IMG/VR virus record: IMGVR_UViG_3300032007_000015
Length of the DNA stretch: 64,000 bases
Origin: a virus
Lineage: Duplodnaviria; Caudoviricetes
Strand: one strand, 5' to 3'
The position numbers and the translations under genes were made by a program. Of the stretch, positions 1-64,000 are shown piece by piece. Each line of letters starts with the position of its first letter. Position 1 is the first letter of the stretch. Below the pieces are notes generated by a model. That model saw only the letters and a program-made list of their open reading frames with translations. It was not told the origin of the DNA and made no database searches.

Positions 1-1307
1 TTATATCCTTTTTCATTTAATGTCTTAATAATATCAACCATATCATCTGCAATATTTTTAGATTCCTTAACTAAATCATCATCATTGCTATACCAATCAA
101 TATCTTCAACTTTTTCAAATGAATATATATCTAATGTATTTTCTTTTAAAAGTGATTTTGGTACAGGAACTACACCAAAGAATTTTTTACAATCTTTGTT
201 TGTGCATAAATAAACTGGTTCACCCTTACTAAATATACCGATTTTTGAACCACATTTTGGACAAACATCTGGAACTATTTCCCCTTTATCATTCTTTTGT
301 TGTTTTCCTTTAGTAGCCTCTACAAAAAAATCTCTTTCTGCAGATAATAAATTAGTATATTCAGTCATTAATGTATCAATATTATTTCCATTAAGTAAAG
401 ATTCATACATTTTTTTATATAATCTATCTTTCTTTTGTTTAATGGTATTCATTTCATTAATAACTTTTTCACTAAATATTATTGATGAATCGTTAACATC
501 TTCTTCAGTCATAATATTCTTTGAATCTAATGATAAAGAATTATATGCTTCGTTAATATTTTTATTTACTATATCTGATTTTGTTTTTTCTCTATACTTT
601 TCAATAATATCATCTGCCCAAACTCTAATATTTCCAAGTTCTTTTCCAGTTTTTAATGATACTAGAGCATAACAATAATCTTTATGTTTCTGCATTTCGC
701 TATCTATTATTTCAACATATAAATTATTAGCATTTTTATTATTGGCGTTATTATAAAATCTAAATATTGGACGTTCTTTATCATCTTCACCCTTCAAAAC
801 AGCCATTGTACAAACTGAATTATATGTTATTTTTTTCATAAGAGCTGAAATCATATTTAATTTTTTCGTAGTTTCAATTTTATCTTTAAATGGTTTCATG
901 CTAAATTGTTGATATTTTAATTCTGTTGATTTAAATGGAAGTTTATTATTCTCTTCATAAAGTTTTATGGCTTTTCTGATTTTTCCATAATCAATTGATA
1001 GTTTAGTTGATGTAACAGCACTTACTAATCCTACTGTTGTAAAATATCCTATAAAATAAGCTGCAGTTGCAGATTCATTCATATTAGCAACTCTATCTAA
1101 ATCATCAAAAGAATATTCATGAATATCAATTATTTCATTATTAAATTTTGTATTATCTGGTAAATCTATAATTTCAGCATTATCATTATCCATTAAATTT
1201 TCTATATCATTTTTATTTTTAGATATTATTCCTTCTTCACCACCTGTTACTGGAACTACTGGTGCCATATTAGCAATAGAAAATTCTTCAGTAATGTCAT
1301 TATTCAT
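1..1307 (-). CDS. Modular putative virion-internal polyprotein, 3'-truncated by the window edge (not in ORF track)
   Basis: Manual translation from ATG 1307 (SD AAGGAAGG) is open to base 1: MNNDITEE...MNES-ATAAYFIGYFTTVGLV...IRKAIKLYE...KHKDYCYALVSLKTG...INEA...FFVEA-(CPKC...CTNKDC Zn ribbon)-LLKEN...LVKES-KNIADDMV... Confidence 0.8.
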   Translation of the reverse strand, partial: MNNDITEEFSIANMAPVVPVTGGEEGIISKNKNDIENLMDNDNAEIIDLPDNTKFNNEIIDIHEYSFDDLDRVANMNESATAAYFIGYFTTVGLVSAVTSTKLSIDYGKIRKAIKLYEENNKLPFKSTELKYQQFSMKPFKDKIETTKKLNMISALMKKITYNSVCTMAVLKGEDDKERPIFRFYNNANNKNANNLYVEIIDSEMQKHKDYCYALVSLKTGKELGNIRVWADDIIEKYREKTKSDIVNKNINEAYNSLSLDSKNIMTEEDVNDSSIIFSEKVINEMNTIKQKKDRLYKKMYESLLNGNNIDTLMTEYTNLLSAERDFFVEATKGKQQKNDKGEIVPDVCPKCGSKIGIFSKGEPVYLCTNKDCKKFFGVVPVPKSLLKENTLDIYSFEKVEDIDWYSNDDDLVKESKNIADDMVDIIKTLNEKGY

Positions 1308-1312
1308 AAAAT

Positions 1313-1576
1313 TTAACCTTCCTTTCTATTTAAAATTTCTTTTATCTCTTCTTCTTTAAGTAGGCAAAAATAAGGTTGCGATGTATTCGTTGTTACACAA
1401 AGATAATTTATATTACCATCTTTATTAATACTAGAAATTATATTGGCGTTAATATTATCATTATTCAAATCATCATTATTGATTTTTGAACTTTCTATGA
1501 TATTATTATTATAATATTCTGAATTAATTATTTTATCTAATGGTATATTTATATTTGTATTTAAATATTCACTCAT
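1313..1576 (-). CDS. Hypothetical protein
   Basis: 87-aa ORF with SD (GAGGTG) and upstream AACA-N6-TAA motif; stop abuts the SD of the next gene. Confidence 0.6.
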   Translation of the reverse strand: MSEYLNTNINIPLDKIINSEYYNNNIIESSKINNDDLNNDNINANIISSINKDGNINYLCVTTNTSQPYFCLLKEEEIKEILNRKEG

Positions 1577-1625
1577 GTTTTCACCTCACTAAATATATTA
1601 CTTTATATACTGAAAATAAAGTACT

Positions 1626-1638
1626 TTATACCATTGTT
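1626..1638 (-). promoter_or_regulatory. Late promoter motif AACA-N6-TAA
   Basis: AACAATGGTATAA upstream of the 1576/1307 genes. Confidence 0.6.
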
Positions 1639-1710
1639 TTTTATATCTGAATTTTTTAATTATAATATTTTATTTTACGTTATATTAATTATATTATATT
1701 TAAAGGAGAA

Positions 1711-2196
1711 ATGATGCATATGTATACGAAAAAATTATTAAATGAAAAATCTATAGATAAAATGTCAAAACCATATATAATATATGGTATAACATATAGT
1801 GGTGATGTAATTGTAATAGGATATGTTGATAATGTAATAATGGCAAAAGAAGTTGAAAAAATGGTTATTAATAAAATAAATAAAGCTACGATATGTAACT
1901 CAATATGTCCAATGAATGGTCTATCTCTAGTTTCTAATGGTGAAACTAAAAAAGAATTGAAAAAGAAATTACAAACTTTAATGAAGAACGCATACCATAA
2001 TATTAATACAAATAAATCAGAAATAAAATGCGATAAATGTAAATTTAAAAATATTAAAATTAAAGAAACTGAAAATGGATATAAATCATATTGTAAAGCA
2101 GCTACAATAAATGATTTATATTATGATATACATACAATAAAATATGAACCAATTAACAAGGTTTCATCTGATCTTATTCAAGATTTAAAAAGATAA
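1711..2196 (+). CDS. Hypothetical protein with Cys clusters
   Basis: 161-aa ORF, SD AAGGAG, CxxxC and CxxC motifs. Confidence 0.65.
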   Translation: MMHMYTKKLLNEKSIDKMSKPYIIYGITYSGDVIVIGYVDNVIMAKEVEKMVINKINKATICNSICPMNGLSLVSNGETKKELKKKLQTLMKNAYHNINTNKSEIKCDKCKFKNIKIKETENGYKSYCKAATINDLYYDIHTIKYEPINKVSSDLIQDLKR

Positions 2197-2232
2197 AAAA
2201 GTAGTACAGTGAATATTCACTGTACTACTTTT
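2197..2232. terminator. Perfect 36-bp palindrome, probable bidirectional terminator
   Basis: AAAAGTAGTACAGTGAAT|ATTCACTGTACTACTTTT between convergent genes. Confidence 0.75.
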
Positions 2233-2260
2233 ATTATTCATAATAAATCCAAACTCTTTT

Positions 2261-3175
2261 TTATAAATCTCTACCTTTTGTAGTATAAGATGGAGTTGTT
2301 TTATTATATGTGTCATAGTCATATGACTTATCAGCATTACGGTAGTTGATAACACTCTGGTTTTCAATTTTACCTGTTTTCTGATTATATCCTGTTGGTG
2401 TTAATACACCATCAGCTGTACTTACTACATCATCGAGACCAGAGTTAAACTCAAGTGAGTTAACGAGAATCTGATAATTCTGAAGTAATATAGCAGCTTT
2501 AGCATTGATTTCAGCTGATTCATATTTTGTTCCATAGAATTCAACTGTTGTATCAACATACTCGTGGCTGCCTGCATCATAGTTGAACTGGTCGTTTTTA
2601 TATCCCTTAGGGAAGCAGTTACAGAATTGGCAAGCATATTCAACTTTCATACCTGTTCTATCAGTTACAACATATATAAACTCTGCTGTATGGTTAGCCT
2701 GTTTATATGCTAATTTACCATCTTGAATAAGTCCGCCATAATGAGCGAAACCTGATTGTAAATCTGATATACCATTAACCCAGAAGTGAAGTACTTCACG
2801 AATTGGTGAACCAGAGAATTCAAATGTTTTAATTGAAAATCCATTTGTACTATCTGTTGCAAGTGTTGGAATATCGAATTCACGTCCAACATATCCACCT
2901 TTAATCTGTGTACTACTAAGGTCAACATCGTTAATACCTGAAATACCAGTATTACCATACTCTAGGATATGTTTAAATTTATTAAATTCATCACTGAGAA
3001 TCTTATTAAATAAGTTTGGCTTACGAACCATAAATAAACGTCCGTAACCAGTAATCAGTGGGTCATACTGATTTAATGCATCACGAGTAACATTTAATCC
3101 ACCGAGCATTAAACTATATTTTGTAATGTCGGCGTTGTCCGCTTTATGTGCATTTGTCTGAATTGTAACAGCCAT
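2261..3175 (-). CDS. Tail tube protein
   Basis: 304 aa, directly downstream of sheath; tube-like pattern (FSIKTFEFSG, NCFP, FNY...VDTTVEF). Confidence 0.75.
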   Translation of the reverse strand: MAVTIQTNAHKADNADITKYSLMLGGLNVTRDALNQYDPLITGYGRLFMVRKPNLFNKILSDEFNKFKHILEYGNTGISGINDVDLSSTQIKGGYVGREFDIPTLATDSTNGFSIKTFEFSGSPIREVLHFWVNGISDLQSGFAHYGGLIQDGKLAYKQANHTAEFIYVVTDRTGMKVEYACQFCNCFPKGYKNDQFNYDAGSHEYVDTTVEFYGTKYESAEINAKAAILLQNYQILVNSLEFNSGLDDVVSTADGVLTPTGYNQKTGKIENQSVINYRNADKSYDYDTYNKTTPSYTTKGRDL

Positions 3176-3194
3176 AATTTACACACTCCTTTCT

Positions 3195-5279
3195 TTATTC
3201 TGTAGCATTTTCAGTTTCCTCATCATACTGACGTCTATTAACATCAATTTCAAGGATTGTCTGTTTTGCTAATGGTCTAAATGTAACTGCAAGATATGCA
3301 TGTACAATAGATCTGTTATATTCAAATTCGTTAACTTTATACTGAATATCTAATGACTCAAGTTCTTTACCAACCATACTACGATATTTCTGCTTAATAT
3401 ACTGAGCAAAATCTGTTCTGGTTGTTGCTGAAGTAAATTTATAATGCTGGTCTCTAGCATCTTCTTCAACATGTCTCTTTAACCACATAAGAACACTTAC
3501 ATTATTTTCTTCAAGTAAATCAGAATCTTCCTCTTGGAAAGTATTCTGTGTTGCACGAACAAATGTATCTTCATCAACACATTCAAAATAGTTAAATCTG
3601 CTTAAATATAATCTATCCATTAAATCTTTTTCATATAATTCAACAGATGGTTTAAGTGAATTTCTAATATGTCCTGATAATGTGCAATATTCATTAACCA
3701 TTGGAATATGTCTACCATTATTAATAACATGTGATGGATGACGTAAAGCAAGATAATATGTTGTTGTTACAGCTACACGTTTTCCTGTAGATGATTCTTT
3801 AATCTTATAATCCTGTAAGTTCATAGAGATTAATTTAGAAGCAAATACTTTGTACTGCTCATCCATACTATTAATAGTATCATCAAATATACCTTCCATT
3901 GAATTTACATCAGACTCTGTTAATGTATCCATAATACCTGCATCCATATAACAAATAGCGTCTTTTCTGAATAATGCTAATTTAACAAGACATTTCTTTA
4001 CAGAAATATCATAGTTAGCATCAAATAATGCTTCAGCCTGAATACGTCTAGGAGCCATAATTAATTTATCATATTCTCCACTAAATGCTTTGATATATGC
4101 TTCATTAATAGCCTGAGTTCTAGCTTCAGAATCATTAGAAGCATCAAATGCACCATCTGTACCACCATTTAATGCATTACCTGTAACATCATCAACATAA
4201 ATGAATTTCTCATCTGTGATGTTAGCTTCTTTCTTTGGATCAGGAACAGATGTATATTTAGTTGCATCGAAATCTTCTGCTTCCTGATTAATTTCATCTG
4301 TTAACTGTTCAACAAATGTAATATATGGCTGATTAGCAGCAACTTTAACTTTGTTTCTAGCTATATCTTTACCGAATAATGGGTCAAATTCATCTAAAGA
4401 TGGAATTACAACTGATTCAAGAGGATTATCATCTTTAACTTCTTTACAGAATTTAACATATTCGTCATACATTGCTTCAATATTTTCTTCAAATACATGA
4501 ATATATACTGGAGCCAATCCAATAGTTACATCTTCAAGAACATCATTGATTAATGTAGCTTCTGTTGTTTTTGATGATGTTGTTAATCCACCAACATATC
4601 TTGCAATTGTTTCAGAACCATTTTCAGTATCAATAATTTCAAAAGAATATAATTTAACACCATACTTCTTTTCGTATTCTGTGTTTAATGCAATTCTCCA
4701 TCTTATATTATTACCATACTTACCTCTACCATCTGAATTAACAACCATAAATGGAACCTGAGTATATCCTTCAGTATCTTTATAAACACCACCAACATCA
4801 GCACCATCTAATTTTAATCCACCCTTTCTGATAGATTCAATATTAGTAAGGTCGACATCTCCACCATTTGCAAGTGCTTTTGATGTCATTTTAATATTAA
4901 ATTTCTTATTTTCTTTATCTGCCTTATACCAGAGTGAAACAACTGCATGAGAGTATGTTGCATCTTCAGGCATAACACGCATACACCAAACGTTTGTGTT
5001 TGGATTTGATAAAAGAGCTTCTGCCATCATAAATGGCTGACCATAAAGTTTATAATTAGAATAACCATAAGCTGAATGGAATGAACTTAAAGCACTTTTA
5101 CGTATTAATTTATTATCTACACCCTTACTTGATGTAAAAACAGCGATATAATTAAGATTCTCAATTGTTGAATTAGAAATAGCATCATCATCAAGTGTAT
5201 TTCTAACAGTATTATCATTGAGAACAGTCTTTACGTAAGGATATGAGTAATCTGGTACGATTTGTACTGTATTAGGCAT
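3195..5279 (-). CDS. Contractile tail sheath protein
   Basis: 694 aa; sheath-like N-terminus (YGQP, VWCMRV), GxYGN, NGGTDG, C-terminal beta-strand signature LAVTFRPLAKQTILEIDV. Confidence 0.85.
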   Translation of the reverse strand: MPNTVQIVPDYSYPYVKTVLNDNTVRNTLDDDAISNSTIENLNYIAVFTSSKGVDNKLIRKSALSSFHSAYGYSNYKLYGQPFMMAEALLSNPNTNVWCMRVMPEDATYSHAVVSLWYKADKENKKFNIKMTSKALANGGDVDLTNIESIRKGGLKLDGADVGGVYKDTEGYTQVPFMVVNSDGRGKYGNNIRWRIALNTEYEKKYGVKLYSFEIIDTENGSETIARYVGGLTTSSKTTEATLINDVLEDVTIGLAPVYIHVFEENIEAMYDEYVKFCKEVKDDNPLESVVIPSLDEFDPLFGKDIARNKVKVAANQPYITFVEQLTDEINQEAEDFDATKYTSVPDPKKEANITDEKFIYVDDVTGNALNGGTDGAFDASNDSEARTQAINEAYIKAFSGEYDKLIMAPRRIQAEALFDANYDISVKKCLVKLALFRKDAICYMDAGIMDTLTESDVNSMEGIFDDTINSMDEQYKVFASKLISMNLQDYKIKESSTGKRVAVTTTYYLALRHPSHVINNGRHIPMVNEYCTLSGHIRNSLKPSVELYEKDLMDRLYLSRFNYFECVDEDTFVRATQNTFQEEDSDLLEENNVSVLMWLKRHVEEDARDQHYKFTSATTRTDFAQYIKQKYRSMVGKELESLDIQYKVNEFEYNRSIVHAYLAVTFRPLAKQTILEIDVNRRQYDEETENATE

Positions 5280-5375
5280 AATTAAAGACCTCCTTTTTTG
5301 AAAAATGTATTTCTTATTTATAATTATTGTTTTTAAATAATAGGGAATTCTTGCTATGAAGAATACATATCATTT

Positions 5376-5388
5376 TTAATTATTTGTT
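5376..5388 (-). promoter_or_regulatory. Late promoter motif AACA-N6-TAA (sheath-tube operon)
   Basis: AACAAATAATTAA. Confidence 0.65.
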
Positions 5389-5464
5389 TTTTATATAAAA
5401 TAATGAAACTTTAGAAAATAATATATTCATAAACAATATATCCTTCAGAACCCAAATATTAAAG

Positions 5465-5477
5465 AACAAATATTTAA
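5465..5477 (+). promoter_or_regulatory. Late promoter motif AACA-N6-TAA
   Basis: AACAAATATTTAA about 30 nt before ATG 5507. Confidence 0.6.
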
Positions 5478-5506
5478 AAAATTTTATTGTGAGGTGAGAA
5501 ATATAA

Positions 5507-6157
5507 ATGAATAATCAGATAATATCATACCTGAATCATTTTCAATTAGGTACCGCACTAGTTATTATTACTGGATTTATTAGTGGAATATTTGCTTTTT
5601 ATAAAAAAGCAAAAAAATATAAAACTATGTATGATAATGAAATGAGAGGTAAAATAATTAAAGAAGAACACGAAGAAAATGACGAAGAAAACTATAAGAA
5701 AAAAGTTGATGACGTATGTTCAAATATAGAAATCATAACAAAATCTATAGAACAAATGAGTGATGACATTAAACAGTTTGAATCTAATGTCAAAAATGAA
5801 CTTAAAGAGAATGCTAGTTTAAATAAGAAAAATATTGATTCACTTAGTTTAGAAATAGAAAAGCATACTGTTGCATTAAACAAGGTAGAATTGTCATTAG
5901 ACTCTACAAATAAAAATGTGTCATTATTAATAGAATCTGATAAAGAAGATATTAAAGCATATATAACCGATGAATATAACAAATGGAGTGAAAAAGAATA
6001 TATAGACTTGATATCACTCCAATCTATAGAAGCACGATATGCTAAATATGTTGAAGAGAAGGGAAATGGTTTTGTTAAAAAACTAATGACTGAAATTCGA
6101 AATCTTCCAACAGAACCACCAAATAAACATAAAAATGATAATAAAGAAGATAGTTGA
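5507..6157 (+). CDS. Membrane-anchored coiled-coil protein, possibly holin-associated
   Basis: N-terminal TM helix, coiled coil, C-terminal YxxYxxxxGNG...IxxLP motif of the kind seen in Firmicute phage lysis-region proteins. Confidence 0.5.
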   Translation: MNNQIISYLNHFQLGTALVIITGFISGIFAFYKKAKKYKTMYDNEMRGKIIKEEHEENDEENYKKKVDDVCSNIEIITKSIEQMSDDIKQFESNVKNELKENASLNKKNIDSLSLEIEKHTVALNKVELSLDSTNKNVSLLIESDKEDIKAYITDEYNKWSEKEYIDLISLQSIEARYAKYVEEKGNGFVKKLMTEIRNLPTEPPNKHKNDNKEDS

Positions 6158-6177
6158 CAAATGTCAACTATCTTCTT
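6144..6177. terminator. 16-bp-arm inverted repeat spanning both convergent stop codons
   Basis: AAGAAGATAGTTGACA-AA-TGTCAACTATCTTCTT. Confidence 0.7.
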
Positions 6178-6904
6178 CTTTTGTCATTCTTAATTTATAA
6201 AATCTATCTTTCATTTTATAAATATTTTTATTTGATGCTAAATCTTGTAATTCTTCTAGATGCTCTCGATAATATTCATTATATTTGGGTAATGTCAACA
6301 ATGCTAATTGTAATGAATTAAAAGTACCAGATTCATATGCATAAATATATCGTAATGTATTATTTAATGGGAAACAACCATCATATGCATATGTAAAAAT
6401 ATTATAAGGATATACTGGAAATATCACAGGACAAACTCTACTTACATTTACGATATTATCAGGTTCGTTTTCAAAAAGTATACTTATTTCATTAGCGACA
6501 CAAGTTTTTGCTTTATCTTGACAACCGAAAAACATATTTTCGGGCTCTATAGGTATTTTATTTAAATGAAACCATTTTATTGTATCTTGATACATTAATT
6601 CTCCAGTATATGCTGTTTTATTATAATTTCTATCTCTTTTTGTAATTATAAAAAGTTCAAATCCAAATTCTATAAGTACTGTCATGAATTCTTTAATATA
6701 TAACATCGGTGGTACTGAATTTACTACTCTTGGAAATGAAAAACTTTCATATTCTTCTTTATACCTATTATTATTTGATATAAATTCATCTTTTGTTATT
6801 CCTTTCATCTTTATAAATTCAGAAGTAAGAGAATAATTATAAATTCCAACAGCGTTTGTTATAGTATCATCTATATCAAAAGCAATTCTGATATTTTTAT
6901 TCAT
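6164..6904 (-). CDS. HAD-superfamily 5'(3')-deoxyribonucleotidase-like protein
   Basis: IAFDIDDT motif I, IITKR motif II, DK motif III, ILFEN motif IV variant. Confidence 0.75.
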   Translation of the reverse strand: MNKNIRIAFDIDDTITNAVGIYNYSLTSEFIKMKGITKDEFISNNNRYKEEYESFSFPRVVNSVPPMLYIKEFMTVLIEFGFELFIITKRDRNYNKTAYTGELMYQDTIKWFHLNKIPIEPENMFFGCQDKAKTCVANEISILFENEPDNIVNVSRVCPVIFPVYPYNIFTYAYDGCFPLNNTLRYIYAYESGTFNSLQLALLTLPKYNEYYREHLEELQDLASNKNIYKMKDRFYKLRMTKEEDS

Positions 6905-7148
6905 TTTTTGATTCCTCCTCTACTTTAGATAATTTAATAATCACATTATGAATAATATTATGTAATATTAAATTTACACATCCGAGCATCACATAAAATA
7001 AATATATATTATATTTCTCACCAAAATTATTCAATGTGAATAATGAAAACAAAAATTCAATTCCTATAAATAATAAAAATGTTGATATTATTAAAAATAC
7101 AAATTTTAAGAATATAAGAAATTTAATTTTTTTATACTTTTTTACCAT
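6897..7148 (-). CDS. Small membrane protein (2 TM)
   Basis: Two hydrophobic segments; likely start at MVKK after SD AAGGAG. Confidence 0.55.
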   Translation of the reverse strand: MVKKYKKIKFLIFLKFVFLIISTFLLFIGIEFLFSLFTLNNFGEKYNIYLFYVMLGCVNLILHNIIHNVIIKLSKVEEESKNE

Positions 7149-7183
7149 ATAAATAACTCCTTTCATCATTAAATATTATTAAA

Positions 7184-7196
7184 AACAAGTTTTTAA
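7184..7196 (+). promoter_or_regulatory. Late promoter motif AACA-N6-TAA
   Basis: AACAAGTTTTTAA. Confidence 0.6.
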
Positions 7197-7233
7197 TAAT
7201 ATTATTAAATATGAAAAAGGCTGGTGAAATAAA

Positions 7234-8478
7234 GTGTTTTTTAATGAAAACTTTAATGAAAGTTCATCATTTATGTTTGATGAATTATTTATGGAAGCTA
7301 ATGGTGAATTACATATAATGAAAGATTATCTTGCCCCAATAGTTGATGGAACTCTTGCAGATCCACAAAAAGATAGAACTTTTAAAAAAGAAATAGGTAA
7401 TTATATAAATAGAAATATAACAAAATTAACAGAAGCTGGACCAATGGATTTAATTCCATTTGGTGATGATGATAAACGAATATTTTTCAGTATATTTAAT
7501 TTAGATTCAAACGATGTCATAAGTAAAACAAAAGAAATGACAAAAGTATTAAATTCAAATGCTAAAGATTTTAAATATCTTCATGGTAATCCTGTTTTGT
7601 TTTTATTTTATTTTTGTATACGATATTATTATATGAAGCGTGATGTTAAAGGACTCAATTCAGCATTATCTATTTATGCATTAGCTGTATATCCATCTGT
7701 ATTTAATATGAGTTTTAAATATGGTGTTAAACGTCCAGTTATGCAATATACAATGGATAATTTGACTGATAAATTCTTAATGAAGAAAAAAGGAAATCTT
7801 TTTGCTACATTAGTTGAAAGTATTCAAAGAAGTTTTAAGTTCTTACAATCTGAATTTAATGAAGCATATGATACTGAAATTGTACGTTTTATTCAGCGTA
7901 TTCATAATGACCAAAAATCAATGATAAAAAAAATAGCTACTGAATATTATAAAAATAATGCTAAAGGATTAGCTGTTTCAATAACAAATGATACTTATGA
8001 TGATGATACACCTATTTTAGATGATGTTACAAATGCAACATCACAAGTTGAAAATATATCAAGACGAATATTATTACCAATATTAACAAATGGTGTTGAT
8101 ATTAAACGTGCTGAAGCAGCTGCTAAAATATGTGGAATTGGTGTTAGTGATTGTAGATATTATTTGACGTTAATACTTGTTGATAAAAATAGCGATAGTT
8201 TACAAAAGTTTTTAGAAGCAGTATTATTTTTATATCTTTATGATGAACATAAGTCTCCACAAAATATAAATAGTTCATATTTTTTAACATGGGGTATGGC
8301 TATGTTTAAAAAGACTAATTCTAATAATAAAAATATAAAATTAATAAAATCAACTCTTGATAAATGGGCTGAAGCATCTGGTATACATAATAAATATACA
8401 AGAGAAGCTTCAAGAGTAAATTATAAAAAAGCTATATTTTTATATATACTTCTTTCAATTCAAAAATATAATAATTAA
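7234..8478 (+). CDS. Probable virion protein with acidic propeptide, function unknown
   Basis: 414 aa, GTG start with GGTGA SD; N-terminus carries FNES and FMEA sites; late promoter motif upstream. Confidence 0.6.
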   Translation: MFFNENFNESSSFMFDELFMEANGELHIMKDYLAPIVDGTLADPQKDRTFKKEIGNYINRNITKLTEAGPMDLIPFGDDDKRIFFSIFNLDSNDVISKTKEMTKVLNSNAKDFKYLHGNPVLFLFYFCIRYYYMKRDVKGLNSALSIYALAVYPSVFNMSFKYGVKRPVMQYTMDNLTDKFLMKKKGNLFATLVESIQRSFKFLQSEFNEAYDTEIVRFIQRIHNDQKSMIKKIATEYYKNNAKGLAVSITNDTYDDDTPILDDVTNATSQVENISRRILLPILTNGVDIKRAEAAAKICGIGVSDCRYYLTLILVDKNSDSLQKFLEAVLFLYLYDEHKSPQNINSSYFLTWGMAMFKKTNSNNKNIKLIKSTLDKWAEASGIHNKYTREASRVNYKKAIFLYILLSIQKYNN

Positions 8479-8547
8479 TAGTGATAGATAAGAAAATAAT
8501 ACCAAATAGTATTATTTTCTTATCATTTTTTCATTATTTTATATAAA

Positions 8548-8560
8548 AACAAATAATTAA
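8548..8560 (+). promoter_or_regulatory. Late promoter motif AACA-N6-TAA
   Basis: AACAAATAATTAA. Confidence 0.6.
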
Positions 8561-8588
8561 ATATTATAAAAAGAAAGGTGGTATATAC

Positions 8589-9887
8589 ATGTATAATATT
8601 ATGTATGAAAATATGATGGATATTCAGGATGATGCAATTACTGGATACTTGGGTACACTTAATGATTGTGTACTATGTATGGAATCTTGTATTGAATCTG
8701 ATGATGATGATATGTTATATGAAATTACCGAATCAGTAGCAGATGTTCTTAGTAACATATACAATGCAATTGTACAAATTTTTACAACTATTAGAGATGG
8801 ATTTTTATCATTTTTTAAGAAAAATGAAAAAAAAGAAAAAGAACTCGCAGAACAGATCCAAAAAAATCCTCAAGCTGCTAAACAAAAAATAAAAGTTGTT
8901 GATCAGAAGAAGCTTGAGGATGCCTATAATGAAGGTAAAAAGAAACTTGAGAATGGTGAAGACTATGAAACAGTTCATAAAGAATATAAGAAAAAGAGCA
9001 CAAAACTTATTAAAGGTGTTGCAATTACAGGAGCTGTTATAACAGTCGGTGCTGGATTTTATGCATATGGAAAACATAAAAATACACAAATTAAAAAAGC
9101 TGAAAATGACGTATTTGTTTATAAAAAAATTGCTGCTTCTAGAAGAAAAGCTCTTGACGCTGAGATGCGTAAAAATAGAGAATTAGAAGATAATAATAAA
9201 GCATTATATGATTATGGTAAGATGGCTCAACAAGAAATAACTTCACTTAGAAAAGATTTAAATGTAGCAGAAAATTTATCTAGTAAATTACAAGGTGATG
9301 TTGATAAGTTATCTGAAAAAATTCAGAGTTTAACTAAAACCGGTTTAAATAAAGATAAACAAATTAATTCTTTACAGGTAGAATTAAATAAAAAAGTTGA
9401 TCAACTTCAAAAAGCTAGAAGAACTGAGGGTGAATTTAGAAAGAAGTATTCAATTGCTTCAAAAAAATATAATACTGTAATGAATTCTGCTAAACACGAT
9501 GCCGAATTTGGTACACATGGTGTTGCTAATAGACTTGCTCATGATGCTAACGTTGCTGCTAAAAATGCAAAGAATCATGAAAATCAATTAGCTGCAAATA
9601 AGGCTAAAAAAGATAAAATGAACGCATCATCTGTTATTGGACAATATCAGAAAGATGCTGAGATTCAGCAGAAGATTGCAAGATTAAATAGAGAATTTGC
9701 TATTGATATGCAGTCTGCTAATAGTCTTATGCTTAGTGAAATGGCTAATGCAATGAATAAAGCTAAAAATAATGAACCTGCATTAAATATTAATATGGGT
9801 AACATAAAAGTTGGTGCTATGAATAAAGCATTAGATCAAAAGACACAAACGCCGAATATGCGTGGTAGACTAAAAGAAATTGTATAA
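8589..9887 (+). CDS. Putative internal head protein (paralog family)
   Basis: Acidic propeptide (CMES, CIES, ITES), amphipathic helix, Gly/Ala hydrophobic segment GVAITGAVITVGAG, long coiled coil. Confidence 0.6.
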   Translation: MYNIMYENMMDIQDDAITGYLGTLNDCVLCMESCIESDDDDMLYEITESVADVLSNIYNAIVQIFTTIRDGFLSFFKKNEKKEKELAEQIQKNPQAAKQKIKVVDQKKLEDAYNEGKKKLENGEDYETVHKEYKKKSTKLIKGVAITGAVITVGAGFYAYGKHKNTQIKKAENDVFVYKKIAASRRKALDAEMRKNRELEDNNKALYDYGKMAQQEITSLRKDLNVAENLSSKLQGDVDKLSEKIQSLTKTGLNKDKQINSLQVELNKKVDQLQKARRTEGEFRKKYSIASKKYNTVMNSAKHDAEFGTHGVANRLAHDANVAAKNAKNHENQLAANKAKKDKMNASSVIGQYQKDAEIQQKIARLNREFAIDMQSANSLMLSEMANAMNKAKNNEPALNINMGNIKVGAMNKALDQKTQTPNMRGRLKEIV

Positions 9888-9925
9888 ATAAATTTATATT
9901 CTTTTTCAACTTTTAATATATAAAA

Positions 9926-9961
9926 ATAAGATAGTATGGAAAAATCCATACTATCTTATTT
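9926..9961. terminator. Hairpin, near-identical to the one at 11159-11195
   Basis: ATAAGATAGTATGGA-AAAA-TCCATACTATCTTAT. Confidence 0.7.
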
Positions 9962-11114
9962 ATTCTTTTAATATATCTTGTAATTTTTCTGTATTATATT
10001 TTTTAATTTTTTCTGATGATAATTCGTAATTATCATGTTCGATTAAATATAATCTTGTTTTTTCTTCTAAAGGTAATTCTTTATCAAATAAAAATCCATA
10101 TAAATTCATAAAGTCTTTTACTTTTTGTTTTGATGTTTCCCTTAATTTTTTAATATATCCATTCACAATATTTACTTTTATTGTATCATCATTTCTAAAA
10201 GTATCTTGTAATATTTTTAATATAAAATCTGGATTATCATGATCTTCAGGAATATTTACCATAATTCGTAATTTATCATAAACTAAATTTTTATTATCTT
10301 TTATTTTTTGAAGTTTATCATAAAAAGCATTTTCATCATATAATATTTTATCATTAAATCCAAATCCTATTGTTACATAATTTAATGCCTCTGTATTATT
10401 TACCAGCATTTCACTGTATTTCTTTTTATTATATTTAAAATATATAAATCCTTTTTCTTTTTCTTCACCGAATTTATATCTCGAAAAACTACCACAATAA
10501 AAAATTTTATCATCTATATTACTATAAATATGATAATGTCCAAAATATACTTTTCCTTTACATATTCTACTTAATTCAGATGATTTAAAGATTGGTACTC
10601 TTAATCTTTCAGTTTTTTGGTCGGTATGCCTAACTGCTTCTGTCATAACCTCTTCTATTACACCATGCCCAAATACATAATCGTATCTATTATCTTCATT
10701 AAAGTATTCACTGTAATATTCCGTTTTATCATAAATATGTTCTTCTGGTAAATAAAGTATATTAAATCCAAGTATTTCTTCAGTCATCGCATGTTTAATT
10801 ACTTTATAGTCACAAGAATTTATTAGATTAAAAATTGTATATTGATCCCATTCGTGTGATTTTGTTCCATAAATAACTCTAACATATTTACTATGATTAC
10901 AAATAAAATTCATAGCATATAATGCAAATGATATATATTCACTATTTGCATATAGTTTATGATCAAAAAAATCACCACCAATAACGGTTAAATCAATTGA
11001 TTTATTTTTATTATAAAAATCTTCTATTATTGTAAATTCTTTTTTAGTCTGTTCTAGAGGCATAGCCCCAATATGTAGGTCTGCTATAAATGTAGCATTT
11101 ATATTTTTTTCCAT
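9960..11114 (-). CDS. sbcD: SbcD/Mre11-like metallophosphoesterase nuclease
   Basis: ADLHIG, GGDFFD, GTxSH, GHG, GHYH and YCGSF motifs. Confidence 0.8.
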   Translation of the reverse strand: MEKNINATFIADLHIGAMPLEQTKKEFTIIEDFYNKNKSIDLTVIGGDFFDHKLYANSEYISFALYAMNFICNHSKYVRVIYGTKSHEWDQYTIFNLINSCDYKVIKHAMTEEILGFNILYLPEEHIYDKTEYYSEYFNEDNRYDYVFGHGVIEEVMTEAVRHTDQKTERLRVPIFKSSELSRICKGKVYFGHYHIYSNIDDKIFYCGSFSRYKFGEEKEKGFIYFKYNKKKYSEMLVNNTEALNYVTIGFGFNDKILYDENAFYDKLQKIKDNKNLVYDKLRIMVNIPEDHDNPDFILKILQDTFRNDDTIKVNIVNGYIKKLRETSKQKVKDFMNLYGFLFDKELPLEEKTRLYLIEHDNYELSSEKIKKYNTEKLQDILKE

Positions 11115-11158
11115 TAAATTTCACCTCAATAAAAATATTAAAAATATGTGAAAAATAA

Positions 11159-11195
11159 AATAAGATAGTATGGATTTTTTCCATACTATCTTATT
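11159..11195. terminator. Hairpin, near-identical to the one at 9926-9961
   Basis: AATAAGATAGTATGGA-TTTTT-TCCATACTATCTTATT. Confidence 0.7.
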
Positions 11196-11200
11196 TCTAA

Positions 11201-12283
11201 TTAAATGACATAATCAAATGTAATATTTTTAACTTCATCAATCGTAGTACAATTTTTAATTTCTTTTTCAATTTTTTGTTGTTTAGAAATTAAAGGTCTA
11301 ACGACTGTTTCTATTTCAATAGCTAATTGTTGTAATTCATCTAATGCCCAATCGTATGTACAAGCTTCTCCAGTTGCATTCCACGATGGCTGATATTCAA
11401 TACCTTTTTGAACAGCTAAAGATGTCATCATAATCATCATTGATAAATATTGTTGTTTATCAGATGTTATAGAATATTTCTTTTCAGTTTTTCCATGACA
11501 AGATGATGTTATTGGATTTGCTGCAAGAAACTCTTCTAGAGTAATTTTTGATTGATTAATTTTATATTCTTTGGCTTCCTCTAATGACATTGAATTTATA
11601 TCAGGAACTGTAGTTATTTCATTGATTTTATCTGTTATATCATTAATCTTATTAGTAAATATATTTGTTGTTTTATCAGTTTCTTGATTCATATTATCAA
11701 TATTTTTATATATATCTTTAATTGAATCATCTGTTGAATTTTTTAATTCAGATACGGAAGTATTAATTTTACTGATATTATCATCTAAATTAACTGTATT
11801 TTCGTTAATAGTTTGAATATCTTTATTTATATTACTCATACCTAAAGTTAAATTTTCAGTAACCATATTAAATTGAGCCATCTCACTACTATGATTCTCA
11901 ATGAGGATATTTGTTGAATTCATATCTCTCTTAATATCTTCAATCGTATTAGAAATACTATTGATGAGGGATTCAATATCAACTGGTAATGACATTGTTA
12001 CAATATATACTTCATCACTGGATGATACTGAAGGATCATACGAAATGCTCACTAAATTAGTATATCCACTATACTCATTAACTACTCCAGTATCTTCATT
12101 TCGTATTTTAATTAATGATGTTCGAACTGTATCTGTGAATGCTTTTTTAATACTCATTAATGAATCGGCAACTGTTATTATTATGGCTTTAACACCTTTA
12201 CCTTTTACCTCAACCATTGTTTGTTCTGGTATATCTGTGATACAATTCATTGATGTAGCATCATTGAATATAATTTTATTCAT
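11201..12283 (-). CDS. Coiled-coil protein with a C-terminal domain resembling DUF4376 (tail-associated)
   Basis: Real start is probably MNKIIF at 12283 (SD AAGGTGG); the track's longer version overlaps the opposite-strand gene; LEEAKEYKI...YSITSDKQQYL...KIEKEIKNCTT pattern. Confidence 0.55.
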   Translation of the reverse strand: MNKIIFNDATSMNCITDIPEQTMVEVKGKGVKAIIITVADSLMSIKKAFTDTVRTSLIKIRNEDTGVVNEYSGYTNLVSISYDPSVSSSDEVYIVTMSLPVDIESLINSISNTIEDIKRDMNSTNILIENHSSEMAQFNMVTENLTLGMSNINKDIQTINENTVNLDDNISKINTSVSELKNSTDDSIKDIYKNIDNMNQETDKTTNIFTNKINDITDKINEITTVPDINSMSLEEAKEYKINQSKITLEEFLAANPITSSCHGKTEKKYSITSDKQQYLSMMIMMTSLAVQKGIEYQPSWNATGEACTYDWALDELQQLAIEIETVVRPLISKQQKIEKEIKNCTTIDEVKNITFDYVI

Positions 12284-12491
12284 ATATATTATCCACCTTT
12301 CTTTTATATTTTTAATTATTAGAAAAATGTTTTTTAAGCATATTTTTAGAACTGAGATATGTTTATATATTATATATATGGAGTTCATATGTAAGTTATA
12401 ATTTTGAATATATAATATAACAAATTTATAATTCGCGAATATTATAACAAAAGGACCTAGAAAACAAAACACAGAAAGGAGATAGAAAAAT

Positions 12492-13370
12492 ATGAAAGAC
12501 CAAAAGTCGATCGAAATATCTATCAATGAGAAAGTGGTTGATCACGAAAAGGTAAGAAAGGAGAGATTAAAGAATTTAAGTATATTTATAATTCTTTTCG
12601 TGACTATGGTTTGGTGTCATAATATTTCATTTGGAAAAACAACAAATGAGGCACAAACTAAAGAAACTAAAGAGACAACTAGTTTATCGTTAGATAAACC
12701 AGAAGTTAGTAGTGAATTAGTTAAGGCTATTATCACTCCTGTCGAGAAACAACAATTAAGAGCTGAATTATTTGATACAACGAATAATTCAGAAGAAACA
12801 ACGGAAGGAGAAGAAAAAGAAACTTCAACTGTAGAGGAAATAATGATCGAAGAATCTACATCAGAAGAAACAACAATTGAAACAACAGAATTAACAACTG
12901 AGGAAACAACCACTGAAGAAAATACAACCGAAGTTGAGACAACTGTTGAAGAAACTATTAATAATACAGATTACAGATACATAATCCAATCTGAAGAAGA
13001 ATGGAGAGTGTTTACAAAATGTGTAGAAGCAGAAGTAACAGGTGATGATCCTGAAGGAGTCAATTATGATACTGCTGTTAAGTGTAAATTACACGTTGCA
13101 CAAGTAATTTTAAATAGGGTTGAACATAAAGACTTCCCTAACAATATAGTTGATGTTGTATATCAACCGCACCAGTTTAGTCCAGTATCAGATGGACGAA
13201 TTTCGAAAGTCGAGGTTAGCCAATCAACAATTGACGCTTGTAATCTCGCATTAATGTCAAGTACAGAAGATACCGTGTATGGTTCATTATATTTTAGATT
13301 TGGTGGTGACTGGTCATATTTAAATAAAATATTTACTGATGAAGTTGGACACCAATTTTATACACGATAA
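12492..13370 (+). CDS. Membrane-anchored SleB/CwlJ-family (Hydrolase_2) cell wall lytic transglycosylase
   Basis: N-terminal TM, Glu/Thr-rich linker, VEAE catalytic motif, VAQVILNRV, FPNNIVDVVYQxxQFSPV, GHQFY. Confidence 0.85.
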   Translation: MKDQKSIEISINEKVVDHEKVRKERLKNLSIFIILFVTMVWCHNISFGKTTNEAQTKETKETTSLSLDKPEVSSELVKAIITPVEKQQLRAELFDTTNNSEETTEGEEKETSTVEEIMIEESTSEETTIETTELTTEETTTEENTTEVETTVEETINNTDYRYIIQSEEEWRVFTKCVEAEVTGDDPEGVNYDTAVKCKLHVAQVILNRVEHKDFPNNIVDVVYQPHQFSPVSDGRISKVEVSQSTIDACNLALMSSTEDTVYGSLYFRFGGDWSYLNKIFTDEVGHQFYTR

Positions 13371-13466
13371 ATTCTTTTAAATATAAATTCTATATAGATA
13401 AAATAATTATTGTATATCCATAAAAAAATATTTATGGATATACAATATTTTAGTAAAAAAAAATAA

Positions 13467-13539
13467 TGGGCTATCGCCAAGCGGTAAGGCACAGGACTTT
13501 GACTCCTGCATTACGTTGGTTCGAATCCAACTAGCCCAG
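13467..13539 (+). tRNA. tRNA-Gln (UUG), CCA not encoded
   Basis: Acceptor TGGGCTA/TAGCCCA, anticodon arm CAGGA-CTTTGAC-TCCTG, T-loop GGTTCGAATCC. Confidence 0.95.
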
Positions 13540-13647
13540 TTAAGAGATATTAAAAATATCTATATAATATATTAATGTATATAAGTATATACAAATGATA
13601 AATGTATATAATTTATATAAAAAATAAAATTAAAGGAGGAATTTGAA

Positions 13648-14367
13648 ATGAGTGATTTATTCGATTTCAAAGCAAAGGTTAGCATCGACCGTAATGATGC
13701 AAAGTTAACAATTACAACAAAGGATTGTGAAAAATTCATCCAGGACAATTTTAACAGAATTACGAAAGATATTCGTAATAGAGGTTTAAAAGATGAGCCT
13801 GAAGTAAAAATCCATTTGAGTTCATTAAAGTTTAATAAGAATTCAGGATTTATTCCATTTATCATTATTATGAGTAAAGATGTAATGGAAAAAGAAAAAT
13901 CAATGAATGATATCTCTTCTATCTTTAGAGAAGATGAAGAAGATAAAACTTGTTCATTAAAGAGTCCATATTGGGCATTATTATGTAAGTATGCTTTTGA
14001 TAAAAATGACTTAGGTTATTTTAGAAGCACAAGTTGGAGAAGAGATTACAGAATGACATCTCAGTCTGTAAATGAGCTTACAAAATTATGCAAGCCTATG
14101 AGAAGAGAAAATAAAGATGATGATTTAGTAATTATGATTATTGATCCAATTCGTGTAATGCATGATATGTTGATTGATACATCTAATCCAAATCAGAAAT
14201 TTGTTGTAGAGATTAAGAAGGATAAAACAAAATGGATTTCCGATGCAGAAGGTAATGTAGAATATGCGGTAAATCGTATTGTACAGAAAAAGAAAGACCA
14301 GTATTGTGGTGAAAATGTATATAGTCAGATACAGCGTCAGATTATTCGTAATGGTTCTATCCATTAA
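13648..14367 (+). CDS. Hypothetical protein
   Basis: 239-aa ORF with strong SD AAGGAGG; followed by hairpin at 14392-14420. Confidence 0.75.
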   Translation: MSDLFDFKAKVSIDRNDAKLTITTKDCEKFIQDNFNRITKDIRNRGLKDEPEVKIHLSSLKFNKNSGFIPFIIIMSKDVMEKEKSMNDISSIFREDEEDKTCSLKSPYWALLCKYAFDKNDLGYFRSTSWRRDYRMTSQSVNELTKLCKPMRRENKDDDLVIMIIDPIRVMHDMLIDTSNPNQKFVVEIKKDKTKWISDAEGNVEYAVNRIVQKKKDQYCGENVYSQIQRQIIRNGSIH

Positions 14368-14464
14368 TACTAGAATGAACAAATAAATATGAACTCGTGA
14401 GAATAATTTCTCACGAGTTTTTTTATTCGTAAAACTGTGTATTAAAATAAAAATATAAAAGAGG

Positions 14465-15568
14465 ATGGTAATTATTATGATGGAATTAGTTAATCCATTT
14501 GGAGTTTATTTTAATATGATAAAAATGAAATATGTTGATTATGATAGCCTCATATCAACATTAAATTTTTTATCACCATCTGATAAAGTTTCTTGTTTTA
14601 TAAATTTAGAAACTGTTTGGAAATATCTTACAACGACTAAAGATTTAGAAAAAAAATTAATATCGTATCCAAATTTCAAAACGACAATGGTTGCAGATAT
14701 TATAAATATTGCAGCTCATTATAGAGAATTTTTTAGAAATAATGGTTTAGATACAAAGATATATTTGTATGCAACAAGTTTTAATTCAACAATTGGTAGT
14801 TATAATGAAAGTAAATATAATGAAGACTATAGATCTTATTATTATACTAAATATAATACTAATCCTAATATAGTTCTTTTAACAGAATCATTACAAGAAG
14901 AAATATTAAAGAATGTAAAAACAATATTAGATTTTGTTCCAGGTGTATATATGATAAATTCTGAGAATATAGATTCAAATTTGGTACCGTATATTGTATC
15001 TAATATAGAGCCTGAAAGAAAAAATTTAATTATAAGCGGTGATATTTTAGATACACAGTATTATTATGTAAAGAATTTTTTAGCAACGTATATTAATAGA
15101 GGTATAAATACTGGATTAACCGTTTCATACAATCCAGAATCATATATTGCAATACTTAATAAAACTCGTGTATTAACACCACAACCAGAAATAAATAATA
15201 ATAGTTCTTTTTATTCGTTAATTCTTTCTTGTATAGGAGAAAAATATAGAAGCATACTATCTATTAGAGGTATTGGCGTTAAAACTATAATATCTATGAT
15301 AAAAGATGGAATTAATAATAATACTATAACAGCAAATACAAAATCAATAGAAATTCTTAAAAATATTTTTAAAGAAGACATACAAGAAGATATAATTAAT
15401 AATTTTAAGTCAATTGATTTATTTAGTAGAATAGATGAATTAAATGATTCTCAAATTTTAAGTATAAAAAATCAATTAATTGATAGAGTTGATATAAATT
15501 CATTGATGAAGATAAATAAAGAATTATTTAGTGAATCACCTTTACGAATTGAGAGTTTATTAAATTAG
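14465..15568 (+). CDS. Divergent 5'-3' exonuclease / T4 RNase H (FEN)-like protein
   Basis: LIISGDILD and H3TH-like SIRGIGVKT motifs. Confidence 0.55.
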   Translation: MVIIMMELVNPFGVYFNMIKMKYVDYDSLISTLNFLSPSDKVSCFINLETVWKYLTTTKDLEKKLISYPNFKTTMVADIINIAAHYREFFRNNGLDTKIYLYATSFNSTIGSYNESKYNEDYRSYYYTKYNTNPNIVLLTESLQEEILKNVKTILDFVPGVYMINSENIDSNLVPYIVSNIEPERKNLIISGDILDTQYYYVKNFLATYINRGINTGLTVSYNPESYIAILNKTRVLTPQPEINNNSSFYSLILSCIGEKYRSILSIRGIGVKTIISMIKDGINNNTITANTKSIEILKNIFKEDIQEDIINNFKSIDLFSRIDELNDSQILSIKNQLIDRVDINSLMKINKELFSESPLRIESLLN

Positions 15569-15596
15569 AAAAGAAGACAACCTAGGTTGTCTTCTT
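15569..15596. terminator. Perfect palindrome terminator
   Basis: AAAGAAGACAACCT|AGGTTGTCTTCTTT followed by a T run. Confidence 0.7.
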
Positions 15597-15650
15597 TTTT
15601 TTTATTTTTACATTAAATTAATAAACTAAAACGAAAGGTGTGAAGAAATA

Positions 15651-17447
15651 ATGAATTTATATGCATTAAATTTAGAAGATGAGATTACATATGAACAAAT
15701 GAATGGTATCATATATAATCTAAATGCATCTATAGATATTTTTTATGAATCTGAACAAAATGAAGAAAAACAAAGTTCTGGCATATTTACAACTATTATC
15801 AAAGCTATACAAAACTTGATAGAGAAAATTAAGACACTTTTTACAGGTGGATCAAGAAGGAAAAAAGAAGAAGAGCATAAAAACCTTGTAAATAGTAATC
15901 CAGATGCAGAAGTTCCTGTTCAGTCTGCTAGAGTTGAAGAATTACGAAAAGCACGTGAACAAGCTATTAGTGATGTAGAAGCTGGAAAAGAACCTGAAAG
16001 TGTTATTGAAAAATATAAAGGTACATTAAAAGCTTTAGGTATTGGAGCTGCTATTGTTGCTGGTACCGCTGTTGTGGCTACAGGCGTAAGTAAAAAAGTT
16101 GCAAAAAATAAAGCATCTAAAGAGTACGAGAATTATCTTAAACTTGGTGAAGAAGAAGTTGCAACAAGTAAATATCTCCAAAATTTAGAGAAAGTTCTTA
16201 ATGAAAAGAATTCTAGATATTTGAAGTTTAATACTCAGAAAGATGCAAAAACTTTGTATAAAGCTGCAACCGGAAAGCATTTTTTAAATAAAGAAGATAA
16301 AGAATACATTAATCAGGTTAAAGCTATTATGGAAATAAGTAACATTAATGCTCAAAGTTGTAACTGGTGCCGTAGTAAAATTGAAACTGATATAGTTTCA
16401 GTTATTCAACGTAATGGTAGTGTTAATGATTTAAAGGCATTAGGTGGTGTTATGAGTCAGAATGCTGCTGATATTCAAAATGCAAATAGAAGTGATAGTT
16501 TAAAACTGAGAAGAGCAAATGTGACTAAAAGTGGTAAATCATATAGAGATGAAGAGTTTAAGAAAACTGCAAAAATGAAAAATGAGCAACATGAAGCTGA
16601 ACTTGATATGAAAGCAAATAGCAAAGCTATTAGAGAGAAGAGTAAATTATTTGGTAATGATATAGTTAAGTCATCAGAAGAAACCGGAAGTAATAAAAAA
16701 GATGGAAAAATTAGAAAATTTTTTGGTGATAAAAAAGAAGTTAAAAAAAGAGCTAATGATAAACTTGCTAACGAATCAGTTTTTGATTTTGATGATTATC
16801 TTGTTGAAGACTCTGAAACTCAAGAACTTGTTATACTCGGTGCGTTAACCCTTGCCGTGTTTGCTCCTCTTGTTGTAGGAGGCGTAATTGGTTTAAAGAA
16901 GAAACGTGAATTAAAGAACGTATTTAAACTATATGAAAAAATTTATCCAAATTGTATCCCTTTCAATGAATTAACAAAGCAAACATACGGTCAAGATGAA
17001 GTAAATATGATTGGTTGTATGATTAAACCTATTAAATCAGATGATAAAAAGAATAATAAATATATTGTGTATAAATATAAAAATAAACCCGTGATGTATA
17101 TAGCATTAACATATAGAAATAATGGAACTATAAGATATAATGCAGGAACATCTAATGACTTTTATGGAGATTATATTAGTACTAGTAGAAATTCTAGTAC
17201 AAGTAGAGAAGTTATAGATTATAAACCTGAATTTACATTCGTTATAGTCGATTCAAGTTTTAAGAAATACTATAATTATTATATGGCTGAAATGGCATTA
17301 AGTACGGGCATTGCACATGAATCTATAAATAGATTTTTAGCTGAAATGAAACCTATATACAAAAAGAATAAAGCATTATTAAAAGAATCAGTTGAATATA
17401 CTAGAGCATTAAAGATTTCATCTTATATTGATGAACTGAAAAAATAA
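15651..17447 (+). CDS. Putative internal head polyprotein (two modules)
   Basis: FYES propeptide, amphipathic helix, GAAIVAGTAVV segment; after the acidic linker ANES-VFDFDDYLVE a second TM-led domain ending at LLKES. Confidence 0.65.
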   Translation: MNLYALNLEDEITYEQMNGIIYNLNASIDIFYESEQNEEKQSSGIFTTIIKAIQNLIEKIKTLFTGGSRRKKEEEHKNLVNSNPDAEVPVQSARVEELRKAREQAISDVEAGKEPESVIEKYKGTLKALGIGAAIVAGTAVVATGVSKKVAKNKASKEYENYLKLGEEEVATSKYLQNLEKVLNEKNSRYLKFNTQKDAKTLYKAATGKHFLNKEDKEYINQVKAIMEISNINAQSCNWCRSKIETDIVSVIQRNGSVNDLKALGGVMSQNAADIQNANRSDSLKLRRANVTKSGKSYRDEEFKKTAKMKNEQHEAELDMKANSKAIREKSKLFGNDIVKSSEETGSNKKDGKIRKFFGDKKEVKKRANDKLANESVFDFDDYLVEDSETQELVILGALTLAVFAPLVVGGVIGLKKKRELKNVFKLYEKIYPNCIPFNELTKQTYGQDEVNMIGCMIKPIKSDDKKNNKYIVYKYKNKPVMYIALTYRNNGTIRYNAGTSNDFYGDYISTSRNSSTSREVIDYKPEFTFVIVDSSFKKYYNYYMAEMALSTGIAHESINRFLAEMKPIYKKNKALLKESVEYTRALKISSYIDELKK

Positions 17448-17531
17448 TAATTACAAAGAGAGTACATAAAAATGTACTCTCTTTTATAACCATTGAAACT
17501 AATAATTAATATTTTAAACGAGGTGAAATTT

Positions 17532-18776
17532 ATGCCATTATTAGATGAAAATGACAAAATTGTAAGATATAAATATACGATAACAGAATTTTATATTTTA
17601 TATGAAAATGAAAAAGAAAAATATGTGTTACCCAATACACGTATTTCAAATATTAATATTTTAAACAGATACTTATCTAATGCTTTTCCAATATTTAATA
17701 TAAATTTAGTATTAGAATCTTCTATATATTATAAGATATTGAAGAATAAAAATACAGTTAAATTTAAATTAAGAATGCAAAAATATGAAATAAATGAAAT
17801 GGGAGAACGTTCATCATATTATAGTGATTTTATCAATGATACATTTTCTTTAATACTGGATGATGATGATAATGATTTAGAAGAAAAACTCAGAAATCAG
17901 ATATATTCTGATGGAGATGAAAATGAGTTAAATGCTACAATAAATAATATAGAATTATACTTTTTTAAATCATCACTCATAAAACGTACTAAAGAAAAAA
18001 TGAATTGTGTATTAAGAGATGCAACTGTAACAAATGCAATTGCATATATGTGTACAAGATCTTCTATAAATAATGTATTAATGTCACCAATAGAAAATAA
18101 AACTATGTATAAACAACTTATAATTCCTCCTCTTACATTAACACAATCATTAAAATATTTAGATGCATATTATGGTTTATATAAAAGAGGAAGTCTTATA
18201 TATTTTGATTTAAATTATACGTATATATTAAATTTTAAATCAGAATGTACAGCATACCAAAAGAATGAAAAAAAGAATACGTATATAATTATACCAGAGT
18301 ATGGTGGTATTATGACAAAACAAGTAGGAAGTGTTAAAAAATATAATAATAATACTGATAATTATATAGTGATAAATTCTGAAACGATGAAAATATTAAA
18401 TGAATCAATTAGTAATGATATAATCGTTGGTAATGATGTTACATTTATATCTTATAATAATGATGATGTAAAATTTACAAAGAGTGACAATGATGCTGTT
18501 CAAAATTCAATAATAGAAAATCTTGGTTTAAATGAATATTATTTATCTGAATATGATGCACAATTAAAAAGTAAAGAAGTTAAAATAGTATTAAATATGG
18601 TTGACATAGATTTATCTGCTATAGAACCAAATAAAAAATTTATTATAGAATTTGAAGATACAAAACTAAGTAGAAAATATAAAGGAACATATATTTTATG
18701 TAGTAAAGATATATATTTTAAAAAAAATGGTGATGAATTTTCACCATATGTTTCTTGTACATTTGTAAAAGGATAG
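17532..18776 (+). CDS. Probable baseplate hub-like structural protein
   Basis: Start probably ATG 17532 (SD AGGTGA); C-terminal KYKGTYIL...F...VSCTF beta-strand pattern resembles gp27/late-control-D hubs. Confidence 0.45.
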   Translation: MPLLDENDKIVRYKYTITEFYILYENEKEKYVLPNTRISNINILNRYLSNAFPIFNINLVLESSIYYKILKNKNTVKFKLRMQKYEINEMGERSSYYSDFINDTFSLILDDDDNDLEEKLRNQIYSDGDENELNATINNIELYFFKSSLIKRTKEKMNCVLRDATVTNAIAYMCTRSSINNVLMSPIENKTMYKQLIIPPLTLTQSLKYLDAYYGLYKRGSLIYFDLNYTYILNFKSECTAYQKNEKKNTYIIIPEYGGIMTKQVGSVKKYNNNTDNYIVINSETMKILNESISNDIIVGNDVTFISYNNDDVKFTKSDNDAVQNSIIENLGLNEYYLSEYDAQLKSKEVKIVLNMVDIDLSAIEPNKKFIIEFEDTKLSRKYKGTYILCSKDIYFKKNGDEFSPYVSCTFVKG

Positions 18777-18777
18777 T

Positions 18778-18811
18778 AAAAGGATACTGGAAATATTTCC
18801 AGTATCCTTTT
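18778..18811. terminator. Perfect palindrome, bidirectional terminator
   Basis: AAAAGGATACTGGAAAT|ATTTCCAGTATCCTTTT between convergent genes. Confidence 0.75.
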
Positions 18812-18814
18812 TTA

Positions 18815-21559
18815 TTAACCATTATTTTGTGAATTATTGTTTTGATTGTTATTATCGTTATTCTGGTTGTTATTATTTTGAGAATTGTTGTTATTCTTTT
18901 TATTTGGATTTTCATTTGCATACTTTTCCAAAATTGCAAAATATTCATATGCCTTATCACGATAAGCATTAGTAATAGCACCAATATCTGTTTGAACAAT
19001 TCTTGATAACTCAGTCATAATTCCAGAATTATTTTTATCATTAAGTTTATCATTCAATGACGTAATTTTATTTTTAATATTATTTTTTGAGTTTTTAACA
19101 GTTGTTGTGTAATTATTGAAGAAATCTTTACAATAAGCTATCATACCATTTTCACCTTTAATGGTATTTTCTAATTCTCCATTTGAAATAGTTACTACAT
19201 CTTGACTACCATACATAAACTTATAATACTCAGTCATTGCCTTACCCATATTTTTTTCTCCGTTATTAATATTATTTATTAACTTACTAGAATCAGTTTT
19301 TCTAGTTTTATCTAAATAAACAGATAAGACATTATCCTTATTAATATTATTAACATCAATTGAATTTAACCCATCAGCTATATTAGATAATGCTGTCTGG
19401 AACGTGATATTTGTCTGATATCTATGGAAATTATCAATTGAATTATTAATATATTTTCTAGATGTTAAATAAGATATATTCTCTTCATTATTAATAAAAT
19501 TACGTTGTTTTACTGTATTCTTAGTTAATTTATCAACTATTGTATCTAAAAACTTAAGAATCCTGTCAATAATATTATTCTTTTTATCTTCATTAGTTTT
19601 ATTATCATTTTGATTATTATTTTGTGAATTATTGTTCTGGTTTTGGTTATTGTTTTGATTGTTATTATTATTCTGGTTGTTATTATTTTGTGAATTATTG
19701 TTAGTATTCTGATTATTATTATTCTGATTTGATGTATTATTGTTATTTTGTGTATTATTCTGATTATTATTTCCATTATTATTAGTATTATTATTCTGAT
19801 TTTCATCAGCCTCACTAAATAATGAAAACTCACTTGTATCTATAATTTTATTCATAGATTCATTCATTGTATCACAATAAATTTTATTAACATCAATAAT
19901 ACCTTCCTCTTTTATAATATCATACATACTTTCAAATACATAGTCTAAGTAATCAACAGATTCATGAAGCAAATCATCTATACTAGTTGTATAATTACCA
20001 TTATCAATTCTTTCAATAATACTACTTAAATTTAAAACACGATTTATCAAAGCTTTACCTATTAATAACACAGAATTTCTATAATCACTTTCAAACTTTC
20101 TAAGCCATTCAAGTGTTTCAATATTTCTTGTTTCATTTTCATAATGGTTATTAGTATTATCAGAAATAGCTTTCTGAATACCTACTAATTTATTATATAT
20201 AAGCTCAAAACTACGAGCAAACTTACGAATATATTTATCACCATCTCGTAATTCACTCATTATACTCATAAATATATCTGCTGAAGTAAAAGATTCGTTC
20301 TCGTCATAATATCTAACTGAATCAATTGTTTTAAGTACAGGTAAAATCATTTTAGATATACCTGGATACAAAGCTGAACCAGCAATAATCTTATCAAGTG
20401 GTTCATCAGGATCTTCAAGATTTTTTATAATATAATATAAACCTGAATCAATTTCTACTAGAATATATCCGATATTTTTATATGGAATTTTATCATATTC
20501 ATATGCAGACACTTCATCATCAATGATACTATGAAAATAATCACCTAAATCATTACCCTGAGCAACATTTAAATTTGATTTATAATAATCATATGTTTTA
20601 GAATATAACACTGAAAAGATATCAGAATTACCCCTAAGTAATGAACATACAATTTCTTCATCTCTTAAATCTGGTTTACCATCAATAACAGATTCATGAA
20701 GCATATGTTCTAAATCTGGAAAATATCTTGATAACTTAGCGTTCAATTCAAAGTATTCTTTTGTATTATTTATTAAAGCAGAAATTTTTCTCATATACAT
20801 ACTAATCATATATATAGAAAAATCATATGTTAGTTTTGCTCCAACACTTAATACTTCAGAAGTTTTTTTAGGATTTAAATTAAGATTTCTTTCTGTTAAA
20901 GAAGTTACGGTTTTAGAAAATAGTTCAATACTTGTAAAAGCATCTATAATATCATTTTGAATATCTTGTGATAATTTACTCATATTATTAAAAGTATAAT
21001 CATAAGAACGTAAAAATGGTAATATTACAGTAGAAATATATTGACTATTTACTTGTTGAACCATTTTATTATCGTATAAAACTATATCTTTTTCTGATAC
21101 AAATTCTGGCAATGTTGTTTCAACTAATTGACATTTTACAGCATTTTCAAATTTTGCCGATTTTAATCTAATTAAATTCTTATCATTTAATTTATCATTA
21201 ACAGCATCATTTAACATTTTTTGTAATGTTTTGATGAATTCCAGAAGATATTTTGGTCTAATTTTAGATACTTCTGAAATATCATATACAAGTACTGATA
21301 CTGGTACTTCATTAATCTTTGGTGATGTATAAATTTTTGTAAAAGAATCATTAAGTTTTTCATTATATTCAGAAACATCTTTATATGAATTTAATATTTT
21401 ATCCATAAATTCTAATGGTAAATCTAATCTATTAACTAATGTTGAAGAGTATTGTTTTTTCAATATTTCATTAGAAATACGCATACTTTCAAGTACATTA
21501 AATTCATTAAATTTTGATAAAGAATCTAATACAAAACTTTGTAATATATTATTATTCAT
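18815..21559 (-). CDS. Large putative virion-internal protein with Asn/Gln low-complexity tracts
   Basis: 914 aa; VLES, LHES (x2), VFES, MNES and FSEA sites; N/Q tract of about 65 aa. Confidence 0.65.
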   Translation of the reverse strand: MNNNILQSFVLDSLSKFNEFNVLESMRISNEILKKQYSSTLVNRLDLPLEFMDKILNSYKDVSEYNEKLNDSFTKIYTSPKINEVPVSVLVYDISEVSKIRPKYLLEFIKTLQKMLNDAVNDKLNDKNLIRLKSAKFENAVKCQLVETTLPEFVSEKDIVLYDNKMVQQVNSQYISTVILPFLRSYDYTFNNMSKLSQDIQNDIIDAFTSIELFSKTVTSLTERNLNLNPKKTSEVLSVGAKLTYDFSIYMISMYMRKISALINNTKEYFELNAKLSRYFPDLEHMLHESVIDGKPDLRDEEIVCSLLRGNSDIFSVLYSKTYDYYKSNLNVAQGNDLGDYFHSIIDDEVSAYEYDKIPYKNIGYILVEIDSGLYYIIKNLEDPDEPLDKIIAGSALYPGISKMILPVLKTIDSVRYYDENESFTSADIFMSIMSELRDGDKYIRKFARSFELIYNKLVGIQKAISDNTNNHYENETRNIETLEWLRKFESDYRNSVLLIGKALINRVLNLSSIIERIDNGNYTTSIDDLLHESVDYLDYVFESMYDIIKEEGIIDVNKIYCDTMNESMNKIIDTSEFSLFSEADENQNNNTNNNGNNNQNNTQNNNNTSNQNNNNQNTNNNSQNNNNQNNNNNQNNNQNQNNNSQNNNQNDNKTNEDKKNNIIDRILKFLDTIVDKLTKNTVKQRNFINNEENISYLTSRKYINNSIDNFHRYQTNITFQTALSNIADGLNSIDVNNINKDNVLSVYLDKTRKTDSSKLINNINNGEKNMGKAMTEYYKFMYGSQDVVTISNGELENTIKGENGMIAYCKDFFNNYTTTVKNSKNNIKNKITSLNDKLNDKNNSGIMTELSRIVQTDIGAITNAYRDKAYEYFAILEKYANENPNKKNNNNSQNNNNQNNDNNNQNNNSQNNG

Positions 21560-21581
21560 TATATCACTTCCTTTTTATAGA

Positions 21582-22637
21582 TTATTTTTTCGCAGTAGGA
21601 TAATCATTTGAAAATTGATGAATACCTACACGCTTAGCATATTCAGTTGCTCTAGCCTTATCAAGATTTTGTTTATCAATTTTAGTATAAGTATTTTTTG
21701 CAGCATTTGCAATATTTGTATATTTTGTTTGAGCATTATTCATTATCTTTTTAGAATTCTTTTCTGATGCTTTTGGAAGAACTGTTGAATACATCTTATC
21801 AACCATAGATGTTGCTTTCACTTTAAGAGATGCCATTTTAGAAACATAACCTTTAGTGATTTTTTCATTGTCAGCAGCCATTTCGGCTAACATATAACCC
21901 TTCCAATGTGGAACCTCTAAGCCATCTTTTTTTTCATTCATCTTTTTGAGAGCATCTATCTTACGTTCTGTTGCTTCATGAGTAACTCTAGCTTGATCAG
22001 CCATCTGATTAATATCGACTTTATTTATGTCATTTCTAATCTTTTTACCAAGAGTCAATAAACCAGCAATTGTTATAATTGCAGTAGCAACTTGACCTGC
22101 TTTAATAATTGTATCTGCATTGTCACTAAATTTTTTCTTTAAACCTTCCCATTTTTTTCTAAACTTACTTTCATCTTCAGCTTTATCTATTTCATCTAAC
22201 ATTCTTAAATAGTTTTCATTGAAATCTTTAAAGTCTTTTAATGAACTTAAATCAATAACATTTTCATCCAATGCTACTTTAACACGTTCTGAAAGATTAG
22301 GGCATTTTTTAAGTATCATCTCTTTTTTATCAAGGTCAGATTTTCTATTCCAAGAAAATTGTCTGATAGCATCTACCTTTTCTTCAATAAATTCACGACA
22401 ACGTTTAATAATTTTTATTATGGTATTACCAATTCTAGTAAAGAAATCTTCCTTCATATTTTCATACATAACAAGGTCTTCATCTATACTTTCATTAAAG
22501 AAAATTTCATTTTCAATTTTTTCTTTTAAAAAAAGAATTGGTTCATAAATAGAATCTATTTCATTTTTAGCTTCCATATAATCACTATTAATCTTATCTA
22601 TTTCATCAAACTGATGAATATAACTTACGTTAATCAT
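21582..22637 (-). CDS. Putative internal head protein (paralog family)
   Basis: YMEA/FNES/MYEN propeptide, amphipathic helix FFTRIGNTIIKII, hydrophobic AIITIAGLLTLG. Confidence 0.6.
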   Translation of the reverse strand: MINVSYIHQFDEIDKINSDYMEAKNEIDSIYEPILFLKEKIENEIFFNESIDEDLVMYENMKEDFFTRIGNTIIKIIKRCREFIEEKVDAIRQFSWNRKSDLDKKEMILKKCPNLSERVKVALDENVIDLSSLKDFKDFNENYLRMLDEIDKAEDESKFRKKWEGLKKKFSDNADTIIKAGQVATAIITIAGLLTLGKKIRNDINKVDINQMADQARVTHEATERKIDALKKMNEKKDGLEVPHWKGYMLAEMAADNEKITKGYVSKMASLKVKATSMVDKMYSTVLPKASEKNSKKIMNNAQTKYTNIANAAKNTYTKIDKQNLDKARATEYAKRVGIHQFSNDYPTAKK

Positions 22638-22673
22638 AATTATATTTCTCCTTTCATTAAATTAATATTTATC

Positions 22674-22686
22674 TTATTTTAATGTT
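22674..22686 (-). promoter_or_regulatory. Late promoter motif AACA-N6-TAA
   Basis: AACATTAAAATAA. Confidence 0.6.
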
Positions 22687-22751
22687 TTTTAATAAAAATG
22701 GATATAATATAGGAATAAAGAAAAGAGGTGCATAAAACACCTCTTTTCTTA

Positions 22752-24551
22752 TTAAAATAATGATTCTAAAAATTGATCATCAAAATCAGTTTCTTCTAAC
22801 ATAAAATCATCATCATATACGGATTCTGTTTTAATTGTTTGAATTTCGTTCAAAAGTTTTTCTCTAGATTCATCATATTTTTCTTTTTCTGCAGGAGTCA
22901 TTAATTCAACATATCTCTTTTCATAAATACCAGCATCTAATTTAGCCACTGCGTCAATAGTTTTATTGAATAAATTTTCTAATTTATTAAGTTCAGCTCG
23001 TACTCTATTTAGATATGGGTTGAAATTTGCTATAGTTATGTTTTCACTTTGATCTACTGAATTTTTAAACATTCGTATTTCATTAACAAGTTTAACAAAT
23101 ACAAATGCTAATCTTTGTATATTTTGAATATATTTCATTTTACTTACATTAACTAATGATTCTAATGCAAGTACTGCACAAAGATCTAAGTCATCCGAAA
23201 AATCATGTATTGCAGAAAATAAAATTCCGATAGCAACTTCTGTAATTGTTGAATCTGGATTATTAACTGTTTCATTAAGACATACTTTCAATTCAGTTAT
23301 TGATTCCTTTGCGTCAGCTAAATATTTAACTGATTCTTTGTATTTTTTTTGTCTTATACATTTTTTTGCAAGATAAAATTTACGTCTACATTCATGTTTA
23401 ACATCTTTAAATTTAGTTGCAACATTATAGTTTGCACCTTCATTATAATATTCATCACCAAGGAAATTCATAGCTTCCTCTTCGAATTCTTTAAATATAT
23501 CTTCATTATTATACATAGAATACATATCATCACCACTTTCTTTAGATGTAAAATTACCTAAGTTTGAAAATCCTGATTTTAATATATCACCACTTTTTTT
23601 TATTGAATTACCCATTGCATCAATACTATCTATGGTGCTATTAACTTTTTTTTCATAACGTTTATTTTTCATTCTTGTAATAGGATTTGCTTCACTCATT
23701 TTACGTTTTATAGATGATCCAGCACCTATTTTAGCAACATCAATACCAGCACCTATTATCTCTTTAGTTTCATCTGGAGCAACTTTTGCTGCAGATCTAA
23801 CAAGTCCGATAGCATCAGTTAAACTTCCTTGAACTGATTCAATTAAACATTTCGATTCATCTCTACGTAATGTAGCAATAAATCTTCTCATACCAATAAG
23901 ACTTGATCTTGATTTAGCAACACGTTTAATCTTTTTAGCACCTTTTTCACCAAATTGATCTTCAAGATAATCAAGAACACGATTATCTGATTTAATAGCT
24001 GTTGTCATTAATTTAGCGGCATTAATGTCATCATTTATTATATGAAGTAATGCATTTAATGTGACAGTTTTTGTCACAACTTTAACACCTTTTTTTACAT
24101 CACCCTGAATCTCTTTCATCAAATCAGGTCTATTAGCAGCTTCATCCTTTTTATATGCTTCATATGCATCTTCAGCTCTTTTAATTGCAGCATCATATGT
24201 TTTTGTAATATCTTGGTATACTTTTACAGTAACCTTTTTATTTCCAAGTTCTGGATCATTTTTAATCGCATTTTTAAATTTATTATATGCTGATTTTTCA
24301 TTTGTTGATAATTTTAGATAATCAAAGAAATTAGTTATTGCATCTCTGATTTTATCTAATATACCTCTAATTACATTAATAGCTTTTTTAAATAAAGATT
24401 CAGATTTTTCAACGGCTTTTTTATTATTAACTTCAATTTCAGCGATTTCTTCTGATTTTGTAGCTTCAAAAAGTGATTGATATTCACTAAGTTCTGTATA
24501 ATTATCTAAAGCTTTATTTGCTTCTATTAAATATTCATAGAAAATATCCAT
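22752..24551 (-). CDS. Putative internal head polyprotein (two modules, possible internal start at 23525)
   Basis: LIEA/LFEA propeptide, amphipathic helix, acidic linker EFEEEAMNFLGDEYYNEG, acidic tail with KTES/LEET/FLES. Confidence 0.65.
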   Translation of the reverse strand: MDIFYEYLIEANKALDNYTELSEYQSLFEATKSEEIAEIEVNNKKAVEKSESLFKKAINVIRGILDKIRDAITNFFDYLKLSTNEKSAYNKFKNAIKNDPELGNKKVTVKVYQDITKTYDAAIKRAEDAYEAYKKDEAANRPDLMKEIQGDVKKGVKVVTKTVTLNALLHIINDDINAAKLMTTAIKSDNRVLDYLEDQFGEKGAKKIKRVAKSRSSLIGMRRFIATLRRDESKCLIESVQGSLTDAIGLVRSAAKVAPDETKEIIGAGIDVAKIGAGSSIKRKMSEANPITRMKNKRYEKKVNSTIDSIDAMGNSIKKSGDILKSGFSNLGNFTSKESGDDMYSMYNNEDIFKEFEEEAMNFLGDEYYNEGANYNVATKFKDVKHECRRKFYLAKKCIRQKKYKESVKYLADAKESITELKVCLNETVNNPDSTITEVAIGILFSAIHDFSDDLDLCAVLALESLVNVSKMKYIQNIQRLAFVFVKLVNEIRMFKNSVDQSENITIANFNPYLNRVRAELNKLENLFNKTIDAVAKLDAGIYEKRYVELMTPAEKEKYDESREKLLNEIQTIKTESVYDDDFMLEETDFDDQFLESLF

Positions 24552-24631
24552 TTATAATTCCTCACTTTCATAGAATATACTTTAAAAAATACAAGTGTGT
24601 GCTTTTTAATTCACACACTTGTATTTTAATA

Positions 24632-26518
24632 TTAGTCTAAAATATTATCTAAATCTGCTAATAATGAATCGGCATCGAGTTCATCATCATAGCTTTCTTC
24701 ATAGTAATCTTCTCCAAGAAAATCCATAGCTTCCTCTTCGAATTCATTATATGTTTCTTCACTATCAATTCTATCAATAATATCATCGGCACTTTCATAT
24801 GTGTCAATAATATCGTTAATATCATCATTATAGCTTTCTTTTAACATATTAGTTTCCTTTATGAATTTTTTATTAGCATTATAAACTTTTTCCATATCGT
24901 CAGTAAATCTATTGAGTGCTTCATGACCGATACCTTCACTCAATGCCATTGCAGCCATATAGTAATCACGATGCTTATTGTAACTATTATTATTAATGAA
25001 TAATTCATATTTTCCTTTATTGAGATATAATTTATTTTTCTGAATATACATTACAACTTTATCATGATCATCCTTAAATACAATAAATTTAGTATTGTAT
25101 TTCTTATCATTTGCATATGCATTTTGTTCAGCAATTCGTCCTAATGAATCATTAGGAAGTTCTTTATAATTTGCTAATGCATATTTTATTTCTGAAGCTT
25201 CATCATAATTATATGTCTCTTTAGTTAAATTTCCAAAAGGAATACAATCTGGATGCATTTTTTCATATAATTTAAGAAGTTTTCTTATATTTGATTTAAT
25301 TACTGCAGGAATTATAGCACCTACAACTACCTTAGTTCCAACATATGCTCCTATAGCAGAAATAGTAAAAATTTCTCCTTTTGACATTTTATGTTTTTTT
25401 AATTTATCAAAAAATTTATTATCTTTAATTTCTTTATAATTACCATCAATAATAAGTTCTTTCTTACTTGAAGGAATGATTTCATTTTTCTTTCCAAGAC
25501 TTGAAGGAATGATTTCATTTTTCTTTCCAAGACTTGAAGGAATGATTTGAGATCTACTATATGATGCTAATGATGTATCTGATTCTAGCATTGCTAATGC
25601 TTCATCAAAATCAAAATCACCATATTCAGACTCCATTGTATAATCGTCATAATCCTCATCTTCAACTGATTCACCAGTAAGAGTATTCTTTGCAGTTACA
25701 GTTTTATCTATCTTTAATGCTTTTTTAGCAACAGCAATATTATCTCCTAAAGAATCAACATATATATTTGCTTCTGTTTTTGCTAATTTTGTTCTAAAAT
25801 TAGCAGCAGCTGTCATTGCAGCTTTGCATGTTGCAGCGGCTTCATCATCAATCGCACTATCCATAAGTTTTTTCAGTGCACCTGAATTTTCTCTTTCGAT
25901 ATCTGTTATTGCTGATGGAAGAGATTCAATCTGTTTATTAATAATTGAAACTAACATACCTAATGTTACAGTTGTTGCAGCAGCTGATGCCATACAAACT
26001 TTTCTAAACTTATTATCAAATGTATCTCTTAAAGCACCGATTTGAATATCGTCAGCAGATTTGAGTTTAGAAAGAGCTTTAGCTGTTTCTTTATCGCATT
26101 TTGCTTCGAATTCTCTAATAACTTTAATCTGATCTTCGACTTTGTCAATCTTAACTTTTCTCTTTGACAAGAAAGGAGTTAATTTAACTTTCTTTTCAAT
26201 CTGTCTTAAAGTATTTCTAGATTTCTGTGTAACAATAACTCTTACAACTCTATCTTTAAGATCTGTCATGAATTTAACGAAAGCATCTATAATTGCTTTA
26301 ATTGCAGATTTTATCTTAGCGACAAATCCTTCTTCTGCAGCTTCTTTAAGTAAAGTTAAATCATCATCTGTACCAGATTCTTCAATTACTTTAAGTTCTG
26401 ACTGCTTTAAATTGATTAATAATTCTCTTTTAGCATTTTCAAGATATGCATCTATCTTTTTTGCTTTAATATCATACTCATTAGAAATTTTTAAATATTC
26501 TTCAAATGCATGTATCAT
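24632..26518 (-). CDS. Putative internal head polyprotein (two modules)
   Basis: IEES/LKEA propeptide, amphipathic helix, acidic linker TGES..TMES..MLES, second domain homologous to the C-terminal domain of ORF 15651, acidic tail. Confidence 0.65.
   Translation of the reverse strand: MIHAFEEYLKISNEYDIKAKKIDAYLENAKRELLINLKQSELKVIEESGTDDDLTLLKEAAEEGFVAKIKSAIKAIIDAFVKFMTDLKDRVVRVIVTQKSRNTLRQIEKKVKLTPFLSKRKVKIDKVEDQIKVIREFEAKCDKETAKALSKLKSADDIQIGALRDTFDNKFRKVCMASAAATTVTLGMLVSIINKQIESLPSAITDIERENSGALKKLMDSAIDDEAAATCKAAMTAAANFRTKLAKTEANIYVDSLGDNIAVAKKALKIDKTVTAKNTLTGESVEDEDYDDYTMESEYGDFDFDEALAMLESDTSLASYSRSQIIPSSLGKKNEIIPSSLGKKNEIIPSSKKELIIDGNYKEIKDNKFFDKLKKHKMSKGEIFTISAIGAYVGTKVVVGAIIPAVIKSNIRKLLKLYEKMHPDCIPFGNLTKETYNYDEASEIKYALANYKELPNDSLGRIAEQNAYANDKKYNTKFIVFKDDHDKVVMYIQKNKLYLNKGKYELFINNNSYNKHRDYYMAAMALSEGIGHEALNRFTDDMEKVYNANKKFIKETNMLKESYNDDINDIIDTYESADDIIDRIDSEETYNEFEEEAMDFLGEDYYEESYDDELDADSLLADLDNILD
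25466..25548. repeat. 33-bp in-frame tandem repeat (2.5 copies)
   Basis: ACTTGAAGGAATGATTTCATTTTTCTTTCCAAG unit, encoding IIPSSLGKKNE. Confidence 0.9.
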
Positions 26519-26541
26519 TTCAAATCATCTCCTTTTTTATT

Positions 26542-27807
26542 TTATAAAATAGACTCAAATAAATCAAGAATTTCATTTCTGTCATCTTCAATAGCACCTT
26601 CACTAATGATTTCATCAGGAATGTCGAATCCGAGAATATCTAATACTGATTCATTTGTATTCTCATCATCATTATCTTCTTCATTATCCTTATTATTTTT
26701 CTTTTTGTTTTTCTGTGCTTCTTTTTTATCCATCTTATCTTGTTCTTTTAATGCCTTATTTTCAGCTTCGCCTCTTAACGCATTAGCTTTGTTTATTGTC
26801 GATGCATTCTTTTTACCATTTTTTACATTTTGGTTTTTAAGTTGCATCGTTTTTTCTCTAAGGTCTTTATCTAATTTATCAATTTCTTTTTGAAGGTTTC
26901 TCTTTTCTTTGGTATCAGTAGAATTCTTTAACTGAGATTTCTTTTCATTTAATGTATATTTAATTTTATTAATTTCATATTTTAAGTTTTTAGAATTCTT
27001 TTGTGTATTTTCAATATTTTTTTCTGCTTTTTTATCTAACTTTTCAGCTTCTTCTAATAACTTTTCTGAAGAAAGAACTGATCTAATAGCTTTACAAATA
27101 AGACTAGTAAATTTAGAAAATATCTTGAATAAATTACTAGCAACATTTTTAGTGAATGCTTTTAATTTACCATCATTTTCAGTTTTAGAAAACTCTTTAG
27201 CTTTTCCTGATAAAAAATTTGTAGCCGTATTGGCTAAATTATAAATATTACCAAGTTCTTTAACAGTAATAGCTACGGTTGCGGCACCAGCCACAGCAAC
27301 AAGACCAACTTTTTTTAACTTTTCGTTATCACTTGTTACTTCAGATGCAATTTTTGTTCCTTCTTCAATATCTTTATTTTCAACAGCTTTCTTAGTTCTA
27401 TCAAACAAGCCAGTGAATTTTTTAATAATACCACAGCCTTCACTATTAACGTTTACTGATTCGTCACCATGTTCATTTACTGCATTATCAATATCTACTT
27501 TCTTTTTACCAAATAAAACTTGTTTGATACTTGTAAACAAACTTACTATAGCATCCCAAATTCTACGAATTAATCCTTTTTCGTCATTATTTGTTTTTTC
27601 AGCTTCTGCTTCAAAATATGCTTGTAAATCATCATATGTTGCAGATTCACATGTACATCTTAATTCAATATCTCTAATTTTAAGATCTCTCATATTTGAA
27701 AATGTATTATAAGCTAAGCAAGCTTTATCAAGATTAATATATGCATTTTCTAATGCAATATAATCAGCTTTTTCAGCTTCACTTAAATATCCATTAACTA
27801 TATTCAT
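26542..27807 (-). CDS. Putative internal head protein (paralog family)
   Basis: LSEA/TCES/YFEA sites, helix LIRRIWDAIVSLF, GLVAVAGAATVAI, basic coiled coil, acidic tail after TNES. Confidence 0.6.
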   Translation of the reverse strand: MNIVNGYLSEAEKADYIALENAYINLDKACLAYNTFSNMRDLKIRDIELRCTCESATYDDLQAYFEAEAEKTNNDEKGLIRRIWDAIVSLFTSIKQVLFGKKKVDIDNAVNEHGDESVNVNSEGCGIIKKFTGLFDRTKKAVENKDIEEGTKIASEVTSDNEKLKKVGLVAVAGAATVAITVKELGNIYNLANTATNFLSGKAKEFSKTENDGKLKAFTKNVASNLFKIFSKFTSLICKAIRSVLSSEKLLEEAEKLDKKAEKNIENTQKNSKNLKYEINKIKYTLNEKKSQLKNSTDTKEKRNLQKEIDKLDKDLREKTMQLKNQNVKNGKKNASTINKANALRGEAENKALKEQDKMDKKEAQKNKKKNNKDNEEDNDDENTNESVLDILGFDIPDEIISEGAIEDDRNEILDLFESIL

Positions 27808-27826
27808 TATTTTTCACACCTTTCTT

Positions 27827-28579
27827 TTATTTTGAATATTTATTAAATAATTTAATTGAACTATTCAATGAATTCATTACTTCACCAGAAAGTCTTGAAA
27901 GTCCAAATATGCTGTTTGCAAATTTACCAATAAGACTTACATGTGCACCTTCCAAGTTTTTTCCTTTAATTTGATTTAATATATCTTGAGTTTCATCACT
28001 AAGATTAAGAAAATCATTCATTCTTTTTTTAAGAAGTCTTGCTAAAGTTAAAATTGCACCGACTTTAAGTATAGTTTTACCTTTTTTATGCACAAAATTT
28101 GTAACTGAATCACAAAACCTTGCGACAGATTCAGCATCTTTATTTGTAAGTTTAGCAATTTTTTTAACTAATGGTCTAGCTTCAAGATATTTCTTATCTA
28201 TAAAATCTGTTATATATTTTATATCAGTAGAAAATTGTGCTTGAGCCGTACTTGATTGCATATAGTCAGCTGTTGTAAGCTTATCACCAAAACTTGTAGA
28301 GAAACTTTCTAATAAAGTTTTTATATAATCTTTTATATTCTTTAAAATTTTAAGAACTCTATCAATAGCGTTTGATATAAATGATTTCTTTTTAAGTTCA
28401 ACTTCAGTATTTTCATTTCCATCTTCAAAAAATGAATTGCATGATTCTTGATATTCTATAATATTTAGAAAATTAAGATCATTTTTCATTTCATTAAGGG
28501 ATCTATCAATACTTAATTGAGTCTTTTCTGTTAATAAATACATATCAACATTTTCTATATCATTTATAAATGATACCAT
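27827..28579 (-). CDS. Putative internal head protein (paralog family)
   Basis: Start probably MVSF (SD AGGAGG); YQES/FFED propeptide, amphipathic helix FISNAIDRVLKIL. Confidence 0.6.
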   Translation of the reverse strand: MVSFINDIENVDMYLLTEKTQLSIDRSLNEMKNDLNFLNIIEYQESCNSFFEDGNENTEVELKKKSFISNAIDRVLKILKNIKDYIKTLLESFSTSFGDKLTTADYMQSSTAQAQFSTDIKYITDFIDKKYLEARPLVKKIAKLTNKDAESVARFCDSVTNFVHKKGKTILKVGAILTLARLLKKRMNDFLNLSDETQDILNQIKGKNLEGAHVSLIGKFANSIFGLSRLSGEVMNSLNSSIKLFNKYSK

Positions 28580-28614
28580 CTTAATGATACCTCCTTTCAT
28601 TCTATAATTTTAAA

Positions 28615-28627
28615 TTAATATTATGTT
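28615..28627 (-). promoter_or_regulatory. Late promoter motif AACA-N6-TAA (internal-protein cluster)
   Basis: AACATAATATTAA. Confidence 0.6.
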
Positions 28628-28695
28628 TTTACCATTTACTTATAATGTAAAAATGATGAATGTATAGAGATTATCTCTATACATTCATCAATATA

Positions 28696-29007
28696 TTAAT
28701 CAACTAGTAATCCAAATATTATATTATCTGGTAATGAAGATGGAACTTCATTTCCAATAATTAACGACACTTTATTTTCTAATGAGTCATCTACATATTG
28801 TTTTAATCTTGTTTCAACGCCATCTATAGATAATAATGTTTTATCATACTTTGCATTTTTATTTTTTTGAGTTTTCAATACAGAATCAAGATATTCGTCA
28901 TTACCAGTAATTACATTAGAAGAATATGTTAATGGATATAAAGACATATCTTCATAACTAGTTTTTTTATGCAATTCAACATTTAATTTTTTACTCATTT
29001 CAATCAC
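28696..29007 (-). CDS. Small paralog of the tail-fibre N-terminal anchor domain
   Basis: LYPLTYSSNVITGNDEYLDSVLK aligns by eye with fibre LYPVTKVSNILVGNTSTLDKTLK. Confidence 0.55.
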   Translation of the reverse strand: MIEMSKKLNVELHKKTSYEDMSLYPLTYSSNVITGNDEYLDSVLKTQKNKNAKYDKTLLSIDGVETRLKQYVDDSLENKVSLIIGNEVPSSLPDNIIFGLLVD

Positions 29008-29012
29008 TCTCC

Positions 29013-32000
29013 TTATGATATAGAAATATTTGTTGTATCATTATCATATTCAATCATTATATATGAATAAGAATTCATTTTAAACTTTAACGAAAATGTT
29101 ACTGCTCCAGGACTTGTAGTACTTGGAACCGTATGGAATCCTGGATTCCATGTTAAGTTAGTTAATGGAGCTGTTGATAAATTCATAATACCTGGAGAAC
29201 TAGCATATGTTAAATATTCAAGAATTCCACAATAATACTCAGGAATAGTTTTACTAGTGTTACATATTCTAAATCCAGTAATTCGAAGTAATCCTCTAAG
29301 GTATCTAGTTGTATTACCAGTTACGTTAAATACAGATGTTGTTATTGATAACGTTTTATTCATAGCTGAAGAGTCATTTACATATTTAAAATAATGGATA
29401 TCATTATGTTCATGACTTGCTTTTGCAAAATCTGATTTAGATATAGCTCTCAATTCATACCCATTCCATGCTGCCATATATGTGTAGTCATTATATGCAA
29501 GTGTTGCTTTTGAATATGACGCACTTATTGTTTTACTGTTATTGGTATCTAATATACTAGTATGAGTATGATTAGTTGTACTATACTGTGAATGCGTATG
29601 ATTCGTTAATGAGTAATTACTATGGCTATGATTCGTTGGTGAATATATACTATGAGTATGTGTTGCTAACGAATAATTAGAAAATTTATTATTCAATTCA
29701 GTATATAAGTTATATGCACCCAATTGACTTAGAGCTAATTTATTACTGGCGAGTGATGTATTATATTCACTTGTAATTGACGTTGTAGTTATATACTGTG
29801 AATGACTATGGTTCGTTAATGAGTAATTACTATGTGTGTGATTTGTTGGTGAATATATACTATGTGTATGTGTTGTTAATGAATAATTAGTGAATTTATT
29901 ATTAACTGCTTGCACCACAGTATATAAATCATGAACGCCTGCTTGTGTCACAACTTTTGTAGTACTCGTTGCATCAGTTGCTTTATATTCACTCGTAAAT
30001 GATGTTGTTGTTATATACTGAGAATGTGTATGATTCGTTAATGAGTAATTACTATGGCTATGATTCGTTGGTGAATATATACTATGAGTATGTGTTATTA
30101 ATGAATAATTAGAAAATTTATTATTCAATTCAGTATATAAGTTATATGCACCCAATTGACTTAGAGCTAATTTATTACTGGCGAGTGATGTATTATATTC
30201 ACTTGTAATTGACGTTGTAGTTATATACTGTGAATGACTATGGTTCGTTAATGAGTAATTACTATGTGTGTGATTTGTTGGTGAATATATACTATGTGTA
30301 TGTGTTGTTAATGAATAATTAGTGAATTTATTATTAACTGCTTGCACCACAGTATATAAATCATGAACGCCTGCTTGTGTCACAACTTTTGTAGTACTCG
30401 TTGCATCAGTTGCTTTATATTCACTCGTAAATGATGTTGTTGTTATATACTGAGAATGTGTATGACCTGATGTTGCAAAATCATTTTTACTTGCAGATCG
30501 TAATTCATATCCATTCCATACTGTTAACCAATCATAACTATCATATGCAAGTTCAGACTTTTTATATGTTGCAGTTATAGGCTTATTATTTTCACTATCT
30601 AATATACTAGTATGAGTATGATTAGTTGTACTATACTGTGAATGCGTATGATTTGTTAATGAATAATTACTATGGCTATGATTCGTTGGTGAATATATAC
30701 TATGAGTATGTGTTGTTAACGAATAATTATTGAATTTACTATTTAACTCAGTATATAAATTATAAGCACCAACCTGTGAAAAGACCTTACTACTATTAGA
30801 ATTAATATCCTTATATTCACTACTTAAATCATCACTACTTAATATCTTTTCATAATTTAAACCGCCATCTTTTATTGTATAACCATCTTTTCCAAATACA
30901 ACAATATTATCTTCAGTTGTACCTTCTGATAATCCTTTAACCTGTGTATCATTAGTAACTTTATCTAAACCTATCTGAAATGCTGTTACATTATGAGGAT
31001 TATTTTTATTATTAGTATGCTCTGTAAATTTAACTGAATTTATTTTTCCATCTAACTGGTCTTGAATATTATTTTCAACACCTGATAATTGATTAATTTC
31101 TGTATTACTTACAGTTATTCCTAAATTTTTAAGAGCATCCGATGCATTATTAGCACCTGTACCACCTTCTGTAACTGGAATTACTGAACTATCTCCACTA
31201 ATAACATGACCATATTTATCAATAGTTACTTTTCTATAGCTACCTACCGTTGCGGTTGTTAATGGGTGAACATAATTATTAGCATTATCTTCAATATTAA
31301 TTAATTTATTATATAATTCAGCTGTTAATAATCCAGAAGTTGTTTCACTAGCATCTGGAATTGTTTGAGACTTTGGAGACTCAATTTTAATATTTCCATA
31401 TGCATCTCGACTTACAGTTGTTCCACCTGAACCATAAACTGATATATCATTTTTTACACCATCATTATTAATTAATCTTAATAAAGGTTTTGAGTTCTCA
31501 TCAACTTCAGTTTTAAATTCATATGTTGTATCGGTGAATTTAGCATTTTCAGGTACGTTAGCATTTACCTTATATTTACCATCTTTTATTGTATATCCAT
31601 CTTCTCCGAATACAACAATATTATCTTCAGTTGTACCTTCTGATAATCCTTTAACCTGTGTATCATTAGTAACATTTTCTAAACCTACTTGCTTAGCTGT
31701 TACATTATGTGGATTTTCTTTATTATTAATATGATTAACTGATTTTGTAATTGATGATTTATCTTCGTCAGAAAAATCATTACTACTTAATCCTTTACCA
31801 TCTTCTTTATCAACTTTATTTGTTATAGATTTTTCCATTAAATCTACTAATTTTTTATTATCAGTTACGGCTTCAGCAAGTTCATATATGGTATCTAAAT
31901 TTTCACTTGCAGTACCTACCAAATCACTGATTTTTGTATCTACATATTTTTTTACATTTTCATCACCAGTTCTTACTTGTGATGGCGTTAATATATCATT

Positions 32001-32843
32001 ATCACTTGCATTTTCATAATCATTTGATAATTTTACAACACCGTAATTTGATGTAGATGATTTTTGTATATCTCTCCACTTATTATCATTACCTAAAAAT
32101 CTAAGACTATTTTCAGTTTCATCAGATATACTAGGTACATGTAATCCATGATTTAAATCAGCTTTCCCTTTCAATGCATTATATATACCTTTACTTGTTA
32201 CAGCATTTTCACTATCTTCAGTTACTTCTGTATCTATATTACTTGGTAATTTTTTTAATAATTCATCATAGCTAGTAACACCAGTACCACCTAATTCAAC
32301 TGGTAATGCTTTTCTAATCCCTTCAATTATATGTCCATATTTATTAACTCTCATATATCCATATGCACCTTCAGTTACACCAGATACTGGGTGAGTATAA
32401 TTATTGGCATTCTTTTCAATATTTGATAATTTTATATAATCTGATTTAGACATTAATCCATCTTGACCACTTGATGCTAAATCAATTTTATTAGCGTTTG
32501 CATTTATAATTATATTATCATTATTATCTACATCTAAACTTATATTTCTACCCTCGGCAAAAGATAAAGTATCTGTTTTATATTTTGCAAATATTTTTTT
32601 ATTATTAACTTTTATAGTTGAAAATGTTAACTGATTTACTTCAGCATTATCTTCAATACCATTAAGTTTTTTTAATGCTTCATTATACGTATAATTTAAT
32701 TTTTCTTGTTCTTTTAATGTCTTATCTAGTGTAGAAGTATTTCCAACTAAAATATTACTGACTTTCGTTACTGGATATAATTCATACACTATATTATTTT
32801 CGTTTTTCTTTAAGAGAACGTCATAATTTTGTGTTATAGGCAT
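29013..32843 (-). CDS. Long tail fibre / receptor-binding protein with HxH repeats
   Basis: 1276 aa; DGLMSKSD..KL, ANNYxHP, GGTG, NPHNVT fibre motifs; about 19 HxH motifs. Confidence 0.85.
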   Translation of the reverse strand: MPITQNYDVLLKKNENNIVYELYPVTKVSNILVGNTSTLDKTLKEQEKLNYTYNEALKKLNGIEDNAEVNQLTFSTIKVNNKKIFAKYKTDTLSFAEGRNISLDVDNNDNIIINANANKIDLASSGQDGLMSKSDYIKLSNIEKNANNYTHPVSGVTEGAYGYMRVNKYGHIIEGIRKALPVELGGTGVTSYDELLKKLPSNIDTEVTEDSENAVTSKGIYNALKGKADLNHGLHVPSISDETENSLRFLGNDNKWRDIQKSSTSNYGVVKLSNDYENASDNDILTPSQVRTGDENVKKYVDTKISDLVGTASENLDTIYELAEAVTDNKKLVDLMEKSITNKVDKEDGKGLSSNDFSDEDKSSITKSVNHINNKENPHNVTAKQVGLENVTNDTQVKGLSEGTTEDNIVVFGEDGYTIKDGKYKVNANVPENAKFTDTTYEFKTEVDENSKPLLRLINNDGVKNDISVYGSGGTTVSRDAYGNIKIESPKSQTIPDASETTSGLLTAELYNKLINIEDNANNYVHPLTTATVGSYRKVTIDKYGHVISGDSSVIPVTEGGTGANNASDALKNLGITVSNTEINQLSGVENNIQDQLDGKINSVKFTEHTNNKNNPHNVTAFQIGLDKVTNDTQVKGLSEGTTEDNIVVFGKDGYTIKDGGLNYEKILSSDDLSSEYKDINSNSSKVFSQVGAYNLYTELNSKFNNYSLTTHTHSIYSPTNHSHSNYSLTNHTHSQYSTTNHTHTSILDSENNKPITATYKKSELAYDSYDWLTVWNGYELRSASKNDFATSGHTHSQYITTTSFTSEYKATDATSTTKVVTQAGVHDLYTVVQAVNNKFTNYSLTTHTHSIYSPTNHTHSNYSLTNHSHSQYITTTSITSEYNTSLASNKLALSQLGAYNLYTELNNKFSNYSLITHTHSIYSPTNHSHSNYSLTNHTHSQYITTTSFTSEYKATDATSTTKVVTQAGVHDLYTVVQAVNNKFTNYSLTTHTHSIYSPTNHTHSNYSLTNHSHSQYITTTSITSEYNTSLASNKLALSQLGAYNLYTELNNKFSNYSLATHTHSIYSPTNHSHSNYSLTNHTHSQYSTTNHTHTSILDTNNSKTISASYSKATLAYNDYTYMAAWNGYELRAISKSDFAKASHEHNDIHYFKYVNDSSAMNKTLSITTSVFNVTGNTTRYLRGLLRITGFRICNTSKTIPEYYCGILEYLTYASSPGIMNLSTAPLTNLTWNPGFHTVPSTTSPGAVTFSLKFKMNSYSYIMIEYDNDTTNISIS
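29598..30463. repeat. 432-bp near-perfect tandem duplication inside the tail fibre
   Basis: GCTTGTGTCACAAC occurs at 29941 and 30373; 144-aa unit repeated twice. Confidence 0.9.
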
Positions 32844-32878
32844 TATCTTTACCTCACTTTCTCTTTAAATTTATATAG

Positions 32879-32940
32879 TTATTCTATTGTTTTTAGTGAG
32901 ATTTAACTTGTAAAAAGAATAGTATGAAACAAATATTTAA
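32879..32940. promoter_or_regulatory. Divergent pair of late promoter motifs
   Basis: AACAATAGAATAA (- strand, 32879-32891) and AACAAATATTTAA (+ strand, 32928-32940). Confidence 0.65.
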
Positions 32941-32975
32941 AGATTTTATCTTATTTTGATATAAAATAAAGAAAG

Positions 32976-34820
32976 GTGGTACGAAAAATAATGGCTATTC
33001 TTGATAATGAAGAAATTCTTTATTCAAATCCTAATAAGGCTATACCTATTAGATTTGAAAGCTTAAAAGAAAATTTTTCTGAGGATACGGCTAAAGTTTA
33101 TTCAGAATCATATTGTAATGAAAAACTTTCTACCATATTAGAAAATTCAAGATATATTTTTGCAGAGCCATTTTACGGATTTGGATTCTATAAAAACATT
33201 GTAGAATCTGCTTTATTACCTTATGATAAGTACGAATCCGAATTAAATAAAGTTAATATCTTTATTGAAGAAAATGGAAAAGATATGTCTAAAAAACAAT
33301 TATCAAATTTTGAAAAACTTAGTAATATATTAACAGAAAAAGTAAAAAATACTGAGAATTTAAATAAATTAATGCATCTTGCATTAGAACGTAATGCAAA
33401 TGATTATATAACTGAAATATGTGATATGTATTATTCATATGAAAAGACTAATGATGTTGACCATTATAATATGATTAATGAATCATTATATGAGGATATA
33501 TCAGACCCGTATACATTCTTTTCAATAGGTTTACCTATATATGAAAGAACAAAAGATAGTTATAATTTAATGAAAAATCTTAAGAAATATTATAAGAAGT
33601 TTTCATTAAATATGTCTCCAGCTGATTTTAAAACATTAACAGAAAGTGTTATAGCTTGTAATATTATTAAAGATAATAAAGATACATTAGAATCAGCATT
33701 TGATAACTTTAATTTACGTTATAAAATAGATGAATTATTTAATGAATCAGTATCAAATTTTGATAATATAATTGATAATATTAAATTAGAATATACACCT
33801 ATGGGTATATTAAGTTCATCTGATGGTGTATCAGCATTATTTGAAGAGACAGAAAATATATCATATTATAATGATGAATTAATCTGTGAAAGATATGATA
33901 GATTAATGCTTAAAAAGATAATGTGTGAAGCTCTTATAGAGGAAAGTGTTAATGATTTATATTTTGATGGAACAAATGAAGCAACATCTACTATACTTGA
34001 AAGATACATGGATAAATTAGAAAAAATAAATTCTGAAATATTAACTCTTGAATATAGTGAAGATGGTTCACCAAATAAAGTTATTGCAAATCATACACAA
34101 TTATCTAAATCTAAAGAGCAAGAAAAAAAAGATAAAGAAGAACAACGAAAAAAACAACAAAAAGAATTAGAAGACTCTAATGATAGTGATGATGATGAGG
34201 ACGAAGATTCAAAAAAAGATAAGTCATCTGATGAAACTAAATCTGATGAGGAAAAATCAGATGACAATAATGAAAATGAAATTCCTCATAAAGACAAACC
34301 AAAGGAAGATTTAGCTACAAAAATTCAGAATAAAGCTCTTGACATAGATGCTAAAAATACTGAAAAACGAGCAAATCGTAAAGAAAAAAGACAAAAACTT
34401 AAAAATGCAGCTAAAGCCATAACAAAAGGACCAAAAGGTGTACTTGATAGTGTTAAAAACTTTGTAAAAAAAGTAGATGAAATGGATGATAATCGTCGTA
34501 AAGAATTCTTATTAAAACCGGGATTTAGAAAAGAAATCTTCCATAAGTTTAAAATTGCACTAATATATGGTGGAGCAGCATCAGCAAGTTTAGCATATGT
34601 TCCAGTTGCTATGGTTGCTAGACATTATAGTAAACTTAAGTCAACAAGAATGCGTAATGAATTAGCCAGAGAACTGGAAACCGAAATAAATGTATGTAAT
34701 GAAAAAATTTCAGATGCTAGTGCAAATGGTGATCAAAAAGAAAAATATCGTTTAATGAGAATTAAAGACAAACTTGAATCTGATAGACTTCGTGTTAGAG
34801 TAAATAGTAAATATATTTAG
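32976..34820 (+). CDS. Putative prohead core / internal head protein
   Basis: 614 aa with many xES sites, charged linker and C-terminal coiled coil; first gene of the capsid cluster; start may be ATG 32991. Confidence 0.55.
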   Translation: MVRKIMAILDNEEILYSNPNKAIPIRFESLKENFSEDTAKVYSESYCNEKLSTILENSRYIFAEPFYGFGFYKNIVESALLPYDKYESELNKVNIFIEENGKDMSKKQLSNFEKLSNILTEKVKNTENLNKLMHLALERNANDYITEICDMYYSYEKTNDVDHYNMINESLYEDISDPYTFFSIGLPIYERTKDSYNLMKNLKKYYKKFSLNMSPADFKTLTESVIACNIIKDNKDTLESAFDNFNLRYKIDELFNESVSNFDNIIDNIKLEYTPMGILSSSDGVSALFEETENISYYNDELICERYDRLMLKKIMCEALIEESVNDLYFDGTNEATSTILERYMDKLEKINSEILTLEYSEDGSPNKVIANHTQLSKSKEQEKKDKEEQRKKQQKELEDSNDSDDDEDEDSKKDKSSDETKSDEEKSDDNNENEIPHKDKPKEDLATKIQNKALDIDAKNTEKRANRKEKRQKLKNAAKAITKGPKGVLDSVKNFVKKVDEMDDNRRKEFLLKPGFRKEIFHKFKIALIYGGAASASLAYVPVAMVARHYSKLKSTRMRNELARELETEINVCNEKISDASANGDQKEKYRLMRIKDKLESDRLRVRVNSKYI

Positions 34821-34826
34821 AAAGAG

Positions 34827-35690
34827 GTGTTAAATTATATGATAGTAAGTTTTCAGATAGATGATGAAAATTTAACTCCTTATGAAAAAAATTTTCTATA
34901 TGAAGCACCGTCTAAAGATCCAGAAAGAAAGAAAAATGTTAAAGTAGTTAATGTTAAACCATTAAGTGCTAGAAGAACAGACTATACTAAAGGTGCTTCT
35001 GAGGATGATGAATCTGATATAGTTGATGATAATGAAACAACTGATGCATCAGAAGATGATAATGAAGATTATACCGCTGAAATTGATGATGAATTAAATA
35101 ATGATGATTCTGATGATAGTTCAGATGAAGAAGACTACACTGATGATGTAGATGCTGGTGATGATGACTCAGATAATGATAATCAAGAATCCGAAGATTC
35201 AGATGGTAATAGTGACGATTCAGATTCAACAGAAAGTGAAACTGATAATGAAGATTATACTGATGATGTAGATGCTGGTGATGATGACTCAGATAATAAT
35301 TCAAATGATTCTGAGAATCAAAATTCAGATAATTCATCTGATAAAGACCAAAAAGAACGATATAGAAAATATAATCTATTTAAAGATTTTATAAATATGA
35401 GAGAAAATATTTCTGCTTATATAACAAGATTAGACAATACAGTTTCTGATAGTATCGAATGTAATAGATTATATAAGGATATAATAAATCGTTTTAAAAA
35501 CTTAAATACTTTAGCCTATGATTATATGATTATTAAATTTAATAATGCTACATATTTTGAGTCATTTTTATTTTATCAAAGAATGAAAGCAGCAATACAA
35601 TTTAATATTGATTTATTAGGTAAAATAAGAAAAAAAGAAGAAAAGTTATTTAAAAGTAAAAACAATAAAATAAAAAATAAACTTATATAA
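34827..35690 (+). CDS. Putative scaffold / prohead core protein, highly acidic
   Basis: Asp/Ser-rich centre with duplicated EDYTDDVDAGDDDSDN; LYEA site; immediately upstream of the capsid gene. Confidence 0.5.
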   Translation: MLNYMIVSFQIDDENLTPYEKNFLYEAPSKDPERKKNVKVVNVKPLSARRTDYTKGASEDDESDIVDDNETTDASEDDNEDYTAEIDDELNNDDSDDSSDEEDYTDDVDAGDDDSDNDNQESEDSDGNSDDSDSTESETDNEDYTDDVDAGDDDSDNNSNDSENQNSDNSSDKDQKERYRKYNLFKDFINMRENISAYITRLDNTVSDSIECNRLYKDIINRFKNLNTLAYDYMIIKFNNATYFESFLFYQRMKAAIQFNIDLLGKIRKKEEKLFKSKNNKIKNKLI

Positions 35691-35744
35691 ATAAGTAATT
35701 TATTAAATATCTTTTTGATAAATATTAATTTAACAGATATTTAA
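35661..35744 (+). promoter_or_regulatory. Tandem late promoter motifs before the major capsid gene
   Basis: AACAATAAAATAA (35661) and AACAGATATTTAA (35732). Confidence 0.65.
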
Positions 35745-35763
35745 AAAATGTAATAAAGAAAGG

Positions 35764-37527
35764 ATGGTATATAATATGATATCGTTTTTAACAGAATCTG
35801 GCACAGATTTTAAGGAAACAACTACTGTTGGTGGATTTACCAACGGAATGAATAAAAACAACTTTGATGCTGCATTCGAATCAGCTTGTGACAGTCTTAA
35901 CCAGTCTGGTCAGGGCTATGATTTTATGAATGATATTAATGCATTACTTAAAAATGATGCAGCTATGGAATCATTTAAAGATTCTATTCTTTCAGATCTT
36001 CAGAGTTATTGTGAAGGAAGAACAATTGAAGATTCAGGTAATTTTGCTACATTATATGAACAGGCTTCTCAGTTATTTGATAACGTAAAGAATGACCTTG
36101 TTACAGAGTCAACAAGAGTTGGCGTTTTATTACCTATTAAGGCTATTGATTTACCATTAGTAGTTAAGAGTCAGCTTAAAGTTGTTTCAAAAGATATTGT
36201 ACAGACAGAGGTTACTCAGTCACCAATTATCAAGAAACAGATTGAACAGACATATATTGTTGATCCAAAGTCAAAGAAGAGATGGAAATATCCACAGGCA
36301 TTCTTCAATGATGAGTATAAGGAAATCTTTAAAGCTGGTAAAGGTTTACCAATTAAGGATACAAAAGTTACATTACCACAGTTTGGTTATGATATTATTG
36401 ATAATCTTACAGATGCTACAGTTGCATCTAGAGAAGACTTTACAATTGATCTTAGAATTGTAAAAGTATTTATTGATAAAGACGTTGAAGTACCTCTTAA
36501 AACACCTATTAGGGTTAACCTTGCAGATGGTTCTTTAGTTGGTGGTGTTATTAATACAACAGTAGAAGTTGATGATGAAGGTGGCTCAAGCGGAAAGAAA
36601 CAGCAGGAAGTTAAGGATGTTATTTCAGGAAATGTAGATTTTATTTCTAAGACTGTTTCTATTAGTTCAGCTTCAGGTCAGATTAAGAAAGTTGTATTTG
36701 CAGGAAATCTCAGCAATGAGAAGAATGAAAGAGCCGTAACATTTGATTACGCTAGAGAAGACTTCGAATGGAAAGTAGAAGATGGCTTCAGAGCTAATGT
36801 TCCTTTCACACTTGAAGAGCTTGAAGATGCTAAAGCATTACTTGATATGGATCTTTATAAGAAGACATATAACAACATCGGTGAATTATTAATTCAGATG
36901 GAAGATTCTCAGGTACTTGATTGGTTAGATGAAGAGTTCGTTAAGTATGATGGTATTGAACTTGATCCACTTGACTTCAACCCATTCATCGCTAAGAAGA
37001 CATTTGATTGCGATTCATCAACAGTTACAGTTGCATTACCATATGAATACATCCAGAAGCAGCTTAAATTCACAATTGATAGATTTATTACAGCTATGGC
37101 TGATAGAGCTAAACTTGAGGATTTAACATTCGTTGTATATGGTAATCCAAAATACATTGCTTTACTTGATCCAGAAGTTAACTGGGTTGTAAAGAATGGT
37201 GATATGGTTGGTGGTGTTAAATTAAACTACAGCTATGGTATTATGACATCAGGTGATGTTAAAGTACAGGTTGTTTCTGCTTACAAAGTAAACAGCAAGA
37301 AGCTTAGATTTATCCCATTCCCAACAAATGATACTACATTAACATTCAAGCATTATAAATATTCAACACATATCCTAACAAGTGCAAATAGTGCTTATCG
37401 TTCACCAGATCTCCCAGGTGGTTCAATGACATACATCATGGGAACATCAAGATATAAGAACGTTTCACTTCAGGGTATTCAGGGTGAGCTTAGCTTCACA
37501 AATGCTGAATTTGTAGATCTTGATTAA
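35764..37527 (+). CDS. Major capsid protein precursor
   Basis: 587 aa, biased codon usage, propeptide ending LVTE|STRVGVLLP, HK97-like features (TLEELEDAKALLDMD, VVYGNP). Confidence 0.8.
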   Translation: MVYNMISFLTESGTDFKETTTVGGFTNGMNKNNFDAAFESACDSLNQSGQGYDFMNDINALLKNDAAMESFKDSILSDLQSYCEGRTIEDSGNFATLYEQASQLFDNVKNDLVTESTRVGVLLPIKAIDLPLVVKSQLKVVSKDIVQTEVTQSPIIKKQIEQTYIVDPKSKKRWKYPQAFFNDEYKEIFKAGKGLPIKDTKVTLPQFGYDIIDNLTDATVASREDFTIDLRIVKVFIDKDVEVPLKTPIRVNLADGSLVGGVINTTVEVDDEGGSSGKKQQEVKDVISGNVDFISKTVSISSASGQIKKVVFAGNLSNEKNERAVTFDYAREDFEWKVEDGFRANVPFTLEELEDAKALLDMDLYKKTYNNIGELLIQMEDSQVLDWLDEEFVKYDGIELDPLDFNPFIAKKTFDCDSSTVTVALPYEYIQKQLKFTIDRFITAMADRAKLEDLTFVVYGNPKYIALLDPEVNWVVKNGDMVGGVKLNYSYGIMTSGDVKVQVVSAYKVNSKKLRFIPFPTNDTTLTFKHYKYSTHILTSANSAYRSPDLPGGSMTYIMGTSRYKNVSLQGIQGELSFTNAEFVDLD

Positions 37528-37623
37528 TTTATAAAATAAATAAATTTAGTTATAAAATTTTAAAAAGTAATACGGAATATAAAATTATTCCGTATTACTT
37601 TTTTATCTTATTTATTAGCTAAA

Positions 37624-37636
37624 AACAGTTAAATAA
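37624..37636 (+). promoter_or_regulatory. Late promoter motif AACA-N6-TAA
   Basis: AACAGTTAAATAA. Confidence 0.6.
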
Positions 37637-37661
37637 GATAAAAAAGCGAGGTGAAATATAA

Positions 37662-38906
37662 ATGGCTATTGTAATAACTTCAGAATATAAAAATAAACTT
37701 GAAGAGTTATTTGGATATATTCTTGAAAGTAAAGATTTTAGTAAAGTTGATGAAATATCATCAATATTATCTGAATGCTTTGATACTAATATAAAAACAG
37801 TCATAATTGAAAATAATACAAAAGATTCTTTCTTTGTAATGTCTATTGTACCAGATGAATTTGTTGTTGACAAAATAGCAACATTAATTATGAATGGTTC
37901 TAATAAAGATGATTTTGTTAGTGAATTATGGAAAAATTGCGATAATTGGACATTAGAGATTGATTCTAATATATTTGACGATAAAATAGTTAATTTGACT
38001 GCAGAAGAATTAACTGCTTTAGTTTTACATGAAATCGGACATGTTGTTAATACAAATGCTATACCAACAAAAATAAATAAAGTTCTAAAATATAAAATTG
38101 CAACATCACCTATAACTACTAAGGCAATAATGAGTAATAATAAATTTATTAAATTTTTATACTTACCAATTATAAGTGGATGTACATTTAATAAAAATAG
38201 AGCTTCATTAAAAAATGAACTTAGAGCTGATAATTTTGTTGTAAAGATGGGATATGGAAATCAATTAATTTCTGTTGTTGATAAGATATCTAAAATAAAT
38301 AATTATGAAGATAATTCTATAACTAATGAAATTTCTGATTCATATGATTTTTCTACAAATACAATATCAGATTTGCAAACCAGAAGAACACAACTTAATA
38401 GAATGAAATTTAAAAGATTAATAAATAGATTACCTAATGGTACAAAACTTAAATATAATTTAAATGCATTAGAAAGTTCTTTGTATGATGTTGCTGCAGA
38501 TTCAATGCTATCAGTGAATAAAAAAATAAATATGACTTGTGAATCTGTAAATAAAGCAATAGAAGATTATGTTTGTGAAGCATTTGGATTCAGAAATAAG
38601 AAACTAAAAGAAATTACTCGTACAGAATTAGATTATATTGATGTACAAATTTTAGATATGAAGAATAATGATGATAGAATGCTAATATTATCATATATTA
38701 ATAGTAAGCTTGATTTATGTGATTATTATATTACAATTTTAAAAGATAAGAAATTATCTAAAAAATATCAAGTACCTCAATCATTATCTTCTTTATTATC
38801 AATAAGAAAACGTCTTTTAGATAGTAAAAAGAGAGCATTTCAACAAAAGATTCCTGAGAGAATCGAAGATATACACGTATTTTATCCTGTAAATTATCAG
38901 GGTTAA
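37662..38906 (+). CDS. Zincin metalloprotease-like protein (M48/gluzincin type)
   Basis: EELTALVLHEIGH plus downstream ELRADNF...GYG. Confidence 0.75.
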   Translation: MAIVITSEYKNKLEELFGYILESKDFSKVDEISSILSECFDTNIKTVIIENNTKDSFFVMSIVPDEFVVDKIATLIMNGSNKDDFVSELWKNCDNWTLEIDSNIFDDKIVNLTAEELTALVLHEIGHVVNTNAIPTKINKVLKYKIATSPITTKAIMSNNKFIKFLYLPIISGCTFNKNRASLKNELRADNFVVKMGYGNQLISVVDKISKINNYEDNSITNEISDSYDFSTNTISDLQTRRTQLNRMKFKRLINRLPNGTKLKYNLNALESSLYDVAADSMLSVNKKINMTCESVNKAIEDYVCEAFGFRNKKLKEITRTELDYIDVQILDMKNNDDRMLILSYINSKLDLCDYYITILKDKKLSKKYQVPQSLSSLLSIRKRLLDSKKRAFQQKIPERIEDIHVFYPVNYQG

Positions 38907-38931
38907 AAAGTAGAGAATATTAGGTCAATTC

Positions 38932-39117
38932 CTAATATTCTCTACTTACACCTATATAGTGTATCCAACCTTTTTTATTTTCAAGATATAAAAACCCATT
39001 CTCGATTTTTATAACATGATCTCTTTCCCCTATATCCATAAAACCAATAATGAATGAATCGAATTTTGGTTCACTGTATATATTTGATAGATATTCATCA
39101 CATTTTATATTGTACAT
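38932..39117 (-). CDS. Small hypothetical protein
   Basis: 61-aa ORF with SD AGGAG, co-oriented with upstream genes. Confidence 0.5.
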   Translation of the reverse strand: MYNIKCDEYLSNIYSEPKFDSFIIGFMDIGERDHVIKIENGFLYLENKKGWIHYIGVSREY

Positions 39118-39132
39118 ATGTGTACTCCTATA

Positions 39133-40494
39133 TTATAATTCAAGGTCAGCTTCAATTTCTTCAAAATCAGTATATAATCTAAATCCCAAATTTCTATCTT
39201 TTTGGATTATTATGAAATGAGATGATTCATCTTCGTTAGTATTAATTGAAATACCTATAGCATCAATGAATCCTTCTAACTGGAATAACATAAATATTTC
39301 ATCGTCATATTTCACAAAATATCTGTTATTTCCATCATTTGTTATTAATAGCAAATTTGGTAATTTTAATTCATATGTGATAAATGTAATATTATTATCT
39401 GATAATGTAAACGATAGATTTACATCTTTTTTAATATATTTTTTGATATAATCAGATGTATATTGATTAAATGCTTTTATTATATCAAAAGATTCATCTT
39501 TACTTAATTTCATATTACCATATAATATAGTATGGTTATAATCTATTACATTTGTTTTCGATTCTTCATTATAGCCTGAATTAATTGTATTATCTTTATG
39601 ATTAATCATATATTTAGTAAACTTTTCAAAGTTATCTGATTTTATAGATTTAAATATATCTAATATTTCTATAAAATCAATTTTCTTATTGATAAGGTCC
39701 ATATATTTTGCACGTATTAATTCAGTAACTCCTTCACCGTATTTATTTTCAAATATTAAAAATATTAATTCTGGATCAGAATGTATATTCATTTCCTGAT
39801 ATAAAATATACACCAATGATGCTAATATATCTATTGATTTATCAATCTCTATTACTATTTTATTTTCCATAATATATCTAATCATATCTAATATAATGCA
39901 ATGGAATGAATAATGAGATTTGTTTTCATTATCAGTTTTTTTATCTAATATAAAATCATTATATGCTTCAACTCCATTTGATTTAAATGGAAGAATTTCA
40001 AATAATAAAAATGAACTCAATGTACTATAATAAAATGAATTATCATTTTTTATTCTATCTGATATTGATGTAATTGTCATATCAGCATATGTAAACAAAT
40101 CTACTAATTGTTCATATGTATATGCTGTTGTCAATAATATTTTTCTAATACAAGGCAATAATATATTATCATGTACACCGGTTTTAGTATTAGATATACT
40201 ATTTAATGAATCAATATATATACTATATTTCTTTCTAATATTTATATTATCCAATGATGATATACATTCTATTCTTCTTTTATTGAATCCATTTATATAT
40301 TTATCAAAATTTATACCACAATTATTATTGTAATATAATTTAGTGCCATTGATATTAAAAATATTTTCAATTATAAAATCCATATTTAATTTAATAGCAA
40401 CTTTTAATGAATTTGGTAAACATTCATAATGATTTAATAAAGGTAATAAATCGTTTGTATGAGTTTTTATTATTTCACTAAAATTATTATTCAT
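39133..40494 (-). CDS. Hypothetical protein
   Basis: 453-aa ORF with SD. Confidence 0.7.
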   Translation of the reverse strand: MNNNFSEIIKTHTNDLLPLLNHYECLPNSLKVAIKLNMDFIIENIFNINGTKLYYNNNCGINFDKYINGFNKRRIECISSLDNINIRKKYSIYIDSLNSISNTKTGVHDNILLPCIRKILLTTAYTYEQLVDLFTYADMTITSISDRIKNDNSFYYSTLSSFLLFEILPFKSNGVEAYNDFILDKKTDNENKSHYSFHCIILDMIRYIMENKIVIEIDKSIDILASLVYILYQEMNIHSDPELIFLIFENKYGEGVTELIRAKYMDLINKKIDFIEILDIFKSIKSDNFEKFTKYMINHKDNTINSGYNEESKTNVIDYNHTILYGNMKLSKDESFDIIKAFNQYTSDYIKKYIKKDVNLSFTLSDNNITFITYELKLPNLLLITNDGNNRYFVKYDDEIFMLFQLEGFIDAIGISINTNEDESSHFIIIQKDRNLGFRLYTDFEEIEADLEL

Positions 40495-40514
40495 TCATTC
40501 TAAACCTACCTTTC

Positions 40515-41312
40515 TTATAGCATTACAATTTTATTCGGTTTGCCATTATTATCAATATCTTGTTTCTTTGCTTCTTCTAAATATTTAAAGAATAAATAAT
40601 GATTTTTATTAGTAATTTTCAAGTAATTAAATGTATTTGAATTAGATTTCATTACATCATCTTTTAACTTTTCTTTCATTTTATCAACTGCTTGAATTTT
40701 TGGATGATTATTCGGATTATCTCCACCATCTTTAATCTCTATTTCTAAATTAAGTGATGGAATATATACATCAGGAAAATAAAAATGTTTTTTATTTTCA
40801 TATATATAATAATACGTATGGGGTGATGGAGTAAATATATCTTCAGGATCCATATCCATTACATTATCAAGAAATTCTAAAAAACTTTTTTCGTATGAGC
40901 CAGTATAGCTAAATTCATGAACTCTATCACTCCATAAGTATGTGCCACTTATTTTTCTTTTAGCTAACATAATTCTTTGTTGTTCTGGATCATTAAGTAA
41001 TGTCGTTTGCCCATATTTTCCAACCATTCTTTTCTTAAAAGTTTCAGCATATTTTTTTTTACATTCGGGTGAACCGCAAAATCTATTATATTTATTTGTA
41101 GATGTATTCCAAGTTGTTGGTTTACCACATATAACACAATTACCGTGTTTTTTACCTGTATTTAAATAAAATATAAATTGTCGTGCAGTCATATTTGGAA
41201 TCATCATATCTTTATGTTTGCTTTCCATATGAGAAGCATAATCATCTATATCATAATAAAATTTATCACAATATTTACAATTAATTCTTCGTTTTCCCAT
41301 TTTATTTGTCAC
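40515..41312 (-). CDS. Zn-finger PD-(D/E)xK nuclease (TnsA-like / T4 gp4 head-completion-like)
   Basis: C2H2 finger, CxxC...C....C, GSYEKSF, YFPDVY...IEIKD; next to baseplate genes. Confidence 0.65.
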   Translation of the reverse strand: MTNKMGKRRINCKYCDKFYYDIDDYASHMESKHKDMMIPNMTARQFIFYLNTGKKHGNCVICGKPTTWNTSTNKYNRFCGSPECKKKYAETFKKRMVGKYGQTTLLNDPEQQRIMLAKRKISGTYLWSDRVHEFSYTGSYEKSFLEFLDNVMDMDPEDIFTPSPHTYYYIYENKKHFYFPDVYIPSLNLEIEIKDGGDNPNNHPKIQAVDKMKEKLKDDVMKSNSNTFNYLKITNKNHYLFFKYLEEAKKQDIDNNGKPNKIVML

Positions 41313-41331
41313 CTCTTTCTTTTGAAAACTT

Positions 41332-41344
41332 TTATTTTATTGTT
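41332..41344 (-). promoter_or_regulatory. Late promoter motif AACA-N6-TAA
   Basis: AACAATAAAATAA. Confidence 0.55.
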
Positions 41345-41423
41345 TTTATATGCTTTATAATTTATTTTTATATTAAACACATATGATTAAGGTAAAAATA
41401 CTTAAAAGGTAGGTGATTAACGA

Positions 41424-41858
41424 ATGAAATCATTTAACGAACCAATGTTTGGTGTTAATGATTTTAATGAACCAAAAATAATAAAAGATTATGATGCAAT
41501 TGCTGTTGCTGTACTTTTGATTCTTTTTGGTAAACCTGGATGCCATCCATCAATCCCGCAATTAGGTATGAATATTCAACAATATTTATATTCTTTTTAT
41601 GATGAAATTGATGTTAATAGTATTCGAGCATCATTGATATATCAATGTACATTATTATCGTCAACTATTGATAGTAATGGAATAGCAGTGTATAAAGAAG
41701 TATCAGATGATAAACCGTTATTATTAATCCAAATACCTATAAATTATAGAAAAGATCAAAATCAATTAATCATTGGTGTTACAACAAACGCTAATGGTTC
41801 TGTAGCTTATAATTATAAAATAATGGCTCAGAGATTTGCAGACAATTTAAATTTATAA
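41424..41858 (+). CDS. Baseplate wedge protein, gp25-like
   Basis: 144 aa; PGxxPxxPxLGxNIxxYLY motif. Confidence 0.7.
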   Translation: MKSFNEPMFGVNDFNEPKIIKDYDAIAVAVLLILFGKPGCHPSIPQLGMNIQQYLYSFYDEIDVNSIRASLIYQCTLLSSTIDSNGIAVYKEVSDDKPLLLIQIPINYRKDQNQLIIGVTTNANGSVAYNYKIMAQRFADNLNL

Positions 41859-41927
41859 TATCAATTACTAATTTATAACGAAATATATAGAAAGGAAAAG
41901 TTATATTAAATTATAACAGGAAAAAAT

Positions 41928-43622
41928 ATGACAGATAATAATATTACAAAAAATGAACAAAATACTGTTGATACAGAATCACCAGTTGTAAGTACTGATA
42001 ATTCAATTGATTTAACATCATTTATGTCAGATGTAAATACTAATACTTCAGAAGAAACTTTATCACCTCTTGATAAAGCAGCAAAAGAATCTCCTAAAAT
42101 TTTAGGAGAAGTTGGTAATACAGATGAAATTATTAAAGATGCAGGTCCTAAAGTTTTTAAGAATGCTGTATTTAACGAAGAACGTGAAGCAGAGTTCAAT
42201 GAAAAAAATAATGAACTTAAAGATTTGTCTGAACGTGCAAAACATGTTCATATAGTTGTAAAGCCAACCCATCAAATTGAAGATGCTGAAATGATGGATG
42301 AATTATCAAAACTTATTAAAAATCCAGATGGTACATATAGTTTTCCAGAAGGATATGAAGGAAAGTATGTTGTTCCATATACAAAAGAGGAACTTGAAAA
42401 GGTTAATAGTGGCGAAAAAGTTGAAGCTATTAATCCTAATATAGTTAATAAATCTACAGAAAACGAAGATTCTGATTCAGATGAAGATGATGAAAAACGA
42501 GAAATTGTTAAAATCATTATTGATAAAACTGGATTAGGAAACAACATAACGTTTGATGATGAAGAAAATAAATATATTGAAAAATCAGAAGAAATTCATA
42601 TTGTAGAAGTTGAAAGTAAAGAATTAGAGACTATTGTATATGATAGAACTGAAGATGGAGATTCATTCTTAGATAATATTGATAAATATCAGTTATCTGT
42701 ATCTAAAACTCCTATGGTATTTCCAGGTTCAGGATTCAAAGCTGATATGACAGGATTATCATATGGTGATTTTGCTGATATTACTCTTGATGTTAGTGAT
42801 GATTCTGAAGATGCATTAGACTTTGATAAAATGTATAAGAAACTCACAGTTATCTATAATAATATGATTAATATTTCTTGTGGTAAATTTGCTTCATTTA
42901 CAGAATTCCTTAAGAATTTTGCGTTTATTGATTTACCACTTGCTACATTTGGTTTACTGATTTCAACACAACCAGAAACAGATACAGTTGGATTAAAATG
43001 TAATAATGAAACTTGTGGAAAGCAGTTTAATTATAAATATAATATAAGAAGTCTTATTGACTTTAATAGTGCTTCCAATAAATATCTTGAAGCTGTTAAA
43101 CAAATAACAACTTGCCCACCAGAAGAATATGTTAATTTACACAATTCATCATTAGTAAGAAGAACAAAGAGTATAAAATTACCACATTGTGGATATGTAA
43201 TCGATTTTGGTCTCGCATCTTGCTATGATTATTTATATGGATTGATTTCAGTTCTTAATGAATATAGAGAAGCTAATATGGGTGATGATGATATTAGAAA
43301 TATTCTTATTACACTTGTAACTACTGTTAGAGGAATTCGTATTCCACAAAAAGATGGTAAGTATATTAAATTTACTGATGCAAAAGATATTATTGAAATT
43401 ATGGCTAGACAAATTCCGCCACAAGATATGCAAGTTATCTATAATATTCATGGTCAGTTCCTTGAAAGATATGAAATTGAATTTAATATAAGAGATATTA
43501 AGTGCCCTCATTGTGGAGCTCAAACAAAGTCAATTCCAATGACTCCTGATGAACTGGTTTTTCTCACCCATCAACGTATGTTGAATACTCCGATAACGCT
43601 AGACAATTTTCTAGATTTCTAG
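41928..43622 (+). CDS. Baseplate hub assembly / tail chaperone-like protein (T4 gp26/gp51-like)
   Basis: Acidic N-terminus, CxxxxC and C-terminal IKCPHCG motifs; follows the gp25-like gene. Confidence 0.55.
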   Translation: MTDNNITKNEQNTVDTESPVVSTDNSIDLTSFMSDVNTNTSEETLSPLDKAAKESPKILGEVGNTDEIIKDAGPKVFKNAVFNEEREAEFNEKNNELKDLSERAKHVHIVVKPTHQIEDAEMMDELSKLIKNPDGTYSFPEGYEGKYVVPYTKEELEKVNSGEKVEAINPNIVNKSTENEDSDSDEDDEKREIVKIIIDKTGLGNNITFDDEENKYIEKSEEIHIVEVESKELETIVYDRTEDGDSFLDNIDKYQLSVSKTPMVFPGSGFKADMTGLSYGDFADITLDVSDDSEDALDFDKMYKKLTVIYNNMINISCGKFASFTEFLKNFAFIDLPLATFGLLISTQPETDTVGLKCNNETCGKQFNYKYNIRSLIDFNSASNKYLEAVKQITTCPPEEYVNLHNSSLVRRTKSIKLPHCGYVIDFGLASCYDYLYGLISVLNEYREANMGDDDIRNILITLVTTVRGIRIPQKDGKYIKFTDAKDIIEIMARQIPPQDMQVIYNIHGQFLERYEIEFNIRDIKCPHCGAQTKSIPMTPDELVFLTHQRMLNTPITLDNFLDF

Positions 43623-43810
43623 ACGATATATTATCTTTGTTTAAAGGTGAATTATCACTTGATGATATATTGTATAGACTTCCATATAAACGTTTATATG
43701 AATTAAAAGAGTCTAGACAAGAGAAATTGATAAAAGAAAGTAAAGAACTTGAGGCTATGGAAAAAGAGCATGAAAGCGAAAATATACGTAATCGTATATT
43801 AGCACCTTAG
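43622..43810 (+). CDS. Start-less 62-codon ORF in the -1 frame, candidate frameshift extension
   Basis: DDILSLFKGELSLDDILYRLPYKRLYELKESRQEKL...RILAP*; no ATG with SD near its 5' end. Confidence 0.55.
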   Translation, partial: DDILSLFKGELSLDDILYRLPYKRLYELKESRQEKLIKESKELEAMEKEHESENIRNRILAP

Positions 43811-43853
43811 AATATTTAAATCACGAAATTTTAAATATGAAAGGGAAAATACG

Positions 43854-44162
43854 TTGATGAAAGCATCTTTAAACACATATATATCTAATTTATCAGATAA
43901 TAAATTAGATATACTAAAAGAAATAATTTTAAATAAATATAAAAAATTCATCAAATTTTATTGGTTAATTAAACCTTATAGCGATGATATAATTAATATG
44001 AAATATAATTTTAGTGATCAAAATACATTAGATACTGAAGTTACATTTAATAAAAATATTGATACTACTATAATAGAATCAGATTTGAATGAATCTGATT
44101 ATATAGTACATTGTGAAATAGAAAAAAATAAAATGAAATTAACTATAATATATGATGAATAA
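43854..44162 (+). CDS. Hypothetical protein
   Basis: 102-aa ORF with SD. Confidence 0.6.
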   Translation: MMKASLNTYISNLSDNKLDILKEIILNKYKKFIKFYWLIKPYSDDIINMKYNFSDQNTLDTEVTFNKNIDTTIIESDLNESDYIVHCEIEKNKMKLTIIYDE

Positions 44163-44212
44163 ATAAAAAAATACCACACATACTAATTTAGTATGTGTGG
44201 TATTTTTATGTA

Positions 44213-44464
44213 TTAAGATTTAGTATTTCTTAATGTTTTGATATTTTCATAACTATTTTTAAGTTCTTCCCTCATCCTATCTTGATCAGCTCGAACTTCT
44301 TCATAAGCGTTACGAATTAGCGTAACCTCATTATCAAGGCTCTGAAATATATCACTATATTCATTTGCTGTTTCAGTTACACCTTTATTATAACCAGTGT
44401 ACTTTCCAGCAACAAATGCTGCTATTGTTCCGCCTAATCCTACTGCTAAAAATGTTTTATTCAT
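44213..44464 (-). CDS. Small membrane-anchored coiled-coil protein
   Basis: Start MNKTFLAVGLGGTIAAFVAG after SD AAGGAG. Confidence 0.65.
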   Translation of the reverse strand: MNKTFLAVGLGGTIAAFVAGKYTGYNKGVTETANEYSDIFQSLDNEVTLIRNAYEEVRADQDRMREELKNSYENIKTLRNTKS

Positions 44465-44483
44465 ATGAACTCCTTTCTTATTG

Positions 44484-44508
44484 CTCGGTTTAATGTCATG
44501 AGCTGGAC
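44484..44508 (-). other. Conserved 25-nt leader element, copy 1
   Basis: 24/25 identical to 50551-50575. Confidence 0.75.
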
Positions 44509-44532
44509 TATTTATTATCTTATACAAGAAGA

Positions 44533-45063
44533 TTATATATCAATATTTTCTATATCTTCTTTAATTATTTTTGTTTCAACATGATATATACCAGATATAT
44601 TAGATTTTCCATCTTTGGATATCTGAACTGTTGATACTATTGGTATGTTTACAGTACATGCTACTTCTGCAATCTCTTTAATTAAATTTGAAATATCTTT
44701 GTCATATATTGTTTCTAGCATACTAAAGACATCAATAATCATCATATCAACTTTTTTATCTTTAACAGCTAAATCTTTAATTATTAAATATAAATCATTA
44801 GCATCTAATGATTCAAATGATCCATGATTGGCATTTAAAACCATTAAATTTAGATCATCTGAAATTGATAAATTTGATACAGTATCTTCAATCCTATTAC
44901 TTACTTCATCAGTCGTATTTTCATATGTGATATATACAATATTCTGATTTGCAGATTTTGGGCTTTGACTAAAATCTGTAATTATTTTTGTAAGAGTATT
45001 TAATCTGCTATTTTTACCAAATTGAGTCGGATAAATATACAACCCTGCTGCATATGTTTTCAT
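44533..45063 (-). CDS. Truncated RecA/DnaB-fold protein
   Basis: PTQFGKNS (degenerate Walker A), IVYITYE, MMIID (Walker B), NIPIVSTVQ. Confidence 0.55.
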   Translation of the reverse strand: MKTYAAGLYIYPTQFGKNSRLNTLTKIITDFSQSPKSANQNIVYITYENTTDEVSNRIEDTVSNLSISDDLNLMVLNANHGSFESLDANDLYLIIKDLAVKDKKVDMMIIDVFSMLETIYDKDISNLIKEIAEVACTVNIPIVSTVQISKDGKSNISGIYHVETKIIKEDIENIDI

Positions 45064-45181
45064 AATATTTTTACCTCCTTTTTGATTTTAATATATATTT
45101 TATTAGAAATACTTTTTTTTATTAAGTACATCTAATATCAAAAATATAATATATAAATATTCATCTATTTTTAGTATAGAA

Positions 45182-45194
45182 AACAATACCTTAA
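45182..45194 (+). promoter_or_regulatory. Late promoter motif AACA-N6-TAA (RNAP beta')
   Basis: AACAATACCTTAA. Confidence 0.6.
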
Positions 45195-45215
45195 ATGCTA
45201 AAGGAAGGTGATAAA

Positions 45216-48200
45216 ATGAAAATAGAAATTTTTGATACTAAGCTCTTTATAGATTTAAATAATCTAAAAGAGGTATCATCTCCCGTACTTTTTCAACGAG
45301 GAGATGTACCTGATCCTAAAGGTTTAATATCAAATGATATATTTGGTGTAAGTGTTCGTTCAAGAAAAGAAACATTTGCATATATAAAATTAAATGGTCA
45401 TTTTTTTAATCCTCACGTATATAAAGCTTTTAAACGTTTATGGAGAAATGTTGAAAGAGTTATAAATGGTGCAGAATATTATATAATAAATCAAGATGGT
45501 ACTCTTATTAAAGATGATAATGGAGAAACTGGAATAAATTTCCTATATAAGAATTGGGAACGTATAAATTGGGAACGTTCATTAGATCCTGCAAGTATAA
45601 GAAATGAACGTATTGATTTATTAACAAAATCAAAAAAGAATGAAGTTTTTACTGAATATCAAATAGTTATTCCTGCTTTTTATCGTGATATTATGCAGAA
45701 TCAAAAAGGTGGCGGAGAAACTGATAAGTTAAATCCAATGTATTCAAATCTGATTCGTATGGCAAAAATGTTAAAAGAAAGTGATATGTTTGATTTTAGT
45801 ATGTATTCAACTGTCTATAATATGCAAAATATTATGGTTGATATATATGATTATTTTAAAGATAAGTTAGATGGTAAAAATGGATTAATAAGAAAATTCT
45901 TATTAGGTAAAAATGTTGATTATTGTACTAGAACTGTTATTACTTCTCCAATATTTCATTCTAATAGACCTAGCGATATGAATGTATCTATGAGGTATGC
46001 TGGTGTACCTCTACCACAAGCTTTATCATTATGCTATCCATATGTTGTACAATGGCTTAGAACATTTTTTGATAATAATTTTAATGATTATAAAACAGGT
46101 ATTCCTGTTTATGATAGACAAACAAAACGTATAGTTGATAGTATACCGATAAAAAATCCAGAATCATATTTTAATGAAAAATTTATCAAAAATATGGTTG
46201 ATAGATATATTGATGATCCTGAATATAGATTTGAACCAATTAAATTACCAACAGAAAGTGATAAGCAATATTATTTAACATTCACTGGTAAATATTTAAC
46301 TCCCGGTGTTCCTGCTGAACATTCAAGCATTTCAAATAGATATTTAACAGTAACAGATTTACTTTATATTTGTGCTTCTGATATTGTAAAGGATAAACAC
46401 GTATTGGTTACACGTTATCCTGTAACTGATTTATATGGTGTATTTATTGCTAGAATACATTTAATTTCGACATTAAAAACTGACGTTGTAAAAATTAATG
46501 AAACTTTATATAAAGAATATCCTCATGTTGAAATTGGATGTGAGCCTGAAAAAATTGCAACTAGATTTATTGATAGTATGCAATTTTCAAATGCTTATCT
46601 TGAAGGACTTGTTGGTGATTATGATGGTGACCAAATAACATCTAAGATAATTTGGTCACAAGAAGCAAATAATGAATGTGAAAAAGTTATGAATAATGTA
46701 TCGTATTTTATAACTCCTCAAGGTAAAAATATAAGAGTAATTGGTGCTGAAGCAATTCAGACGTTCTATACAATGACAAAAGATCCACTACAAAATTCAA
46801 AAACATTATTACGAGCAGATGTAGAGAAGTTTTTAAATATGAAACCCGAAGATTTAACATTTGATAAACTTGTTGATATCTTTGGCGATAAAACAAATGA
46901 TAAGGTTAATGTTATAAAATCTAAATATTCACCAACTGATAAGATGATTTTAGAATCTAAAGATTATATCAATAAATCAAGAATTGAAACAACTTTAGGT
47001 AGATTTATATTTACTAAAATACTTATAGAAGGATGTGACTTATCTGATATAATTGGATATGTTAATGAAAACTTAACAGAAGATAAATTTAAAGCTATTG
47101 AGTCAAAGATATCTACCGCTTGCAGAGAAGGTAAATATTCTGTTGATAATATGTATAAATATATTGATACTAGAGACTGGTTAGGTTTACAATTACATTC
47201 AGTAATTACAACATCATTTACCGAAAAAGTAACAAAAATTCATCCTGAAGTAAAAAAATTAAAAGATGAATTATTTAAAAAATATCATACTGAACTTGAA
47301 AATGGAGATTATAAAGTTGCAGAAATGATAGAAAACGAATTAGTTGCTAAAACTAAAGAATTACTAAAAGACGATCCTGGATTGGATTTATATATTTCAG
47401 GTGCAAGAGGTTCCGTCGGTAATAATATGAAAAATATGTTATTAATGAGAGGAGCCGTTCTTAATTCAGTAACCGGAAAATATGAAATTGTTAAATCTGC
47501 ATTAAATGATGGTATGGAAAAAAGTGAAATACCAATGTCGTCTGATACAATTGTTCAAGGTGCATATTCTAAAGCTTGTGGAACCGCTGATAGTGGATAT
47601 TTAGCAAAGCAATTACTTGCTGGTATGCAGACAGAAGTTGTTGATGAAGAGGGTTCTGATTGCGGAACTAATAAAACACTTCATATTCATTTAACGAAAA
47701 AATTGATATCTCATTTTACTTATCGAAATATCAAAGAAGGAAATAATATTAAATTATTAACACCAGAAAATATAAATGAATATGTTGGAAAAGATATTGA
47801 TGTATATTCTCCAATGTATTGCTGTGGTGATAAATTATGTAGAAAGTGTGTTGGAAAATATCCAAATAAGTTTATCGGTCTTGATGCTTCTAAGATTGCA
47901 ACAACACTTACTAACTTAAATATGAAAAAATTCCATGATAACGTAATTAGAACTACATCATTTGATCCAAAACGTTTATTAATGATTAATAAAAAAGATA
48001 TATTTAAATCAGAAAAAAATGATATAATTCTCACAGATAAATATTGTGAGTTTTATATACCTAAAAATTATTTTGATGATTCAAATAAGTTTTCTGAAGA
48101 TTATGGTAAAACCATTCATACTATAGGTATTTTTAATGTCGGTATTTTTAATGATGGAAAACTTTCATATATTGATACGTTGGAACTTCCTTCATGGATT

Positions 48201-48722
48201 GATATATATAGATATGAATCCGAAGAACGAAACATTAATTTACCTGGTTCTCCTAATACACCTTGTTATGTATATAAATACTTTAATGGTAATCCTGTGT
48301 TTGCTAATTCACTAATTATAGATATTTTAAATGCAGAAATTTTCTTAAGATTAGTTACAAAAGGTAAACTACCTACATCTATACCTTATTCTAAATCTAT
48401 AGAAATGTGGTTAAAGAATATGGAAATAGCAGAAGTAAACTTTGGTGTTCCTTCAGTCGTACATGAAATGATTTTGGGAATTTCATATAGAGATAAAAAT
48501 GATGTTACACGTAAATTTGCTAAAGTAATAGGTATGCCAGGTTCAAAAGTATCTGAATATGATTATGTAATGGCTAGCATCCGACAGATTTGTCAGTTTA
48601 CAAATACATTTACTGCAGTAACATTTGAAGATATTGATACTATGATTACAGCAAGTATTAATAGAGAAAGAGAAAATAAACCAGAAACAAAATCTCCTGT
48701 TGAAGAGTTATTTAGAATGTAA
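45216..48722 (+). CDS. rpoC: Phage multisubunit RNA polymerase beta' subunit (probable virion RNAP)
   Basis: GLISNDIFG, LLGKNVDYCTRTVI, TRYP, catalytic GDYDGD, SGARG, bridge helix TADSGYL, Zn site DCGT..CCGDKLCRKC, trigger loop TNLNMKKFH; start probably ATG 45216 (SD AAGGTGA). Confidence 0.92.
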   Translation: MKIEIFDTKLFIDLNNLKEVSSPVLFQRGDVPDPKGLISNDIFGVSVRSRKETFAYIKLNGHFFNPHVYKAFKRLWRNVERVINGAEYYIINQDGTLIKDDNGETGINFLYKNWERINWERSLDPASIRNERIDLLTKSKKNEVFTEYQIVIPAFYRDIMQNQKGGGETDKLNPMYSNLIRMAKMLKESDMFDFSMYSTVYNMQNIMVDIYDYFKDKLDGKNGLIRKFLLGKNVDYCTRTVITSPIFHSNRPSDMNVSMRYAGVPLPQALSLCYPYVVQWLRTFFDNNFNDYKTGIPVYDRQTKRIVDSIPIKNPESYFNEKFIKNMVDRYIDDPEYRFEPIKLPTESDKQYYLTFTGKYLTPGVPAEHSSISNRYLTVTDLLYICASDIVKDKHVLVTRYPVTDLYGVFIARIHLISTLKTDVVKINETLYKEYPHVEIGCEPEKIATRFIDSMQFSNAYLEGLVGDYDGDQITSKIIWSQEANNECEKVMNNVSYFITPQGKNIRVIGAEAIQTFYTMTKDPLQNSKTLLRADVEKFLNMKPEDLTFDKLVDIFGDKTNDKVNVIKSKYSPTDKMILESKDYINKSRIETTLGRFIFTKILIEGCDLSDIIGYVNENLTEDKFKAIESKISTACREGKYSVDNMYKYIDTRDWLGLQLHSVITTSFTEKVTKIHPEVKKLKDELFKKYHTELENGDYKVAEMIENELVAKTKELLKDDPGLDLYISGARGSVGNNMKNMLLMRGAVLNSVTGKYEIVKSALNDGMEKSEIPMSSDTIVQGAYSKACGTADSGYLAKQLLAGMQTEVVDEEGSDCGTNKTLHIHLTKKLISHFTYRNIKEGNNIKLLTPENINEYVGKDIDVYSPMYCCGDKLCRKCVGKYPNKFIGLDASKIATTLTNLNMKKFHDNVIRTTSFDPKRLLMINKKDIFKSEKNDIILTDKYCEFYIPKNYFDDSNKFSEDYGKTIHTIGIFNVGIFNDGKLSYIDTLELPSWIDIYRYESEERNINLPGSPNTPCYVYKYFNGNPVFANSLIIDILNAEIFLRLVTKGKLPTSIPYSKSIEMWLKNMEIAEVNFGVPSVVHEMILGISYRDKNDVTRKFAKVIGMPGSKVSEYDYVMASIRQICQFTNTFTAVTFEDIDTMITASINRERENKPETKSPVEELFRM

Positions 48723-48742
48723 TAGAAAGGAAGTATTAAAGA

Positions 48743-49489
48743 ATGAAATTTTTTAATGAAAATACTGTAAATGATTTATTCTTCATTACAGAAAATAAAT
48801 TTATTTCTTCACTATATACAAATAATGCAGTCTTTACTGAAACTTCTATTTACGATATTGGTAAAGCAATTAGTGAATATATACAGAAAGTAATAAATGA
48901 TTTAAAAGCATTTACTAAGCATATAAAAAGTGATATCATTTCACTTGCACGTAGAAGAGAAACATTTACTAAATTAAAACAATTAAAAAAAGAATTACAA
49001 GAGCAAAAAGACTTAGGAAAAACACAAGTATTAATATTTGATTATGAAAAATATGCTAAAGAATATAACAAAATGGTTATGAGTAGTGTAAAAGAATTAT
49101 CGTCATTATTAAGAAAAAGATACACTTCTAAAGGTGATATTGAAAATGAAATGTATAAATTTGAACGTAAAATGGAAGAACGTGAAAATGATTTAGATAT
49201 TATTCTTAATACAAAAGTAACAAAGAATATTAACGATGCAATCACATATGTAGAAGAAAATCTTAACGGAACCATATCTATTGAAAAAACATTACTTGAT
49301 GCAATACATGAAATGGATAGATTAAAAATCGAATCAGAAAGGATTTTTAAGAACATAAGATTAAGTGAAGAAAATGAAATACGTTCTACATACACTGGAT
49401 GTATAAGAAGATCTGTTACTCGTTTAAGCAGGTCTTTTACAAGATCGTTTAAAAAGTTTGTAGTGCGTTCAATTTGTTTATTCGCTTAA
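48743..49489 (+). CDS. Putative internal head protein (paralog family)
   Basis: FNEN/ITEN/FTET propeptide followed by amphipathic helix. Confidence 0.5.
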   Translation: MKFFNENTVNDLFFITENKFISSLYTNNAVFTETSIYDIGKAISEYIQKVINDLKAFTKHIKSDIISLARRRETFTKLKQLKKELQEQKDLGKTQVLIFDYEKYAKEYNKMVMSSVKELSSLLRKRYTSKGDIENEMYKFERKMEERENDLDIILNTKVTKNINDAITYVEENLNGTISIEKTLLDAIHEMDRLKIESERIFKNIRLSEENEIRSTYTGCIRRSVTRLSRSFTRSFKKFVVRSICLFA

Positions 49490-49584
49490 AAATCTTTTTT
49501 CTTTTTCCTTTTTATATATATATTATGGATATGATAGTATTCGTTAAAGAAGAGAACTAGGTTAATCCCTAGTTCTCTTCTTTA

Positions 49585-49920
49585 CTACTCTGTAGTATCT
49601 TTTGCAGTCTCTTCTGTTGAATTTGTAGTCTCTTCTGATGGAGCAATATATCTATCAGATGATAAATCAAGTTCTTTCACGATATATATTCTACGATTAT
49701 TATCTGGATCCAAATAATCTTTATGAAGTGCATAAACTTTTCCTTTTAATACTATAGAAGTTGTTCCTTTATCAAATCCAGTTGCAAAGTCTGTTGTAAA
49801 TGTATAGTCTAATTCAATCCATCTGTCTTGATTTTCCATTGCAAACTTATAACCTAAATTCATACCGTTTTGAGCTTCAGCTCTAGATACTGGAACCATA
49901 ATATGTTTTACATCTGCCAT
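49585..49920 (-). CDS. Hypothetical late protein
   Basis: 111 aa, SD AAGGAG, AACA-N6-TAA at 49957-49969. Confidence 0.7.
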   Translation of the reverse strand: MADVKHIMVPVSRAEAQNGMNLGYKFAMENQDRWIELDYTFTTDFATGFDKGTTSIVLKGKVYALHKDYLDPDNNRRIYIVKELDLSSDRYIAPSEETTNSTEETAKDTTE

Positions 49921-50048
49921 ACTTTTAGTTCTCCTTTCGTATTTATTTTATTCGATTTAACTATTTGTTTTTAAGTAAATTAAATAAAAAAGAACGAATA
50001 TAGAAATTTTATATTCGTTCTTTTTAATTAAGTTATGAAAGAATCAGA

Positions 50049-50246
50049 TTATTCATCTGATTCCTCTTCTTCGAAGTCCTCCAATTCTTCCATAACTTTT
50101 TCTTTCACTGCTGCAGTAGTGATTTTCTTTTTTATTTTTTTTACAGGTCTATCAAGAAACCTGTATGTTTCGACTCCTGCTGTAACTCCTGCAACGACAC
50201 CGACAATGATGTGTCGGATTTCAATTTTGCTTATAAGTATTCTCAT
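50049..50246 (-). CDS. Small membrane protein
   Basis: HIIVGVVAGVTAGV segment, basic then acidic tail; SD GGGGG. Confidence 0.6.
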   Translation of the reverse strand: MRILISKIEIRHIIVGVVAGVTAGVETYRFLDRPVKKIKKKITTAAVKEKVMEELEDFEEEESDE

Positions 50247-50248
50247 AA

Positions 50249-50461
50249 TTATTTACCCCCTTTCTTTTTCTTATTCCACCAATGTTTTGGTGGTTCAGGT
50301 TCAGGAGAGACTTTGTTCTTTATACTCTTTCCTACTCTTTTGATATCTTCTTCAGCAGCTGCTGCACCACCTGCAGTTGCTTCAAATATCACCAAGCCTA
50401 CTCCTAATGCTGTGGTGCCTTTTGCGAGGATTTCTAATCCTCTTTCTAATTTATTTCCCAT
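50249..50461 (-). CDS. Small membrane protein
   Basis: TALGVGLVIF segment; SD AAGGAG. Confidence 0.6.
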   Translation of the reverse strand: MGNKLERGLEILAKGTTALGVGLVIFEATAGGAAAAEEDIKRVGKSIKNKVSPEPEPPKHWWNKKKKGGK

Positions 50462-50550
50462 ATTAACTCCTTTCCCAACTAATCATATGGAAATTAGTTG
50501 ACGTAATTTTATTTTTTGGAAATTACGAAACCAGTAATTTTTTTCTTATT

Positions 50551-50575
50551 CTCGGTTTATTGTCATGAGCTGGAC
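50551..50575 (-). other. Conserved 25-nt leader element, copy 2
   Basis: 24/25 identical to 44484-44508. Confidence 0.75.
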
Positions 50576-50706
50576 AGAATAAATACTAATATATTTTTTA
50601 TTTTATTCACCAAAATATTATATAATTATTATTACTATTTAATATCATTTTTAGGGTAAAAATATAGTATAGACTTATTATAGTCTATACTATATTTTCT
50701 TAATTA

Positions 50707-51888
50707 TTAATCTTTATAAATAAATGCTTTAAATGTATCAATGGCTCTTCCATATATACCAGCATAATCACTATCATCAACGACCCATCCTAAATACTTG
50801 TCGGAACCTACTAATGATGCACTATATTTTACATGATATCCTGGCATATTAACAAGTCTACATTTAATACCATCTATCTTTCTACCAGAAATTCCAGCAT
50901 AATCATTTAAATCAGTAACCCAAGGTAACCAAGATCCACCTATAGTATGAACTTGATACTGGATATGACCTGAAGATAAATGCATCTGTAATTCATCGAT
51001 TGGTATATTTCTTGAACCTGCAAATCCATTTGCGTTTACATCGTTATAATTAGTTACTTCTGAATACCATTTCTTAGTATTAGCATTTCTAACACGATAT
51101 ATTACATTAGGCACACCATTTGATTTATTACTTGATGAAGATGGTGTCCAATTACCACGAATATCTCCATCATTACAATATGTGTTATATCCTTGTAAAT
51201 GATATGGATTCTTACCTTCAACTATTTTATCAATAATAGCATTAATCCAAGGACTGCATCCCATAGCAGATGAATTTGGATCTGTAGGTCCTTTATAATG
51301 TGTTGAAACTGTTACACGTTCACCAACCTTATGAGCATGTGATGTTGTTTGTGTATTAGTTGCTTTATTTGAAGAGATCTCCGATTTGAATCTTAACCAA
51401 ATTGAGTTATTGCTATTATTAGCACCCCAACCTGTCCATCCTGGACAAATCTTTCCGCAAACATCATAATGTCTAACAACATTGCCTGCTGGAATATTAT
51501 ACTTTGCCATTAAGATTTTTGTAAGCTCTACAGTATTTTTGAATGTTGCTTCAGAAACAGCACCATTTGTTCCACACATTTCAATACCAATAGAATTATT
51601 ATTTGTACATTTACCCCATAAAGGAGCAGTACCATGTGAATAATCTACACCACAATGTCCAGCACGGTCTGTATCTTTTACACATTGAACAGCACCAGTT
51701 CCATCAACAAACCAATTGGCAGATGCGTTTCTATTAACATTTTCAAAATATTTACAATTATTAATAGCTGTATCTGTTCTGTTTGCTGTATAATGAATTA
51801 CAATATATTCATTCTTTTTATTTGTCATTGGTGTATAGTTGACTTTAGTAAGTCTTGTACTAATATTAAGTGACATAATAATTACCAC
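50707..51888 (-). CDS. Endolysin: N-acetylmuramoyl-L-alanine amidase (Amidase_2) with C-terminal ChW-like repeats
   Basis: IVIHYTA, SIGIEMC, RHYDV..K.CP; repeats such as YQVH...WLPWV...YAG..G..ID. Confidence 0.88.
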   Translation of the reverse strand: MVIIMSLNISTRLTKVNYTPMTNKKNEYIVIHYTANRTDTAINNCKYFENVNRNASANWFVDGTGAVQCVKDTDRAGHCGVDYSHGTAPLWGKCTNNNSIGIEMCGTNGAVSEATFKNTVELTKILMAKYNIPAGNVVRHYDVCGKICPGWTGWGANNSNNSIWLRFKSEISSNKATNTQTTSHAHKVGERVTVSTHYKGPTDPNSSAMGCSPWINAIIDKIVEGKNPYHLQGYNTYCNDGDIRGNWTPSSSSNKSNGVPNVIYRVRNANTKKWYSEVTNYNDVNANGFAGSRNIPIDELQMHLSSGHIQYQVHTIGGSWLPWVTDLNDYAGISGRKIDGIKCRLVNMPGYHVKYSASLVGSDKYLGWVVDDSDYAGIYGRAIDTFKAFIYKD

Positions 51889-51972
51889 CTTTCTTTATTA
51901 TTTTAAAGTATAGTTAAAATAATAAAGAAAAAAAAGATGGATAAATTAAAATAACTTATCCATCTTTTGTAA

Positions 51973-52395
51973 TTATTCAAGTTCTAATTCTGAATATAGA
52001 ATTAGTTCTTGCTCATATAATATCTTACAATATTCTCGTATATTTATATAATCTTTCTTTCTCTTTAGAATATCAATTTCATTATGAATATTATTACTTC
52101 GCTGAAGATGAGAAGTTTCATTATCATAATATTTAGATATTCTCTTTAAAATATCAAGATAATTTTTATTAATTGTATTATTTTCATACATATATTTTAA
52201 ATCACTATATATCGGTGTATCTATAAATATATCTATTAATTTATCATATGTCTTTTTAATGAGATTATCTAACATTTCATCTTTTTTACTTGATGAAGAA
52301 TATTCTATTGTAGTTGCAAGTTTATATAAATTAGATGTTGATTTATGAATATCTGATTGATATTTATTATATTCTTCAGATTTTTTATACTTCAT
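51973..52395 (-). CDS. Hypothetical protein
   Basis: ORF in a tightly packed minus-strand operon. Confidence 0.6.
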   Translation of the reverse strand: MKYKKSEEYNKYQSDIHKSTSNLYKLATTIEYSSSSKKDEMLDNLIKKTYDKLIDIFIDTPIYSDLKYMYENNTINKNYLDILKRISKYYDNETSHLQRSNNIHNEIDILKRKKDYINIREYCKILYEQELILYSELELE

Positions 52396-52413
52396 ATTCG
52401 TTGCACTCCATTT

Positions 52414-52857
52414 TTATTTTAGAAATGAATCAAAACTGTTATCTCTAAATCTATATTTATTTATATAATGACCTTTCCGATTAAAGGTGTGAATTTTCTC
52501 AGGTAATAACACATCTTCAGTCGTCATAAGTCTTTTAGAATATGAACCAAGATATTTCCTTCTCTCGTCAATCTTCCCTAATATTTCACTTGCTGTTTCA
52601 CCATCTAGATATAATCTTTCAAATATTAATTGTAACGCATCAACTAATTTATCGGTATCAACAACTTCGCCAACAAGTGCTTGGTTTATATTAAACTTTA
52701 TAGAGGCATTTAATTTATGCCTCCATTGATATTCACCTGTTTCTTTTTTAGATTTGACTTTAGAAACTGCATATCCTATATCATATCCTAATTTTTCACA
52801 TTCTTCAACTATGTTATCTCTAACAAGTTGATTCTTAGGCATTACATATTGTTCCAT
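52414..52857 (-). CDS. Hypothetical protein
   Basis: ORF in operon, abuts neighbour. Confidence 0.65.
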   Translation of the reverse strand: MEQYVMPKNQLVRDNIVEECEKLGYDIGYAVSKVKSKKETGEYQWRHKLNASIKFNINQALVGEVVDTDKLVDALQLIFERLYLDGETASEILGKIDERRKYLGSYSKRLMTTEDVLLPEKIHTFNRKGHYINKYRFRDNSFDSFLK

Positions 52858-53760
52858 TTATTCGTTTCCTTCTTTTTCAATAATTTTAAAATTTCTAGAG
52901 CTGATTGCTATAGCATCTTTATATTTCTTTGTTTTAGAATCATATAATAATTTAATACAATCTTCATCATTTACTGGAATAACAATCTTATCCAATTCAT
53001 CATTCTTAAAGATTTCAGATTTATTAGAATCAGATATTTCTTTAAGCATTCCAATATGTTTATTTGATGTATATTCTATTATAAATATACGTTTACCATT
53101 TTTTATATTTTGTAGACATTCATTATATAATTCATCTGAAAAGTCTAACAATCTGCATTTAATATGACGAATTTCTGCATATGTTATATCATCAGATATA
53201 CCATCATTTTCATCATGCATCTGATTTACAGATTCTATACTACCTACTTCCGGAAATTCATCATCATCTTCTTTATCTTCAATCACCTCATATTTTCTAG
53301 GTGATTCAAAAACTACATCAGACAATGCATTATTATGCTTTATAAAATCTGAAATATTAAGACATCTAAACATATTTTTATTTCTTAATACTAAATTGAA
53401 TAATCCCATTAACTCATCAAAAACATCGTCATGAGTTGGATCACCAATTATTTTCTCTAAATCTGATTTCTTATTATATACCATTAAAATATTTTTTATT
53501 TTTTCTTCAGTTCTATTTTTTAATCTTTTTGATGAATCTTTATATTTGAATCTGCTTACATAGTAATCTGCTTCAATCTGTAATTTATTCATCATATCAT
53601 TGAATTCAGCATTTATTTTCTTTATACTAAATCCTCTTCTATCTGATTTGGTAAGAGGTATTAAAAGCACCTGTGTATTTTCATAATATGCTTCATAACC
53701 TTCTAATTCATTTACGAGTTTTTCTAATTCAAGTTCTTTTGCGTCAATAATATTTATCAT
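52858..53760 (-). CDS. Hypothetical protein
   Basis: 300-aa ORF, SD AAGGAG. Confidence 0.7.
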   Translation of the reverse strand: MINIIDAKELELEKLVNELEGYEAYYENTQVLLIPLTKSDRRGFSIKKINAEFNDMMNKLQIEADYYVSRFKYKDSSKRLKNRTEEKIKNILMVYNKKSDLEKIIGDPTHDDVFDELMGLFNLVLRNKNMFRCLNISDFIKHNNALSDVVFESPRKYEVIEDKEDDDEFPEVGSIESVNQMHDENDGISDDITYAEIRHIKCRLLDFSDELYNECLQNIKNGKRIFIIEYTSNKHIGMLKEISDSNKSEIFKNDELDKIVIPVNDEDCIKLLYDSKTKKYKDAIAISSRNFKIIEKEGNE

Positions 53761-53777
53761 AATATTTTTCTCCTTTT

Positions 53778-54410
53778 CTATTTATTATTATATGGTGATA
53801 AGTTTGTATCTCTTTTTAAAATATATGAATTATTTTTATAATTTCGTATTATATAATAAAATGCATTATTATTAAAATAATATTCTGAATTATCAACGAA
53901 ATCTTTTATTTTTTCATATGTGCCTTCATTATTTTTTATATGTGAAAACTTATGTGATAAATTATCATTAAAATTTTCATCATATACTGTAATTGGAATA
54001 AATTCCAAATTATTATACATCCATAATAATTTATTATAATCATTTAGTTTCATAAATTCAGAAGGATCATATCCTTCATAAAATGATTCATCATAAATCA
54101 TGTGTGGATATATCATTTTAATCTTTTCCAGTCTCATATCAAAACCTAATACAAATGATAAATCATCAATATCTTCATACATTATCAAACGATTAATATT
54201 GTCTTTTAAAAAGATATATGAATCAATATCCATAAAATATTTATTATCATTTATAATATTTGATATAATATCATAGTTATATTTTTCTTTGTACAACTTA
54301 ATCTTTTTATTTATTTTTTCAATAAGATTTTTTTCTTGGTCTTCCCAAGTAGTATTTTTGGGAAGACCATTAAACAATCTATGTGAAAAAGGTATTTCAA
54401 TTTTATTCAT
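53778..54410 (-). CDS. Hypothetical protein
   Basis: 210-aa ORF, SD AAGGAG. Confidence 0.65.
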   Translation of the reverse strand: MNKIEIPFSHRLFNGLPKNTTWEDQEKNLIEKINKKIKLYKEKYNYDIISNIINDNKYFMDIDSYIFLKDNINRLIMYEDIDDLSFVLGFDMRLEKIKMIYPHMIYDESFYEGYDPSEFMKLNDYNKLLWMYNNLEFIPITVYDENFNDNLSHKFSHIKNNEGTYEKIKDFVDNSEYYFNNNAFYYIIRNYKNNSYILKRDTNLSPYNNK

Positions 54411-54426
54411 ATGTGTTTCTCCTTCA

Positions 54427-54879
54427 CTAATTGTATATTATATCATCATTGTCATCATTTGAAATAATTTCTTTAATGCCAGTAACTATTACATTATCTG
54501 AATTAATCATATTTCCAAGATTTTCTGCATATTTTGTAACATAGAAATAATCTTTTGAACTTACAGGTATTATTATATTAATACCATTTATCATTGCATA
54601 AATATGATACTTCTTATTTTTGTTACTTATAAATTTTTTAGATGATAAACTAGTGAATTTTATATACACTTTATTACCATCTAAATTACCTTTAAACATC
54701 AATAAATTGTTTTTATATGCAACATCTCTGAATACTAATAAATCATATTCATCTTTGTTTTCAAGTAAGTATCTAAAGTTTCTTTGCTGCTCCTCATTAT
54801 ATTTTAAATATATTGATATTATCTCAAATATCTTAGATACTGATTTTTCATATATTTCGTCATTTAAATTATTTTTCAT
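54427..54879 (-). CDS. Hypothetical protein
   Basis: 150-aa ORF, SD AGGAGG. Confidence 0.65.
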   Translation of the reverse strand: MKNNLNDEIYEKSVSKIFEIISIYLKYNEEQQRNFRYLLENKDEYDLLVFRDVAYKNNLLMFKGNLDGNKVYIKFTSLSSKKFISNKNKKYHIYAMINGINIIIPVSSKDYFYVTKYAENLGNMINSDNVIVTGIKEIISNDDNDDIIYN

Positions 54880-54899
54880 TGGTTTTCCTCCTTTATTCT

Positions 54900-55586
54900 T
54901 TACAAGTTGAAGAAATGATTATATTCAAGTATTTTTTCAACTTCTTCAATAGTTATATTTTCGCATATGCTATTTGCTTTTTCAAATTCATTATGATTAT
55001 ATACTACTTTTGCATCGTAATGACTATTTTTGATTTTATTGACAATTAATGGAATAATCTCATTATAGTCTTTACCTTTAAAATAGTAGTCTCTTGAATA
55101 ATATATTCTTCCTATATATTTATTAATATCCAATCTATATGATTTATCACTATCCTTTAATATTGCAGAATATAGTGACGATACACTATCTTTATTATGT
55201 TCAATAATTACTTCTTGCATCATTGCAATAGTAAAATAATCATAATTTTTTGGATGTACTATAATTGAATTATGTTCTAACATTACTGCAGAATTTTCAG
55301 CATGGTTTTTAATACCCATTATTCTTCCCAAATCATGATATGCTAAAATAATTGCTAATTTTTGTGAATCCAAATCGGTATCAGGTTCAGCTTCTTTAAT
55401 TTTACAAAATGTTTTATATCCATAAATCAGAACATCTGAAAAATGTATATATGAATGTGCATAATCTAATGTAGTATACATTGATCCAATTGTTTTTAAT
55501 GTTTCCTTAATATAACAATCATTACACATCTTATCTAAAACATAATCAACTGTAATTTTATCCTCTTTGTTTTTTTCGGTGTCCAT
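54900..55586 (-). CDS. HD-domain phosphohydrolase
   Basis: HSYIH, YHDLGR, HAENSA, EH, DSDK motifs. Confidence 0.8.
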   Translation of the reverse strand: MDTEKNKEDKITVDYVLDKMCNDCYIKETLKTIGSMYTTLDYAHSYIHFSDVLIYGYKTFCKIKEAEPDTDLDSQKLAIILAYHDLGRIMGIKNHAENSAVMLEHNSIIVHPKNYDYFTIAMMQEVIIEHNKDSVSSLYSAILKDSDKSYRLDINKYIGRIYYSRDYYFKGKDYNEIIPLIVNKIKNSHYDAKVVYNHNEFEKANSICENITIEEVEKILEYNHFFNL

Positions 55587-55604
55587 AATATTACCTCATT
55601 TTTC

Positions 55605-55907
55605 TTATTTTATTGCACGCGTTGGACGATTCATTTTTGATAAACCTGAGAAAATGTAATCAAGACTTTCTTTAGCTTTATTATTAATCTCTTCAAGTTT
55701 TCTGATGTCAATAACATCAATTTCCAATTTAGAATTAATTTCGTCAATATATTTAAATAATTCCGTAATATCTTTAATATAATTACCTCGTTCACAAGAG
55801 TTTGCAAAGCATCTATCTTCACATTCTATAACTCTTAAACCATTTATAATATTTATTAATTCCTCCTTAGATTTGTTCTTATATTCTTTATTAATTTTTT
55901 CCATCAT
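55605..55907 (-). CDS. Hypothetical protein
   Basis: 100-aa ORF with SD. Confidence 0.55.
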   Translation of the reverse strand: MMEKINKEYKNKSKEELINIINGLRVIECEDRCFANSCERGNYIKDITELFKYIDEINSKLEIDVIDIRKLEEINNKAKESLDYIFSGLSKMNRPTRAIK

Positions 55908-55921
55908 AATATTTTTCCTCT

Positions 55922-56191
55922 CTATTCTATATCATTAATTCTTATATGACCCATATTCAATAAATATGACATATATATATTATCATTTAAAGCTGCTATA
56001 TATGATTCAAGTAAATCTCTATTCATATCTTTTAAATATGATATGTTATTTTTCATAATACTAAGTTCATCGCCTTGTTTAATATTATTTCTCTTATCTT
56101 GAATCTTTAGAAAAACGTAGTAAGAATCATCAGGTTCTTCAAAATGATCTTTGGGATTTCCCAGAATTCTTTCTGGTCTGATTTGTGCCAT
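55922..56191 (-). CDS. Hypothetical protein
   Basis: 89-aa ORF overlapping the upstream ORF. Confidence 0.4.
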   Translation of the reverse strand: MAQIRPERILGNPKDHFEEPDDSYYVFLKIQDKRNNIKQGDELSIMKNNISYLKDMNRDLLESYIAALNDNIYMSYLLNMGHIRINDIE

Positions 56192-56613
56192 TTGTATAAA
56201 TCGTCTATAAATGAACTATACCTAAAATCATCCCAAGGAATTCTTTTTTCTACGGTAAATCTTGGTTTAGATTTAAATACACTAGAATAATCATCAACAT
56301 TATATTCATTATTCAAATCATATATAATATTATATTTAAAATCAGTATATTCTGCAGTACTACTGATATTATAATTTATTGATGAATAATTTGAAACTAA
56401 ATAACTATTCAATTCATTAAAAATGTTCATCTGCATACTATTATATAAGCTAGTAGGATGCAAATTACGTCTATCTAGTTGTATAAAATTATCATAATAA
56501 TTATTTTGGTTTGTTGGAATTTGCCACGGTATTTTGTTATTTGAGTTTTCTTTAGATTTCCGTATATTACGGAAATCTAAATTTTCTGTTAAACCAATAT
56601 CTCCAGGTATCAT
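56107..56613 (-). CDS. Hypothetical protein
   Basis: 168-aa ORF in operon. Confidence 0.55.
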   Translation of the reverse strand: MIPGDIGLTENLDFRNIRKSKENSNNKIPWQIPTNQNNYYDNFIQLDRRNLHPTSLYNSMQMNIFNELNSYLVSNYSSINYNISSTAEYTDFKYNIIYDLNNEYNVDDYSSVFKSKPRFTVEKRIPWDDFRYSSFIDDLYKWHKSDQKEFWEIPKIILKNLMILTTFF

Positions 56614-56619
56614 ATTTCA

Positions 56620-57330
56620 TCAGTCCTTTTCAGGTTTTTCAATTGTTTTGAAATACTCTCTGACATCATCTAATGATTTTGGCATTTCTATCTTATGAGT
56701 TAATTCGCTATCAGTAACATTAGCATTATATTCTTTTACCATTTCATCTAATGTTAGTTCGCAATACTCATCAATCCAGTCACCAATATAGAAAAATCTC
56801 TCTTCAGGTATTTTATAAGAATCTGAACTTAAAAATGTTCCAAATAATATTGGATCTTTTTCCCTTCTTTCTTTAGCAATTTTTTTATATTTAGTAAATA
56901 CCACATAATACTGATCGAATAATTTATTTTCTTTTGCTATTAGCAATTTTTCTATAACAGAATCATCAATCTCTCTTTTATATTTAGATAATTCTATTAT
57001 TTTTACAGTATGATGTGAAACATCTTTTATATATTTTTCAATATCTGATTTATATACAACTATATCAAATCCATATTTAGATGCTTCCAATTCTCTCATC
57101 ATTAAACTGTATTTTTCAAATAATCTTTCAGCCATAGCTTCTTGACCTGTTAAAACAGCTTTGTTGAATAGGGTTAAACAGTTGTCAATAACAACGTTTA
57201 AGTTTTCATCCTTAATATTCTTTTTCATATCTTTTACATATTCAAAATATGTGCTTGGTGATACATCGGATTTTAAAAATTCTTTATCACCGATTTTAAC
57301 ATATTCTGCAATAATTTCTTTCTCGTTCAT
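56620..57330 (-). CDS. Conserved-looking phage hypothetical protein
   Basis: 236 aa, SD AGGAGG; KDPILFG...FYIGDWIDEYCELTL motif. Confidence 0.7.
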   Translation of the reverse strand: MNEKEIIAEYVKIGDKEFLKSDVSPSTYFEYVKDMKKNIKDENLNVVIDNCLTLFNKAVLTGQEAMAERLFEKYSLMMRELEASKYGFDIVVYKSDIEKYIKDVSHHTVKIIELSKYKREIDDSVIEKLLIAKENKLFDQYYVVFTKYKKIAKERREKDPILFGTFLSSDSYKIPEERFFYIGDWIDEYCELTLDEMVKEYNANVTDSELTHKIEMPKSLDDVREYFKTIEKPEKD

Positions 57331-57347
57331 AATAAATAATCCTCCTT

Positions 57348-57800
57348 TTAATATACTAAATAATAAATACCGGTTACTGGATATTCATCTACTTTAAAAT
57401 CGTTTAATTCTCTTAAAACGGTATAAGATTTATCATTAAATGTATTTATATCATAAACATCACATTCATGAAATCCACATTTAGTATCTTCAATAGAATT
57501 ATGAAAAATCATTGTTGGAAATGCTTTTATTAAAGATTCAATTACTGGTCTAGGAACAAAGTATTTATCACGTATTAAAAATCCAATATTTGTAGTTACT
57601 TTTCTAAAATTAAAATCATATGTCGATACTTCAAAAGATATTTCAACTAATTTAAAATCATCCTTCTTCAAAATTTCTATATGATTTTTTTTATGCAATT
57701 TTTGTATACAGTCACTACACATTGGTTTACTATTAAGGGATCTAAAAACAAGTTCACCTTTACGTTTGCAATAATAACATTCATTAATATTATTATTCAT
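57348..57800 (-). CDS. Hypothetical protein with N-terminal Zn finger
   Basis: Likely start MNNN (SD AGGAGG); CYYC...CSDC. Confidence 0.6.
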   Translation of the reverse strand: MNNNINECYYCKRKGELVFRSLNSKPMCSDCIQKLHKKNHIEILKKDDFKLVEISFEVSTYDFNFRKVTTNIGFLIRDKYFVPRPVIESLIKAFPTMIFHNSIEDTKCGFHECDVYDINTFNDKSYTVLRELNDFKVDEYPVTGIYYLVY

Positions 57801-58572
57801 ACTGCAATTCCTCCTGTTCATCTTCGCATGTTGCCCACATATCTTGTAATCTATCATCATATATATAAACCTTAACGGGTGAATCACTTATAAGTGTCGT
57901 GTAAGTTCTCAAATCATCTATATAATTTTTATATTCGTCGATAATTTTTTCGTCCAAATCACTATTGAGTATATTTCTAATGATATTATTATATGCGTCA
58001 TCTTCGCTATTAAAACCAAAGTTCGTTGCACCTTCTTTAGCTATAAATTTATTATTTCTGTATAAGACATCAATATATCTTAAGTCATTCAAATAATTAT
58101 GATATTCAGCATTTGTAGTTTCATCATGTGTTGAATGATGAAATTCTATAAAACTAATATGATTATTCTTTGCCTGTTCAATCATATTATTCGTCCCTGA
58201 ATTTGGTGCAGAATTAACATTCTTAAATGCAACAAGAAGATTTATAGCATTTGCATCTTCTTTTACGATACTAATAATCTCAGCATTTCTATCAACTCCA
58301 GCACTATGATTATTTATCCATACTGCAGAATGTGTTTGTTTAATCCATTTTGCAGGTACTCTCATACATTTAAGTCTTTCAAATGCAGCATATTCTTCTG
58401 CATATGTATCAACTCCTAAACTACCACCTGTGATTATACAAACATCATATTTCTTAGGGTCTCCATTAGTTATACAGTCTATTACTTTTCTTAGACATTC
58501 ATATACATATATTCGTTCTTTAAAACGTCTATTACCAGATACAATAATATTTACTTTAGTAATATCTTCCAT
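57793..58572 (-). CDS. SLOG-superfamily (YspA/DUF2493-like) nucleotide-binding protein
   Basis: IIVSGNR, IITGGSLGVDTYA, AGVDRN, SGTNNMI motifs. Confidence 0.75.
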   Translation of the reverse strand: MEDITKVNIIVSGNRRFKERIYVYECLRKVIDCITNGDPKKYDVCIITGGSLGVDTYAEEYAAFERLKCMRVPAKWIKQTHSAVWINNHSAGVDRNAEIISIVKEDANAINLLVAFKNVNSAPNSGTNNMIEQAKNNHISFIEFHHSTHDETTNAEYHNYLNDLRYIDVLYRNNKFIAKEGATNFGFNSEDDAYNNIIRNILNSDLDEKIIDEYKNYIDDLRTYTTLISDSPVKVYIYDDRLQDMWATCEDEQEELQYE

Positions 58573-58589
58573 AATCTTTTTCTCCTTTT

Positions 58590-58736
58590 CTATTTATTTC
58601 TCATCATTTGCTCATATTTGTATTTATAATATTCTTTTTTATACTTTGGTAATTTCTCTCCTTTCACTTTCGTATTTTTAATCCATCTTCTCATTTTCAT
58701 TTTTTCTTTTATCTTTTTAAGTATTATTTTAAACAC
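58590..58736 (-). CDS. Possible 48-aa highly basic peptide
   Basis: GTG start; MFKIILKKIKEKMKMRRWIK...MRNK*; first ORF of the minus-strand operon. Confidence 0.35.
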   Translation of the reverse strand: MFKIILKKIKEKMKMRRWIKNTKVKGEKLPKYKKEYYKYKYEQMMRNK

Positions 58737-58849
58737 CTTCTTTCTTATATTTTTAAAATTATTATTTTTTAAAGAATATTATATGTAATAGAATTTTATT
58801 ATATTTTTTAAAATTCTATTACATATAAATATTATATTAACATTTTCAT

Positions 58850-59053
58850 TTATTCATCTTCATTATCATCATCTACATTAATTGTTGCAAAGTAATATAA
58901 ATCAATTAATTGACCTTTTTCTAATGCAAATAATTCATTAAGAAGACCACTATCTCTAGAAATAATCATTCTTTCAATAGGATTAAATTTTCTAAATATT
59001 TTCATTACTTCTTTATTAAATATAGCAATAATATTTAGGATGTCTCCATCGAA
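58850..59053 (-). CDS. rpoC: RNAP beta' N-terminal subunit, exon 2
   Basis: Reads FDGDILNIIAIF...DDDNEDE*, completing NAD-FDGD. Confidence 0.9.
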   Translation of the reverse strand, partial: FDGDILNIIAIFNKEVMKIFRKFNPIERMIISRDSGLLNELFALEKGQLIDLYYFATINVDDDNEDE

Positions 59054-60349
59054 CAGGGATATCTTTAATATTATTTATTTATCTTTATTGATAAACTTAA
59101 TTTAAAAATATTTATTATATTACTATAATAAAATCGGACTATCTCTTCATCCCCAATATAGACGATTTATATTGGGGAGATGTGCACTTCCAGCCTAACC
59201 CGCAAACTAAGCCGTACCTATTTTTAGATTAATTTATCTATCAAGTAAATTCTTTAGATAATCAATATCTATTTTCTCTAAAAATAGTTCACCATTAACA
59301 TTAGTATTTTCGTATTTTAATACATAAATACCATCATATAATTCGTTAATTTTTGAATATATAGTCTCTACACTTTCATTTTTACACCAATCTAAAAATT
59401 CGACCAAATCAATATAATCTTTATTTCTAATAGACCTTTTTGTGAACATCTTTCCATATATAACATGACGTTTTTCATAATCCATATAGAAAAGACTGTA
59501 ATCACAAACTCGTGATGGTTGTCTAAGACAATTTTTAATATAGTCTTTGCTTTTACCAACATAATCACCAAATAATTTTCCACTATCAGAAATAATAAAT
59601 TTACCATTTCCTATAGCAATAATATAATTCGACTTCTTTCTTTTTGTAGCAGCTGATTGTTTTAGTCCCATATGAGATAAACTCTTATTCAAACGAACTT
59701 GAACTGGGTCTGCTTTATTTTGAATACCAAATCGACAATTATATCCATTACCTTCTACATATGATTTAAAAGTTCTTATATAGAATTCTTCTCTTTCATT
59801 TAAATCTTTTTCATCACATTGTTCAATAAGTTCAATAATAAAATTATCTTGTCCATATTCTCTAATGGCAATATCAATAATTCTTGTTGAATTTTCATCT
59901 TTATCGGCAGTATTATAATCACTTAAACGATTTCTAAAGTTAACCGTTTGACCTATGTATATTTCATTTGTCAATAAATTAGTGATTTGATAAATTCCTG
60001 ATATCGGGATGCCCATATCCCACATTTTTTGGGCTTTCTTGTTTAATGCTATTAACTTCACATTTTGTTCCTCCTTTCTTTTTCCTTTTGTAGTCAATTT
60101 TAGATTTGGATTTGGTTTTGATGTAAAAATGCTTAGCACGGTATTACTTGCTATCCATTACTGGACCGTAAGCTCTCTTACGAAGTGTATTCGCGACTGC
60201 TCCTAGTACTGGTCAGGTACCATCCTTATTTAACTTCTACCGTTAGCAAGTCTTTAAACTCACACCGCTTGTTAGGCGTTCACACATTCCTTAAGTATAG
60301 ATTGCTCTACCTTCGGACCTCGATTCATAATATCCATAAATATTATCGC
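59054..60349 (-). mobile_element. Group I intron (1296 nt) with homing endonuclease
   Basis: 5' exon ends in U, intron ends in G; P1 (CGGAU/GUCCG), P10 (AUCGAG/UUCGAU), Q-like AAUACCGUGCUAAG, R GUAGAGACUA, S AAGAGAUAGUCC, P8 hairpin. Confidence 0.92.
59234..60061 (-). CDS. GIY-YIG homing endonuclease (intron-encoded)
   Basis: GIYQITN..IYIGQT..R..E, NUMOD3-like HMGLKQSAATKRKKS; probable GTG start at 60061 with AGGAGG SD. Confidence 0.88.
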   Translation of the reverse strand: MKLIALNKKAQKMWDMGIPISGIYQITNLLTNEIYIGQTVNFRNRLSDYNTADKDENSTRIIDIAIREYGQDNFIIELIEQCDEKDLNEREEFYIRTFKSYVEGNGYNCRFGIQNKADPVQVRLNKSLSHMGLKQSAATKRKKSNYIIAIGNGKFIISDSGKLFGDYVGKSKDYIKNCLRQPSRVCDYSLFYMDYEKRHVIYGKMFTKRSIRNKDYIDLVEFLDWCKNESVETIYSKINELYDGIYVLKYENTNVNGELFLEKIDIDYLKNLLDR

Positions 60350-61579
60350 ATCCGCATTTAGACCTGGTAATATTGACAGTGGAACAGATAAACAATAATC
60401 TGTTGCATCTCGTTTTACATTTCTAATATTCATTAATAACATTGAATAATAATTCAAAGTTGGATTTCGGTTTATTAATATCTTTGGAGATTCTTTTTTA
60501 AGTATATATTGCATTACATTATATACTTGAGGGTCAAATTCAAATGAAGCTCTCCATTTATTATATGCTGATGATAAGTACATATCATTTAATTTCATAA
60601 GATAATAAATTATCTTATACTTGAAAAGTATTCTAAATGTTTGATATGATAAATCAACCTCATTATCTTTCAAACTTGGGTCTGGAATAATTACATTTCT
60701 TGATGTATTATTACAAGGACCTCCAAGCATCTTATCTCTAATAAATCCTTCTTTTTGTGAAATTAAGTCAAAATTATAATCCCACATCTTATTTACTCTT
60801 TTCTGTATACGATAAAGAATAAATGGTTTTTCAATCGGGTTACACTCTTTAACACTTTCAGATAATTTATATAATGTATTAATATGTCTATCTATACTAT
60901 TAAAGTAAAATGTATCTGATGTGAAAGATTGTGGTCTAAGGATTGTTGAATATATAGGTATATGCGATGTAAAAACTTTATCCTGTTCATCTAATAATTC
61001 AAGAAGTTCTTTTGCCTTATTTTTCTTAACATTAGCAAAATAAGTAATTATGTTTTTAAAGTCCTCCATAAACTTTTCAGTACCTATACCCATATAAGGA
61101 GATGAAGGAGTTGTTTCTGCTTCATTTGGATCTGCTATACTAGTATTACCATCAATATCAACTTTTTGTCTACAATTGATAATATCTGGAAATACCTTCT
61201 TTCCTATCAATTTAACTAGTAATTGATAATAATACGGATTAATACATTTAGAATCATTTCCTAATGAAATCCAACCAGTTACTTTTACATTATTACCACG
61301 ATATTCAACTGGTTCATGACATATAGGGCACACCTCACCTTCAAAAAGTTTTCCTTTAAATTCACCACATTTACATCTATATCTTTCTATAAATGCTTGG
61401 TCATCTTCATATGATGTACCATAAAGTGGTGACTGGGCTCCATACATTGATTTTACTTTCGAGCCATCAAGTGAAACAATCGCTGGTTCTGTAATAATAA
61501 ATCCATCACCAGACAGAATGTCATTATAAAAATCAATGTCCCAATTTCTTCTTACTACGTGAACTATTTCTTTTCCCAT
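60350..61579 (-). CDS. rpoC: RNAP beta' N-terminal subunit, exon 1 (probable non-virion RNAP; spliced product 477 aa)
   Basis: Zn ribbon CKCG..CPIC, GWI, LRP, KEGFIR..MLG, SRNVIIP, NRNPTL, ends GLNAD. Confidence 0.9.
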
Positions 61580-61759
61580 CTTGCACGTATCTCCTTTCTT
61601 TAATCTAGTAAGTATTCACTTGCATTTAAATAATATATAAATTAAATGAAGTAAAGAAAATCTAGATTATTTTTATGTGAAATATAATATTATAAAGAAT
61701 ATCACTTAATAAAGGTTAATAAAAGATAGAGTATGAAAAACATACTCTATCTTTTATTT

Positions 61760-64000
61760 TTATTGAAAATCTGAATCGTTCAAATCATCATCATTATCAT
61801 CGGTAGCATTTGCAGGATCAAGTTTTTCTTTTTGCATATCTACTTTTATTTCTTTAATGAAATCTTCAATTTCACTATAATTAAACATTGGTAAAAATTT
61901 CGCAGCCAATTTTCGTTTAAGTAATAATTTTTCTTTATTAGCATCATCATCATTATTACTATCAGAATAATATAATCCAAGAACGAAATTATAAATTGTC
62001 TCAAAATTATTTATCAATTCCTGTTTTGCACCATTAACTGAGCTTTTTGGTGGAGTTAATGAAAATTCAAATTTGTCAATAATATCTTCATCTATATTAG
62101 TACTCCATACCATAAGTTTTTTATATAATTCTGTGATAGAAGGATTAAAGTCTAATTGATAGTTTACAATTCTTCCATTCATTTTACTATTGGCAACTTC
62201 AATAGATTTTGCAAAATCTGCTTCATTTAAGTAATTCATAATTGCACTAGGAACACCTGTACCTAAGATATATGAATTTCTTAGTAATTCCATTAAATCA
62301 TTATTAAGCTGCACATCTTGACCTTGAAGAATCTCTGTTTCAATTGGTCTTTCTCCTCCTTTACCGAGAGGCATATATAATTCAGTACCATTACCAATTT
62401 TATTTATTAAAGTTGTATATGAAAATAAGTCCATTAAATTAATATTACGACTTTGTTTTTGCCTAGCAATTTCTTGAACTTTATTTATCAGGTTCTTATC
62501 TAATCCAGACTGTCTTAAATAATTTACTTTTTGATCATTGCTGTATAATATAATACTCATTATTTTAAATAATAAAAGCATTAAATATAACTTAGCATAG
62601 AATAATGATGGTTCCAACATACTTGTACCATCTCCATGTTCGTTTTTATTTATTTTAAATTCTACTACATATTCTTTTGGAATAAATTGAAATCTAACTC
62701 TTTTTTCTGTTAAGTTATAATAATCTATAGCTTCTGCTATTAACTTTTTAAATTTATTATTCTTTGTTAAAAATTTCTTGTCAAATTTATCAACTATACG
62801 TGAAGCTATACTTGAAATTATATTCTCTTCTCGTCTATTAATATTAAAACGATCTGTATACAAAGATGATGATAAAATACTAGAAATAGGTGTTACGTCT
62901 TCTTCCATAATAAGATAATATCCGATTGTCTCTTCCATAATTTTTAAAGGAAGCATTTTTGTAGGTTCCACAAGTTTAAAATAACAATCTTTTATATTTT
63001 CAAACTCATTCCTGTTTCTTTTTGAACCTTTATCATTTACAAGTTGAATACCATCAGAACTATCACTATGATGAACCCTTTTGAATAAATCTTTTGTCTC
63101 AGCTAAATTTTTACCTCTTTTAAATGCTTCTGAAACATACTCATCACCTGATTCATTCACATATTTATTTCTGAATTCTTCTATTGATTCAAATCCTTCT
63201 TCTAAAACTGGAATTGGAATTGGATCATTACAAACGACAATATTTTCTGTTATTGTATTGAGTTCTTTCATGAATTCATCTTTATATTTTTTTCTATTAC
63301 CATCCGGTGTAAATGAATTATAATCATCATCTGTTAAATACTTTTCAAAGTTACTATATGTACTTTCACAAAATGTATTAAAGTCTTTTCCTTCATTTAA
63401 TTTATGTGCTGATAAATTAAATGTATCAGTATTAGAACTTTCACTATACATATTTCTCTTTGTTAACTTATCATCCATAAAATCTGAAAATATTTTTTTA
63501 TATGGCATTACTACAGCATAAAACTCACCATATTCCAATGTCCTTGGTACAATAAAGTTTTTAATCTTTTCTTGTAATTCAAACTTTGACTCTATATTTT
63601 CTATAATCGGTTTATAATTCTCTACTACACTATCATTTTGTCCTTTAAAATTTAATATACGATTAATTCTTCCATCAACAACATCTGCACTTATAATTGC
63701 ATCCCTCATTGTATTTATGGCTTCTCTTAATTCTATTAATTGAGAAGATATTTCGTGAATATCACTTTGCTTTAATAATCTATTTCTATATGCTTCAGAT
63801 ATGAAACTTGAAATAGTTGCTTCATCATCATTTATATTTAAATTATTAAATTGCTTTTTGAGTAATTGGTCAATTGAATCACTTTTTTTATCCATTTTAT
63901 ATAATTGACCAAGAAACGAAGTAATATCTTCATTATCACCACTATTTAATTCTCTTATTTCATTATGCATTATATTATTAAATTTATCATTAATATCTTC
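61760..64000 (-). CDS. Probable portal protein (5' end likely outside the window)
   Basis: Frame is open to the window edge; LEYGEFY, SMLEPS..AK...., IETEIL.G, GTGVP, Q..FN pattern resembling gp20-like portals. Confidence 0.65.
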   Translation of the reverse strand, partial: EDINDKFNNIMHNEIRELNSGDNEDITSFLGQLYKMDKKSDSIDQLLKKQFNNLNINDDEATISSFISEAYRNRLLKQSDIHEISSQLIELREAINTMRDAIISADVVDGRINRILNFKGQNDSVVENYKPIIENIESKFELQEKIKNFIVPRTLEYGEFYAVVMPYKKIFSDFMDDKLTKRNMYSESSNTDTFNLSAHKLNEGKDFNTFCESTYSNFEKYLTDDDYNSFTPDGNRKKYKDEFMKELNTITENIVVCNDPIPIPVLEEGFESIEEFRNKYVNESGDEYVSEAFKRGKNLAETKDLFKRVHHSDSSDGIQLVNDKGSKRNRNEFENIKDCYFKLVEPTKMLPLKIMEETIGYYLIMEEDVTPISSILSSSLYTDRFNINRREENIISSIASRIVDKFDKKFLTKNNKFKKLIAEAIDYYNLTEKRVRFQFIPKEYVVEFKINKNEHGDGTSMLEPSLFYAKLYLMLLLFKIMSIILYSNDQKVNYLRQSGLDKNLINKVQEIARQKQSRNINLMDLFSYTTLINKIGNGTELYMPLGKGGERPIETEILQGQDVQLNNDLMELLRNSYILGTGVPSAIMNYLNEADFAKSIEVANSKMNGRIVNYQLDFNPSITELYKKLMVWSTNIDEDIIDKFEFSLTPPKSSVNGAKQELINNFETIYNFVLGLYYSDSNNDDDANKEKLLLKRKLAAKFLPMFNYSEIEDFIKEIKVDMQKEKLDPANATDDNDDDLNDSDFQ

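Follow-up and report, generated by a model that had tools for sequence, protein, structure and literature searches.

The dyad AACA-N6-TAA marks what we read as late promoters of the AR9 type in an uncultured gut jumbo phage whose DNA is probably thymine DNA, a reading to which we give a probability of about 0.7. A known system, the AR9-type late promoter, probably occurs here in a variant, thymine-tolerant form. The window analysed, 64,000 nt long, is part of a 158-kb contig estimated to be 66% complete, and its source is an uncultured jumbo phage that lives in animal guts and has a genome of ~240 kb. It stands as a deep sister to the group formed by Bacillus phage AR9/PBS1, S6 and phiR1-37. 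About 33 of its ORFs matched AR9 with 23–47% identity, including those for capsid, sheath, portal, tape measure and both DNA polymerase parts, and a gp226-gp227-GroEL block was syntenic with AR9. By major capsid protein, the nearest cultured relatives were the Staphylococcus S6/MarsHill group, Yersinia phiR1-37 and Listeria LPJP1 (22–24% identity), jumbo phages of the same genome size class that are all known or presumed to have uracil DNA. An earlier note on this DNA had taken the host to be probably Clostridia; the features bearing on this that we covered were the lysis enzymes, which were of Firmicute type (Amidase_2 and a SleB-like Hydrolase_2). A single-sequence search, which has low power, detected no chimallin homolog in the phage. 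The clade comprises more than 500 gp226-homolog protein clusters, and the ~250–280 kb genomes that we examined were virome and metagenome records.

The earlier note had listed 15 exact copies of AACA-N6-TAA and three AACT variants, and we recovered every one at its listed position and strand. The window contained 21 exact copies, namely these 15 and six more, five of which were intragenic (5139, 12319, 49352, 54538 and 62445). The sixth, at 12419(+), lay 62 nt upstream of a cell-wall hydrolase gene (12492–13370). The motif was not enriched over the window as a whole, where it was rarer than in shuffles (21 observed versus 37.8 ± 5.5); the signal is positional and orientational, not global. Comparison with shuffled intergenic DNA, the check that the earlier note had proposed, gave 14 sense copies in upstream gaps totalling 4,406 nt versus 1.29 ± 1.12 expected from 2,000 dinucleotide shuffles, in which the maximum was 6; for sense AACA-N6-TA the corresponding values were 15 and 2.87. 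Positional and strand bias were both present. The predicted +1 of 16 of the 21 exact copies fell 10–110 nt 5' of a start codon on the same strand, where 0.96 copies were expected from the 4.6% of positions covered (binomial P = 6e-18), and the co-directional gaps of the whole contig held 17 sense copies versus 1 antisense copy. When all 4-N(3-9)-3 dyads were counted without bias, AAAC-N7-TAA and AACA-N6-TAA outranked every dyad not related to the RBS, and A was conserved at -13, -12 and +2 although these positions had not been used in site selection. Several copies lay directly 3' of terminator-like hairpins, as is expected for transcription starts. It is extremely unlikely that the motif works at the RNA level, serving within leaders as a signal for processing or stability, or that it only reflects the AT-richness of intergenic DNA. 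The fixed distance to start codons and the window-wide count below that of the shuffles would fit such an explanation, but the gaps held about ten times as many copies as their dinucleotide shuffles, and the 17 to 1 strand ratio, the position of several copies after hairpins and the enrichment of the motif in a relative with 41% GC also speak against it.

The putative late promoters are distributed as follows. The copy at 1626–1638(-) precedes the ORFs 1313–1576(-) and 3–1307(-), with its predicted +1 51 nt 5' of the ATG, and that at 5376–5388(-) precedes the genes for tail sheath (3195–5279(-)) and tail tube (2261–3175(-)), with its +1 98 nt 5' of the ATG. On the plus strand, 5465–5477 lies before the ORF 5507–6157(+) (+1 31 nt 5' of the ATG), 7184–7196 before the AR9 gp052 homolog at 7234–8478(+), and 8548–8560 before 8589–9887(+). 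The copy absent from the earlier note, 12419–12431(+), is a probable late promoter of the SleB-like cell-wall hydrolase gene mentioned above, which is on the same strand. Two AACT-N6-TAA variants follow, one at 14433–14445(+) before the AR9 gp220 homolog (14465–15568(+)) and one at 17497–17509(+), right after a terminator-like hairpin and before the ATG at 17533 of an AR9 gp218 homolog. Minus-strand copies precede 21582–22637(-) and 18815–21559(-) (motif at 22674–22686), 27827–28600(-) and its downstream genes (28615–28627), and the gene for a tail-fibre-like protein of 1276 aa at 29013–32843(-) (32879–32891); divergent from the last of these, 32928–32940(+) precedes 32976–34820(+). The major capsid protein gene (35764–37527(+)) is preceded by a tandem pair, of which the upstream copy (35661–35673(+)) lies in the last codons of the ORF 34827–35690, ~100 nt before the capsid gene, and the second is at 35732–35744(+). 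Further copies lie at 37624–37636(+) before 37662–38906(+), at 41332–41344(-) before an endonuclease gene homologous to AR9 gp233 (40515–41312(-)), at 45182–45194(+) before a fused virion-RNAP subunit gene (45195–48722), and at 49957–49969(-) before 49585–49920(-). The third AACT-N6-TAA variant, at 51903–51915(-), precedes the amidase/endolysin gene (50707–51888(-)).

The AR9 late consensus is A(-11)ACA-N6-U-A/G(+1), in which deoxyuridine is required (PMC7598289, PMC9209446). The sites in the window showed the same layout, with AACA occupying -11 to -8 and, after a spacer of 6 nt, T at -1 and A at the predicted +1. As in AR9/PBS1 late promoters, the AACA core and the 6-nt spacer to TA lie ~30 nt before the starts of late genes; the median leader from +1 to ATG was 33 nt here versus 31.5 nt in AR9. 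As a positive control, the dyad count on the AR9 genome returned AACA-N5-TTA and AACA-N6-TAT as its top dyads, and none of the conserved A residues seen here at -13, -12 and +2 appeared in the AR9 count. The motif was also the top non-RBS dyad in G001, a complete relative with 41% GC, where 55 of the 95 AACA-N6-TA copies lay within the intergenic 10% of the genome. The N6 spacer was not conserved in that genome, and a -10 box of the sigma70 type is thereby ruled out. A GC-richer relative had additional conserved bases, CCT from -17 to -15 as well as G at +3. At the capsid loci of relatives, exact AACA-N6-TAA was kept in 12 of 15, although the upstream DNA had otherwise diverged. Reading of the motif by host RNAP and a sigma factor of either the host or the phage, instead of the phage non-virion RNAP (nvRNAP), is very improbable. 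The motif is AT-rich and sits at promoter distance, and its link to the nvRNAP of the source phage is one that we infer; however, it has no resemblance to sigma70 -35/-10 elements, its spacer is uninformative in the relative with 41% GC, its core and spacing equal those of the AR9 nvRNAP promoter, and the phage encodes the cognate specificity subunit.

In AR9/PBS1, late promoters are read by an nvRNAP holoenzyme composed of gp270, gp154, gp105, gp089 and gp226 (PMC5312081, PMC5449584, PMC9209446, PMC7598289). By homology with AR9, an enzyme of this kind would read the motif in the source phage, and the motif would function as a promoter with its start at the predicted +1. The motif was found before genes for sheath and tube, capsid, fibre, tape measure, portal, endolysin and the virion RNAP (vRNAP) subunit, and was absent upstream of the nvRNAP beta'N, DNA polymerase, gp226 and ThyA genes; late and early timing is assigned here from gene function. 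The phage resembles AR9 in having early genes that lack the motif and a homologous vRNAP, and probably in having a homologous split nvRNAP as well. The vRNAP subunit (45195–48722(+)) matched phrog_2986, 2962 and 2926 and AR9 gp264 (1.7e-71), and the nvRNAP beta'N subunit, a homolog of AR9 gp270, is encoded at 60272–61579(-). The latter is the only nvRNAP core subunit on the 66%-complete contig; homologs of gp105, gp089 and gp154 were seen only in relatives, and G001 encodes all four core subunits. The gp226 homolog, at contig positions 147455–149044, was only 25% identical to AR9 gp226 and matched it over its full length (phmmer 5.6e-17; BLASTP 3e-25). The best PDB match of its AlphaFold model was AR9 gp226 itself (7S01_A, E = 1.6e-15, Foldseek), and the modelled fold is the same. 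It keeps the short helix between helices 2.1 and 2.2, at the 2.1bis position, and the equivalent of Y246 is F, still aromatic. The AR9-like transcription programme that the earlier note had proposed, on our reading one with two polymerases, is supported by the AR9 spacing, the late-type downstream genes, the gp226 homolog and beta'N in the source phage, and the four core subunits in relatives.

The further suggestion that the genome might contain deoxyuridine (dU) fared differently. The phage encodes a ThyA that scored 155.9 bits on TIGR03284, above the equivalog cut-off of 108.35, and whose gene adjoins a dNMP kinase gene. This ThyA keeps the catalytic Cys and the uracil-specifying Asn and is of the B. 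subtilis/phi3T type, with B. subtilis ThyA as best PDB match (1B02, 1e-61), 40% identity to phi3T ThyP3 and a match to phrog_160. Among 15 relatives at least 96% complete, 12 had ThyA (nine) or ThyX (three) and 13 a dUTPase-family gene, whereas none of the five cultured relatives AR9, S6, MarsHill, LPJP1 and phiR1-37, which are known or presumed dU phages, had ThyA or dUTPase. The dCMP deaminase present in AR9, S6 and phiR1-37 was mostly missing from the source-phage clade. Of the genes by which the earlier note would have recognised a dU phage, the dCTP deaminase was present, but a Ugi homolog was found neither on the contig nor in G001, a weak negative for such small, fast-evolving proteins on an incomplete contig; no homolog of AR9 dCMP deaminase was found in either. 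The absence of ThyA and dUTPase that it had also named was not borne out, in that ThyA is encoded and dUTPase, not found on the contig (66% of the genome), has family members in most relatives. Together, dCTP deaminase and ThyA fit an ordinary dCTP -> dUTP -> dUMP -> dTMP route.

These genes suggest that the phage DNA is probably thymine DNA. Since the phage makes its own thymidylate, the AR9 "uracil-reading" promoter system probably operates here on ordinary thymine DNA, and with thymine DNA most likely, recognition would not depend on deoxyuridine at -11 and -10. We regard as very unlikely the full reading of the earlier note, in which an AR9-like programme runs on a dU-for-T genome and the promoter is read as template-strand UUGU. 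The consensus and spacing equal to AR9's, the gp226 homolog, a dCTP deaminase that could supply a dUTP pool, the lack of a dUTPase on 66% of the genome and the known or presumed uracil DNA of those cultured phages whose capsid proteins come closest are all compatible with it, but the ThyA with its adjoining kinase, the contrast in gene content between the clade and the five dU relatives, and the missing Ugi and dCMP deaminase homologs argue against it. A weak argument against it is that genomes of this clade are routinely obtained by assembly of standard metagenome libraries, whereas library PCR is reportedly hampered by dU DNA (bioRxiv 10.1101/2020.12.14.422802).

The same promoters might also lie on DNA that carries 5-hydroxymethyluracil (hmU) or a hypermodified thymine derived from it; in that case the ThyA-like enzyme would be a dUMP hydroxymethylase, and the kinase would phosphorylate its product. 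A set of ThyA-family enzyme, dNMP kinase, dCTP deaminase and dUTPase-family protein is also typical of hmU phages of the SPO1 type. The ThyA-family gene stands directly beside the kinase gene, and the kinase fits the hmU and thymidine pathways equally; the dCTP deaminase occurs here, and the dUTPase-family genes in relatives. However, the ThyA best matches bona fide thymidylate synthases (B. subtilis ThyA, phi3T ThyP3 and phrog_160), no SPO1-type phage was among the best 40 ThyA matches listed, and three relatives carry ThyX instead, which is not known to act as a hydroxymethylase. We therefore consider this possibility unlikely, and retain thymine DNA as the preferred reading.

In AR9 gp226, V206 excludes thymine, and this residue is reported to be absolutely conserved in dU phages (PMC9209446). 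The corresponding column in 120 gp226 homologs was variable (P44, I29, T21, L16, V5, G2) amid invariant flanking residues, and the source phage has Thr, not the Val of dU phages; this variability counts against the uracil reading. Val was found at this position in relatives that encode ThyA and dUTPase. The position does not track the presence of ThyA and dUTPase, and is not diagnostic in the clade. Thr is isosteric with Val and as bulky, which leaves room for the uracil reading; with Val also present in the ThyA/dUTPase relatives, the pocket is not obviously opened. R363 and K375 of AR9 gp105 were not conserved in G001 in a pairwise alignment, which also speaks against the uracil reading. Whether the gp226 homolog is specific for U or T cannot be told from sequence alone. 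The AR9 enzyme does not recognise thymine promoters, and a V206G mutant holoenzyme accepts thymine at -10 (PMC9209446). We propose that the natural enzyme here resembles that mutant in being an AR9-type holoenzyme that accepts thymine. Unlike the engineered single substitution, the natural residues in the clade are mostly T, P, I, L and V instead of a small one, so any tolerance of thymine must be due to a pocket that is built in another way.

In the programme that we propose, early genes would be transcribed by a virion-packaged multisubunit RNAP from AT-rich early promoters. Their products would include the nvRNAP subunits, among them beta'N, and the gp226-type sigma-like specificity subunit. 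The non-virion holoenzyme would then read AAAACA (about -13 to -8) together with TAA (-1 to +2) and start at the A of TA, so that transcripts of structural, lysis and virion-RNAP genes have leaders ~33 nt long. The virion-RNAP subunit would itself be a late product, made from its own late promoter and packaged for early transcription. More speculatively, the extra conserved bases (A at -13, -12 and +2; CCT and G at +3 in the GC-richer relative) may replace specificity derived from uracil.

We lean slightly towards the broader view that a large uncultured clade of jumbo phages runs the AR9-type gp226/nvRNAP and the AACA-N6-TA promoter on thymine DNA. If so, reading a promoter from the template strand does not require uracil, the need of AR9 for dU is either a derived speciality or was lost in the source clade, and phage promoters are told apart from host DNA by the longer consensus AAAACA...TAA in place of uracil. 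The nvRNAP of phiKZ likewise has five subunits, of which the fifth, gp68, is sigma-like, and phiKZ uses thymine DNA, although its TATG late promoter is unrelated to the motif described here. A gp68 chain (9rjs_B) was a weak structural match to the model of the gp226 homolog (E = 0.07).

The AACA-N6-TAA motif, proposed in an earlier note as a late promoter at 15 sites of the window, was confirmed: each site was an exact match at its coordinate and strand (1626(-), 5376(-), 5465, 7184, 8548, 22674(-), 28615(-), 32879(-), 32928, 35661, 35732, 37624, 41332(-), 45182 and 49957(-)). Three AACT variants were also located, at 14433, 17497 and 51903(-). A terminator-like hairpin (17460-17485) was immediately followed by the second of these (17497-17509), and the gene after it truly begins with the ATG at 17533, although the ORF finder chose the TTG at 17493. 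The window contained six further exact matches, five of them intragenic; the sixth, at 12419(+), probably a promoter overlooked in that note, lay 62 nt upstream of a gene for a SleB-like cell-wall hydrolase.

Over the whole window, the motif was not enriched but rarer than in dinucleotide shuffles (21 copies vs. 37.8). Because of this low count, enrichment, the absence of which the earlier note had named as refuting the proposal, had to be assessed from the placement and strand of the copies, and the signal is carried only by these tests. The 4,406 nt of upstream gaps contained 14 sense copies of AACA-N6-TAA against 1.29 ± 1.12 in 2,000 shuffles (maximum 6), and 15 copies of AACA-N6-TA against 2.87 expected from shuffles. 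For 16 of the 21 exact matches, the predicted +1 fell 10–110 nt before a same-strand start codon, a zone comprising 4.6% of positions, in which 0.96 matches were expected (P = 6e-18); in the whole 158,316-bp contig, the proportion was 32/46. In co-directional gaps of the whole contig, the motif occurred 17 times in the sense and once in the antisense orientation. So that the motif was not chosen beforehand, we counted all 4-N(3-9)-3 dyads in 102 upstream regions. AAAC-N7-TAA (31 regions, 4.7 expected) and AACA-N6-TAA (26 regions) outranked every dyad outside the ribosome-binding site.

As a positive control, the same dyad count was run on phage AR9 (KU878088). The top dyads were AACA-N5-TTA, AACA-N4-ATT and AACA-N6-TAT, which correspond to the experimentally defined late promoter of AR9 (PMC7598289). 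The median distance from the predicted +1 to the start codon was 33 nt (IQR 29–38.5) in the present phage and 31.5 nt in AR9. At positions that had not been used for site selection, A was conserved at -13, -12 and +2 in the present phage, whereas AR9 showed no conservation at any of the three. In a complete relative, G001 (254,709 bp, 41% GC), 55 of the 95 AACA-N6-TA copies lay in the intergenic 10% of the genome, with the consensus ccT.aA-AACA-N6-TAAg. The spacer was uninformative in this GC-richer genome, which ruled out a sigma70-type interpretation of it. An exact AACA-N6-TAA was present within 130 nt upstream of the capsid gene in 12 of 15 loci from related genomes (55–62% protein identity), and the flanks around the conserved motif differed. 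Before the capsid gene of the window the motif forms a tandem pair (35661-35744(+)), and in two other relatives, G017 and G020, it is repeated two or three times in tandem at the corresponding position.

The genes downstream of the motif encoded sheath/tube, capsid, fibre-like, tape measure, portal and other virion-protein homologs, and the motif also preceded two lysis enzymes and a subunit of the virion-packaged RNA polymerase (vRNAP). No late motif was found before the genes for the beta'N subunit of the non-virion RNA polymerase (nvRNAP), the homolog of its AR9 promoter-specificity subunit gp226, the DNA polymerases or ThyA, or before the small-gene operon at 51973-58572. Early-type units were marked by a different repeated AT-rich cassette (TATATATATTgaTATAATATT...) similar to the AR9 early consensus AAATATATATTAT. 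The repeated early-type cassette TATATATATTgaTATAATATTtttgtgaataaaataaaa, the first part of which resembles this AR9 promoter, lay upstream of small genes at contig positions 5593, 11454, 25712, 28220, 109529 (about 50614 in the window), 126731, 143200 and 158278. The two gene classes, together with the separate early cassette, support an AR9-like two-polymerase transcription programme, as the earlier note had suggested.

The gp226 homolog (contig 147455-149044) could be aligned with AR9 gp226 from end to end (25% identity, E = 3e-25). The best PDB match of its AlphaFold model (mean pLDDT 77.9) was AR9 gp226 in the holoenzyme (7S01_A, E = 1.6e-15), followed by a weak match to the phiKZ gp68 chain. 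In the model, two long helices flanked a short one (234-241) at the position of the AR9 2.1bis helix (PMC9209446), and the aromatic residue equivalent to Y246 was an invariant Phe. At E ≤ 0.001, the family counted 515 protein clusters, with contigs reaching 287 kb; among cultured phages, the gp226 homolog of the present phage matched the PBS1/AR9 group only. A single-protein scan of viral contigs with this homolog gave no match; a profile was needed to detect the homologs.

The earlier note also raised the possibility of a genome containing deoxyuridine, for which it proposed looking for dCTP deaminase and Ugi and for a lack of ThyA and dUTPase. A dCTP deaminase was indeed present (TIGR02274, 93.6 bits, cut-off 92.8; PF22769, 109 bits). 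ThyA was present as well (PF00303, 262 bits; TIGR03284, 155.9 bits, cut-off 108.35), with a dNMP kinase gene adjoining it. This ThyA matched Bacillus subtilis ThyA best in the PDB (1e-61), and shared 40% identity with phi3T thymidylate synthase; its catalytic Cys and the Asn that specifies uracil were both conserved. A search of the contig and G001 gave no homolog of either AR9 Ugi or AR9 dCMP deaminase. Among 15 relatives at least 96% complete, nine carried ThyA, three others ThyX, and 13 a dUTPase-family gene. A dU-containing genome is thus not supported. In the control search, neither ThyA nor dUTPase was found in AR9, S6, MarsHill, LPJP1 or phiR1-37. dCMP deaminase was carried by AR9, S6 and phiR1-37, and by only one of the 10 searched genomes of the present clade, which mostly shows the reverse of the cultured pattern. 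This reciprocity argues that the phage makes dTMP and that its DNA most likely contains thymine; DNA with a thymine derivative made from dUMP is a less likely alternative.

In AR9, V206 is said to conflict sterically with the methyl group of thymine, and dU phages are reported to keep this Val without exception (PMC9209446). The equivalent residue was Thr in the present phage, and across 120 homologs the column held P, I, T, L, V or G between invariant neighbors. Because the column varies and is Val in relatives with ThyA and dUTPase, we rejected this residue as a discriminator between U and T. In AR9 gp105, R363 and K375 correspond to Ser and Asn in G001, a difference that is suggestive only, since the region is poorly conserved and the comparison was a pairwise one with that single genome. 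We conclude that the pocket is built differently from that of AR9, and that its ability to admit thymine cannot be read from sequence alone. The lineage of G020 (282 kb, complete) and G017 lacked ThyA, ThyX, dUTPase and dCMP deaminase and had a gp226 2.1bis core, NSTIFEQREIFGVD, identical to that of the present phage; its DNA base chemistry may differ from that of other members of the clade.

To our knowledge, the AR9 nvRNAP is the sole RNA polymerase that reads its promoter on the template strand and requires uracil there. The need for uracil has been interpreted as a way for the phage to ignore host DNA (PMC7598289, PMC13282480). In the literature, gp226-type recognition is tied to uracil genomes, and AR9-like and MarsHill-like late promoters are stated to be unpredictable from sequence (PMC7598289, PMC9209446, PMC13282480, bioRxiv 10.1101/2020.12.14.422802). 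We found no report of an AACA-N6-TAA-type promoter in thymine-DNA phages in the literature searched. The late promoter of the present phage is of the AR9 type but has a longer consensus and most likely operates on thymine DNA, which makes it a new variant of the AR9 system. This promoter type and its specificity subunit occur in a widespread clade encoding thymidylate synthase and dUTPase, which makes it testable whether uracil reading is intrinsic to the enzyme family, how the 5-methyl group is accommodated, and how such phages avoid transcribing the host genome. Late promoters of the clade are predictable from sequence alone, which aids operon and gene-timing annotation across hundreds of genomes of uncultured jumbo phages.

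The window corresponds to bases 58916-122915 of the contig, an IMG/VR virus record with a GC content of ~26% that was 66% complete by CheckV. AR9 was matched by 33 ORFs of the contig (23–47% identity), including capsid, sheath, portal, tape measure, several virion proteins and both DNA polymerase parts, and the gp226-gp227-GroEL block was syntenic. By capsid protein, the nearest cultured relatives were the S6/MarsHill, AR9/PBS1, phiR1-37 and LPJP1 phages (22–24% identity). A 1276-aa fibre-like protein had no tblastn match among cultured phages, and a low-power search with phiKZ gp054 found no homolog of the nucleus-shell protein chimallin.

The beta'N gene (60272-61579(-), assigned by homology) is directly followed by a GIY-YIG homing endonuclease gene (59234-60139(-)) and then by a gene-free gap of 661 nt (58573-59233). 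No second beta'N exon was found in this gap and the homolog in G001 is about as long (473 aa), which makes a split gene unnecessary; the G001 genome has genes for all four nvRNAP core subunits. The 1175-aa ORF at 45195-48722(+) joins three PHROG modules, RNAP 2986 (residues 8-526), RNAP 2962 (546-928) and 'virion structural protein' 2926 (934-1174), and looks like a fused vRNAP subunit. A transposase-like gene (56620-57330(-); phrog_10081, E = 1.4e-56) sits within the motif-free small-gene operon. No other protein is as well conserved with AR9 as the endonuclease at 40515-41312(-) (gp233, 47% identity), which has a late promoter upstream; its N-terminus shows a weak resemblance to PvuRts1I that scores below the Pfam cut-off.
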